Assembly (NCBI RefSeq): GCF_902459465.1
Contig: NC_047075.1
Coordinates: 5,766,001 to 5,830,000 of the forward strand
DNA: 64,000 nucleotides
Direction of reading: 5' to 3'
Source of the DNA: Asterias rubens
Lineage: Eukaryota
Each line of letters starts with the position of its first letter. Position 1 is the stretch's first letter. The translations under genes were made by a program, and so were the position numbers. The notes beneath the pieces were generated by a model, which was not told the DNA's origin, did not search any database, and saw only the letters and a program-made list of their open reading frames with translations. Positions 1 through 64,000 of this stretch are shown piece after piece.

Positions 1-2
1 GC

Positions 3-1496
3 TTCCTCAAACCCTTAGTCTGCCGTATTCCTTCCTTCATCAAGGATACCAAAGACTTTCTCCCCAAACTAGATGAGGTCAAGCACCAAATACCTGACTC
101 TGCTATTTTGGTTACTTTTGATGTTTCATCACTGTATACTAACATACCCCATCATGAAGGCATGAGTGCATGTGTCTCTGCCCTCAATGCTAGTAATCAG
201 TCCCGCCCCTCAGTGAGTCATATTAAGGAACTCATGAGCCACATTCTAATGAAGAATAATTTCACATTTTCTGACAGGCATTTTCTACAGGTACAGGGTA
301 CTGCCATGGGTACCAAAATGGCACCCTCATATGCTAACCTATTCATGTCTCAGTTGGAGGACAGACTCCTGTCCTCCGCCCCCAACCGACCACTAGTTTG
401 GTGGAGATTTATTGATGATATTTTCTCCATCTGGTGTGGTGACCAAGACAGCTTGGATGAGTTTATTGACCATATCAACTCATTTCACCCCACCATAAAG
501 TTCACTACCGAACAATCTCTCACCAGTGTGAACTTTCTAGATGTGACAATAACCAAGTCTCCTAATGGCCTTGTCACAGATGTTTACAGTAAACCCACCG
601 ACACCCACCAGTACCTTCTCTCCAATAGCTGTCACCCTAGTCACTGTAAGAAGGCAATTGCTTACAGTCGGGCCTTACGTATCAGGCGTATCTGTTCCAC
701 AGATACCCTGTACAAGAGGCGCTCATCAGAGCTAAGGAAACACCTTGTATCTAGGGGACACAGCGAACGTAGGGTCCAACTTGCTATCAACAGGGCTCTC
801 AACGTACCTCGTCATACTCTGTTGACTAACACGAGAGCTAAAAAAGCTCCTACCAATAGAGTTGCTTTGGTCACCACTTTCCACCCCAAACTACCCAAAC
901 TTCCCTCAATTCTCAATAATAACATGCCTATACTTCACTCCTCCAGCAGGTTACACTCAGCAATCACTGAGGTTCCCATGGTTGCATTCCGCCGCCCTAA
1001 GAACCTTGGTGACATACTAGTCAGGGCCAAACTTCCCCCAGGTACAGTCCAAACACAACCCCCGACAGATATACTGGGCTGTCACAAATGTACCCGTTCC
1101 AAATGCAAAACGTGTCTGCACATTAAGCCCTCACTTAAGGTGAAGAGTCATACCACTGGCTCTTCATACAACATCAAGACCGACTCTGAATGCAGCACGT
1201 CTAATGTAGTCTATGTCATATCATGTAAGAGATGTGGGCTACAATATGTGGGAGAGACTAAGACCAAACTTAGTCTTCGCTTTGCGAATCATGTCTCTTC
1301 CATAAAGACTAAGAAACCGTACCCAGTCTCTATCCACTTCAACAGCCCCAATCATAGTGTCATTGATGTTGAACTTCTGGTGATTGAAGCTTGCAATGGT
1401 GATGACACACACCGCAAGAATAGAGAATCACACTGGATTCACCAACTCAAGACAGTCAAACCCTTTGGACTTAACATAAACACTGGTGTTAAATAA
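3..1496 (+). CDS. Penelope-like element (PLE) ORF: reverse transcriptase + Cys-rich linker + GIY-YIG endonuclease; runs off the window start
   Basis: Frame open from base 3 (FLKPLVCRIPSFIKDTKDFL). RT motifs DVSSLYTNIP, QVQGTAMGTKMAPSYANLFM, WWRFIDDIF, FLDV; CxxC linker GCHKCTRSKCKTC; GIY-YIG NVVYVISC..CGLQYVGET, RFANH, RESHWI, GLN. Confidence 0.95.
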   Translation, partial: FLKPLVCRIPSFIKDTKDFLPKLDEVKHQIPDSAILVTFDVSSLYTNIPHHEGMSACVSALNASNQSRPSVSHIKELMSHILMKNNFTFSDRHFLQVQGTAMGTKMAPSYANLFMSQLEDRLLSSAPNRPLVWWRFIDDIFSIWCGDQDSLDEFIDHINSFHPTIKFTTEQSLTSVNFLDVTITKSPNGLVTDVYSKPTDTHQYLLSNSCHPSHCKKAIAYSRALRIRRICSTDTLYKRRSSELRKHLVSRGHSERRVQLAINRALNVPRHTLLTNTRAKKAPTNRVALVTTFHPKLPKLPSILNNNMPILHSSSRLHSAITEVPMVAFRRPKNLGDILVRAKLPPGTVQTQPPTDILGCHKCTRSKCKTCLHIKPSLKVKSHTTGSSYNIKTDSECSTSNVVYVISCKRCGLQYVGETKTKLSLRFANHVSSIKTKKPYPVSIHFNSPNHSVIDVELLVIEACNGDDTHRKNRESHWIHQLKTVKPFGLNINTGVK

Positions 1497-2007
1497 CTTC
1501 TCATTACCCTCCACTTCACTTCTGCCTAAGAACTTATATGTTGTATATATTCTGTACATAAAGTATAAATTAACCTAGTTTAAAGTTGTTTTTATAAATT
1601 CATCACTGTAACTATCTGATGTAAGTAACCCCCCCCCCCTTTTTCCACAGGTCCCTCATACCTATTTTTAAAATCATCATACCTTTGATCTTGCTATTCT
1701 TATTAATTGACCATTGTTAGTTGCATCATGATGCAACTTGCTCTCTAATCCTACCCTTTCATGTCTCCCTGCATTGTTGTCGGACAATACTTTTACCACT
1801 TTTATGGTCCAGTAACCCTTCCTTTCATTCTAAACATCCTTTGTCCTCGCCACTCCACTCCTATTGGTTCATAGCCACCAATATTGTTTCTGAAATAGGA
1901 ACTTTGATTGGCTGTTATTTTCCCGCTTCTTTCTGGATCCTTTCCTTAATCCCTTTCCCCCTCTCTTTTTCTATAAATGGATATGTATTTGTTTGTACTT
2001 GTTTTAT

Positions 2008-2046
2008 GCCTCTGAAGAAGGTCCGGATTGGATCGAAAGCTAAGGC
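2008..2046 (+). ncRNA. Minimal type I hammerhead ribozyme
   Basis: GCCT-CTGAAGA-A-GGTCC(GGATT)GGATC-GAAA-GC-T-A-AGGC. Core CUGAnGA 2012-2018 and GAAA 2035-2038; stem I GCCT/AGGC; stem II GGTCC/GGATC; palindromic AGCT stem III. Matches the known PLE hammerhead pattern. Confidence 0.85.
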
Positions 2047-3103
2047 CATCTACCCTATTCATTATAACCAGTTAGTAGTGTCATTATATTTTGGTCAACC
2101 TGTGACGTCATTATGACGTCATAATATGTACATCAGTATTTCGTCATATTATGGTCAGCTTGTGACGGCAATTTACCGTTACGACATCATTTGCATATTA
2201 TGCAAATTTTGAGGTCAGACTAAGATGTGGTTACATACTACAACAATTATACAACAAATTTATCGGTAATTAGATACCACAAACACATGTTTTGTTTTGT
2301 TTGTGTTAAATATCAATAGATTTTGTGATAAATTAAATGTGTGAAAAGCTTAATTCTAAAATATTAATTAAAACTACAAAGTTTGAATTACAATCTATAA
2401 CACCCATGAATGCAAAATTCTTGAAACCGATCGGTATATATACACATGCTGTACCATTGGATAGTATATAGGTGCGGTGACTAGAGGTCAACGAAGGGAG
2501 ATCAAGTGGATTGTATGTGTGCATTGTATTATTTAATAATGTTAATAATTAAAAATAAACTAATAAATAATAAGCATTAAATGTTGATGTAACGTCAAGT
2601 TTGGGGTATTCTAATGACGTCTAAACGATGTCATTAATTGACAATATGCCGACGTCGGTTTGTGGTCGGAAAAATTACGTTGTACCAATGCCATAGAAAT
2701 AATTGACGCAGCAAATAATTGCAAGCTTTTATATACCTGAAGGGATTGTCCCCTTGGACAGTGATTTGGTTCACTTTTGGGCAATCCCTAGGCTTCTGTT
2801 TGCCTTTTCTGTTTGATTTGTTATGTCTCTCATTGTTTTCCTAATGGTTTTGAATCCTACATTTTCTGGTATTGTTGCTGTGTGTTTTTAAATGTTTTTA
2901 ATACCTGAAATAATAAATAAAGAAATAATAAATAAAGAAATAAAAGCTTCAAGACCCTCATTAATGGCTTGAAGTTTAATGAGTAGCAGAACCAGTAGGC
3001 TGTTTGTTCATACCTAATGTTGCAGTATAAGTGATTGCAGTTCATCCAAACAATGTTTGACAAACCAAAAGGATTCCAAGAGCATGAGTTTGATGGTTAT
3101 CTA

Positions 3104-3271
3104 CAATTGTGCACATTCTATTAGCTAGGAGCCCATCAATGGGCCAATCCATTAAGCTCCAATTGTGCACATTCTATTAGCTAGGAGCCCATCAATGGGC
3201 CAATCCATTAAGCTCCAATTGTGCACATTCTATTAGCTAGGAGCCCATCAATGGGCCAATCCATTAAGCTC
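3104..3271. repeat. 56-bp unit x3 spanning the flank and left end of a MITE
   Basis: CAATTGTGCACATTCTATTAGCTAGGAGCCCATCAATGGGCCAATCCATTAAGCTC starts at 3104, 3160 and 3216. Confidence 0.95.
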
Positions 3272-3455
3272 CGTCCCATTGTGTATTGACCAATCACAAC
3301 CCATTGCCTCATCAAAAGTCTGACAAAATAAGGTCTGACATGCGTGCGTGTACGCTTTGCGCGGGCAGCAATGTTGTGCAGAATGGCATTGGAGAGGCTC
3401 ACATATTCTTGCCCACATGAGCACCTTGGGTAGAGCCTCATGGATTGGTCTATTG
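3249..3455. mobile_element. ~200-bp MITE
   Basis: Left CAATGGGCCAATCCAT versus right ATGGATTGGTCTATTG (imperfect 16-bp TIR). Confidence 0.55.
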
Positions 3456-4143
3456 GTGCTCACGTTGATGGGGAAGTGAACTGTTTACTACATGTACATG
3501 TACATACATGTAGTATCAGCTTGAAAAGCCATGTCTTACACATATACATGTATCTTAATAAATGTAATGTATGTATGCACAAAAGTAATAGTTATCCACA
3601 ATGTAGTTATCTCCAAATTGATCATTGTCTCTAAATCTTAACTTAAAGGTTAGATAATTGTTTCACTGGGAATACATTGTATTTGTTTTATTTGTAACAT
3701 TTCTAAACCACACCCATAATAACTTGACATCAGGCATGCATTAACTTTGGCATCAAGAGAAGATATCCACCTTTTGACTGCTGATATAATGATACATGTA
3801 TTAGTCACTTTGAATAGGCAAGATCAACTATGATAAAACACAGCACCTCTGGTTACTCACTCAAGATAACAACAGACACAGACAGCTTTCATGCAGTGAT
3901 TATGCTAGAACCAGCCATCCACATGTACATCACTATGCAACAGGTAAGTCATGTTAGTATTCATGCAGACAACTTTTGAATAACATGCCCACCTGATCAG
4001 CAAATGATACATGACGATGAAGCCTGACTAATGGTTGACTCACATGGCTTACATGCACTGGTGATGAACACCTAGCATAACACTAATTATTGCATAGTAA
4101 AATACAGTAGGGATGAGACATGATCGAGTTTGATGGTTGTATC

Positions 4144-4916
4144 ATGGAGGGAGGAAGGAAGAGAAGGAGCTCGAACGACCCGCAAAACCGCAGAGTAACA
4201 AAAGAAAACCATGACAATTCCCCTGTCAGACCAGTGGGAAAAGACAGGAGACCTCCTGCAGGACGGCCGATTAACGAGCGCGATTAGCTCTCTTTGTACA
4301 GAACGTGTGGTACCGCCAACCTCTGCACTGTTGCCTTCGTGAAGGATGAATCATTGAAGACAAGAATTGCAAAAATACACAGTTTTTGCATGCGCAGCAT
4401 GTTTTCTTTGTCTTTCATGGATGCGCACTAGTACAAACAATTGCATTGTTTTTCCTGTTCTTTTGGGGGGTTTTCACATGAAAATCGGAGTTGTAGAAGG
4501 TGAGTTGTGATTGACTTCTTCATCTTTGTTTGAGGTGTTTTCATGGAAATATCATAGCATATTTGTACACTTTTTGCAACTTTCCGGTCACTAGCAGCAG
4601 TTAAAAAATTGGGTACTTGTACATGAGGGTGGTTTGTATTCAATTGTGTTTATCGTCTAGGCGTCCAATAGCGTCCAAAAATATTATCGCCTTTTAAAAA
4701 AAGTAGTTTTTTCTTTAATAAATCCATACGACATATGACACCATAGTTGCGTAAAGAACCAAGTGCGCACACACAAACTCACAGACGCCAGATCGCCCAT
4801 TGTTTGTATAAGGTACATGTATGTGGGTGATGACGACGTGTCATTAAAAGACCACGGTACCACTGGTTGGGCTTTTGAAGTCCCTTCATCCGAACTCCTT
4901 CTCTTCCTTCCTCCAT
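4144..4916. mobile_element. 773-bp non-autonomous TIR element with 9-bp TSD (Mutator-like)
   Basis: Left end ATGGAGG(GAGG)AAGGAAGAGAAGGAGCTCG is inverted at the right end (CGAACTCCTTCTCTTCCTTCCTCCAT). Flanks are GGTTGTATC (4135-4143) and GGTTATATC (4917-4925). Confidence 0.6.
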
Positions 4917-6425
4917 GGTTATATCATCAGTGTTGTGGTCGAAGCCATTGTCAAAGCTATCATTTGTACAGCCCCTAAGTGCACATAGATCAAGTTTAGC
5001 AGTGTACTCCCTGAGTACGAAGAAGAAATCAACAATCAAAGCTGAAAGAAGCATCAACCAACTTCCCTCAGACCAATATCTAGTTTGACAATGTACACTG
5101 AGAAAATATGTTCAATAAAAATTCCCACTTTCATGACTTTAGGATAAAATGTGAGTAATTTGAGGTACATGTGCATGTGAATGAGTTAATCTCAACTCCT
5201 ATGTGGACTATAAGACAATACCAAAGACAATCAAACTTCACTTGTTGGTAGTTAGAGCCTTAAGCCAAGGCTCATGATGCATGCCGTGTGCAATTAAAAC
5301 AGCAGCAAAACTTATGCAAAGCAACATACACATGCAACAGACCAAGTAATCAATGCATTTACATGTATTTATTCAGATGGACTGGAAATGTTCCTGTACC
5401 TACTCATTGTTTATCAAACCTTGACAATGTCATGAAAATAATTTTCGTCTCAGTGATCATGAGACGAAAATAGTTTTAACATGTAAAACCGTATTTTCAT
5501 TGCATTGTTTTACCCATTTCTCAAAACTACAGCACCTCAACCACTAATATTTTAAGGTACACTTTCTACTGCCATTATCTTCAACCAGTGTAAATTTAAT
5601 GTAAATCTGTGGACATTGTGTTTTGTGTTACGAGAAGTACCCAAATTCTTTAATAAACAATAGAAATAGGGAAAAGGTTTATCTTTAGGGGGAAAAATGC
5701 TTCGTACAATGTAGTAATATGATTATTCCCTTTATTCTATAATGAAATACTTGAAATGCAAATAGGATGGCGGAACAAATAGCAATAGTATCATGCATTA
5801 AGCCTAGCCGCTATTGTTTGAACAAAATGTGTGACAAAATAGGAACATTTCACAATGTTAAGACAAAGAGATAAATGTTCTCTAAAAAGTTTCCAAAAAA
5901 CAAAATACACACTTTCATAATCCAACACTCTCAGTGTTTTAACAGGGACAAGAAATGCTCAAACTAGCACAAGAGTGAAAGAATTTGAAGACTACATGTA
6001 CATCAATAGGTGTAGGTACGTGTAATGCAGACATCAAACACATCAAAATGAATTTGGTTATGCAGTGCTGCATAAGCAAACCCTTTTGGCTGAGCAAAGA
6101 TTTGTTTTCTTATTAGATTTATCTGTATTCAAATGTTTTTTTTGTTTTGTTTTAAGTCTAAAAACAAATGCAAGCTTGTATGTAATTACAAAACTGCTTT
6201 TTGAGGTTAATGATTTATTTGTTGACGTAAAGAAGGCTCTATAGTTACCTGTATTGTAGGCTCACTGTGTCTCGCATGCGTATGTTTAACACGGGTCGCT
6301 GTAAAAAACAAAATCTATGTAAAATCAACAGCTTCAACTAGCAATGTGACTGCACAGACAACATTTCATAGAAGTGCTTTTACAATGTAGAGTGAATGCA
6401 TTCATCCACATTGAAATGATTACTG

Positions 6426-7457
6426 TCTTCATACTGACCATCATGGCCAGACTCAGGTACTGTCTTTATACTGACCATCATGGCCAGTCTGAGGTGTCTT
6501 TATACTGACCATCATGGCCAGACTCAGGTACTGTCTTTATACTGACCATCATGGCCAGTCTAAGGTGTCTTTATACTGACCATCATGGCCAGTCTAAGGT
6601 GTCTTTATACTGACCATCATGGCCAGTCTAAGGTACTGTCTTTATACTGACCATCATGGCCAGTCTAAGGTGTCTTTATACTGACCATCATGGCCAGTCT
6701 AAGGTACTGTCTTTATACTGACCATCATGGCCAGTCTGAGGTGTCTTTATACTGACCATCATGGCCAGACTCAGGTACTGTCTTTATACTGACCACCATG
6801 GCCAGTCTGAGGTGTCTTTATACTGACCATCATGGCCAGACTCAGGTACTGTCTTTATACTGACCACCATGGCCAGTCTGAGGTGTCTTTATACTGACCA
6901 TCATGGCCAGACTCAGGTACTGTCTTTATACTGACCATCATGGCCAGTCTGAGGTGTCTTTATACTGACCATCATGGCCAGTCTAAGGTACTGTCTTTAT
7001 ACTGACCATCATGGCCAGTATAAGGTGTCTTTATACTGACCATCATGGCCAGTCTAAGGTGTCTTTATACTGACCATCATGGCCAGTCTAAGGTACTGTC
7101 TTTATACTGACCATCATGGCCAGTCTAAGGTGTCTTTATACTGACCATCATGGCCAGTCTAAGATACTGTCTTTATACTGACCATCATGGCCAGTCTAAG
7201 GTGTCTTTATACTGACCATTAAGTATAAGGTCTAAGGTACTGTCTTTATACTGACCATCATGGCCAGTCTAAGGTGTCTTTATACTGACCATCATGGACA
7301 GTCTAAGGTACTGTCTTTATACTGACCGTCATGGCCAGTGTAATGTGTCTTTATACTGACCATTAAGTATAAGGTCTAAGGTACTGTCTTTATACTGACC
7401 ATCACTGACCATCATGGCCAGTCTAAGGTGTCTTTATACTGTCCATTATGGCCAGTA
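6426..7457. repeat. Minisatellite of interspersed 34- and 37-bp units
   Basis: ATACTGACCATCATGGCCAG(TCTGAGGT|ACTCAGGTACT|TCTAAGGT..)GTCTTT repeated about 28 times. Confidence 0.97.
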
Positions 7458-7556
7458 TATGCACCAAACATCAAAAAGTCAAAATTAATGCATCAAGTGA
7501 AACTTCAAGGGCACTAAATAAACTACATGTGTATGTATCATTAATCACATACTTAC

Positions 7557-7670
7557 AAGGCTCTGTGTCGAATGACATGCTCTTTCCATACGTCTCCAAT
7601 ATTTTTCTCCTCGTTGAAGATGTACTTGGACTGTCATTAAAACCAAATAATGTGTCATCATCAAGTTGAA
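7557..7670 (-). CDS. Candidate downstream exon of the F-BAR/C1 gene (QLDDDTLFGFNDSPSTSSTRRKILETYGKSMSFDTEP)
   Basis: AAAAG acceptor, strong CCTT|GTAAGT donor, 114 nt in phase 1-1. The exon linking it to the phase-2 end at 10874 was not securely found. Confidence 0.45.
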
Positions 7671-8123
7671 CTTTTGATACAATATTGGCAATTATTTGAA
7701 AGTCGTTAAATATTGGATTGAACAAAAAACCATAGAACATTCCATAAAATGTGCGTCTGAGTGATGATGTTGGAGTTGTTTAGCACAATCCCAAGCCCTG
7801 ATATATTGCTCAGACTTGATATCAGAACAGTCACATTGGTCCATGTACTCCTCCCAGTTCATTTTCGTATTAAGGAAAGCATGGGCGACTAGTGCGACTA
7901 GTATCGAAGTCGCAACTATTGATTGCTTAGTTGAGTCGCGACTACGGCTATTCAACTACTCGGTTTACATCAGGCTGACACAACTAATACAAAAATAGAT
8001 GCAACTTCCTGCTTGATGAACCGATAGTGTTGCTCACGACTATACACAACAACATTATTTACTTAAGAAACCCAATCAGACATCAGTGACACGATCCTTC
8101 AATCCTGTCACCACGAATTTTAC

Positions 8124-9107
8124 TAAACACATCAACATAAGTAAGTCCCCCCCCCCCTCAACAGTTTGTCATAACATCGTAAGGTAAAACGTTTCACCAA
8201 TACAACTAATTACGAAATAATTCTATGACGTGTTTCCTAGGTGTTTTTGAAAAATGAAAGATGTCCATGAATTCATGGCTGAATGAGCTCAAATGGAAGA
8301 CAAAAACTGCCCTTTTCAAAAGTCAAGTCACAAAAGTTTATCAAATCTGCAGGCCAGCAACGTGTGTATCCACTACGCCTGTCAATGACCGCCTGGCACC
8401 GTCATGGCATGGATGTCTCCTCCATGGTCATGGTGTTGATCAGTCTGGTGACACGCTGCTGTGGGATGGCATTTCACTGAACCTGCAGAATATAGGACAG
8501 GTTAGCCAGGTTGCTGTTGGTGTTGATGTGGGGATATGCAGATCGCTTCAGCTAGTCCCACAGGGATGGAATTGAGGTCAGGCGAGCTTGCTGGCCGGAC
8601 CATTCCCTCGATGCCTTCACCAGCCAGAACGCAGTAGCTACTCTCCCTCTGTGTGGTCGGGCATTAATGTCATCCATACGTACACAAATCAACATAATGT
8701 TGCCCTGTCAGGTTGCCAGCAATCTGCACAAGTGGTGTTTTCCTGGTAAGGCTTATACCACCCCACACCATGACACTCCGAACACCATAGGCTGTAACTG
8801 GTTGAACACAGCATGTTGCTCTCCAACTCGACGCCACACCTGTCTCCGGCCATCAATGTGACGCAGGCAACTTCTCGTTTCATCGGTGAATAACACAACG
8901 CAACATTTGTGACTTTTGAGAAAGGCAGTTTTTGTCTTCCATTTGAGCTCAGTCAGCCATGAACTCATGGACATCTTTCATTTTTCAACAACACTTAGGA
9001 AACATGTCATAGAATTATTTCTTAATTGATTGTATTCATAAAATGTTTTACCTTACGATGTTATGACGAATTGTTGAGGGGGGGACTTAATTTTGTTGAT
9101 GTGTTTA
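8124..9107 (-). mobile_element. Internally deleted Tc1-family transposon with ~200-bp TIRs
   Basis: Arm 8124-8334 is inverted at 8905-9107. The internal minus strand shows frameshifted Tc1 DDE motifs VLFTDETR..DGRRQVWRR, SVMVWGGIS, SPDLNSI and RCQAVID..SGYTR. Confidence 0.88.
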
Positions 9108-9870
9108 TACATTATTGAGACTGCGGCAAACAATATGCTGCAATGCATCTTGGAAATAAAAAATTAATCGCGAATAATGTCAAAGTCGCAAACTATTTTT
9201 TTTTAAACGACTAGTCAAGTTAATTTCATTAGTCGCCAACTTTAACGTTACCCTAAAATCTTAAAGGCACATAAAATTCTTATCCACCTGTCCTTTTTAG
9301 AGGCTACGTTTTTTTGTAGTTTTCTTTTATTGTTTCTCTTCACAATTTTGTTTAAGCTGTTATTACAATTACACCATCAATACAACACAAGTGGTAATAA
9401 ACAATCAGTCAACAACGCACATCGAGAAATAATTCAATGAACTTTGCCCCGCACGCCCTCTGTTGGCAAAACTTGTCCATGCTATTAGAACTCCTCCAAG
9501 GCTGTACATTGTGCACAGTCTACAGGCATAATGCACAACGTGTGGCAATTCTTCACTCCGTTCGTGAACGTGTACTGCATTGAAGTCCAGTCAAGAAGGT
9601 CATGAATATGGAATTATCAACAGCCATCAATGGCCAATCACAGCGTGGTGAATGTTGGTCAGAATGGACTTTGGACGGCGGTGTGTGTTGTTCAATATGC
9701 TGTGCCTACTGCATGGACTATATACATGTATGAAGTGGGCGACTGTGTGTAGCTGCACTATGTGGTTTGTGCATCGTGTTTTCAATGATTGTACGACAAC
9801 GTGTATTCTGAAATGAACGAGAGCACTTCAGATCCTGATCGCGGCCAAATTAAATCTAGCAAGTATCTAG

Positions 9871-10018
9871 AATGGGGGACTTTCAGGACGCTTGGTGGCA
9901 GCAGACTTACCAGGTAAACTCCATTGTTCTTGGCAATGTGCGCATGCTCAGAACTACGCAAACAATGGACATTTACCTGGTAAGTCTGCTGCCACCTAGC
10001 GTTCAAAAGTCTCCTATT
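9871..10018. mobile_element. ~150-bp hairpin MITE
   Basis: GGTGGCAGCAGACTTACCAGGTAAA is inverted as TTTACCTGGTAAGTCTGCTGCCACC; imperfect pairing extends to both ends. Confidence 0.8.
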
Positions 10019-10873
10019 GTTAAACTTATTGTAAATTTGAATGTTGGAGAGTGAAAGGTTTAGAACTCAATTTGCCAAAGTCGGAGATTTTAAAAAAGTT
10101 GGAACTAAAAAAAAAAGACGGTTTTTCAAAGTCGGAAAGTCGGAATTCCGCCAAAAGGCGGAAGAATCTCATCCCTGCCTTTTATAACGATAATTTGAAT
10201 ACATGGTAGTTTTTTTTCAAATACTCGCGTACAATTGTGTACAAAAAAAAGATTAAAATTGGGTTAAGTAATTGACTTTTATTTGGCTGGAAGTAAAACT
10301 AACTTGGAAGATCAGAACCACTTTTTTTAAAAATTGAAAAGAATTTGTTTTTTTTTAAGATCATATGAAAAATGCTCAACATTTACAAAGTTTGATGGTT
10401 TAGTTTAGGACCTTTTTTCTCCATACTGGAAGACATTTGGAGTCATATTTTAGTCTCTTTTGTAGCCCAAATAACCCAACGAAGCTGATGTGTCCCTCTA
10501 ATACATGTAGATGTTAAATTTGCATCACGGATAAAGCATTTGGTGTGGCTAATAAAGTTACATCAAAATTTTTAAAACACTAGTACAAATCAGCTCAACT
10601 TCTTTGAAAGGGTTGAGCAAGTATCAATTTTTGGCATGTATACAATCATGACATGCTAAGTTAAGGATCCAAGAACTTCTCTAACATTTTGGAATTTGAA
10701 GTCTTGTATCATATCAATTGATCGATACTCAAATACTCCACTGGAGGCTCGAGTGAATTGTTTCAGCATCTCAAGCAAACAGAAACTAAACACACAGAGC
10801 TTAATTTAAGAAATGCAGGGAATAGAAATGAGCATACCCTAATGAAAGGCTAAGATAAAGCAGTGCATAATAC

Positions 10874-11084
10874 CTGTGTGGTGCTGATTTAGACATGACT
10901 GGATCCCGTCCATCTGGTGCCAGTGAATTGGCGCTGCCACTGGAATAGCTACTTAAGGAAGCTCCTGATGCAGCAATACTACCTGGAACCAGACTAGGCC
11001 TTGGTGAAGTCTCAACACATGTTGCACTAGAAAGATTGGCTGCACATTTAATGGCCTCATATATTGGATCCACCTCTTCAACAT
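10874..11084 (-). CDS. Exon VEEVDPIYEAIKCAANL... followed by a Ser-rich segment (resembles the STAC VDPVYETLRF motif)
   Basis: TTTGCAG acceptor, CACAG|GTATTA donor, 211 nt, phase 1-2. Confidence 0.85.
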
Positions 11085-14000
11085 CTGCAAATACATGCAG
11101 TGTATAGCATCAAATTTAGCTCTCAAAGATTTGCAGTCATTATAAAATGTACATCAACTGGAGTACGTGTGTAAAAAAAACTATGTTTTATGGCCGTACA
11201 AAATAAGAAGGCCACCTAATCGGTAAAAAGATAGAATGTCCCCAACATTCCACTAGTACATGTATTTGAAGTGTTAGACACTTTGGGTCTCAGCTGACTT
11301 TTCACACTGTTTAAATATCAATATGACAGTGACCTACGTATAGAAGAGTACTCAGTGTGGGAACTTAACCTGCTCTGGGAGAGGTTGAATTAGTCTAAAG
11401 TGGTAATGACCTCCAACAATCATCATACGTTCCCTCTTTAATAAATGTTCTTTGACAAGGTTTTTGAAGCTAAATTGCAAGCCCTTTATCAATAGCATTG
11501 TCATGCTGCCCTCTATTCATACATGTAAGTGTTTATCAATAAGAATATTGACCAAATTCGCCTGTCGTCATCATCAGAATAATCTTGGATACATTGCACC
11601 ATACTGATGGGAAATGTAACTGTGCGTTTTTTTCAGTGAAGTGCGCACTTTACAATGTAGGTGATGTGGCTTTCACATGTAAACCTATGTGCCCACCAAC
11701 ATGGTGAGCATGGCAGTCGCCGCGCGTAACGCACGTGCAAGGGGTCAATAGACAGGCACTGGTCTTTAATACCCAATGGTTGGATCATGGCAGTCGCCGC
11801 GTGTAACGCACGTGCAAGGGATCAATAGACAGGCACTGGTCTTTAATACCCAATGGTTGGATCATGGCAGTCGCCGCGTGTAACGCACGTGCAAGGGATC
11901 AATAGACAGGCACTGGTCTTTAATACCCAATGGTTGGATCATGGCAGTCGCCGCGTGTAACGCACGTGCAAGGGATCAATAGACAGGCACTGGTCTTTAA
12001 TACCCAATGGTTGGATCATGGCAGTCGCCGCGTGTAACGCACGTGCAAGGGATCAATAGACAGGCACTGGTCTTTAATACCCAATGGTTGGATCATGGCA
12101 GTCGCCGCGTGTAACGCACGTGCAAGGGATCAATAGACAGGCACTGGTCTTTAATACCCAATGGTTGGATCATGGCAGTCGCCGCGTGTAACGCACGTGC
12201 AAGGGATCAATAGACAGGCACTGGTCTTTAATACCCAATGGTTGGATCATGGCAGTCGCCGCGTGTAACGCACGTGCAAGGGATCAATAGACAGGCACTG
12301 GTCTTTAATACCCAATGGTTGGATCATGGCAGTCGCCGCGTGTAACGCACGTGCAAGGGATCAATAGACAGGCACTGGTCTTTAATACCCAATGGTTGGA
12401 TCATGGCAGTCGCCGCGTGTAACGCACGTGCAAGGGATCAATAGACAGGCACTGGTCTTTAATACCCAATGGTTGGATCATGGCAGTCGCCGCGTGTAAC
12501 GCACGTGCAAGGGATCAATAGACAGGCACTGGTCTTTAATACCCAATGGTTGGATCATGGCAGTCGCCGCGTGTAACGCACGTGCAAGGGATCAATAGAC
12601 AGGCACTGGTCTTTAATACCCAATGGTTGGATCATGGCAGTCGCCGCGTGTAACGCACGTGCAAGGGGTCAATAGACAGGCACTGGTCTTTAATACCCAA
12701 TGGTTGGATCATGGCAGTCGCCGCGTGTAACGCACGTGCAAGGGGTCAATAGACAGGCACTGGTCTTTAATACCCAATGGTTGGATCATGGCAGTCGCCG
12801 CGCGTAACGCACGTGCAAGGGATCAATAGACAGGCACTGGTCTTTAATACCCAATGGTTGGATCATGGCAGTCGCCGCGCGTAACGCACGTGCAAGGGGT
12901 CAATAGACAGGCACTGGTCTTTAATACCCAATGGTTGGATCATGGCAGTCGCCGCGTGTAACGCACGTGCAAGGGGTCAATAGACAGGCACTGGTCTTTA
13001 ATACCCAATGGTTGGATCATGGCAGTCGCCGCGCGTAACGCACGTGCAAGGGGTCAATAGACAGGCACTGGTCTTTAATACCCAATGGTTGGATCATGGC
13101 AGTCGCCGCGCGTAACGCACGTGCAAGGGGTCAATAGACAGGCACTGGTCTTTAATACCCAATGGTTGGATCATGGCAGTCGCCGCGTGTAACGCACGTG
13201 CAAGGGGTCAATAGACAGGCACTGGTCTTTAATACCCAATGGTTGGATCATGGCAGTCGCCGCGCGTAACGCACGTGCAAGGGGTCAATAGACAGGCACT
13301 GGTCTTTAATACCCAATGGTTGGATCATGGCAGTCGCCGCGTGTAACGCACGTGCAAGGGGTCAATAGACAGGCACTGGTCTTTAATACCCAATGGTTGG
13401 ATTGGATAGACAGTACTTACAATGAGGCATGAACAACACTCAAATACCACACACATGTATGAACCCCGATACCATTTTAGTCCAGGAAGTTTGAATGTGA
13501 GTGAGACTTGCACAGTCTATTTCAATAGGCTTTTATACCATAAGAATATACTTACTCGACTCAAAGTACCTAGGAATCTCAAGTTCTGAGGAACTTTTCT
13601 GTTTACGAAGAAGCTTTTTCTTGTCAACCTAAGAGTAATACACAAAAAAACTGCATCAATTCAATTCCATTTGTNNNNNNNNNNNNNNNNNNNNNNNNNN
13701 NNNNNNNNNNNNNNNNNNNNNNNNNNNNNNNNNNNNNNNNNNNNNNNNNNNNNNNNNNNNNNNNNNNNNNNNNNNNNNNNNNNNNNNNNNNNNNNNNNNN
13801 NNNNNNNNNNNNNNNNNNNNNNNNNNNNNNNNNNNNNNNNNNNNNNNNNNNAACAGTAACAGTAACAGTAACAGTAACAGTAACAGTAACAGTAACAGTA
13901 ACAGTAACAGTAACAGTAACAGTAACAGTAACAGTAACAGTAACAGTAACAGTAACAGTAACAGTAACAGTAACAATAACAATAACAATAACAATAACAA

Positions 14001-17000
14001 TAATAATAATAATGATATGGTCATTTATATTGCGCAATGACCAATATAAATATACTCTACTGCGTATTACAAGGAATACAAAAAATGCAGAGAAAAAATT
14101 AAAAAACAAATACACCTAACAGAGCAAGAATGAATTAAATGGGTGAAGTAACAAACGGGGTTTTAACTTAGATTTAAGTTCATTAAGTGAAGAAGACTGT
14201 CTAATGCAAGGTGGGAGATTGTTCCACAGATTTGGAGCGGCGTAAACAAATGCCTGATCATCTAAAGTAGCCCTTGATTTCCTAGATGGGTGAAACAACA
14301 ATGTGTGGTCTTGTCAACTCCCTGAGGCGGTAGGTTGATTGAGACTGAGAGAGTGATTTCATGGTTAGGAGTTCTTGAATGTATGTTGGAGCTAAACCAT
14401 GAATTGCTTTCTCTCTAAACAGTACATCCATGATATTAAAGAGTAAAACAACACACGCATACAGCAAACAAAACTTATGTACCAGAGGTTTGATGTCTCG
14501 AACACTTGATTGGCGCCGAAATACTTTGTTGGATTTTTCCTGAATGATAATGAAAATTAAAATGAAAATAATATGATGAAGAGTGTCATGCTACATCAAA
14601 TGAAAATGGATTATATGATTCAATAGCAACACAGATTGATTGTACAATTAAAACAACGTAACTATGTCAAACTAAAATATGTAATGATGGTCAATTTGTT
14701 TGTTATATTATTTTTTAAATGATAGGCAGCAACAACTCCATATAATTAATTGAAACATTTTGAGCATGCTCCATACATCTGAGAGGTTTTATACTGTACA
14801 CATGCAATAATGGTTGAAATCACAGTGACAAGACAATCGGTCTGTATGGATAACAGCTAGCATATGCTGTTACTACCAGTTTCAAACATCTAATTGCATC
14901 TATCTGAATAAAATGAAGCAAATGAATCACTACTGCAGTGTGTATCAGCCATGATGAGTTATTCTTTATTCCACCGTGTTATCTTACAGCTTGCTCTATT
15001 TGTACTACATGTAGGGTCAAGCTTTTTATTGAACAGACAAAGGCACAGTTTGTAGCCTCTTACTTTGAGTCAGTAACACTCGGTCATTATGATAAGATAT
15101 GTGTGATCTAAAAAATAAAATAAAATCTCTGGGGAACACTCCACATTTAGTGCTCTGGTCTTTGTGCCAATAGCATTCCTTTAATCTTTGTCAGCTCCCT
15201 GGGAGTATACAGCTCTGGGGCGGATTGCAATAAAACAGTCTTAGTCAGCGGTCTAAGACCAGTCAGTTATAGCCGGCTATCTGCCTTAGACGGTCCGTCA
15301 GTCATTAAGCCTGTTGCAATAAGCCGGTCTTAGATAAGTCAGCGTAGAGTAATGAAATACGAACAAATGTCCCATAATACTTAGCACATCTGCAGCACTG
15401 GCGGTACGGCATTGTCCTTATTGTTTTGGTTTAAATCATCGGATATCAAATCTGTGAGTTGTATCATTTTTACTCTTGGGAACATATATTTACGATGTAA
15501 TGTATCATCATCATATATGCCTCTTATGGGTATAATCTATCTCTAAATATTTGATCTCGTCGTTGACCTCTTTGCATCAAATCAATCTTTGCAACCAGTC
15601 TATAATTAAAGACTGTCTAAGCGCGTCTCAAGTTAGCCGACTATAGTGCATAGACCAGTTTAAGACCGCTTGGTGCAATCTGCCCCTGAGCTGCCGTCGC
15701 GTTCCACTACAGCTTGTTCTATTTGTACTACATGTATACCAGGTATTGAGTGAATGGAGTCCTCATTGTTAGCTTGTTAATCCAATATGCAATCCACCTG
15801 GAGTACAAAGCTTTAACAAATGTTCAACAGTAAACTTCAATTTAAATACACATTACAGCATTGGAATTTTCTCTGGAATTTTCTTAATGCTAAATCCAGT
15901 CATGAAAGAACATAGGACGACCAAAAAGAAAACTAGAAATAACCCTCAAAAAGCAAAGGATTACAAAATGCTTGTCTGTCTTCTATGCTTTGTAACCCAA
16001 AAACTTAAAGGAACACGTTGCCTTGGGTCGGTCAAGTTGGTCTTTTAAAAGCGTTTGTAACCGTTTGTAATGAAATGCATATGGTTAGAAAGAACAATCA
16101 GTACACACTCTTTTTCTAGTGTGCACCAGTATTTGTTGGGCTGTCCTAACACCAATTATTCAGATATGAAAACAGCTTTTGTAAGTTAAGTACATGTACA
16201 TGTATGTAACATACCTGTCCTTTACATTCTGGAAAACCCTCCTGGCATTTGTGATGTACATTGCATTTACACAGTTTGCAACGCAAGCCTTGCTTCAGTA
16301 TGCCTAAAAACCATTAGTCAATATCGGGAAAAATCATTAGCAGCATCACTTGTCAACAGAGAGAGTAAATTGCCTCGAAAGCCCTGATAACATTTTCAAT
16401 AACAATCTACATGTGTGTAACCTCAGGGAACCACCTGGGCCCAAGCAAAGAGTTGGCGCTTACAGGAGCAGGGATTTATGTGCTTACTGTACGTCAAGCA
16501 GGTTTTACGCAGTAGTGTGGAATATCGGCCTGTGTACGTGCATACTCTATGTTATTAGGCATTTTACGCTTGCAAATCAAGCGCAGAAATTCCGTGACTT
16601 GAAAGTTCCCATTCCAACAAGCACATTGTGTATTATACAATTGTTGCACGCTGTGACAGGGTCCATGGCGTTTTGTACACTCGAGGGGGAAAATGGAACC
16701 CGAGGGTGTACAAAACCCAAGAACCCCAGGCACAGCGTGCAACACTTGTTTTGTTATACCTTTGTATAATTGTTATTCCTCTTCTTGAAGTTCTGTTGTC
16801 ATCTTCAAACATTATTACGACAGGCTATTCATTGTTTAATAAGCAGACGAACAAGAAACAATTCCCTCGAACCCGCGGTTGTTTCGTACACAGCGCTGGA
16901 TATCGACCAACGCCAGGAACAATCAAGGTGATGTACACCGGTGTACATCACTTTTCATGTTACCCGGCCCGTCGAGCCATGTAACAGGCGTTTTTATTGC

Positions 17001-20000
17001 GCGTCACATGGTTGGTTCTCGTCCAATCAAACTTCACAGTTTGTAATCGGAGGTATAACAAAACCATTTGCATGTTTATGGGCAGTTTATTCACTAGTTC
17101 GCTAGTTCACAGAGCCGGTTTTTATCCATGTAACCTGTTAAACCGTGCATAAACTCTCTGAGGTGTTAATAAATGCACTTAAATGCACTTAAATGCACTT
17201 AATAAATGTGGTTATTACGGCACAGAGAGGGATTCTCAGGAATAATAAGATTGGAATGTCAAGCACCAATAAGATTCAGCCTCAATATTCAACAACTTCC
17301 AAACTTCCAAACTTCTTCTGATTAAATGCAGCTGCAGTATGGGTAATGGTATGGTGGGCTTCCCAAGAGACTGTGCTCAGAAGAACTTAACAATTTATCC
17401 TACTTACAAAGGGTATGAATGTCACAGATAAACATTGTCAAAGAAAAACTATCCAATAGGAATGGTTCCTGATTGTATGTATTGACCTTACTCTGAATAC
17501 AAACATAGCTTTGGTACATTGATAGTTCTTACCTTTTAATAGTCCCCTACAGTGATCACAAAAGGTTGGTTTTTTGAAGTTGTAATCTTGAAAACAGTGT
17601 GATCTTTTGCCACTTTCCAGCATATCTGACAAGCAATCCTTAGCTTCAGAAGATAAAGAACATTGTTCAGACTTGGCAGTCATACGGTCACCCGTTGGCA
17701 ACACATGTCCATTACTAACTCTCCATCCTAGAATCTCTGGGGTAAACAACTTCAGCTAAGAAAAACAAAACCAGATTCAATTTCACTCTTAGCATATTTG
17801 GAATAATTATATTGTTTCTATTGTTGTAACATTTTCACTGTTCTTGGTGGAGGAGCATCTCTTACAACACATCACAACATTTTGAACAGACAAGCTATAT
17901 ATACCACGTGATGTAACGCCGGTTCAGACAGGTGCTCCAGAGTCACCCCAAACCATATTAGGAGCGACTCTGGATCGACCCAGTTAAATTTTGGTTTTAT
18001 ACAGGCGAACTTTACATAACATTTTTATTTGGTTCGGCTCATGACAAGATCAATGTCTGAAACCAAGGTGCTCCAGAGGCGTTCTGAAAGACTGATAACA
18101 GTTGATCTTTCCACTTCTAGTGCATCCAGTTCCTCCATGTTTCAGACGCCCAACTTTTCAAGTACTCCATTTTAAATTTGGTTCGTCACAACTCTTGGGC
18201 GCCTGTCTGAAACTGGTGTTACTTAAATTAAAACTAGAATGAAAGCTTTGGGGTTTCCTTCAAAAGTTTCAGGATGTAATATTTGGTTAAATTGAGCTTC
18301 TCCTGAGGGAAAAGGAAAAAACTCTGAAATCAAATAAAATGACAAACCTGGGCCTGTCTGCTCTCAAGGGCTACTTCAGTCTTTTGCATCTCACTTTTGT
18401 TGATATAGATTTGAGTCAAAATCTCTGTAGCTTTACTATGTTGTTGACTCATTTTTACACTGTCAAAAAATAAATAAAGATACATCTGACTATCGTTAGC
18501 TCAATGCTGAAGTCAAGTCCATTGACCAAGGATATAAACATTCCGAGACCTAAACCCATCAATGGTATGACAACTAATAAGGGAAGGTGAAGGTAAACGT
18601 TTGGTAATCACTCTTATAATTAACAGCACTAAAAGTCAACAGCTACTTTTGATAGTAAAAGTGTTTTGAGAAACATTTCACTTTGAAGTACCGTAACTTT
18701 CGAATTATTAACCACGGTTTATACGTTGATTTTGACATTTTTTTATTCTCCGGGCGACTTGTAGGCCGACGCAAAATAATTAAGAGAAAAAAACGGCATT
18801 TTTTAAAAGAAAGATCGTTTGTAAAATATTCTAAATAATGTTTTTTTTTTCTTAAACGAGAACAAAAACCTGCCTGTGTGATGACAAAATCCTGTTGAAA
18901 ATCCCACCTCAATTGTATTCCGTGTTTCCTTTGTAAAACATTTTATCAACCCCCCTCAGCTCCCCCTCTCAGCGCAACTCGGGTTAGACTAGACTGGTCC
19001 CCTGTCTATTTATCCCACGATCTTTATATACTGACGTCAGACATCCAGGCTACACTCGTGCCAGCCAGCGGTTTCTTCAGATCAACCACGCAAACCGCAA
19101 CAGCAGAATGGTGAATTGACATACACAAAGAACTATGCCGCGCCTGGGGGATCAAACAAAACGTTTTCAAACCGCCCTGATTGTTGAGTCAAGTAACATT
19201 TAACACTTAAGAATTTTAGCGCATTTCCAGGCGGCGTAAATGTCGAGGGTGAAGCGCAACCCGTCAGCGAACATCGCTCAATACGGTGCCCCCAACATCT
19301 GTTGTGCAATCTCGAGATTGAGCAGCGCAATTAACAGATTGCTAGCTTTACGAACTCGCATGTGTACATGTGAATAATGTGCACGATGTAGGATACATTA
19401 CTACACACACGCTACTCGTTGCAATATCTGTTGTAGATCCTCGTTGTGGGTGGGCCTACAAAAAAGTGAGGGATCAACACCGACCAACCACTTTTCTTTA
19501 ATTCCCTTATTTCCCGTCTACTCCGATGTTTAATAAAAGTGAATCCCCTGTCCTTGTGATTACGCAAACAATAAGGTAGCGCATTTAGTTTCATACTTTT
19601 TGCCGTCCCCATTATTATTATTTTTTTTACATTTTGTAAAGGAATTTCGTTAGGAACTGTGTACATGTTTAAAAAATGTTACTATATACATTGTAAAAAG
19701 AAACAACAGTCATATGCAATACTCTCTTTTGTGGTAGCACTGAAAAGGACTGTTTGGTTTTTGGTTTTTGTCTATTTTCTATTTAAACAAAACCGACTCG
19801 GAAGGCAAAGGATTCCTTGGATATAAATCTCCGCACTGTTCTTTATCACTACTTCTGAAGACTAATTCTATGTTGAAATGTTGGTCAAAGCACTGTCTGA
19901 AGTTAATTTTCATTGCAACACGAACTCACTTACCTACAAATAAAGTGGGATTTAACTTTGTCAATTTTTAAAATTTTTATTGGATTTTTTCAGTATCACA

Positions 20001-22227
20001 ATAATAAACAAATTTTCAGTTCTAGCTTACATCAATAATTATCCAACACAAACAATAATGTGGTCCCGCAAAGGGGGTGCTGCCAGCTTACAAAAAGGAA
20101 TGCTATCCTATAATAGATCATTTCAATTACGATCAATAGTATAAACTTCAATACATTTCCACTTTAATTACGACGCAACTCCCACATTGTGGCAACTAGA
20201 CAAGACTGACTGATGTGCCGCCCGCCTGTCACGGCACATCGCCACAAAGAGGACCGCAAACAAGCACGGCCCCTTTGTGTGTACGCATGTTGTGATTGGC
20301 CGTTTGATGATTGGCCGGTGATAGTTCCATTCATAAAATCTTGGCTAGACTTCGGACGGATCGAGTAGAGTGGCTGCCTATTGTACAACAAATAGTTTGA
20401 ACGTCTGACAGCTGACCCACACTTCGAGGCTCGGGGTCCAGTCAAATCAAACGTGAACAACTTTTGTCAACAGAGGGCAATGCGATGCAGGGTAAAGTTC
20501 AACTATTTCTCAGTGTGCATTGTTGACCGATCTTTGATTCACAGAGATTTTGTTGTCAAAGAAGTTCAGAAATGGTCAACACAACCGATCATCAAATCGC
20601 AAATTCTTGAAAAGGGTTGTTGATGGCCAAAAAAATAACTTAGGACTGATAGTGTGAGATAAAAAATCATCCGTAACGCGGCAGGTTTGCGTTCTTCACT
20701 TCCGTGTTTTGAGGTTAGTTTGCTCATGTTTTGTTTTTGTTTTGGTCGCGGTTTCTACGCCGCGCGGCATATATGACGACACCTTAATATTTGTTTGTAT
20801 ATTTTGGGGAAGTGCAGTTTATACGTCGCGCGGTTTATAATCCGAAAATTACGGTAATGTGGTTATGTAAAAAGATACCAGTTTTTATCCCCTACAATAT
20901 GCATCTGAGAAGCATTTCAATCAGTAATGTTTTTCAGATTGTATGTGATTAAGTTACTTGTGAAATCTTGATTTAAACTGTCAAATAACACCTTTATTTC
21001 GTCCAGAGTATTTTTCCTCATTTCTTTGTCTTTTCTTTACTTATTTTGCAGAAATAAAAGATCGGCGTGATCAATGAAATATGAACTATGAATATCCACT
21101 TCAAAGCGGAGATTCCACAGACCTTATTATAATTTAAACCTGTTGGCTTTGTATGTAATAAAGTTCACACAGTATTTTATATTTATTTTACCATCTCACA
21201 AAACACAACTATCATACAGTACTTACATATCATATTGCCTTTTGAGTTTACTCTGAGTCTCCTTTCTTGTTGCCAATTGCTTTTCCATTTCATTCACCTG
21301 AAATTACATGTACACATTTACATTAAAACAGATGCTAAATCATAGTGTGACAATGTAACAACTTTTTGAAATAATACTAGCAGTAACAGAGCCATTTTAA
21401 TAAGCAAAAGAATTAACAAATAATGTACATTGAATGCAGTTATATTGTTACCTCTTTAACCAGCATGTCATATTTGCCTTGAAGCACCTTCTCTGTTGCC
21501 AGATTCACCACCAGCTTCTTTTCCACAAAGTCCTTCAGGAGAAACAAACAAACAAACTCTTTTTAAAAGCAAATAGTATGTAAATACATACGCCCAGGAC
21601 CTAGAGTGCTTGAGTGGTGTACCTGCACAGCAACTTTGGTATACATACAGTCTCTGTGGTCTCTAGTGCCGAAGCACTGAGTAAAAATGTTCTTGCCGCT
21701 TACCGAGTTAGTGAAACTCTCTCGATCGGTGTATAACATGTCAAACAAGTCAACAATGTGTATGTGTTCGGTACATTGGATAGTTTTCTAAAGACTTTTC
21801 CAGTAAAATAAACAGTTGCCCCTTCAAAATGTCTTGCTTAACCCTAACCCCCTGACTGTTTTTGCTAAAAAACATACCTAATCCGCCAAAATCAATCAAA
21901 TGAGAGACAGTAAATATGCAACTGTACTGAATCCACCATAATCAACCAAAGCATTGTTTACATAAGTACTGAATCCATCAGAACCAATCACTAACATCTT
22001 GGAGTATTTTGATGGACTTGGTCTATTTAGGTATCCAACTCTAGTGTCACTACTGGTTGTTACATAGCTGAATCCATCACAATCATGACAATCAACCAAC
22101 TGAACGAATTGTGATTGAACAAACTTAGATAAGTCTATGTACATTTACTTTGGTTTTTTTGGTGGCTCAGTCTCAATGAAATTATTCTGTTCGCACAGCC
22201 GTTACAGGAATATCATTGTTGCATCAC

Positions 22228-22266
<39 letters not shown>

Positions 22267-25200
22267 GATTTTCTGGGGGTTTATTTGTTGGTTTTTTTCC
22301 CGAAATGCACTGCCATTGCATGAATATCCACTGATATTTTTTGGTTTTGTTCTTTTGACACAAAATGAGGGGGACAAAATGAGTACCAAAAAAATCTTGC
22401 TGTGTGGGGAGTCCTAAGATGTCTACTCTCGTCTACTTGGTGGTACTGGTGGTGTGCCCTGCCTCTTCGCTGCTTTCAAGAGAGTGGTACTTGATGAAAC
22501 ACTGTCCAGCACACAGGTAGACTCCACACGCTTGACAGCCTCGTCTTGTTGTCTTTGTTCTTCCGGACTTTGTTACTCCGTTGTGCAGTCTGCACCACCG
22601 ACACCAACGTGCGTAGCGACCTGGCATCCTAGTAGATGTGTGCCCAAGGGCGTTCTTTGCTTTCACCCTCTTGGATCCATAAAACTGCACCTCAGCTCTG
22701 CCTTGGGCATACCCATCGATGAGCTGTGTTGCGACATCCATGATGAATTTGGAGTGGGTGGGGGCACTTTCATCTTCGTCGGAGCTTTCGGGACTGTTGG
22801 TTGCTACGGTGCTGTGGTGTTTCCGGTAGCATATCCACGCGTTCACTCGAGCTATGTCGACAAGGAAGGAGAGGATTTTTCGCCACCACAGCTGGAACTT
22901 CCTCGAGCAGGAATAGTATGATCGGAGCTGATCCCCACGATCAACCCCTCCCATGTAGCGTGTGTAGTCGATTGCCTGTGGAGGTGCAGAGATGGTCTTT
23001 TTCTCGAGGCGTCCAGTGCCATCATCGGCAATCTTTCGCTGTACGGAGTGCTCCTGAGGGTCTCTCCACCCTTGATGTGCTGAAGATAGAAGCAGCATCA
23101 CTCTGCTGTCCTTCCAAGCAGCAACAGTCAGTTGACCGTTCTGCCGTGTGGAGAAAGAGCCCCGAGGGTTGCTGCTCATCCTCTTCACCCTCTCGCTGTT
23201 AAAGTCCTTAGGCAGGCCTCTGCTGTGGCCTTTGATGGCCCCGGTCAGGTACATCTTTTGGCTCAGAAGGTGTCGCGCCAAGGGGATCGATGTGTATAGC
23301 TTGTCGGTGTACAGGTGGTGGTATGCGTTGAGATGGAATTGTGCAGTGTCCATTGTGATGTCCAACATCTTCGCAGGCTTCTGACCGTGAGGGTGGACGA
23401 TGAAGTTTAGGATGAACCCTGTAGCTGATTCGGCGATGGCGTTAACTTTGAAGCCGGCACGAATTGGCTTCAGGGGCATAAAAAACTTGCGAACGCTAGC
23501 CTTGAATCCCTCGTACCGGATCATCGCCTTGTCTATGGTCAGCTCCCGATCCGGCACATACTTCCTCAGGCACTGTTTGCGGACCTTGTCCCATACCGGC
23601 TGCACATGGAACAAGGGGTGCTTGAGCTTGGCGTTGTATCGGTGAGCCTTGTCTTGGATGAGGGAGGGGTGCTTGCTGGCATCGTTACACACAAGAAACT
23701 AGCTGATGGAGTCAAAACGGTTGCGGGTCATTGTGGACGAGATGAGGGAGTTACGATAACCGGATGTGTTGACCAGTATTTTTTGTAATTGGCCACCTTG
23801 ACCAGACCCATCACCAGGTGTATGCCGAACCAGGCTCTTATCTCTGCGAGTGACGTTAGCCGACTTGTTTCTCCGCAAGTTTTACATTGGTCCACATTGG
23901 ACGATGGTGAGAAGGAGACTGATGGGAAAGAACTTGAGGAAGTACTTCAAAGCCGAAGAGCGTCGGTTGAATGAAGGTCCCAGTGTACCCTTCGGCTTGA
24001 AGCTTCTAACTCTGATGTTGTGTAGAGTTCTCGTCCATCCTTCACTGTCCGGGGTGAAGTCAGGCTGGTAGCATGATAGAGGGTCGGGTCGTTGTCCGAG
24101 TCCACCTCTGTTGTCTTCTTGCGTTTTACCTTCCTTCTAGGGGGGGCTTTTCTAGCCTGCATGGGTGGCTCAGGCACATCACTGATGGAAGATGGCTCAT
24201 CTACATTATCATCGTCACACCCGGAAGAAGACATCGCCGCAGCTTCGTCCAAAAATTCTTCCTCATTCTCTGTGTCGGTCATAGCAAGCGCCCTGTAATG
24301 CTTACCCATCCTGACCCCTGCATCAGTCGCACTTCTGCGGATGGTCTGCCGTAAATTTCTCTGCTCCTCAAGTCTCCTTTTCTTTTGTAAGCCCAAACTT
24401 TGCTGCAGAGGACGTTTTTTCCCATGGCCCTGTGAGCTAGGATCAACTCCCCTACTCCCTTTCGCACTACTGCTCTTCTTCTTGTCTTTCTTCTTCGCTT
24501 TTCGGCAGCCTTCTTCTTCCTCTCCTCTCTCACGATCTCTAGCAGCTCTCTTCCCCATTGCAGCTTCTTGGAACACTAAGCTCTCTTCACAAGTCAAACT
24601 CTCCTGTAGCATTCTTGTCTCTCTTGAAGTCATGATGACACAAGCAAGCACATTGAAGTGTGGTGGGTTTGCATTTTCACCCTTATTTATAGCTGGGCAT
24701 GTTGAAATTTCTACAGAAATATTACCATGACACTTACCTATTGTAAAAAAACTACTCAGTCATGTTTCTTCAATAAAAAAAGTTATGTATTACAGCATGA
24801 CATTTATGAATATTGATTTATGAAGTTTTGTTATACCACCTGTAAATATGAATGGAACTGGCGACCCTTGAACATTCTTGGGTCACCAGTCCCATTCATA
24901 TTCATGAGGTGGTATAGACAAACTAAATAAACAATAGAACACAATGCAAGTGTATGTACATGCAGTACCCAGGTCATTGTATTCAGCTAATATGCATTGT
25001 TTATTTACAGACCCCTAATGTCAGGAATGTGTGTACTGTAGTAGGAGTACAACTATATCAAAATCAACCAGTGCACAGTGGTTTAAGACCCAGACATCAG
25101 GTCCGATTTTTTTTTCTGAGATAACTACATATCTTTGGTGACTTGAACAAGAAGAACTAATTTGTTGAAGAATTTTTATTTTTTTGAAATTTATGACCCT

Positions 25201-28200
25201 GGTTTTTTAAGGATTTGTAGTTCGTATATTGTGACATACGTTTATATTCAGCAAAAATCACAAACCCTTATGTTAAAAAAAATACCAGGGTAGGCATATA
25301 CAAATTGTTTGAGAAAACAAATATTGTTTTTAAATTACCTGTATAAGTGACCTTTCGCACTGTAGAAAATTAAATACGGACCGAAGTTTTGATGATACGG
25401 CAAAAATGCTTTGAAATCTTCGACTAAAATGTCAAAAAATGCTACTTATAAAAAAAAATACCGCCACACATCTTTAAAATAAGCCATTAAGGGCCTGGAC
25501 GAAATGCTAAAAATATGTAATAGATTAGTAAAGTAACCATTCGTTGTGGCTAGAAATTCACGGTAAATTAGCGAAAATGAGTTTTTATTCCTGAAAATGA
25601 GAATTTTCAAAAAAGCAATTGTTTACATCGCAAAATTAAGGAAAATAAACAAAAATCAAATCGTTGGATATTTTCCCAATCGGGCACCAACGGCCAACAT
25701 ATTTTTTGTATTTGTTTCCATAAAATGATAGAGTGACTACTTAGCTTTGAAAATAAAATAGCGCCGAAATCCCGCAAGATCGCCTTCACTCCCAAAAACT
25801 AAGTTTTCAGAACGCTGTTTTTAACCAAAAACATCGTGTACATTAACATTACACACGGAAGATATAGCGCCCTCTGTTGACTTCAAAACCACATCATAAA
25901 AATTGTCACAATAATTCGTGAATCACGACACGGATCGATAAATTGTGGATTATTTTAATGGACAACCACGTTTTATCTACTTAAAGATGACATTGAGACA
26001 TGCTTGAGATATTATAAAGGTATTTTTGACCGATTATGAAGGTATTTTGACCGATTATTGTACAGAAACTTGTCGATGTCAGGGTCACATAGGGTTTTAA
26101 ACCACTGTGCAGTGGGTTGACACTCCCATGGAGCTATCTAAAGGACCAAGTCAAACAAAATCAACCAGTGGTTTGAAATAGCTAAAAGACCAACTCTGCC
26201 AAAATCAACCAGGATGTTGTGTCCTAACATACCAACTCCATCAAAATCAACCAAATGGTACAACATTGTGGTGTGCCAAATCTTACAAAATCAACCATAT
26301 TCCACCGATTGATTTTGATAGATTTGGTGCCGATAGTTAATGTAAAAGCTTGTGAGATTATTAATATAACCAGGTGTTTATTATCACAGCAAAACTATGT
26401 ACATTACAGCACTTTTTACAAAAACTGTGTTTATAGCCACGTTCTCAGTAGACTTAAAATTGTTAACTTACCGACGCAAATCATGTTAACTTGCCAAAGG
26501 GCAAACAGCAGGTAACTTAGAGGGTGGTCAATTACTGCCACAGTGATTTTAGGTTGACAGGCTGATTTGAGTTGCGGTAACTAACCAAGGTTTACTTTAA
26601 CAGTCTATTGCGAACTGGCTTAAGATAACAACAGACATGTGTTTAGCTTTCTACCATCATTATCTTCAATCTGTGTAAGTTAAAAGGGTCTATGTACTTT
26701 TTTGTAGGACAAAAACACAATGTCCTCAGATTTACACTAAACTTACACAGTTTGAAGATAATGATAGTAGAAAGCTTCCCTGAAAATATTACGTGCTGAG
26801 GTGCTGTAGTTTTTGAGAATTAGTAAAACAATGTCATGAAAATTACTTTAGCATGTAAAAAAAAACGTTTTTCATAACATTGTTTTACTCAATTTTCAAA
26901 AACTACATCACCTCAACAGCTAATATTGTAAGGTACGCTTTCTGCTATCATTATCTTCAAACGGTGTAAGTTATAAGTAAATCAGTGGACATCACAAAAC
27001 CTTTAATTTCAATCTGTGGAAATTGTGTTTTGAGTAACAAAAAGTACCCACACCCTTTTAACACATGTGTTTTATTATTTAAACATGTGTGTTTATTTTT
27101 TTAGGTTTCAACAAACAATTTAAAATGAAGTTGTCTGAATCTTGAAAATAGTCAAACTGTTTTAAATGTGAGACACAGTCAGTTTTGTGCTCAAGGTTTT
27201 TGATTGACATGCGACATCTCCAAGGGATAGTTATAGACACTGGACACTATTGATTATTGTCAAAGACCAGTCTCCTCACTTGGTGTATCTCAACATTTAT
27301 GCATAAAATAACAAACCTGTGAAAATTTGAGCTCAATCGGTCATGGAAGTTGCGAGATAATAATGAAAGAAAAAACACCCTTGTCACAAAGTTGTGTGCT
27401 TTCAGATGCTTGATTTCGAGACCTCAAATTCTAAATCTGAGGTCTCAAAATCAAATTTGTGGACAATTCAGAGGGAGCCATTTCTCACAATGTTTTATAC
27501 GACCAACCTCTCCCCATTACTTGTTACCAAGTAAGATTTTATGCTAATAATTATTTTGAGTAATTACCAATAGTGTCCACTGCCTTTAAGGAGATGAAAT
27601 GGCAAACTTATAAAGACAGGCCACAATAGGATTATTTTGAGTGTAACTTACCCCTGCTGCATTCTGGTGTGGTTTGCTGAATTCATACTGCTTGGTTTGA
27701 TCATGACAAACTGAAGATGGTTCAGACGCATTTTGTACAGTGTTGATAATGGTGTCCATACGATTACCTTGATCAGTCAGCTATAAACAACACCAATGGT
27801 GATCATAGTAAGTATCATGCAATCAATCAATCAGCTTACATCAGTAAATCAGATTTTAAAATTGGTAAAATCATCCGATCTTCAAAATTAGATTTACTTC
27901 CGGCAGTATCAAAGATAATTACTGCACCAAAACTAACTCTGATTTGGGGTTTTCATAAGCATAAGGGCTTACAATTAAAGTACCTCACTTTCAAAAGAGT
28001 ACACAGAATGTTTATGTTGAAGGTTTAAATTGAATACGTCTTTGACAACTCACCACTGGTACAAGTAACTTTGAATCTATGAATGATCTCAACTTATATT
28101 TAACTCAACTACATGTTCTGAAAAAAAGCTGACCTTGGATCGAGTAAGTTGAGCTTGTCTGACTACTTCCTTCACCGCAAGTCCAGTTATTTCAGCATTT

Positions 28201-31200
28201 ACTCGTTCTATGTCCTAGAAATAAACATTACACATAGTTTCTTGTGATCATCAACTGTTCATCAATAACCTCAACAATTATCGTAATGTACTTCTGTGAC
28301 TTCTACTGTCAAATCTTTTTAGAAGCAATATCTAAANNNNNNNNNNNNNNNNNNNNNNNNNNNNNNNNNNNNNNNNNNNNNNNNNNNNNNNNNNNNNNNN
28401 NNNNNNNNNNNNNNNNNNNNNNNNNNNNNNNNNNNNNNNNNNNNNNNNNNNNNNNNNNNNNNNNNNNNNNNNGTAAAGAAATGTTTGAAGTCTAAACTAA
28501 ACGGGGGGAACATGATTAAGGCGATTAACACATGGGCCGTGTCTTTGATGAGGTACAGTGCGGGTATTGTCGAGTGGACTAAGGAAGATCTAGATGTCAC
28601 TGACAGGAGGACAAGAAAACTAATGACCATGCATGGCATGCTCCCCCCGCGGTCAAATGTTAGTAGACTCTATCTTCCGAGGTCAGAGGGCGGAAGGGGG
28701 TTGCTCAGCGTGGCGGACAGTGTTAACATCGAGCGCAGAAGCTTGCATTGTCATGTCAGGAGGACAGAGGAGAGCTTGTTGAAAGTTGCACAAAGGTACA
28801 CGACGGCAGACGAAGTTGGGCCGTAGGAGTACAAGAGGGAAAGGAAGGAGGAAAGACATCAAGATTGGAGGAACAAACCACTTCATGGCCGGTTCTTGAG
28901 GTGTACTGAGGAAGTGGCCAGCAGCAAGTCATGGAATTGGTTAAAGAGTGGAGGACTAAAGAAGGAAACATAGGGCTTGATTACTGCGGCGCAAGACCAG
29001 TCTCTAAGGACAAATGTAACGAAGGCAAGGATAGAGAAAGCAAACGTCTCTCCTATGTGTAGAATGTGCAATAAAGCAGAGGAGACTGTATTTCATATTG
29101 TTAGCGAATGCAGTAAGATAGCCCAGACGGAGTACAAAGGAAGACATGACAAGCTGGCCAATTCACTGGGATCTGTGTAAGAAGTATGGTGTCAAAGTAC
29201 TTGCGAAATGGTACGACCATGTTCCGGAGAAAGTTGTAGAGACCGACCAGGTCAAGATCCTATGGGACTTTAACATTCAGACCGATCATGTTATACAACA
29301 CAGGCGTCCGGATGTTGTACTATTAGATAAGACAAAGAAGATGTGTCATCTCATTGACATAGCTGTGCCAGGTGATACAAGGGTAGCTTCGAAGGAGATG
29401 GAAAAGATCGAGAAGTACCAGGACCTGGCCAGGGAACTTCGTAAGATTTGGCAGGTAAAGGTAAAAGTAGTCCCCGTGGTGGTTGGAGCACTTGGCACCA
29501 TTCCCAAAGCACTGGGGAAACATCTAGATGAATTAGGGACAAATGTGAGGGTAGATCTGTTACAGAAGGCAGCGCTTTTGGGAACAGCGAGGATCCTGAG
29601 AAAGACCCTTGAGATCTAAGGCTACGGGACGTAGCCCGACTCGAAGAGTTACCGGCACAAAGAAAAATGTGATCTTTCTTTTGCATGCTGTGATAAAATG
29701 AAATAATAATATTAATACTAGTTTTATATAGCGCTTTTCACGCCCTAGGGGTGTCTCAAAGCGCTTCCGACATTATTACCCCTGGTCACTGGGCCTTAAA
29801 TCATTCCTTAAACCATCTCAGCTCCCTGGGGAGTATACAGCCTGTGCGCAATATATGCGCTACTCGACTCAACCAATCACAAGAACCATCTCTGCTCTCA
29901 CACAGGTACCCATTTACCCCTGGGTGGAGAGAAGCAATTATAGTTAAGTGTCCTGCTCAGGAACACAAGTGTCACGACCGGGATTCGAAACCCACACTCT
30001 GCTGAACAGAAGCATCAGAAGGCCACGACACCCTGTCGGCCACGACACCCTGAGCTGAGCAGCACTTTGGTCAAGATGGGTCAACATCTGGAAGCTTTCA
30101 AGATAAAACAAGCATATTCAAACAGGCCCGAAGACATGTGATATTGAGCACGACCATATTGAACCCAACAAACTGATCAATAAAAACAAATTCAGCAAGT
30201 TTCTCTGGTGACTGTGGCTGATGAACAAGCAAGTCCAGCAACAAACAAGAAGTGTACTTACTTTGCTCAGTGATGGTAGTGCTGTATTACAGATACCCGC
30301 ATTCAAAATATTGATTCCAGTCAGTTGCAGAACATAGTCATTATGTTTATTGTAGCACAGTGCTGTGTTGTGATTCTAATGCAGAGTGACAAGTAAACAT
30401 TGTAGAAATAATCAATACATATATTGGTATAACCACAAATATGATGAACTTTCTACTTGATACTATAACCTTCAAATCTTGCTGATGTTGAAGGCAGTGA
30501 CTTTGATAGATGTACTTGCTAAAGATCAATCACTTTCATTGACATACTCTAAAAATTCAATCAGCATTTTCACATTATATCAGCATTGACAAAACAACAA
30601 AGGACTGTGAAATCTCAGTTTGGCTAACTACTGCAATTACACTCCCTTTGTCAAAAACTACTTCCCCACAACTTATCAAGAATAGTTACGGAAGGTGTAT
30701 ATATGTACATGTAACATAAATTCAGCATACTGAAAAGTATAAGCATCCACAGTAATTCAAAATAAAACTAAATAAAGTTTCAGAGTGAAATGCACCAACC
30801 TTAATGTTGTCCATACCGTCCCGATCCATCTTATGCCAGGCCTCACTATACTCTTTCTCAAGCTGTTAATTAAAGACAAGTTTGCATAATGCATGATATG
30901 CTACAACCATTAATATAGCCAATGTTGTTAAATTTAAATGAAAACAAAATAACTTTGAACAACATAATGCCAAAATGTCAGAGTAACACACTGAGTAATG
31001 CAATGCCAAGTAAGGCATGAGTCAGATGCTGTCAAGGGAATCTTGAGGTCATCATGGTCAGATAACATTCGATAAGTACCGGTGCATTACAGTACCGATT
31101 GAAAATAAGTGGATAGCTTTTGCACGATAGAAATGCCTGGTTTTATCACGCCAGACAACAAAATGCGTAAACAGCCGTCGTAATTTGTCGCACGTAGGCG

Positions 31201-34200
31201 GTACTTTTTCGCGACAATCTCCACGCGACAATCTCCACGCGAATAATGCTGGACCATTCTCCTTGCATGGTTGCGTGAATGCTTGAGATGTGATTCATTG
31301 TTGTTCCGAGCTGAAAGCAACCACAGCCTATTACAGATTTATTTAAAAGGAAACAGTCGGTTTGATTTGAAGAACTCTTTACTGATAAGAAGTTTGAAAC
31401 TTTAGCGGCATCACAAAGGAAATGAACCAATACAGCCCATTCCAAATGAACGAACACACGAAAGTTCTATAGTGTCACTTTTATATAAACCTTCCGCCCC
31501 TCTGTCCAGTGCTGGTCTAAAACTAACCCAATAGGCAACCGACTACATGTACGTCTTTATTTGGAAGGAGGCAACCGGTTTTATTGGACGAGCTAGTTTC
31601 AGAAACAAGTATAAAAAGCTAGCGGTATCACATAGGAAGTGTACATGTATTTTTATCTTCTAACACTCGCTTAATACTCCAATCAGATGCTCGAACCGAG
31701 TTTGATATAAAAGCTATAACCTACCCCCAGTTATTGCACTCTGCGTATTGTGAGTGTCAATGCATCCAGCTCAGCATACGATCAGTGCAAAAAATCACAT
31801 TCTAAAGCTTTGCGCGTCAAAACCAATAACAAAAACACAACCTGACCTCATTGATTTAATAAGGCTGGAAGATGAATTCGTTATTACAAGCTACATGTAC
31901 CATCCAACTCGGCCTTCTGGCCTCGTTTGACATGGGACGCAGAAGCGCTATATTTTTCTGTATTCCACTCTTTAAAAAAAGCAATTGCCAGTGCTGACCA
32001 GTACTGTACATCTAGCATTACCTTCAACAAACTGCAATCATTCATCCTGATTTCTTGACAAAGATTTTCACGATAGCGAATTGCATCATTGAGTATGATA
32101 CGACTTGTTGTCTGCTGAACTGCATTACTTACACCACTCTCAAGATTGTTTGCAAGATCAAAGTAATCCTGCAATCATAAATAATCAAAGAATAAAGAGT
32201 AGCAAAAATCATTCATCTCAAACCAATCTCATAACATCAATAAAAAGTTCATTTAATTGTAACTAGGAGACCAGGTTTGACACTTTTTGTTGCAAAATAA
32301 GATGTTTGTTTTAAATATTGTTCCAATGTGTATTGCTACTAAACATCCCTTCAACATGTTGAATCAATAGTAATTTGGTCTGTAGTGCTAATTTTTAAGG
32401 GACATACTTTTTAAACAACAATATTTAGGCCGTTATGTCATGCATGTGCAGCATCATGCTATATGCACACAAAATGTTGGATGCGTATGACTGCATTTTC
32501 AACAAGAAGTGGAACCTGGACTGCTCCATTTTAGGAGAAGCCTAGTAAGGGGAGGCAGATTTCCCGAACAGACAGACTGACTGGTTAATCATCCTGCATC
32601 TTGCACGATACATTGTACCTCACACACAGACCTTTGTATTTTTGAACTTTTTTTTTCCAAGATAAACTTAACACAAAATAAACTCATCCACCCCACACTC
32701 TGAAAATTATTTTGAAAAACTTCTGAACAACAGGGCCAACTCAACCAGAAACAACCTAACCTCACAGGACAAAATAACAAAGATCTGGTCAATTATAACC
32801 ATATTGGATTCCATCATTAAAATGTTGAGTGTTGTGTAATGATACAAAGCAAAATATAGGATGTCACATGCTGCACCAATCAAATACCATGTAAGAAGGA
32901 TCTGTGTTGTGGACAGTGATTCAGAATATAGTTACAGGTAATGAATGTACTCACAATAGATACAGCAGCATATTCATCCAATAGTTTCTCCCATACATTC
33001 ACAAACCACTGGTGCTCACAATGCTTCCTGTCAATTGCAATCATGCTAACAATTAATCAAAATCAAACAAAAGAATGAATTAAAAAATTAGTGTTCCCCA
33101 CATTGGTTTTATAACAGTTCAATTCAAACAACATGTATTTCCATATCACAGAAATACGACAGCAGTGCATGCAGAAGATAGACAACTAATTAAGTAAACT
33201 TACAAATAATAATATCTAGTTCTTAGAGCATTTTACAAAAAGGGAAGGGTTGTGCCTTTATCAAATGTTCACTTCTCTTTTAGTCCCATTCATAAAGGCC
33301 TTTTTGTTAATTTAAGTGAAATCAAGTTGGAAAATAAGGGGGGAAAATCAAGACGATTTTAAATTTCTGACATGGGGCTCCGTTTTGCTTGGGTCAAGGT
33401 AAAGATACATGTTGACTCACCCATCTCTGATAACAGCTTGGTCTCTGAATGATTCTACTAATGACTGCAGATTAATGGCCAGGTTCTCATACAATAAAGC
33501 AACTTGATGGGAAAACTCTAAAACTGTACAAACAAAATCAAAACACAATTTGCCTCTTAAGTTATCTTAAGTGTAAGAATGTACCAAATTAAGGGGGGGG
33601 GGGGTGTGATTCATGGGTTCTCAGATCTTCTTCCAAAAAAATGGGAGTAATACATCATCTTACCAAACGAATAAATCCAAAATATTAGTTTGCAGACGCT
33701 TTCGGTAATTGGAGTTATCAGTTTTCAATGTTTTGGCCAAAAAGCCCCTGTGAAACGAATAACTACATTCCCTGTAAACACTAAAATGTGCGCCAAGCTC
33801 GTCCCATAAAAAGTAAAACAGAAAATTTATTTTAAAAAATTCTGTCTTCAAAGCCCTGTCAACACTTTCTCAAATGAACAAGGGCTCCAAGTGGTTATAA
33901 TATTGAAGCCTCATATGGTGCAAACCTGTAACAACAAACTAAACAGAGGTCTGACATGACTGAAAACATAGATGATGTCATCAGGTTCGGAGTAAGATTA
34001 TTTTAATGATTTACTTATTTTTCTAATAGCTGAACTACACCCTGTACTGGCCTACACGCTGGATTAACATTACAAATGCATTTAACCTGAGATTTTATAA
34101 CAACACACAAAAATATGCATTGACTTGCTCCCAATATAAACTTGTTATTCCAGTCCAAACCAGAAGCTAATGTAGACAAATATTTTTCAATTCTATTTTG

Positions 34201-37200
34201 AGAAGTGTAAATATGAAGGAGCCTCAGACAAGCTTGAAATAACGTGCTCGTGAAATGAGCAAACAACAAATTTGTGCCACGAAAAGTGACCTTGAACCCA
34301 GGTAAACACCCAGCTACCCAGCCTGCCCTGTCACCTGGGCAGTAATTTTTTTTCAATTTCAATTTCAATTCACTATATTATCCACGATGGGAAATTCATT
34401 TCGGCCTTTTATATAACAAATTTACAAAATTTACATAAATTATAGACGATGTGACCTGTGACATCACATGTTTACAAAGAGCCGCAGAGCCTGGACTTCC
34501 TGCAGGCACGATTTGTACTCAGCCTTATGGAATAAAACATAACATCTTATATTTTTTTCAGATTGCACTGTCTAATTCTAAATTTGTTTTGGTATTATGA
34601 AAGGGGGCACATCTCAAAACTTGTCCAACTTTAACTTTCATAATTCTTTGATTTGAGTGGAAATTATGACACAAAATGTCAACTTTCCCATAGAGGACCT
34701 ATTGTGCCTGCCAGAATACTGAAAGAATGTACGAGTTCACACCTACTGTAAACAAAGTTCACATGGTCAATTATCTAACATAAAACAGACAAAAAACACT
34801 ACAAGCCACAAAAGTCTATAAAATAGATATTACATGAAAAGCTGAATTATAAAAGATTGGTTTTACAAAAATATTACAGAAAACCTAACACATTGAAAAT
34901 AAAGGAAAATAAAACCCATGACGATCTCTGTTAAACACTAAAACCTTTGCAAAAAAAGGAAACTAAAGCCCTTTCTTAAATGGAATGGTGGCTTGCGTAT
35001 TGTGTGCATTCTACGTTATGTTGCAGTCAGCCTACAATAGGGATCAATGCAGTTATAGTTCACTGAGATATTACTAGGTCCGGGCAGCGTGGGCTAAAGT
35101 CTACTTGTCATGTCGCTTAACATTCATCGAACAGTTCCTGAGATATTGTTAGCAATAATAAAAATAGTTGTACAGTATGTTATTTTTTAAGTAAATTATT
35201 ATACGCCTAAGTCAAACTAGTACACGTATTACATGTTACAAATCATTTTCATCCCCAAACAAAAAACAGACTGGTTCCGTTTTACAAGCAGTGTGGAGAA
35301 TCATCACCAATTTACAAAATAAATTTATTAAATAAGATGGCATAAATAGGCTATTTCTGTGTCTTCAGAAATAAAAATGGAATGTGTTTGGGTTTTTATA
35401 AATATTTTTTATTTATTTGGAGTATAAACTAATGATAAAATGAGAGCAAGGTTTTGAGATTTTAACCGTGGTCACTTTTGTGGCTCAACTGATGGATCAA
35501 CCCTGTAACTATAACTGTAGCAACTTTCAAAGTAGTTTCTATGTATTGTTTAAAAAAAATTCTTTTACAATGCGTTTTTGTTTTCTTTTAAAATAAAATT
35601 TTGTTTTGAGTTGTCCATAATTACCATTAGTGATACCAGAAATTGTTTAAATCATGGTTGTTGTACAGAGTGTCAGACTGTGTACAGTATTTAATTTAAA
35701 ACAAGGACGTCACATTTAACATTTTTTGTGAGTGAATCATGTCAGCGTATCATACATTATTCTTATAGGACCTACCTTCACAACTGTCTTGTTGTGAAGG
35801 TCTAAACAGCTGTGTAGCGATGATTCTATTGATAACTATCCCTTGACTCCTTGACATTTAAATGGTATGTAGTATCAAGACAAAGCAGCTCCATACGATA
35901 CAAGTGCATGGCTCTACTGTACGATCTATGCAAGTAATATGCAGTCCATATTTTAAAAACCAATATTCAAGGCTAGATCCTCATACAATGTGGTAGATTG
36001 CTTCACAGTTCAATTTCTTACGAGGCACGCACCAATAGCAGAAGATAAACATTAATTGACATACATTGTAAATTAAATTGCTTTATGATAGATGATATTA
36101 AAAAATAAATATCTCGATAACTCAGGCTACACCATATCTGAAAGAGTTAAAAAGAAAAGTGAAGGATAGTGAATTCAAATTTTATGGACATTTCTTGATT
36201 TGTACATATATACATGTACACCACATTTCACTGATGTACAAAAATCAACTTTATCACGAAAAACTGCTTGTTACTTTTAAAAAATCAATGTGCCAATTTA
36301 TAAAATATCATTTTTTCCCCTTGAAAATACACTGAACAAAATGCATTTGAAAAAGCAAATTCAGAATAAAGATTTTGAAGTTGATCCTGGCATGTGCTTG
36401 GATTAATATGAAAGTGTAAAGAAACTTGTAGGGACAATTTTTATTTTTGTAGTGTCCACTTTGGCTTGGAAATGCCCATCTGCAGCTTCCCATTAAACCA
36501 TAAAATAATCTTCATTAAGTTCAGTAAATAGACACCTTAGAAAGGTGCCGTGTGGGTGTGGTTCAGGCATACAAATTTCAAATACATTTTGTGAGGATAT
36601 TGCAAATAGGTTAATGAAGTAGGCACTTACATGTAGTAAGGATCATTTTGTAGAAGGGCAATTCCACATTAATGGGCACAAAAGTGTTGACACAGGAGGG
36701 GAACGTTGGATAGTAGTAATATTTTGTAATGAAGTGTTGTCATGTTTTTTTGTCTGTGTACATTCAGAAGCACATGAGGATTGTGGTTGACAAAAAAAAA
36801 GGTAAATGAAAGAAACTGGAGGAGATAAGTCAGAAACTGGAGGAGATAAGTCTTGAAGATTTATACGTTTGTATCAAGGACAGACATTTTGGTTATCATT
36901 TGATAGAAGTTATACTTACCAGCCAAACTAAAAGCAACATTTATTCCTCAGCTATTTAAGGTATTTAATTTGGTAAAAACAAATTTGTGTAGGACAAACA
37001 AGGACAGACTTTTGTCACAAAAGTGTCTGTCCATTGTTAGTGTGGCTTATTTCCCATTTTTATTCCCTTAATACCCACAGCAGCATCTCAGTTTTATTGC
37101 TTACAATCTTTGAGAGACAGGAAAAAATTGTTTTGTCTTACATCATTTTGAGTGTTCAAAATGTGTCAAGTCCCGTCCTGCCTTTCACCTTCCTTTCCAT

Positions 37201-40200
37201 AAACTTTTGGACTATGTGTTGCTTGATTGGGTGTTCTTTTTCCTCTTTTCCCTTTATTTTAATTGTGTCTTGTTTCGTTCATTGCTTGAAAATGAAAGAC
37301 TACCACTGAAGCTGGCCATGACCAATATCACCTGTCTTGAATAAGTTGTTTTATATAACACCCAAGCAGATCATTGCCATTTGATTGGAGGATTGTCCGT
37401 CACGTGATAGCAAATAAAAGTACCATTGCACGCTGAGTCACTCACCGTGCTTTTTCAGTCCATCCGAAAAGTACTATTGCATGCTGCCAGCGTGCAATAC
37501 CAGCATGCAATAGTACTTTTCGGATGGAACAAAAAAGCTGAGTAAAAAAATCACTGCGTGCGCGTGTCTTTGGTAACGCAGCAGTGTAGCCATTCGGCTT
37601 CTGCGTGTCTCAAAATAGCTGTACAGAACGCACATAGTGACTGTTGAATCCAACAGGTTGACCCAAAGAGAAACGGGTGTAATTTCACAATAAAAATTGT
37701 AGGCCTACGCTTTGTTTGTTTTAAAAATTGTATCTTCCAATCAAAATGACAAAGATCTACTTGGATGTTATATAAAACAAATAATGAATGTTTTTCATTC
37801 GCAATGGTGCGAATATGTTCATTCGTTGAAAGCTGGAATGTTCCATCCACCTCGTTGAATAGAAGGGCAGTTCCATGAAAAGTTGACATGGCCCAAACAT
37901 TTCAAATCAAATCCATAATTATAAACCATCATCCATAGAATATTGTAGCATAGAGTTCAAAGTTTATGAAACAACTTGACTTTATCATATTGTTTTCGAT
38001 ACACTTGAAGAAAATGTCCTCTGAAGTGGATAAATGGTTCTGAACTAAAAAGTTCTGTTAAGATGGTACTTTTGCTTTTTGTCCATTTTATTGACTTTTA
38101 AGTGATTAAATCTGGTTTATTATTTATTTCCTATAGTTCATTCTGGCACTAATATTCAGATTTGAAAGAAAAAATTGTTTCACATTTTATGAATGAATAT
38201 TTAAAGCACTTGTGGGTAGTGTAATGTGAGTAACCAAAATATGATTTGTTTTTCCTAGTGAATGTTTTTCTTAGTTTTAAAACTTGCCACTTGTAATAAT
38301 AATTCTATTGGTGATCTCAAATGTAAAAATAGGGTCCTAAATGATGTATTCACTAACACCAATATTGGGTGAGGTGATGAAAAGTGTAACGTGAGTAACT
38401 ATGTAACGTGAGTAACCACAAATGTAACGTGAGTAACCATGATAAACAAGTTAATTGAATTTTCCTTATTGTAACATGGACACATATGTACAGGAACATA
38501 CAGTACAGGAACATACAGTACGTTTGTTTAGGTCTTCATCTCACACTCTAATATACATCTAGGCTACAAGACGTTAAACCTTAAAGACAGCCAGTAATGA
38601 CTGTTCCATAGTACTAACAGCTGAACTGAAATTCCACTGCGTAATTAAATAATTTATATTTAACGAAATATTATTATTATTGTTGTTTTCGGAGAAATGC
38701 CACTCTAAAATGCTGAGAAACATAGGTGCTAAACTGAAAGAAACTTGGAGATACATAGATTGAATACAAGGAAAGACACATGGCACATGTACAGTATGTG
38801 TAATGTAGAAATCTAAAGAGAGAAAAAGGGCAGATGAAGCTTTGCTTCCTGTGCTTTGCTTCATATGTAAGAAGCAAAAGGATATGCGAGAAGATGCGAC
38901 CGGCTGGAAATTGTACTACACGTGGCCAATCCAACAGAATTAGATTTTCTACTTTCAATAAAAGCTAGTTGCGAAACTGGATGCACCTGTAGTACAGAGG
39001 CAACTTCAAGTTTTCAGTAAAGCTGTTGGTTTGCCATGTACAGTACCTTTATTCATTATTAACTGCAACATTTTTAATGATGTGTGTACCCAATCCTATA
39101 GAAGAACTTTTTGATTTGTTGTAGAGTTCAATAAAACAAATTGCATTGGCATAGCATGTTCGAAAGTTCAATTTTGTGAGAAAAGTGAAAGAAAGAATAA
39201 ATTAAGAAGTAGGGATCTTGTTATTGTTAGCAGAACTAATTATCTACTCTATTGTAAACACAAGACTGTCAAAATTTGGTAAGATAACTTTGCTGGTTCT
39301 TGCCCTTACAGAGTTTTATGCTGTGTAACGTGAGTAAACATGTTTTACATGGATTCCTAAAAAATTAAAGATTCTTGGAGATTTGTTTTACTCCTATTAT
39401 TTGTGCCTCATGGCAAGATCTTTTATCGAGTTAAAAGAAATTTCCACACATTGCTTGTATGAGGAGATTTTTGATTAAAGCACGTTTATTTTTTATGCAT
39501 GTCAGGAAATGTAACGTGAGTAACCGAGTTTGTGTGTCTTTTAAATCATACTTAACAACATTTTCTGGAAATCATCTTTGGTTCTTAAGTTGGTCTGGGT
39601 ATACTCTAACTACCATAGGGATAGCAGTTAATAAGCCTTTTCAGTAAAGCAGTTACAGCACAAGGAATAACTACCATAGGGATAACAGTTAATAAGCCTT
39701 TTCAGTAAAGCAGTTACAGCACAAGCAATAACTACCATAGGGATAACAGTTAATAAGCCTTTTCAGTAAAGCAATTGCAGCACAAGGAATCACTACCATA
39801 GGGATAACAGTTAATAAACGTTTTCAGTAAAGCAGTTACAGCACAAGGAATAACTACCATAGGGATAACAGTTAATAAACATTTTTAGTAAAGCAATTAC
39901 AGCACAAGGAATAACTACCATAGGGATAACAGTTAATAAGCCTTTTCAGTAAAGCAATTACATCACAAGGAATAACTACCATAGGGATAACAGTTAATAA
40001 GCCTTTTCAGTAAAGCAATTACATCACAAGTAATAACTACCATAGGGATAACAGTTAATAAACGTTTTTAGTAAAGCAATTACAGCACAAGGAATAACTA
40101 TGTACCATAGGGATAACAGTTAATAAACGTTTTCAGTAAATCAATTACAGCACAAGGAATAACTACCATAGGGATAACAGTTAATAAACGTTTTTAGTAA

Positions 40201-42337
40201 AGCAATTACAGCACAAGGAATAACTACCATAGGGATAACAGTTTATAAACGTTTTCAGTAAAGCAATTCCAGCACAAGGAATAACTACCATAGGGATAAC
40301 AGTTAATAAACGTTTTCAGTAGGCCTAAATCAATTACAGCACAAGGAATAACTACCATAGGGATAACAGTTAATAAACGTTTTCAGTAAAGCAATTACAG
40401 CACAAGGAATAACTACCATAGGGATAACAGTTAAAAAGCTTTTTCAGTAAAGCAATTACAGCACAAGGAAACTCAAAAGTACATCAAAATCGTAACGTGA
40501 GTAACCGCGGAATTGCCCAGAACATTCCATCTTTCAACTCATGAACATATTCGCATAAGTGCACTCATAAACATTCATTATGTGTAAAATATCAGTCATT
40601 GAGAAAAATAAACTATCAACCTACTGTAACAGAAACAATAAAAGGAGAAAAGATTATAGGAAACCATTGGAAACTATGCCATTTCAATGATTGAAGACAT
40701 TACTACATGTAATTGAAAGATCAGAATAAATGTTGATTTAAATACTCTTTATCCCTCCTTTCCATTCATCTCAGTAATTTATCTCAGTAATTGGTCCAGT
40801 GGTGTAAATGTAATGGACTGTAAGGAGCAATAAATTGTTTAGTTCAGAGCATGATCCAAAACTGGTAAACATTTGAAGAAGAATTGAACAGAAAATCTTA
40901 GTAATTTCATTTTTTTTTTCATTCTAAAATCTATTTGTTTTTAAATTTTGTGTTTAGAAAATAACTCTCAGTGTCTTTCTTTGTGAAAATAACTTTCAAT
41001 AATATGAAGTTATATGTTTTCTACCCAGGCTGTGACACCCAAAGAAAGCTAATACACTGTATGTTAAGGGTTATCCATGCTTATAACATGTAAATCAGTT
41101 TTTAAAGGCAGTGGACGCTATTGGTAATTACTCAAAATAATTATCAGCATAAAATGTTCTTTCACAGTTATCTTGCAACTCCAACGACCAATCAAGCTCA
41201 AATTTTCACAGGTTTGTTATTTTATGCATCTAGGTTGAGATGACCAAGTGAGAAGACTGGTCTTTGACAAACATTGAACATGAAACCTGTAAATGGAATG
41301 CCTCATGAGTATCACCCAAACTAAGTTGGGAATAACTGCAGGAAACGCAATTATTTGTATCCTGGATGAAATATCAGTTGAAGCATCAACCTAAAAAAAT
41401 CAAAAGAAATTGACCCTTTCTAATAAATTAGAATTTTTACTACAGTTGCATCAACATCATTTGGTTGGAGATGCCTGCACTGTACATAAATGGGCTAAGA
41501 CTTATGAAAAGCCCATTGTACAGTCAGTATTAGATTAGACTGTTATGGTGATTGCTTCCAACTAGTCTAATGTACATTTCACATCAAAATATGCACATCA
41601 AACACAATGGAAATTGAAATAAAAAAGTTCATTACTAATCAATTTAGTTATTTCCCTGGTTTAAATATGAATCAAAGCCAAGATCGATAAACTCTAAACT
41701 TAAGTTTACGAAAACTTGGCCTTAAAAAGTACATTAATTTCTATAAAGTAATAAGCTGACTGGGTAAGTTTGATATAATTTGAGGGTGAGGAAAGAAAAG
41801 GGCAGGATTTGAAACAACAACCTCCAGACTATAGTGCTGGCGCTCATTCAAGTAACTGAGATATAGGAACGAACTAAACTGCTCACAAAAAGTAAGGAAA
41901 CTTGTTTCAATCCAGTATATTTGTTAAAAAACACTCTCTTTGATGGTATATATCAATGCAAAGCTGAACTGTTCCTCTTGAAAATGATACCACATTTGCA
42001 ACGATTACATGTTGCTGGACTTTGCCATTTCATTTTTATGTTTTATTTTCTTTTGCACAACCAAATACAAAATAAACAGGGAAAAGAAATCATCACTCTC
42101 AATCCCAGTATTTTCTAAAAAGATTGAACTGGGTTATGAAAAAAAATGTCTTGTTTTACCTGCTAAATCTAAATAGAAAGAGGTGTAAATACCTGTGTGA
42201 AGAGGCCATTGGGAGTCAGACATTTTCCCCTGTCCTGAACGAACACGTAGCTTGTCACTCACTGTGCTTCCACGACGTGACCCTCGGCCATTTGAAATAC
42301 TACCAACAGAAGACATTTTGCCAGATGAATTGCTCAT
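10874..42337 (-). CDS. Multi-exon gene encoding F-BAR + coiled coil + C1 (DAG/phorbol-binding type) + STAC-like motif
   Basis: GT-AG exons: 42337-42193, (34232-34125?), 33517-33421, 33045-32955, 32168-32022, 30862-30800, 30375-30262, 28214-28134, 27780-27652, 21532-21452, 17755-17533, 16303-16215, 14539-14483, 11394-11370, 11084-10874. Splice phases are compatible throughout the chain. Confidence 0.85.
11370..11394 (-). CDS. 25-nt micro-exon (TNSTSPRA-D)
   Basis: CACTTTAG acceptor and GCAG|GTTAAG donor; supplies the phase 0-to-1 change required between the flanking exons. Confidence 0.6.
11709..13402. repeat. 77-bp tandem array, 22 copies
   Basis: Unit CATGGCAGTCGCCGCGYGTAACGCACGTGCAAGGGRTCAATAGACAGGCACTGGTCTTTAATACCCAATGGTTGGAT; 1694/77 = 22.0; only two variable sites seen. 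Confidence 0.98.
13675..13850. other. Assembly gap (N run)
   Basis: 176 N. Confidence 1.
13851..14013. repeat. (AACAGT)n microsatellite grading into (AACAAT)n and (AAT)n
   Basis: Read directly from the sequence. Confidence 0.98.
14014..14440 (-). mobile_element. L2-clade LINE 3' fragment (frameshifted)
   Basis: KAIHGLAPTYIQELL and QAFVYAAPNLWNNLPPCIRQSSSLNELKSKLK match the L2/CR1 ORF2 C-terminus; ends in an (ATT)n tail. Confidence 0.8.
14483..14539 (-). CDS. Exon EKSNKVFRRQSSVRDIKPL (post-C1 basic motif)
   Basis: CATTCAG acceptor, CTG|GTACAT donor, 57 nt, phase 0-0. Confidence 0.8.
15218..15685. mobile_element. 468-bp PIF/Harbinger-type MITE inserted in a SINE remnant
   Basis: TIR GGGCGGATTGCA / TGCAATCTGCCC; CTG duplicated at 15215-17 and 15686-88; subterminal TAAGAC/GTCTTA motifs. 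Confidence 0.75.
16215..16303 (-). CDS. C1 domain second half (GILKQGLRCKLCKCNVHHKCQEGFPECKGQ)
   Basis: TTTTTAG acceptor, CAG|GTATGT donor, phase 1-0; completes the Cys6His2 C1 pattern. Confidence 0.93.
17533..17755 (-). CDS. Exon with C1 domain first half (HCFQDYNFKKPTFCDHCRGLLK)
   Basis: TTCTTAG acceptor, AAG|GTAAGA donor, 223 nt, phase 0-1. Confidence 0.93.
17913..18222. mobile_element. ~310-bp MITE
   Basis: TAACGCCGGTTCAGACAGG versus CCTGTCTGAAACTGGTGTTA inverted ends. Confidence 0.6.
18691..20854. mobile_element. 2.16-kb non-autonomous Tc1/mariner-superfamily (pogo/Tc2-like) element
   Basis: TA|CCGTAACTTTCGAATTATTAACC ... GGTTTATAATCCGAAAATTACGG|TA; TA duplication; no clear transposase ORF inside. 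Confidence 0.7.
21452..21532 (-). CDS. Exon DFVEKKLVVNLATEKVLQGKYDMLVKE (coiled coil after the F-BAR)
   Basis: Pyrimidine tract + GAAG acceptor, GAG|GTAACA donor, 81 nt, phase 0-0. Confidence 0.8.
22433..24651 (-). pseudogene. piggyBac (PGBD-type) transposase, disrupted by frameshifts and a stop
   Basis: YFLKFF, EIRAWFGIHLVMG..YWS, MTRNRF, TIDKAM, KPIRAGFK, YTDKLYTS, YMGGVDRGDQL and a C-terminal CxxC/CxxC/CxxxC-H domain. Frameshifts lie between ~23.85 and 24.0 kb, and a TAG at ~23.70 kb. Confidence 0.92.
24832..24916. repeat. 85-bp hairpin / mini-MITE
   Basis: TATACCACC..ATATGAATGG.ACTGG.GACCC is inverted as GGGTCACCAGTCCCATTCATAT..GGTGGTATA. Confidence 0.7.
25074..26109. mobile_element. 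1036-bp non-autonomous Transib-type element
   Basis: Ends CACAGTGGTTTAAGACCC / GGGTTTTAAACCACTGTG; exact 5-bp TSD CAGTG at 25069-73 and 26110-14. Confidence 0.85.
27235..27585. mobile_element. TTAA-flanked (Kolobok-type) MITE, family A
   Basis: AGACACTGGACACTATT ... AATAGTGTCCACTGCCT|TTAA; other copies at 41.1, 44.4 and 46.6 kb. Confidence 0.8.
27652..27780 (-). CDS. F-BAR exon LTDQGNRMDTIINTVQNASEPSSVCHDQTKQYEFSKPHQNAAG
   Basis: TTTATAG acceptor, GGG|GTAAGT donor, 129 nt, phase 0-0. Confidence 0.85.
28134..28214 (-). CDS. F-BAR exon DIERVNAEITGLAVKEVVRQAQLTRSK
   Basis: TTTCTAG acceptor, AAG|GTCAGC donor, 81 nt, phase 0-0. Confidence 0.85.
28337..28472. other. Assembly gap (N run)
   Basis: 136 N. 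Confidence 1.
28473..29700 (+). mobile_element. R4/Dong-clade non-LTR retrotransposon 3' part (RT thumb, CCHC knuckle, restriction-like endonuclease); disrupted
   Basis: KAINTWAVS..RLYLPRSEGGRGL; CRMC..ETVFHIVSEC; RHDK; KILWDFNIQTD..RRPDVV..IDIAVP..EKIEKY. In-frame TAG stops at 28824 and 28971 and one frameshift. Confidence 0.92.
29708..30053 (-). mobile_element. tRNA-headed SINE with an L2-like 3' end
   Basis: Minus strand shows B-box-like GGTTTCGAATCCC, central GGTAAATGGGTACC, and 3' AAAAGCGCTATATAAAA followed by an (ATT)n tail. Confidence 0.75.
30262..30375 (-). CDS. F-BAR exon NHNTALCYNKHNDYVLQLTGINILNAGICNTALPSLSK
   Basis: Typical F-BAR 'N.Y.L.L...N.......LP.L' motif; AAA|GTAAGT donor; 114 nt, phase 0-0. 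Confidence 0.9.
30800..30862 (-). CDS. F-BAR exon LEKEYSEAWHKMDRDGMDNIK
   Basis: TTAACAG acceptor, AAG|GTTGGT donor, 63 nt, phase 0-0. Confidence 0.82.
32022..32168 (-). CDS. F-BAR exon DYFDLANNLESGVSNAVQQ...DCSLLK
   Basis: ATTGCAG acceptor, AAG|GTAATG donor, 147 nt, phase 0-0. Confidence 0.88.
32955..33045 (-). CDS. F-BAR exon ...QWFVNVWEKLLDEYAAVSI
   Basis: F-BAR 'W..LL.E' motif; ATT|GTGAGT donor; phase 2-0; an alternative in-frame acceptor exists at 33028. Confidence 0.85.
33421..33517 (-). CDS. F-BAR exon FSHQVALLYENLAINLQSLVESFRDQAVIRDG
   Basis: Resembles the first F-BAR helix (FSQKKAAIEREYA..MQKL in FCHSD type); GG|GTGAGT donor; phase 1-2. Confidence 0.85.
34125..34232 (-). CDS. Possible exon carrying the start of the F-BAR domain
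   Basis: Open in phase 1-1 (..IEKYLSTLASGLDWNNKFILGA), but the donor GTCAAT is weak. Confidence 0.35.
36656..40518. mobile_element. 3.86-kb non-autonomous TIR element with 4-bp TSD (Sola2-like termini)
   Basis: AGAA|GGGCAATTCC ... GGAATTGCCC|AGAA; asymmetric subterminal motifs; contains a nested MITE and a 61-bp satellite. Confidence 0.55.
39607..40470. repeat. 61-bp tandem array, about 14 copies
   Basis: Unit TAACTACCATAGGGATAACAGTTAATAA(GCC/ACG)TTTTCAGTAAAGCARTTACAGCACAAGGAA. Confidence 0.97.
42193..42337 (-). CDS. Probable first coding exon of the F-BAR/C1 gene (MSNSSGKMSS...QWPLHT)
   Basis: TCTTTAG acceptor at 42349, in-frame TAA two codons before the ATG, ACAG|GTATTT phase-1 donor. 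Confidence 0.7.
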
Positions 42338-42779
42338 CCTTTACATATCTAAAGAACATGGATACATGTCATATGGACAAAACAAACAATCCTTTGATTA
42401 GTGTACATTTAAATGTAATCCAGTAAAAATATGCTATTTTGTACAGCAGCAGGCCCCAAGCTCACTAAGTATTTGAGAACCTAACTTAAAGCCTTGTGGA
42501 TAACAGACATTGGGCCGTATTCATACAAAATAGCAATTGCTTTTTCTAGGCTTTTGCTTACATCTTTATACATAAAAGATGTACATGTAAGCAAAAGCCT
42601 AGAAAAAGCAATTGCTATTTTTTATGAAAACGGCCCAATGAGTGAGTCGCTTGGAGACCATCAACTCCATGGTACTCAGTCTTCAGCTGATCAAGTCCTC
42701 AATGTAATTGTCAGTCTAGTCTCCAGCTCCCCTAAATTACTTTGAAGAGTCTCTACTGTCTCTAAGAATGTACAGTGTG

Positions 42780-43190
42780 TACACGCGACCTTGCACCTAT
42801 TCTTATAAGACAGTTTCTTCATTCCTATTGGTCGAGAGCAACGGCTGAAACAGTTAAGCCACATCACGCGATAAGCGCGACGCGCACAGCATTCCCTTAT
42901 AAGGAGTTGTTTACCCGAGGGCGCCAGAGGGCTACCATTCCATAGCTGGAGGGGTGTTGTGTTGAAAGAAATCATTTAACAACTATAATTTTTGCGTTTA
43001 CTCTACCTTTTGACCAAAAAGTGATGATGTTTTTTACCGAAAAGGTATTATGAATGGGAATCAAAGTGTGTTGAATCGGTTTTCAACTAGTGGTTTAAAC
43101 CCGCCGTTCTTTATAATTTATCAAGAACCAGGCCTCGGCGGGTTTAAACCACTAGTTGAAAACCTCTTCACCACACATTGATTCCCTTAT
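42780..43190 (+). repeat. Dispersed ~410-bp repeat; second copy at ~63323-63762
   Basis: ACACGCGACCTTGCACCT...GAAAACCTCTTCACCACACATTGATTCCCTT is present twice in the window. Confidence 0.85.
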
Positions 43191-43879
43191 TTAGAAGAAA
43201 ATTGTTTCTACACCTGGTTGTTGTTAAATTCTTTTTGTTTATGTTGGCATGCAAAGTTACATGTAAATGGACCTGTGCGAAAACGTGAACTTTAAAATTA
43301 TTTCATGAGATCTTATAGGCGCATTGAGTTAATATGAGGCATTAACAGGTCTGCGTAACAGGAATCCATCCGGAGAGACCAGATTATGCAGTGCCTTGAT
43401 CTACACTTACTAAGTAAACACCCCACTGTGGTTTTTGCTAAGGCAGATCCTGTGTAACAACACAGCTTCAAGAGGTTTTAGACACATGTGGACTTGAAGC
43501 ATGATAGATAAAGAGGGAGGATATGTTGCATACTTGGACTTTTTATTCAGTTCCCAATCAACGTCTTATTAAAAAGCTACAATCCAAAGTTTCCTGTCAA
43601 ACACAAAACAATGTGTGGTTGCGAATGGAGCTAAATTTTCTTGGACCAACATGTTGAGCAACATCCCTCAAGGTAGCATCCTAGGTCCAATCTAAAGGGG
43701 CATGTAAAGATGTTCCCAAACAACACCAAGGTTGTACTCAAATGTACATTAGAAGTAATGACAGTGTGAAACACTACAGATATATTTTGACAACCTTAGC
43801 AACTGGTATGCACTATGGCCATAAAAAGGAAGAATACATCATGTTAAAAGGACAAGACAAAGCTGACCTTAAACTGAAA

Positions 43880-44130
43880 TGCAGCAACCACGTTGGGAAG
43901 ATAGCTCACAAAGCCAAAAACATACTTGGATTTAAGCGGACGTTCACATTAAGGGCGTGGATAATGTTTGTTCCTCTATACAAAACATTAATAAGGCCAC
44001 ACCTCGAGTATGCAAACTGTGTTTGGAGCCCTTTCCTCAGCAAGGAATATCAGAAAAGTATAAGAAGAGCAACAAAGATAATCCCTTCACTTACTGATTG
44101 TCCTTATAAATATCGATCGTTTGAACGAGG
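43880..44130 (+). mobile_element. CR1-group LINE ORF2 C-terminal remnant
   Basis: HVGKIAHKAKNILG..LYKTLIRPHLEYANCVWSP..RRATKIIP. Confidence 0.75.
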
Positions 44131-44430
44131 TAAATCTATCATCCTTGGTATACAGGAGATTTTGGGGAGACATGATCCAAATGACATGGACAAAGATTAC
44201 ATCTTATTTGAGATGAAAGACACCAGCATAGACCTGATGAGGGCATAGACAGAGGGTTCAGAAACCAAGAGCACAAAATCCACTGGATATAGGCTAAGGA
44301 AAGGAAGCTTCACAGCCAGCCACAGTACATGTACATATATAGGCCTAGTCTTTAACAGCTGGAACCTACATATGTACATGTAGCTCAGCTATTTATAAGC
44401 ACCTTAGCACTGATCAGTCAACAGCTTCAA

Positions 44431-44809
44431 AGGCAGTGGACACTTTTGGTAATTACTCAAAATATTTTTTAGCATAAAACCTTTCTTGGTGACGAGTAAT
44501 GGGGAGAGGTTGATGGTATAAAACATTGTGAGAAACGGCTCCCTCTGAAAGTGCCATAGTTTTTTAGAGTAATTTTCCACGAATTTGATTTTGAGACCTC
44601 AGATTTAGAACTTGAGGTCTCGAAATCAACCATCTAAACGCACACAACTTCGTGTGACATGGGTGTTTTTTTCTTTCATTGTTATCTCGCAAGTTCGATG
44701 ACCGATTGAGCTCAAATTTTCACAGGTTTGTTATTTTATGCATTTATATGTTGAGATACACCAACTGTGAAGGCTAGTCTTTGACAATTACCAATAGTGT
44801 CCACTGCCT
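44431..44809. mobile_element. TTAA-flanked MITE, family A (full length)
   Basis: AGGCAGTGGACACT ... AGTGTCCACTGCCT|TTAA. Confidence 0.85.
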
Positions 44810-44813
44810 TTAA

Positions 44814-45178
44814 AGCCATTGGACCCTTTCGGTACAGGAAAAAACAAAAAGTTCACAGATTTACAAATAACTTACAGGGTTTACAGAAGGTAGTGGTGAA
44901 ATACTTCTCTTGAAATATTATTCCATGAAATGCTTTACTTTTTGAGAAAACAGTAAAACAATATCAATTCTCGTTAGCGAGAATTACGGATTTATTTTAA
45001 ACACATGTCATGACACGGCGAAACGCGCGGATACAAGGGTGGGTTTTCCCGTTATTTTCTCCCGACTCCGATGACCGATTAAGCCCAAATTTTCACAGGT
45101 TTGTTATTTTATATATAAGTTGTGATACACGAAGTGTGGGCCTTGGACAATACTGTTTGCCGAAAGGGTCCAATGGCT
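44814..45178. mobile_element. TTAA-flanked MITE, family B, abutting family A
   Basis: TTAA|AGCCATTGGACCCTTTCGG ... CCGAAAGGGTCCAATGGCT|TTAA; related copy at 51380-51747. Confidence 0.85.
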
Positions 45179-46564
45179 TTAAGTCCAAGTTTGAGGGTTT
45201 TTACTCCAAGAAATACGTATTAAGTTCACAACTGCATAGTACATGTAGAGTTTTATAATCAGCTGTCTGGTTTTGTTTACAATGCTAATTGCATTTAACT
45301 CTAGTCTTTATGCAGTACAATGTTTGCCAAATATGTAGGGCCTACATGTATAATGTATAATTAGGTATTGTGCAGCAGTACTTTTATATGTCTTGGGGTG
45401 TGCATTAAAAGGCTTTTTAGTCTTATTTTAGAGCCTGACTTGAATGCAGGTAAATACAGGTGAACTTGAGGCCCCAACCAGATCCCAACAATTTTTGTTC
45501 GCTTCTGTTAAAAGTGTTAGGGGGCCTACACTTATGTGCCCCGCTGTAGGTTTTTAAAAAATGTTTTCCATTTGTTTGGACGAGAGTGGCGCATGTTTTT
45601 TGCATTTACTCAAAATGTAGGCCTACTTTTTGATTTACAAGGATCTTTTGGGTGAAACTTTGAAGTGATTACGCCCAAACAGAAAGAGTCAGAAATTGAA
45701 ATGTTTGATTAATTTGTTTTGTAATGTACGACGTATTCACTAGCCTATAATTCTTTAGAAGATCTTAGAAACCATGAATCCCCCCCCCCCACCCAGCCCA
45801 CAACATTTCTAATATCATCACTTCAAAGCCTAGGGTTTCAACCAATTTGACCCAAAGGTTACCAATTTATGGTCGTTTACATGTCAGAGGTCAGGGCATT
45901 TTGACCGAAATCAACAAGAAAGAGCATGCCTTAGCGCGAAAATCGTTTATCGGATGGAGCTGAAATTTTAAATTTGAGCTTGTTGAGCCACGATTACCCC
46001 ACAAACCAAATTTGAGCAAATTTGAAGAGGGTAGGGTTTAACCTATTGGGTGATTTGACACGGAATGACCCTACAGCGCCCTGGTCTAGTCCAGAACAAA
46101 CCTTTTAACAGCAAAGGTCGCACAGAAAAGAAACCTTACTGACCTTGCTTTCCAGTTAATTCGCATCGGCTGAATGAATGAATGAATGAAGATTCAACTA
46201 ACTTGTCAAATGACTCTCAGGAATCAAGCTACAAAACCACATACTATGCGTCGATTGTCATTCCAAATGACTGTCAGTCATCTTTTTTTAGTATTACATA
46301 AATGATGGATTGATGACACTTCCCTTACCCAACTTTGGTGCAGTTCTGGTGCACTTTTGGTGCACCGTTCTCTACACATAAATTTACCTATCCACCTTAT
46401 TTCACTGAGAGGATGAAGTATAGCCTAGACTGCTACTTTAAAAACAAAGTTGGTGAACCGTTCTGATTTGAACACTTTGAATGAAATAAACCCTTTGCAT
46501 TTTGTTCTGCAAGTTTATGTTTATCGTGAGTTTGATCCTGTACTTTAAATTTAAAATGAATTAA

Positions 46565-46917
46565 AGGCAGTGGACACTATTGGTAATTGTCAAGGACTAG
46601 CCTTCATAGTTGGTGTATCTCAACATAAATGCATAAAATAACAAACCTGTGACAATTTGAGCTCAATCGGTCATCGAACTTGCGAGATAATAATGAAAGA
46701 AAAAATACCCTTGTCACACGAAGTTGTGTGCGTTTGTTGGTTGATTTCGAGACCTCAAGTTCTAAACTTGAGGTCTCGAAATCAAATTCGTGGAAAAACG
46801 CTGGAAAATTACTTCTTTCTCGAAAACTATGCCACTTCAGAGGGAGCCGTTTCTCACAATGTTTTATACCATCAACCTCTCCCCATTACTCGTCACCAAG
46901 TAAGGTGTTATGCTAAT
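46565..46917. mobile_element. Family A MITE, right end missing
   Basis: TTAA|AGGCAGTGGACACTATTGG start; body homologous to 44431-44809 in the opposite orientation. Confidence 0.8.
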
Positions 46918-48000
46918 TTTGTAATGAGCATATTTTGAGCAGCAAAATGCATGATTTTAAACTGGATGCCATCTGCAACCCTGCTGCACCAAAATGCCAC
47001 CAAGTTACTGCACCAATAAATTACCACAAATTTCAAAAGACATCCCTGGTGCACAATTGGTGCTAATTTAAATAATTGGAATGCACCCAAACTAGCTGCA
47101 ACAAATCAACACCAGTTTTGCACCTAATTCCTGGTGCCAAGTTGGTGCTAATTTAAATAATTGAAATGAAACGTAACAAAACTGCACCAAAAGCACCAAA
47201 AATTGAACCACCGGTGCATAATTTGTGCTAATTTACATAATTGGAACGCACCAAAACTGTACCAATATGTACCAATTTTCACATGTTCTGCCAAAAGAAC
47301 ACCAAAAACAGAGTGTGGTGCAGTTTTGGTTTACACCAATTTCAAAAAATAGCTGCACCAGAACAGCACTTGCGAAGTGCACTCAAACGACACCAAACTT
47401 GGGTAAGAATGATTTGTCAAATAACAATAAATATATGCGCCATCATGGTAGCCCGGCGCCTACTTCTAGAAACTATGCCTTGATGGTAATGCGCCCACCT
47501 TTTGCTCTTTTATTGGGAGGAAGGTTACGTTATCGCAACTAGGCCACTGTCATGGACTGTAATGAGACCGATGCGTGTAAACTATAAACATGCTATAATT
47601 AAGTAAGAGAGCCATTAACAGCTCAACAAGGTCACAGGTGGATACTTCTAGAACTATGTGGCCTCGAATTTATCATTTTTAACAATTTTTGAGGTTGCGG
47701 AGTGGATTATCTGGACGTCCCCCGAGTCAACTCAATGAGAGTTCTAAGGACACATATAGAGCCTAATAATTGGCGAGATTAAAAAAGAAAAAAAAGAGAT
47801 TTGCGTTACTAACAAAATTAAAACTTTATAAAAGAATCAAAAAAAAGCAGAGGAAGAGATGTAAACCTAAAGGTCCTAGTTATGGACTCATAGAGTTATG
47901 ACTATGAGGTTATGATAGACGATAGCCCATGATCATGATGATAGCAGAAAGAAACCGCATAGATAGTTCTAGGAGTAGCGCCATGGCATCACTAAACTAT

Positions 48001-48258
48001 GGGTGCGTTCGTTTAGCTTCCCTGGGTACCGGACAGTGCTCACTCGGGTGAGCCCCTGACAAGAGCTAATCGTGCGATCACACTCGCCCTCTCGTAGTGA
48101 CGTCATGCACCTGGGGCCAGCCCCCAAGTGACCCACTCCACAAGCAGGGCTGACTGGGGGCTGACCCGGGTGAGCCCCTGGAATGACGTCAAAGCTATTT
48201 GAACGCACCGGACCGGGGGCAGTCCGGGTCGACCCAGGGAAGCTAAACGAACCCACCC
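48001..48258. mobile_element. 258-bp MITE
   Basis: GGGTGCGTTCGTTTAGCTTCCCTGGGT versus ACCCAGGGAAGCTAAACGAACCCACCC. Confidence 0.8.
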
Positions 48259-48637
48259 AAAACATCCATGCTGGGGATTCCATGGTATGGGCATTGCCCA
48301 TGTGGCCAACAAAAAGCACAATTTAAATTAATAAAGCTACAGTACAAAGATGATAGTTGCGATATAATATAACGAGGAAAAGTTTCCGTATGGCGCCACC
48401 ACTTTTTCATTCGATATTAAATAATATAGTATCTAATGAACCTCAATGAGATATCCCTTTTTGTAAAAATGAGTGAAAAGGTGGTGGCGCCATACGGAAA
48501 GTTATCCTATAACGTAACCCTCCTTGCCGTGTCGGGAGGAGGATACCGTTCTCGCAACTACAAACACAAAGATGGCATCAACAACACACTGACACTCAGT
48601 CTCGTAATTTATTTAGTTCCATCTATCTTTGTTTACA

Positions 48638-49154
48638 CTAGTACAGTAGTACCTAGTACACTGTACTAGTACAGTAGTACCTAGTACACTGTACTAGTAC
48701 AGTAGTACCTAGTACACTGTACTAGTACAGTAGTACCTAGTACACTGTACTAGTACAGTAGTACCTAGTACACTGTACTAGTACAGTAGTACCTAGTACA
48801 CTGTACTAGTACAGTAGTACCTAGTACACTGTACTAGTACAGTAGTACCTAGTACACTGTACTAGTACAGTAGTACCTAGTACACTGTACTAGTACAGTA
48901 GTACCTAGTACACTGTACTAGTACAGTAGTACCTAGTACACTGTACTAGTACAGTAGTACCTAGTACACTGTACTAGTACAGTAGTACCTAGTACACTGT
49001 ACTAGTACAGTAGTACCTAGTACACTGTACTAGTACAGTAGTACCTAGTACACTGTACTAGTACAGTAGTACCTAGTACACTGTACTAGTACAGTAGTAC
49101 CTAGTACACTGTACTAGTACAGTAGTACCTAGTACACTGTACTAGTACAGTAGT
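48638..49154. repeat. 28-bp tandem array, about 18 identical copies
   Basis: CTAGTACAGTAGTACCTAGTACACTGTA. Confidence 0.98.
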
Positions 49155-49429
49155 TTATGGAAGATAGCTCTTTGCGGGCGACATGGGGCCGGACGAGAAA
49201 GAAGACGAAACCATCAATCAATCAATAATGAACAAAATCACTTACTTACATGACTGCGCAATGGACATTATTCCATGGTACATATATGGAGAAATAAGTG
49301 TCATTCACTGGATCGATTTCAGAGAGTCTGGGCAGCCAAACTGTCAAGCTCCCGTACGGCTATGTACGTGACACGCAGACGGTCGGCCGGCCTCCTCCGT
49401 AGTCTACATAATTTATGTCATAAGATGTG

Positions 49430-49865
49430 TGTCAGACAACTCGTCTGTTGGGAAAACCATCGGTTGGAGTAGACAACTCGACCGTTCAGTCAGCTCGACT
49501 TTGGGACAACTCGACAGCTGGTTGAACGGTCGACCTCCGTTACAGTACACACTTTTTACACGAATGTTCTGTATAAATGCTGCATTTCTAAAATTTTGTG
49601 AAAAATTGGGTAACCCCCTCCGGAGGAAGCTCAAGCAGGTGTGATTTCGACAAACCCGCGGGGCACGCCCATATGCGCCAAGTCAGTAGTAAATATAAAC
49701 GGTCTCCGCCCCCTCCTTCAGAACGGTCGAGATTTCTCAACCGTCGAGTTGTCCGAACGGTCGAGTTGTCTCCACAATCGAGTTGTTCGAACGGTCGAGT
49801 TGTATGACAACCGTCGTCGAGTTGTCTGAATGGTCGAGTTGTCCCGACGGACACAATCCGCCCAC
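49430..49865. mobile_element. MITE-like element with inverted arrays of a subterminal motif
   Basis: GACAACTCGAC motifs on the left face several GTCGAGTTGTC motifs on the right. Confidence 0.55.
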
Positions 49866-51379
49866 CCCCACCCGGGGGGACACGCCCATGCACCGAGTCA
49901 GTACACTTGGTACTTGCTTTAATCCCTTATTTAACAGCCCCATCTGGGCTAAACTGGGAGGGTGGGAAAGTGACGTCAACAGCTAGGCGGATAAGGTGCC
50001 AAAAGAAAAAATTAAAGGTGCACTTTTTACAGGTGCAGGAAAAGAAGGAAAGAATTTAATAACAATATTGCCATGTAGAGGCTGCATTGCTCGGATGATG
50101 GCAGGGATGGCTGATGTTTGGAAGACCTAATATATAGGTATACAGTACGAACCCGCGACTACTGTGCACATAAGTCATCCGCACTCGTACCACTAACCGC
50201 ATGCGGACGGTCGACGCATGCGGATAGTGTACGGGGGGCATCGTGTCGTGCGATGTTACGCACAGTGAATACGGGTGGGTTTTTATACAGCGGCGGTCTT
50301 TTTTCGGAGTGAATAATTCGACTGCCTTGAGAGCAAGGCTACCACACGTCTAATGAAAAGTGAGGCAGGGTTAATCCTAAAGAGGGCGCTATTGCAGGCC
50401 GGGCCGATTGTCACAAAATGTCGATACATAAATTGGCCGTTTTTCAAGATGAAAAGAGCATTGGGAATGCTGTTTCCGCCGACACGGTAATTATTAGTGG
50501 GCACTCTTTAATGAATTCGATAAAATGTTTCCGTGATTCATGTACTAATGCTAATACACTGCATTTTTAAAACCCAACTGTATAGTGATTAACATTATAA
50601 AATTATTAATTAGTTTTCTACCTCCACAGTGTGATGCATGTCGTGTCCACAAAACACTTGTAAAGTGACGTTGTTGTTTACGTTACTAAGGGCCAGTTCA
50701 CTCCGTCTAGTCTCTCCATGGGCGCTTTATGGCAATTAGGCTACAGTAATAGCTACAGGAGTTAGCTGCGGCTTTTCTTAAGATGGTGCTTTTGAGACTA
50801 TTGTATTGTAATCCTGGTGTCATATGGGTTTCCACTTCCAGTAGGATACAGGAAAAATTTCCACAATCAAACTATTTGTTTTAAAATCATCTCTACTAAC
50901 CAAGCCAAGCAACCTTTATCGTAGGACTCTTGTGCGCGATGTAAACGGTCCCTAGATACAACATTTTTGGTTTTACTTGCCTAGCAAAGAGTCTCCTCTC
51001 CCTTGACCAAAACTTAGAAACACGTAAGGCTCCACTGGTTATTTGCACTTTTAAATGCAAAAAGTTTGGTATTTTAGGCATTTCTACAAGGTACAAAAAT
51101 ATGTCATAATGTTGAGGCCATATAAAAAATATTGACCACCGAAAAAGTTTCATCAAACACTATTTCAATTCACAAATCACGATGATCAAATCATGTGACT
51201 GAACATTCTGCTGAGCATTCTGGGGAAAAAATACAGAGGCTTAAAGAAGCCATTAGGCCCTACAAACATGTGCCTTATATTATTTTTATTTTTGTTGTTA
51301 GATTGTTTATTAAAAATTAAACATTAGCTTGGTGATTCAATTATCACTTATTATTTTTACGCTTTATTTTAAATATTAA

Positions 51380-51747
51380 AGCTATTATACACGTTCGGTA
51401 CAGGGGGGAAAAAAGGTCACAGATTTACAAATAATTAACAGGGCTTACAGAATAAGGTAATGGTGAAAGACTTCTCTTGAAATATTGTTCCATGAAATGC
51501 ATTACTTTTTGAGAAAACATTAAAACGATATCAATTTTTGATAGCGAGAATTACGGATTTATTTTAAACACATCTCATGACACGGCGAAACGTGCAGAAA
51601 CAAGAGTGGGTTTTCCCGTTATTTTCTCCCGATTCCGATGACCGATTGAGCTTAAATTTTCACAGGTTTGTTATTTTAGAATATAAGTTGTGATACCTGA
51701 AGTGTGGGCCTTTGGACAATACTGTTTACCGGAAGTATATAATGGCT
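51380..51747. mobile_element. TTAA-flanked MITE, family B
   Basis: Homologous to 44814-45178. Confidence 0.75.
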
Positions 51748-53869
51748 TTCAGGGGAATTTATTTTATAATTAAAAAAAATCGGATTTAAAAGCCAATAAT
51801 TATTCACACATTTTTATTTTTTTTTTGCAAATTACCATGGTAATTTTTAAAATGTCATAAAAAATATTGTGAATAAAATGAGGACAACTGCTGGCTATAG
51901 AGTCATACACAGAGTCTGACAGAACACTTGCAATCACTGCAGATATTTCTGGCTTCACCGGGAAACCATTCTTTCTCGTTTGCCTTGAAAACAGGAAAAA
52001 CTCAAAACAAATGGGACCAGTTGAAGTCAGTTAAAATTTCAATATCCATCAAGTTTTAATTTATGTTTGCATACTCAATATAAACAAATAAAGATAATTA
52101 GGGCATCGGTTGATATATAGCATCATTATTTTTTCCCAATTCAAAGAAAAAGGCATATACATGTACCGTAAAAACTGGTAAGAGGAGGATATAGGATAGA
52201 TAGAAGCAAGACACTTTGACTTTGCACTTTATTGTGTGTTGAAATCTTAGTTAAAAGTTTAGTTTTGGTCTTAATTTGCGAGAGATATTCCACCATTTAC
52301 AGTGGTACATGTAACGCAATATATGGAAAGGTTTGCGGTAACACTAACACCATGTCTAGATTAAACAGCATGCAGCATCAGACTTGGTGATTAGTCAGAA
52401 GGGTCCACTTTCTCCAGAAGACGATCAGAGTATATTTATATCCTGGTGTCACTGTGGGTTTTTAGTAGAATGGAATAACAGGAAATTTGTTTACAATCAA
52501 AAACTAATATATTTATATATTTTTTTAAATCATCTATCCAACCTTTTTACGATGACGTGTACTTGCACGGTGTTGAAACCTTAAAATTTGTGGTCTTAGG
52601 TTGCGAGAGATACTCCGCCATTTACAGCGCTAGGGGAGATGCAGGAGAGTTGAGCCGGATAACTTTCCATATCACGCCACCACTTTTTCACTAATTTTTA
52701 CAAAAAAGGATATCTCATTGAGGTCAATTAGATCTGTATTATTTCATTTCGTATGGAAAAGTGGTGGCGCCATGATACGGAAAGTTGACCCACCCCCCAA
52801 ATCACCACTATAAAATAGAGTGGTTGAGTCCATCTGCCCTATGTTGGTAGTGTACATGTATACCAAACTGTCTTTTTGGCTACAACAGAGAATGTGAGAG
52901 ATAGGCCTAAGTGCTCAAAGTGGGCAGTATCTAAATTCCACTAAAATGTGAATTTTGGAACTCCAGATAAATAAGACCCTTTCTATTACTTATGTGTTTA
53001 GCGATGAAATTAGTGATAATGTGTCTAAAAGCCTAAATATTTTGTTTATTATGGTAACTTTAATTGGATCTCATTCGATGGTTATAAATCAAAATCAAGT
53101 CACATAATATACATGTAGGAGAATTGAGCGATTGGGAGAGTTGAACATAGGAAATAGCCATGTGATAAAATATAATTCAGAATTCATTAAAAAAGTTGTC
53201 GGGAATAGTTTTAGAATGCCAGTTTGGATCAAAGTATTATTGCAATTATGAGTTTCACTTTTACCATGGATAAACCAATTTCAGAAAATTATTTTCTGAT
53301 TTCCAAAGTCCCATTGATTATTGTGGTGGTTCAACTTACCCACACTGGTGGCTCAACTTACCCATAGTCCTGGAGAGTTGAGCCACTTCGCCCTTTTCTT
53401 TTCAAGCATCTCCCATGAATAAACAATAGCAGTTGGTTCAATTATTATGTTATACTAAGTAAGTCAACACACTTTAAAAGCTTTACTTAAAGCATTTAGT
53501 TAGGGGATCCTGCATTTCATCTCTGTCCCAACTCTTCCGCCTATCTCCCCTCTAAATGCATGAACGACATTTTAGAGCAACGTCATATGTTTTCATTACT
53601 TTTTGGTTGGTATTTTATTGAATATTTGGAAGCTAGTATGGACTATGGCGTGTGAAATAAATCATAAATCTCATTCTATTAGGCCCTATACATTTTTGTG
53701 ATATAAGACCTACATTGTATGGCTACTTGATTAGAATCCTGATATCACAAGCCATGACAGTAACACCTTCATCCCCCGTTCAGCACAAACACTTAAAAAC
53801 ATTCTGTTTTTTCCCCATTTCAGACCAGCTATGTTTGGTTACAGGAGATAAGAAACCCACTGCTATTTT

Positions 53870-54130
53870 TCTCTTTAATGTGTATTTATTACGTTTATCA
53901 TAATTTATTAGTCTGCAAATATTTCTTTTCACCTAAAATATTGTATTTTTTTCAAAAAATTGACACGCCAGAATCCCAGATACTTGGGATTCTGTGGCGT
54001 GCCAATATGGGACACAACAAAATAAAAATAGCCTATTTTGGTTGAAAATAAAAAAGAAATAAAATCTTTGATTAACTGCAGACTTAATAAATTTTTGATA
54101 AACGTAGTTAATAATATGTCTACATTAAAG
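53870..54130. repeat. Imperfect foldback palindrome
   Basis: Centre CACGCCAGAATCCCA-GATACT-TGGGATTCTGTGGCGTG; outer arms TTTATCATAATTTATTAGTCTGCA / TGCAGACTTAATAAATTTTTGATAAA. Confidence 0.6.
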
Positions 54131-56465
54131 ACAATTATAGGGGTTTCTTCTTAGCCTTCTTCCTTGAAAAGTGCAGCCTTCAAACAGTTGAAAAAGTATG
54201 CACTGCATGTGAGCGCATGGTTTGACTTAGGCAACAGGAATTTGTGTCAGGTGCAGATAGAATTATGTGCGAGTAAAAAACTGGAGATGAGGTCACTTGA
54301 TCAGCACAAACAAAACCACTGATCCTGAACTAAAAATCCGCTTTGTGTACGATCACCCGAAAAAAAATTGAGATCCAGATTTGCGTCCGGGTATTTTTCA
54401 ATCTCTGATCGGTCTCCTAATACCACGTAAACTTGATTTCAATCTGAGGGTGCTGTAATTTCTCTGCATCAGCCACACGGAATTCCCCAATAGATTTGCT
54501 ACCACACTCTAACTTCCTCAATCAGGACAAAAAAAACACACGATCACAGACTAAAGTCTAAATACCAGGCTGATTGTCAAAATGTAGTCAGGATGCCCTG
54601 CGACACAGAGAAAAATGCGCTTGAAATGCCGTTGCAAAATAGCCGACATCTGGGTACCAGTCGCTGCACACTACATATAAAAAGGTCTATATAACGCATT
54701 GAAACGGTGGTTTGTATCTTGAAGTTTTTTCTAAAAAAACTTTGCCTGGGCGCACAGAGATTTTGTCCTGGTTCAATTTTTTGGAGAATTTTGTCCCCGC
54801 AGCGCCCCGGACAAAACTGCGTGTGGAGAACCCTGTGCTAATTGACGCAGGTGAAACTATAAATAATATATATATAAATAAGGGAATAAATTAAGGGTAG
54901 CGATGAGTTCTTTAACGGCCATTTAAAACAGGCAGGGTCGTAATTGCCAGGTGATTAAAGGCCTGAGCTGAAGGCGAGGGCCTTTATCGCACCGCAACGA
55001 CCCTGCAAGGTTTTAAACGGCCGTTAAAGAACGAGTCACTACTCTTTTATTCCCATTCATAAATGCCTTTTTGGTTAAAGGCGTGATAAAGTAAGAAACT
55101 GTGTAAAACTTATCCGTTTCCGACGTGCTTGAGCTCTGTATGTCCGTGTGTTGCATTGTTATGACTGCAGAGATGCCTATTTCCGACAGTTTCCAGATTC
55201 CTTCGTGCGCGTATAGTCTTGCAAGACGTTTTCGTTTTCCTTTCACACACAGCGCGGCCAACTCGCCAACAGCATCAAGAAGCGGACTAACCGGTTTTAA
55301 ACAGAGTCCAGCTGGTCATTATCAACCGTTTAAACACCCCCATATGACGCACTCTCCGCCAATAGGAATAGCGAAACTGTCTGAGTTATTTATGAATACC
55401 TTATTAAATAAAACGAAAATGCAAATTATTAAACACTTTGAGGGAGACTTTGACTCTAGAGTGAACCATATCAGTCAAATTAAAACAACTTTAAATGCAA
55501 AACGAGGTACAGCAATATTACGAGCAATAACTGGGAACTGATCTAGGGTGGAACTTAAACATTAAACACTTGAAAGACAAGTCCAGCATTAACTCACAAC
55601 AGCGAAATTACTTATAATAAACTTACAGTAGTTGCCGGGAGACTGAACTCTTTATCATCCATACACATGGGCATCATTCTGCAGTATTCTGGGGCTTACT
55701 GCAGCCTTCTGGGGCTTACTGCGGCATTGTGGGGGTGCTGTAGACATTACATAAACCAATAATAAATATAGGCCTATGCAAAGCAAGGGGGATAGACAAT
55801 ACATAAACTGACAATAAATGCGAAGCAAGGGGGAATAATTTGTTTACTACCAAACAATTCCAAGCAATGGTACAGATACTAAATATAATGAGTAGCAATA
55901 AAATGAATCTAACAAGAAATTAAACTCCGAAGCTGTGAGCCTAAGGGGACCGAGTGTTGGAGTAGGTTCAACGGCCATTAAATAACAGGAACAACAAGAA
56001 AACAACATCTTGCAAAATTTACCAAATGAAGATGTGTTTATAATATCAGGAAAGTTTATGCTTAAAACTATCATAGTTGTAAACAAGATGGTTATTTATG
56101 GGAGATGATTACAAAAAAATACTCCAACTGAATTCAACGGAAACAGGAACAGAAATGACCCAACAGTCCTCGCTACATGAAACAGCTAAGCAGCCAACGC
56201 CCACCATACATGTATGTACGTCAGCACCCAATGCATACATGGCATTCCAAGAGCAGTTAATACAAAGTGAATAGGGGACAGGACAAAACTAGGAATACCG
56301 AAGAATTATACACACAAAAACACTTATCGATGGAGGTAACAGGTCTATAGTACATGTTTGTGCAATTGAGGGTTGTACACTACTCAAATGACATGCCCTA
56401 CAACATGCCACCATCTGTTTTCAACACACTCACAGAAAGAATGTTTTTTTTATGTTTAATTGTAG

Positions 56466-56539
56466 CTGGTTAAACTGGAGATGGAGGCTAATGGGATGAG
56501 GAAAAATCTTGATGTGACGCAGCTTTTTCTTGCACACAA
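56466..56539 (+). CDS. LRRC72: LRRC72 exon (LVKLEMEANGMRKNLDVTQLFLAHK)
   Basis: TTGTAG acceptor, CAA|GTAAGT donor; resembles LRRC72 'DVFELFLSKK'; phase-2 end joins the next exon. Confidence 0.8.
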
Positions 56540-57961
56540 GTAAGTGATTCTTTCTTTCCTTGAACTTTAACGAAGGAAACAAATGACTGAACCTAAAGAA
56601 ATGTTGTCTGAGCAATAATACCTCAACAGTATTGTCATTTCAACTCCAAAAACGGAAGCCTCCTATTATTTAGATGGATAAGGTCAAATGATGAGAAGAG
56701 GACTGCCTTGCGGGGCATTGGTGTTTGTAAACACAACTTTTCTTGTTTTAAATTGAAACTCCTGGGTATACATGAATGCTGTACACATTTAGTGTACTGT
56801 GCACAAGTTATACCCACAATGGTTTATTGTTAATGCATTTATTCAAAAGATAGATTTTAAAATTGCATTGGGAGAATAAATGAATGAACACATTAAAAAA
56901 GTCCTGCCCATTTCATTGTAGCTGTACTGGTAAGCATCCATGATAATGCACATGGGCTGACTATCATTCCCAATGTGAACCAGATGGAGTTTTGAATTCA
57001 ACATTTTGTGGACAAGCTTGCCCATATCTTGCATAATTTTGCAATAGATGAGAGCAATGCAGCTGCTATACGCTGAGATGGATTGGCCAAATGCTACCCA
57101 ATGTGAATGCACTATTATTTACAGTAGGCCCTACAGCTGAAAACAGACACAGTACAAACTCCAAATTCAGAAAGGGTGTTTTAATTCATGCTTCCATCAC
57201 TTTGAACAAAAGTTAATAGAAAATTTTAATTTGCATTTTTGTTTAACTTAAAATCAACTACACACATATTTTAAATTTAAAAAAATTAAATGCCCTGCAT
57301 ATTGCACAATGGCTTTTAAAATCAAAGAGAAACACTAAGAAAAACACTGAACCAATCGGGAAGACACTAGACAACAAATGGAAATTAACCCTCCCCCCCA
57401 AAAAAAAACGTTTGAGTAAAAGAAAAGAAAAAACAAACACACGCATAACAAACGAACACACATAAATAAAACAACTAAACAAATAAATAATTATAAACCA
57501 ACCAAAAAACAAAACAAAAAACACTAGTCCGAAACAGTGTCTGCCATCTTGACCAAGTTGTACACAACATTAAACAGCCGAAGAACTTTAGCAGTTCATC
57601 CTCGTCCAAAGGGTTGTTTTTATTAAGAGTGAAAATAGTTTGTATTGCGACTCGTCGCGCTTACGACGTGTTTGGTGAAATGGGTTGTGGAACTCGTCGT
57701 AGCCGCGACGTGTCTTAGGTCTGCAACGCTTGCGATGAGTTTCGTGAAATCGGGGGCAGGAAGTTACCAGACCCAAATGTCCAATGCGAAAACGGCTTGT
57801 CTGCTGCAACCTACATGTGTCCCCAAAAATCTCCAGTCTGTAATGTCATGTACGTTTTGTTTGGCTGTGGCCTAGAGCTTAGATTTGTTTGTTTTGTCAG
57901 CAAATTTATTATAGTCAGGAAACAGATTTTAACAAAGTATGATTTGTGTACAATTACACAG

Positions 57962-58088
57962 GAACCTTGAAACAGTTTGTAGTTTTGGAAGCTTCAAGCA
58001 TCTGAATGAATTGTGGTTGAATGGCAACAGACTTCGACATGTTACCTGTTTGAAAGACAACCTCAGAATTTCTCATCTCTTCCTACAG
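57962..58088 (+). CDS. LRRC72: LRRC72 exon (NLETVCSFGSFKHLNELWLNGNRLRHVTCLKDNLRISHLFLQ)
   Basis: LxxLxLxxNxL repeats; CACAG acceptor, CAG|GTGAAT donor; phase 2-0. Confidence 0.88.
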
Positions 58089-58864
58089 GTGAATTGTCAT
58101 GTTGTATAGTATTTAAACTTGATAACTTCATAACTATTACACACATATTTACTGGCAATTAGGTAGGCCTAACTAGTGTACGTCTATTCCCCCGAGGGAC
58201 TTTGGGTGACCAGAAGAGGAAAGTATGTTCCCTCTTCTGGTCACTCACAGGTCCGAGGTGTACATGTAGACTAGTTACCGAATTATGCCAGTCAATATGT
58301 GTTTTATAAGAAATAAAATTGTTTTTTAGTTCAATTTTAATGTTTCTCAGGAGTTTCATCGGCTAAACACTAAAAAGTAAAAAGTTTTGTTTCACATAAA
58401 CTACCCATGCATGAAGAATTTCAGAAATTGATGATGTACAGTGTAGAGGCCCTAAAGGGACAGGTGACCAAAAGGGTAGTGGTCAAATTATTTTTTACCC
58501 TCTATTATAAATTTTATAAATTTTTATTTCCCCCAAAAACACTTATTTGAGGGAACAAAAAAAAGCAAACTTGATCAGACTTTGCTATCAATATTACCAG
58601 CAGTGTTTGAAGATTATACCCCATTCTTAGTAAAATAACAAATCCCACTAGAGACTCACTTCTAGCATAGAGTATTTCTTACAATTTTACCTTAGAACAG
58701 TGCTCTTTCCATTGCAATGTGTACACACCACTCATAATTTATGTCGCATAAATTTATCTGAAAAGGATACCGTCATTGGGCTTTTTGGCAACTCAACAGC
58801 AAGCGTTGTTGAGTTGTGGTCAAAATTGTTTTTGTATTTATTTATCAAACATTGTTATGGGATG

Positions 58865-61300
58865 TAGTCAGGTGGCTTAGCGTAAAATATCAAGGTTACC
58901 ATTACACGGCGGACAAAAGCACCATTTTTGGCACAGGGCCTCCTAAGGGTCTATTAATCAATATAAGCCGAGGAGCCCTCCGGAATTTGTAATAGTTTTT
59001 ATGTAAATCACAAAATTTCAAAATGGCCGCCTACATAACAAAATATCACCTTTTTAATTTAATTTTTTTTTTTTTTTTTTTTATTTTTACAAATTTTGTT
59101 TGGGGGGAAGACCTCTGGTTGCAGGTTAAATGTGAATATAAAACAATCATGAATCATCTGAATATCTAGATAAAACAAAATTTTTAAGCAAACAAACGGT
59201 ACTATCTCACACCACGGAGACTTCAATGAGTTCTCATTTTTTTCAAGTACAGGGGAGTGTTAAGTCTAATAAAAAACATACGGTGTACACAGTTTATACC
59301 ACCTTTGTGGAAAGGAAAATCACACTCTTTCCCGACAGCTGCTACGCCTATAATGTACCAGCCATAACTTTAAAGACGATGCCAGATTGTATACGTGTTA
59401 CATGTATGTTTCCAGTCGAGAGGTGCTTAGATGGGTAGAGCATTCAAAAAACAAAAAACTCTCCTATTCTTTGAGAAGTCCCCACTCCTGCTATGATCAA
59501 GCATGCAATGGATGTTGAGAGACAAACTGTAAAATGTCTTAGTCCATGACAAATCCAGTCAATACTTTGACCAACCTGTGTTCACCCTGCGAGAGTAAGC
59601 GTGCTACATGTAGGTGGTCTGCTAACAGAAAAGGCACTCTGGAATAATATTGGGGATGTCTCTGCTTGAAGTTTCTGGCCGGACCGTACAATATTTTTCT
59701 AAGAGGTAGCATTATCTGGTGTGGCTGACTTGCATCTGAAGGCATCCCACACACTAACTCAATAGGCAAGCCCACAAGATCACTCTCCTGTCTCTGCACA
59801 TCTCCATGAGTGAGGATTTCATGCCCAGTGAGGGCCCCAAAGATAAAGAGTCTGCCACAGCTTGAAGAAACAATAATATGCAGAGGAGAAATCTCACTTT
59901 TATGTACTTTCATCTAAAACTGATCCTTATGGTCTAAACTAACTATGCTTGAAGTTTCATGCTTTTCTCAAAAAGTGCACAATCTTCCTAATATGGGAGC
60001 TTATCCGCTGTACTATTGGACCCGATCATGAGACAAAAACCTCATTTTCATCTTCATCGGGGCTCACAGAGAGAATCCTCCCCTCTTTCTGTATGTTGAT
60101 TGTCTTGCATGAACTCACACTGATGTTCTTTGCCTTGAACCATGTAAACTACTCACGGAGGATGCCTGCTGTCCGCATCAGAGATGAACTCCTTGCCTTA
60201 TCAATGATAAGTTTGAGAAGTTTTTCGCTTGGTCCTTTCCAAGACAACTCACAATTAATTCTCTGTGATCCCTATGATCAAGCTCATGAGCAGAAGAACA
60301 TGATTGTGAAAGATTCAGGTGGAGCGTTTGGGCTCACAGAAAACCTGTTGTTTTTATTAGTGATGGATGCTCTCAGGATCAGATACTGGCTGCTGAAGCA
60401 ACTTCAAGAAGAATGCCTTCTCAAAAATGTTAGAGATATCCGGGAGAACTTCCAGCAGAATGATCAGGGCCTCCCAACAGAGGAGATCTCCCAGCCACAG
60501 ATTGTCAGCCTCTCAAATGCCATCAGATGAATGGGCAATCCTCCTTGGATTATTTTTCAGGTCGCATGTGCATAGATGAATCAATGGTAGCTGAATTATG
60601 CACCTTGTGGGCTTGGATACAGGCAGAGAAAGATAACTTTGTCAAGAATGTATGATGTGCGCAACCACTAATGTCCATGATCGGGGGATGATCGACCTCC
60701 CGCTCCACCACAAAACCAGAAGAAAACAATAAATAAATAAAATAATTTTTTTTTACATAGTTGGGACTTTACAAACAGTTGTTCTAATTATTATTATTAT
60801 TATTATCATTTTTAACAAATATATTATATCCTGTAAATGGGGGTTATAATCTGTGCATGGTGAGCATTGTGATTATGTGAAACTAAAAACTGATAGGCCA
60901 GAAACCCCCTGTCTTCAGAATGTTTGGATCCGCCCCTAAGAGGGTGAGATTTGATCGGGTTAAACTAGGGGGGGGGGGTGCTGATTGAAAGTTGAGTTTC
61001 TGCGTTATTTAAAAAGCAAAAAAACATTTTAGTACATTTGTGTACTCCTATATTGTCCAACTACCTGTATTAAGTCACTTAGCAACCACCCTGAGGTTTT
61101 TATGACTCCCAGGACTCGAGAAAAGATATATTTTGTCATATTTGGCGGCCATTTTGAAATTTTCTGATGTACATAAAAAACAACAAAATTTCCGGAGGGC
61201 TCCTCGGCTAATACTTATTAATAGACCCTTAGGAAGCCCTGTGCCAAAAATGGTGCTTTTGTCCGCTGTGTAACGGTAGTTTCGCTAAGCCACCTGACTA
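58865..61300 (+). mobile_element. Academ DNA transposon, internally deleted and decayed, in an LRRC72 intron
   Basis: ATG|TAGTCAGGTGGCTTAGCG ... CGCTAAGCCACCTGACTA|ATG: TAG termini, 3-bp TSD, ~175-bp imperfect TIRs. Confidence 0.88.
59470..60530 (+). pseudogene. Academ transposase remnant
   Basis: PAMIKHAMD..DQPV; FFALNHVNYSR; DQAHEQKN..VKDSGGAFGLTEN, characteristic of Academ transposases; contains stops and frameshifts. Confidence 0.82.
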
Positions 61301-61420
61301 ATGTGAGCTGTATTTCTGTATTAATTTGTAAATACATTTCACCAAGTATTACTTCTTCCTTGTTCTCTTAAACTTCTCAAACATTTCTCTAACATAAAAT
61401 GTATGTTTTTTATTTGATAG

Positions 61421-61559
61421 GATAATGAGTTAGTGAGCATTAGTGGGACAATTGGTCATCTAAGCTGTCTCCAGGTTCTGATGCTTCATAACAACCAGCT
61501 CTCTAAACTAGAAGAGACTGTTAATGAAATGAAGAAGATGCAAGCTCTACACACACTAA
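61421..61559 (+). CDS. LRRC72: LRRC72 exon (DNELVSISGTIGHLSCLQVLMLHNNQLSKLEETVNEMKKMQALHTL)
   Basis: TTTGATAG acceptor, A|GTAACT donor; phase 0-1; resembles LRRC72 'LLLHHNELTNIDATVKEL'. Confidence 0.9.
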
Positions 61560-61770
61560 GTAACTATACAAATGTTGACTTTATCACGTGTACAATGGTT
61601 AAATCTGCCTTGATCCCTATAGCACATACTAGCGCATTCCCAAGCCATTGACCCGTGCCAATTACTCTAGAACAACATAGGCCTATTAATCCATCAAATC
61701 ATACCTTAGAATGTGTTTTGAGCTGTTCCACCACTCAAACCTGAATATAATTCTCTCTTTTGTACTCTAA

Positions 61771-62725
61771 AGTCACCTGGAAGTGGTATTTTGTCAAAAT
61801 AAAAGCTTTTGTCACTAAGATGTGTTTTGATGAGTGGAATGTGAATAAACATTTAACTAAGGTTCTACAAAATTTGTTCTTATTTTATTTACAAATTTAA
61901 GAGTAGGTCCCGACCCAAGAGGGCGCTGTTCGTGACGTCAATCGAGGCACGATATTTGAAGAGAAAATGTGTAGTCTGGCCCCGTACACTCTGTCTGGAT
62001 ACCTGATCGGTATGATGCTTACGTACAGAACTACGGTCACAAAGCAGACTGCACGCACTGTATGGCTGCTGTGCAGACGGTCCATCCGGATTACGGATTA
62101 CCCAGCACGGTGAATCGCATGCAGTGCCAACACAAGATAGTGACGCTTGGCGCAAGCTAAAAACATGCCCTCAAACTTGAAACAATACCAAATTTTTTTC
62201 ACGTTAGGCAAATGTGTGGTGTATTCCGAATTCGAAGCACGACGGCTTGAAGTGTTCGCTGCACGGCGCTGAAAAAGACGACGGACGGACCACTATTGGT
62301 CTTGTGAGTCTGACTTTCGCGGCCCACAACCACCTATACTTGGGATCTGCAGGAAATAGATGCCATCTTTAGTTGTTTTGCTGCATCCAGCAGCAATACA
62401 CCTTGTCAGCATTGCCGGAAAAATGCAAGAAAAAAACTTGTTTTTTTAAATGTACAAACTCACGACTTGGACTTACATGTACTTTGCACGTGTGTTTACT
62501 CTACGCATTGCAGGCAAATTCGAGAGGGGGGTTCTATGTTTGATCGAGGCAAGGTCTGCCTCGATTGACGTCACAAAAGGGGTAGGTGGAGTCGCCCCCC
62601 CAAACAACTTTATCTATTTTTTAAACATATAAATCGGACAAACATTTACTAAAAAAATTGTTTTACTGTTCATAAACATACATATTCTTATGTTTAAAAC
62701 AAACAAATTCTATTTCCAGGTGAAT
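61771..62725. mobile_element. ~950-bp TTAA-type non-autonomous element
   Basis: AGTCACCTGGAAGT ... ATTTCCAGGTGAAT|TTAA inverted ends; internal repeated TGACGTCA / TCGAGGCA motifs. Confidence 0.6.
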
Positions 62726-62916
62726 TTAAATGGGAGTGCTTTAAAGTATTAATACCGTCTCTAGAAAACAAGTGAAAAAAAGGGACTCAAACGACATGAC
62801 TACACTCCTTTCAAATAAAGTTATCCGTTGTGTGACAACTAATTGAACATCAGGTGCTTAACAAACCTACTACATAAATGGTTCCATCTTTCTATCATGT
62901 GTGTCTTTTGTTACAG

Positions 62917-63006
62917 ATTTATACCACAATCCTGTTGCCCAAGAGTATGACTATCGTCTGTTTGTTATCTTCAATATTCCAACACTCAAGTTGCTTGACA
63001 GAGAAG
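62917..63006 (+). CDS. LRRC72: LRRC72 exon, LRR cap (NLYHNPVAQEYDYRLFVIFNIPTLKLLDRE)
   Basis: TTACAG acceptor, G|GTACAT donor; U2A'-type LRRcap NP....YR..V....P.L..LD. Confidence 0.9.
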
Positions 63007-64000
63007 GTACATTTTTGTGGTTGATTTGGATTTTTAAGGGATTCAAGGCAAACTTGGTATCAGTTTATGTCATAACTTATGATTGAAAATAGTATTGCTA
63101 TATCTGACCTGGATAAGGTACACGTAAACATGTATTGTATAGTTTGTATGATGTATGTGGAAAAAATATTCTAAAAAGAACTGAACTGAACTGAAATTAT
63201 AATTAATATTCATAAATACCTCAGACAGTTTCGCTATTCCTATTGGTGGAGAGCGCGTCACGTGGGTGTGTATGAACCTTTGTTTATAACCAGACAAAAA
63301 AGTGTTAATTCATGGGCGTGACACGCGACCTTGCACCTGTTCTTATAAGACAGTTTCTTCATTCCTATTGGTCGAGAGCAACGGCTGAAACAGTTGTGCC
63401 ACAACACGCGATACGGGCGACGCGCACAGCATTCCCCTATAAGGAATTGTTTCCCCGGGCGGCGGAGGGCTTTACCATTTCATAGCTGGAGGGGTGTTGT
63501 GTTGAAAGAAATCATTTAACAATTATAATTTTTGCATTTGTTTTACTTTTTGACTAAAAAGTGATGATGTTTTTGACCGAAAAGGTATTTATGAATGGGA
63601 ATCAATGAGTGTTGAATCGGTTTTCAACTAGTGGTTTAAACCCGCTGAGGCCTGGTTCTTAATAATTTACCTCGAGTTCGTGTCGGTAAAATTATCAAGA
63701 ACCAGGCCTCGTTGGGATTAAACCACTTGTTGAAAACCTCTTCACCACACATTGATTCCCTTAATTAATTCCCTTGGAGAGGAAGTCCTCAATTAAATTT
63801 TCTGTTAAATATTGTTTTGTTTTAGCAGAAACAACCAAATTTTTGCACCTCAATTTAAGGGTCCGAAAAACAGCAAACAGACATTGTAAAAGTTTTGTAC
63901 ATGTAGTTTGCTATGCCAGAAACAACAGTTTTCAAGCAGTAAATGCAATTTTGTGTTGTTCTTATGGATCGTTTAAACCATGAAATTTATTGACTTGCAT

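What the first reader, a model, noticed from the sequence alone, without database searches (positions are those of the whole stretch)
10874..42337. F-BAR-C1 protein with a STAC-like motif: a domain architecture absent from vertebrate STACs
Seen: a phase-compatible exon chain joins an F-BAR domain (W..LL.E; N.Y.L.L...N...LP.L) to a coiled coil, a complete C1 domain, FRRQSS and VDPIYEAIK. Known: vertebrate STAC1-3 are C1 + U motif (VDPVYETLRF) + SH3-SH3 calcium-channel adaptors without an F-BAR. Fission-yeast Bzz1 is F-BAR-C1-SH3-SH3, and ARHGAP29/45/GMIP are F-BAR-C1-RhoGAP. Inference: this gene may preserve an ancestral Bzz1-like form linking STAC to membrane-bending F-BAR proteins. None of the F-BAR exons is evident from the ORF track alone.
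Basis: partly seen in the sequence, partly recalled or inferred. Interest (0 to 1): 0.75.

Follow-up and report, generated by a model that had tools for sequence, protein, structure and literature searches.

The report
Starfish Stac-like gene with F-BAR domain
The exon chain is real and encodes the starfish version of the invertebrate "Stac-like" calcium-channel adaptor, which carries a membrane-bending F-BAR domain that vertebrate STAC proteins lack; this layout has already been described for the fruit-fly gene Dstac, so the gene is a new member of a known kind.

Summary
Observation confirmed. On the minus strand, 18 GT-AG exons (42337 down to 6249) splice into an open 1896-nt frame. Its 632 residues are identical to the first 632 of Asterias rubens RefSeq XP_033638434.1, "uncharacterized protein LOC117299102 isoform X2". 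Both N gaps are intronic and no ortholog residue is missing.

RNA contigs confirm introns 9-12 and the junction 27652>21532. They also show exon 14 (FRRQSS) being skipped.

The protein has five parts:
- A divergent F-BAR. Pfam FCH does not hit the starfish protein, but it hits 15 of 20 aligned orthologs. Family profiles hit the srGAP2 and Fes F-BARs, and the predicted fold matches F-BARs almost exclusively.
- A helical hairpin that weakly resembles HR1.
- A complete C1 domain.
- The STAC U-domain core (EVDPIYEAI against stac2 KVDPVYETL).
- A tandem SH3 encoded left of the window, whose closest solved relative is STAC3 (7e-24). There is no RhoGAP.

The architecture and its absence from vertebrates hold. 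It is not new, though: Hsu et al. 2020 state that Dstac and other invertebrate Stacs have a putative BAR domain, and hundreds of arthropod "Stacl" proteins carry FCH+C1+SH3. The link to Bzz1 is unresolved. Interest is low to moderate.

The parts
42193..42337 (-). Exon 1: ATG at 42337, aa 1-48. Ser/Gly/Arg-rich N-terminus and start of the first F-BAR helix.
   Evidence: tblastn of P0022 is 100% identical over aa 1-48. Donor ACACAG|gtattt, phase 1.
33421..33523 (-). Exon 2, aa 49-82 (TVLEFSHQVALLYENLAINLQSLVESFRDQ...). FCH part of the F-BAR.
   Evidence: This stretch corresponds to the region that Pfam FCH hits in orthologs.
32955..33027 (-). Exon 3, aa 83-107 (KHCEHQWFVNVWEKLLDEYAAVSI). An alternative acceptor at 33045 adds MIAIDR, giving RefSeq isoform X1.
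   Evidence: The 6-aa insert is seen in P0170.
32022..32168 (-). Exon 4, aa 108-156. F-BAR helix.
30800..30862 (-). Exon 5, aa 157-177 (LEKEYSEAWHKMDRDGMDNIK).
30262..30375 (-). Exon 6, aa 178-215 (NHNTALCYNKHNDYVLQLTGINILNAGICNTALPSLSK). The most conserved F-BAR block: N, Y, L, N and P are invariant from arthropods to starfish.
   Evidence: Invariant columns in A2 and A4.
28337..28472 (.). Assembly gap (N) inside intron 6. Not coding.
   Evidence: Exons 6 and 7 join without any missing ortholog residue.
28134..28214 (-). Exon 7, aa 216-242.
27652..27780 (-). Exon 8, aa 243-285. End of the long F-BAR helix and a disordered linker containing the conserved QYxFxKP motif.
   Evidence: An RNA contig runs from exon 9 into 27653-27682.
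21452..21532 (-). Exon 9, aa 286-312. Start of the helical hairpin (HR1-like).
   Evidence: RNA joint 21297>21452.
21227..21297 (-). Exon 10, aa 313-335. Hairpin.
   Evidence: RNA joint 18459>21227.
18348..18459 (-). Exon 11, aa 336-373. Hairpin.
   Evidence: RNA joint 17755>18348.
17533..17755 (-). Exon 12, aa 374-447. Conserved LFTPEILGWRVSNGH motif, a linker, and the first half of C1 (His codon at 17599).
   Evidence: Pfam C1_1 E=1.6e-5, profile positions 1-29. 100% identical to the ortholog. RNA joint 16302>17532.
16215..16303 (-). Exon 13, aa 448-477. Second half of C1.
   Evidence: Pfam C1_1 E=2.5e-5, profile positions 23-49..
14483..14539 (-). Exon 14, aa 478-496 (EKSNKVFRRQSSVRDIKPL). 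A 57-nt cassette exon, phase 0-0.
   Evidence: It is skipped in RNA contigs of X1 and X2 and in RefSeq isoform X3, P0169.
13675..13851 (.). Assembly gap (N) inside intron 14, followed by an (AACAGT)n repeat. Not coding.
   Evidence: An RNA contig splices exon 13 directly to exon 15 across it.
13556..13628 (-). Exon 15, aa 497-520 (VDKKKLLRKQKSSSELEIPRYFES). Conserved basic/Ser motif of the STAC linker.
   Evidence: K, L, R, Q, K and S are invariant in A1.
10874..11084 (-). Exon 16, aa 521-590. Holds the U-domain core EVDPIYEAIK (VDPIYEAIK at 11073-11047), then a Ser-rich linker ending in KSAPH.
   Evidence: D, P, Y, I and K are invariant in A1. The critical stac2 residues KVD/PVY/ETL are from Niu et al. 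2018.
7557..7630 (-). Exon 17, aa 591-615 (SPSTSSTRRKILETYGKSMSFDTEP).
6249..6298 (-). Exon 18, aa 616-632 (STRVKHTHARHSEPTIQ). This is the last coding exon in the window. The SH3-SH3 exons (aa 633-758) lie beyond the left end.
   Evidence: No SH3 match anywhere in the window.

Best explanation
The region is the 5' five-sixths of the starfish (Asterias rubens) ortholog of the invertebrate Stac-like gene, known as Dstac or Stacl in arthropods. RefSeq annotates it only as 'uncharacterized protein LOC117299102'.

The protein is built as follows:
- A divergent F-BAR domain, about aa 41-251.
- A disordered linker.
- A two-helix hairpin, aa 299-375.
- A complete C1 domain, aa 426-475.
- A linker with the conserved KKLLRKQKSSSE motif and the STAC U-domain core (EVDPIYEAI).
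- A tandem SH3, encoded left of the window.

Inferred mechanism, by homology with vertebrate STAC1-3 and fly Dstac: it is an adaptor of L-type (CaV1) calcium channels. The tandem SH3 and the C1 would dock it on the channel. The U-domain would bind the channel's C-terminal calmodulin-regulatory module and suppress Ca2+-dependent inactivation. The F-BAR, presumably as a dimer, would tether the complex to curved, acidic plasma-membrane or T-tubule-like membrane.

What is shown: gene structure, splicing, domain content and orthology. What is inferred: channel binding and membrane binding. Because echinoderms, amphioxus and arthropods all share the F-BAR form, the short vertebrate STACs most likely arose by loss of the N-terminal module.
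For: - Gene model: 18 GT-AG exons with an open frame, 632/632 identical to RefSeq P0172.
- RNA: spliced contigs and reads confirm introns 8-12. One 1887-nt contig runs from the first C1 exon upstream through exons 11, 10 and 9 and at least 255 nt further, beginning in exon 8.
- C1: Pfam hits on both exon halves, and 47.5 bits in full-length P0022.
- STAC identity: the C-terminal half of P0022 hits the STAC3 tandem SH3 6uy8 at 7e-24, then STAC1 and STAC2. Sources name the Patiria and Anneissia orthologs 'SH3 and cysteine-rich domain-containing protein-like'. STAC2_u1 is sub-threshold in the Acanthaster ortholog (E=4.6e-4). The U-domain core matches the residues shown to be critical in stac2.
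- F-BAR: profile A2 against PDB puts srGAP2 F-BARx on top (1.6e-7). Profile A4 puts the Fes F-BAR on top (5.4e-6). Pfam FCH hits 15 of 20 aligned N-terminal domains, best 9.5e-8. BLASTP of starfish aa 41-130 against arthropod Stacl gives 1e-5 to 1e-8. hhalign against the sea-spider protein gives probability 99.3%. The AF2 model (pLDDT 71) has long helices at 41-81, 89-125, 128-171 and 179-251. Foldseek best matches are almost all F-BARs: srGAP2, Fes, CIP4, PACSIN, Hof1, FBP17 and GAS7, and TOCA, CIP4, Fer, Bzz1, FCHSD1 and srGAP.
- Literature: Hsu et al. 2020, PMC7573238.
Against: - Pfam FCH does not hit the Asterias protein itself, even at E<=1. The F-BAR call rests on transitive homology, family profiles and a medium-confidence model.
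- Foldseek TM-scores are low (0.2-0.37), as is common for long bent helices modelled as monomers.
- STAC2_u1 does not hit exon 16 alone or P0022.
- The SH3 exons are not in the window, so that part relies on the RefSeq protein, which is identical over the shared 632 residues.
- No functional data exist for any echinoderm Stac. In Drosophila the role of the BAR domain is explicitly unknown.
Confidence: 0.88

Rival explanations
1. It is an ARHGAP29/ARHGAP45/GMIP-type protein (F-BAR-C1-RhoGAP), and the STAC-like motif is coincidental.
For: F-BAR followed by C1 is also the N-terminal layout of that family (general knowledge). The C1 half-domains alone are generic, with PKC as best match.
Against: The full-length protein, identical over the window's 632 residues, ends in a tandem SH3 closest to STAC3 (7e-24). 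No ortholog shows a RhoGAP Pfam hit. No RhoGAP-like motif appears in the remaining 6.2 kb of the window. A linker of about 160 residues with STAC motifs follows the C1.
Confidence: 0.01
2. The N-terminal module is not a true F-BAR. It would be another long helical or coiled-coil domain that scores weakly against F-BAR models because of composition.
For: No Pfam FCH hit for the starfish protein itself. Low TM-scores. Coiled-coil noise (GCN4, Rad50, spectrin) appears in the profile searches at E of 0.07-1.
Against: The significant hits are specifically to F-BAR domains and align in register: FCH profile positions 12-77 fall at the N-terminal helices in five different orthologs, and srGAP2 residues 22-167 align there too. 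15 of 20 homologs hit FCH. The Foldseek best matches are almost all F-BARs, with a few I-BAR chains, at probabilities up to 1.00.
Confidence: 0.07
3. The F-BAR-containing mRNA is a minor form. The main products would be short, vertebrate-like C1-U-SH3-SH3 isoforms from an internal promoter, so the F-BAR exons would be functionally a separate unit.
For: N-terminally shorter isoforms are annotated in crinoid and Lytechinus orthologs. Dstac is heavily alternatively spliced, with BAR-containing and BAR-less transcripts.
Against: In Asterias all three RefSeq isoforms start at the same ATG. The best-covered RNA contig (depth 82-91) joins the first C1 exon to exons 11, 10 and 9 and runs on into exon 8. 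No pile-up of read starts was reported in 16100-21600 (table 6).
Confidence: 0.15

Closest known systems
Drosophila Dstac / arthropod 'Stacl' (invertebrate Stac-like proteins)
   Same: Same overall architecture: N-terminal FCH/F-BAR ('putative BAR'), C1, conserved linker, tandem SH3. The N-terminal domains are directly alignable: BLASTP 1e-5 to 1e-8 and hhalign probability 99.3%. Precomputed Pfam on many members is FCH + C1_1 + SH3. Hsu et al. 2020 say other invertebrate Stacs share the BAR domain.
   Different: The starfish F-BAR is more divergent and gets no direct Pfam FCH hit. Arthropod proteins are often longer, 800-1300 aa with many isoforms. No echinoderm member has been studied, and RefSeq calls it 'uncharacterized'.
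Vertebrate STAC1, STAC2 and STAC3
   Same: C1 domain. U-domain core: EVDPIYEAI against stac2 KVDPVYETL, 5 of 9 identical and 2 more conservative. Tandem SH3, with best solved match STAC3 at 7e-24.
   Different: Hsu et al. 2020 state that vertebrate Stacs lack the BAR domain. The roughly 375 N-terminal residues (F-BAR plus hairpin) therefore have no counterpart in them, and the starfish protein is about twice as long. I did not align vertebrate sequences myself.
Amphioxus homologs (Branchiostoma LOC118403213 and relatives)
   Same: Same architecture. The N-terminal domain is 30% identical to starfish. Pfam FCH E=2e-5.
   Different: A longer, Arg/Asp-rich linker between the hairpin and the C1. 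As a chordate it places the loss of the F-BAR on the line leading to vertebrates, after amphioxus split off; tunicates were not examined.
TOCA-1/FNBP1L, CIP4, FBP17 and fungal Bzz1
   Same: They are best fold matches over aa 42-375, that is F-BAR plus the following hairpin. The profile hits the TOCA-1 HR1 domain weakly at 1.4e-3 and 4.5e-3.
   Different: No specific sequence affinity was shown. Fer, FCHSD1 and srGAP score similarly. Pfam HR1 does not hit. These proteins have no U-domain, and the SH3 part shows no Bzz1 match among the best 60.
ARHGAP29 / ARHGAP45 / GMIP
   Same: F-BAR followed by a C1.
   Different: They continue with a RhoGAP domain. This gene continues with a STAC linker and tandem SH3.

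Membership tests
STAC / Stac-like family | C1 (cysteine-rich) domain | tested here: met
   Pfam C1_1 on exon 12 (E=1.6e-5, profile 1-29) and exon 13 (E=2.5e-5, profile 23-49). 47.5 bits in full-length P0022, above the 26.5 cutoff.
STAC / Stac-like family | Conserved U-domain in the C1-SH3 linker (stac2 KVD-PVY-ETL, critical for suppressing CaV1 inactivation) | tested here: met
   EVDPIYEAI in exon 16. D, P, Y, I and K are invariant in six echinoderm orthologs. The critical residues come from Niu et al. 2018. Caveat: Pfam STAC2_u1 is only sub-threshold in Acanthaster (21 bits against a 27.8 cutoff) and absent for Asterias.
STAC / Stac-like family | C-terminal tandem SH3-SH3 | tested here: met
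   Not encoded in the window. It is present in RefSeq P0172, which is identical to the window's 632 residues. The matching part of the close ortholog P0022 hits the STAC3 tandem SH3 6uy8 at 7e-24, STAC1 6b25 at 1e-15 and STAC2 6b26 at 6e-14.
STAC / Stac-like family | Binds and modulates L-type CaV1 channels | not testable with these tools
   Inference from homology only.
F-BAR (FCH/EFC) domain | Direct match of the protein to the Pfam FCH model | tested here: not met
   No FCH hit at E<=1 for P0022 or at E<=0.01 for P0172:36-376. Single exons also gave none.
F-BAR (FCH/EFC) domain | Homology to FCH/F-BAR shown through relatives or profiles | tested here: met
   15 of 20 aligned orthologous domains hit FCH, best 9.5e-8. 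Hits in amphioxus, S. purpuratus, Antedon and Diadema all fall at the same N-terminal position. Family profiles hit srGAP2 F-BARx at 1.6e-7 and the Fes F-BAR at 5.4e-6.
F-BAR (FCH/EFC) domain | Elongated bundle of long helices with F-BAR topology | tested here: met
   AF2 model with pLDDT 71 and helices 41-81, 89-125, 128-171 and 179-251. Foldseek best matches are almost all F-BARs at probabilities up to 1.0, though TM is only 0.2-0.37.
F-BAR (FCH/EFC) domain | Crescent dimer that binds or bends acidic membranes | not testable with these tools
   No dimer model or assay was made.
ARHGAP29/45/GMIP (F-BAR-C1-RhoGAP) | RhoGAP domain directly after the C1 | tested here: not met
   No RhoGAP Pfam hit in any of 14 full-length orthologs scanned. 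A STAC linker and SH3-SH3 follow the C1 instead.
TOCA/CIP4/Bzz1 type (F-BAR-HR1-...-SH3) | HR1 (REM) hairpin after the F-BAR | tested here: inconclusive
   The hairpin at aa 299-375 is modelled at pLDDT around 90. Profile hits to the TOCA-1 HR1 5frg are 1.4e-3 and 4.5e-3, and to the CIP4 HR1 2ke4 0.96. Pfam HR1 gives no hit, and coiled-coil noise starts at E of about 0.07.
TOCA/CIP4/Bzz1 type (F-BAR-HR1-...-SH3) | Specific phylogenetic grouping of the F-BAR, C1 or SH3 with Bzz1 | not tested
   No tree was built. In the fold search Bzz1 ranks 5 and 15, among TOCA, CIP4, Fer and FCHSD1 at similar E-values.

The most novel reading that the evidence does not exclude
The N-terminal module of invertebrate Stac-like proteins is a TOCA/CIP4/Bzz1-type unit: an F-BAR plus a GTPase-binding HR1-like hairpin. 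On this reading the STAC family descends from an ancient F-BAR-HR1-(C1)-SH3-SH3 endocytic and actin adaptor, and vertebrate STACs are N-terminally truncated survivors. In invertebrates, CaV1 channel regulation would then be coupled to membrane curvature and possibly to Cdc42/Rho signalling.
Probability: 0.2. Interest if true: 0.5.

Novelty: new member of a known kind. Interest (0 to 1): 0.27.

Why it matters
It gives a name and a domain map to a RefSeq 'uncharacterized protein' of the common starfish. Together with amphioxus and arthropod homologs, it shows that the F-BAR-bearing Stac form is the general bilaterian state. The short vertebrate STAC1-3 therefore most likely arose by loss of the N-terminal module on the line leading to vertebrates.

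The function of that BAR domain is an acknowledged open point in the Dstac literature. A deuterostome invertebrate with a compact three-isoform gene could be a useful second system. The core observation is not new to the field, however.

Tried and rejected
- Pfam scans of single stop-free exon ORFs found only the two C1 halves. No FCH, SH3 or STAC2_u1 appeared because the exons are too short.
- Two candidate exons picked by eye (21036-20920 and 18141-18028) were dropped. The ortholog alignment and RNA joints showed the real exon 11 at 18459-18348.
- A motif scan and tblastn for SH3 or RhoGAP exons in window 1-6248 found nothing.
- phmmer of the first C1 exon against PDB was uninformative, giving generic PKC C1 hits.
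- A single-protein word-index search with the N-terminal region found only three starfish proteins. Alignment queries were needed to reach amphioxus and arthropods.
- Hsu et al. 2018 (PMC6103890), the primary source for the BAR-domain statement, is not held. I rely on its citation in Hsu et al. 2020.
- Earlier scan notes gave nothing on this gene.
- I did not submit a spliced protein as typed letters. All full-length analyses used the database proteins P0172 and P0022, which are identical or near-identical to the model.

Full report
**What is in the sequence**

The region is eukaryotic, with about 38% G+C and short exons separated by long, repeat-rich introns. The two halves of a C1 domain lie at 17755-17533 and 16303-16215, with canonical splice sites. 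Pfam C1_1 matches profile positions 1-29 and 23-49 at E=1.6e-5 and 2.5e-5.

**Finding a guide protein**

A full-database phmmer search with the first C1 exon found P0001, an Acanthaster planci protein of 753 aa. It is 64% identical over the whole exon, and further echinoderm proteins followed.

tblastn of P0001 to the window gave a strictly colinear series of minus-strand matches from 42.3 kb down to 6.2 kb. P0022 (Asterias amurensis, 758 aa) matched at 93-100% within each exon, apart from alignment spill-over past the splice sites.

**Gene model**

I fixed the boundaries at AG/GT sites and assembled 18 exons:

| Exon | Coordinates | Exon | Coordinates |
|---|---|---|---|
| 1 | 42337-42193 | 10 | 21297-21227 |
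| 2 | 33523-33421 | 11 | 18459-18348 |
| 3 | 33027-32955 | 12 | 17755-17533 |
| 4 | 32168-32022 | 13 | 16303-16215 |
| 5 | 30862-30800 | 14 | 14539-14483 |
| 6 | 30375-30262 | 15 | 13628-13556 |
| 7 | 28214-28134 | 16 | 11084-10874 |
| 8 | 27780-27652 | 17 | 7630-7557 |
| 9 | 21532-21452 | 18 | 6298-6249 |

- The exons sum to 1896 nt with no stop, and all introns are GT-AG.
- The 632-aa product is identical to residues 1-632 of P0172 = XP_033638434.1, 'uncharacterized protein LOC117299102 isoform X2 [Asterias rubens]'.
- Isoform X1 uses an alternative acceptor at 33045 that adds MIAIDR. Isoform X3 also lacks exon 14.
- The last 126 residues, which hold the two SH3 domains, are not encoded anywhere in the window and must lie beyond its left end.

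**Assembly gaps**

- N 28337-28472 sits in intron 6.
- N 13675-13851 sits in intron 14.
- The ortholog sequence is continuous across exons 6|7 and 14|15, with no residue unaccounted for.
- RNA splices across the second gap.

**RNA evidence**

I laid two RNA-type contig sets (X1, X2) and two raw RNA-seq runs (X12, X13) of the same species label on 16100-21600.

- Joints 16302>17532, 17755>18348, 18459>21227 and 21297>21452 all have CT..AC ends on the plus strand, which is GT..AG on the minus strand. They match introns 12, 11, 10 and 9 exactly.
- One 1887-nt contig covers exons 12 and 11 and continues upstream. Its loose end at 21533 is exactly window 27653-27682, the 3' end of exon 8. This confirms 27652>21532 and places an F-BAR exon and the first C1 exon on one assembled transcript.
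- A second loose end at 16213 equals 13597-13626, meaning exon 13 is spliced directly to exon 15. Exon 14 (FRRQSS, 57 nt, phase 0-0) is therefore a cassette exon, in agreement with isoform X3.
- Raw-read depth is low, so the gene is modestly expressed in those samples.

**Is it STAC-like?**

- The C-terminal half of P0022 finds the tandem SH3 of human STAC3 as its best solved relative (6uy8, 7e-24). STAC1 and STAC2 tandem SH3s follow, with generic PKC C1 domains ranked between them.
- Sources name the Patiria and Anneissia orthologs 'SH3 and cysteine-rich domain-containing protein-like'.
- Niu et al. 2018 showed that stac2 residues KVD(200-202), PVY(203-205) and ETL(206-208) are necessary for suppressing CaV1 Ca2+-dependent inactivation. 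The starfish has EVD-PIY-EAI at the matching place after the C1. D, P, Y, I and K are invariant across echinoderm classes.
- Pfam STAC2_u1 is only sub-threshold, and only in Acanthaster.
- No ortholog has a RhoGAP domain, so the ARHGAP29/45/GMIP alternative is excluded.

**Is the N-terminus an F-BAR?**

Pfam FCH does not hit the Asterias protein directly. Five other lines support an F-BAR:

1. FCH hits orthologs at the same N-terminal position: amphioxus 2e-5, S. purpuratus 3e-4, Antedon 0.02, Diadema 0.1. It hits 15 of 20 members of a starfish-to-insect alignment of the domain, best 9.5e-8.
2. The starfish segment aa 41-130 finds arthropod Stacl proteins by plain BLASTP at 1e-5 to 1e-8. hhalign of the deuterostome alignment to a sea-spider protein gives probability 99.3%.
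3. Family profiles searched against PDB sequences put srGAP2 F-BARx on top (1.6e-7), or the Fes F-BAR (5.4e-6) with the broader alignment.
4. An AlphaFold2 model (pLDDT 71) has four long helices between aa 41 and 251, a disordered stretch, then a confident two-helix hairpin at 299-375.
5. Foldseek best matches in PDB and Swiss-Prot AFDB are almost entirely F-BAR proteins: srGAP2, Fes/Fer, CIP4, TOCA-1, FBP17, PACSIN, Hof1, GAS7, FCHSD1 and Bzz1. Probabilities reach 1.0, though TM-scores are low.

I conclude that this is a divergent F-BAR. The hairpin gives weak hits to the HR1 domain of TOCA-1 (1.4e-3 and 4.5e-3) and of CIP4 (0.96). I regard this as suggestive only.

**Comparison with what is known**

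- Hsu et al. [quoted passage not shown] - A profile search returned 424 proteins at E<=1e-5. The 120 listed are arthropod proteins named Stacl, 'SH3 and cysteine-rich domain-containing protein', or mis-named VAV2. Many carry precomputed FCH + C1_1 + SH3.
- Amphioxus homologs have the same layout.
- The architecture is therefore known and widespread in bilaterian invertebrates. The starfish gene is an unnamed member of that family.
- Its presence in arthropods, echinoderms and a cephalochordate implies that the domain was lost on the line leading to vertebrates.
- The specific link to fungal Bzz1 is not resolved. Bzz1 is one of many F-BAR proteins with similar fold-search scores, and the SH3 and C1 parts show no special Bzz1 affinity.

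**Mechanism**

All of this is inferred, not shown here. I read the protein as an L-type calcium-channel adaptor.

- The tandem SH3 and the C1 would dock it on CaV1.
- The U-domain would lock the channel's calmodulin module and suppress inactivation.
- The F-BAR would dimerise the protein and anchor it on curved, acidic membrane.
- Exon 14 carries an RRQSS basic/Ser motif, and exon 15 carries KKLLRKQKSSSE. Skipping exon 14 may tune phosphoregulation of the linker. This last point is speculation.

**Verdict**

- The architecture is not novel, and the gene is a new member of a known kind.
- The deeper Bzz1 ancestry remains open.

Noticed in passing
window 14483-14539 (exon 14) and 33028-33045: Two alternative-splicing events. 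The 57-nt FRRQSS cassette exon is skipped in the best-covered RNA contigs and in RefSeq isoform X3. An upstream acceptor at 33045 adds MIAIDR in isoform X1. The cassette carries a basic/Ser motif (RRQSS) that resembles a basophilic-kinase site.
   Followed up: partly
window 21493-17750 (aa 299-375, exons 9-12): A confidently modelled two-helix hairpin between the F-BAR and the C1 gives weak profile hits to the HR1 domains of TOCA-1 (E 1.4e-3 and 4.5e-3) and CIP4 (0.96). Pfam HR1 does not hit. It could be a GTPase-binding module or just a coiled coil.
   Followed up: partly
window 22436-23692, minus strand (intron 8): An intact-looking 419-aa ORF of a piggyBac-type transposase: Pfam DDE_Tnp_1_7 E=2e-40 plus the C-terminal zinc finger. 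It is N-terminally short relative to the profile, which starts at position 100. A further 234-aa acidic and basic ORF lies just upstream at 23950-24651.
   Followed up: partly
window 11709-13402 (intron 15) and 39607-40470 (intron 1): Two satellite-like tandem arrays. One has 22 copies of a 77-bp unit at 99% identity. The other has 14 copies of a 61-bp unit at 92% identity. An (AACAGT)25 microsatellite abuts the assembly gap at 13852-14003.
   Followed up: no
window 16650-17050 (intron 12): Very high RNA contig and read depth (thousands, against about 90 on the exons) on both strands, with many loose ends. This suggests a highly expressed or high-copy repeat family inside the intron, not part of the gene's mRNA.
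   Followed up: no
window 17599-17533 and 16303-16221 (C1 domain): The closest solved relatives of the C1 are the diacylglycerol/phorbol-binding C1 domains of PKC beta, delta and theta (E down to 4e-15). The STAC3 C1 (2db6) scores only 6e-9. It may therefore be a lipid-binding 'typical' C1.
   Followed up: no
database proteins P0052, P0054, P0092 and others: Several arthropod Stac-like proteins are named 'guanine nucleotide exchange factor VAV2' or 'protein vav' in RefSeq, although their recorded Pfam domains are FCH + C1 + SH3 with no DH or PH. This looks like a naming error propagated from the shared C1-SH3 part.
   Followed up: no
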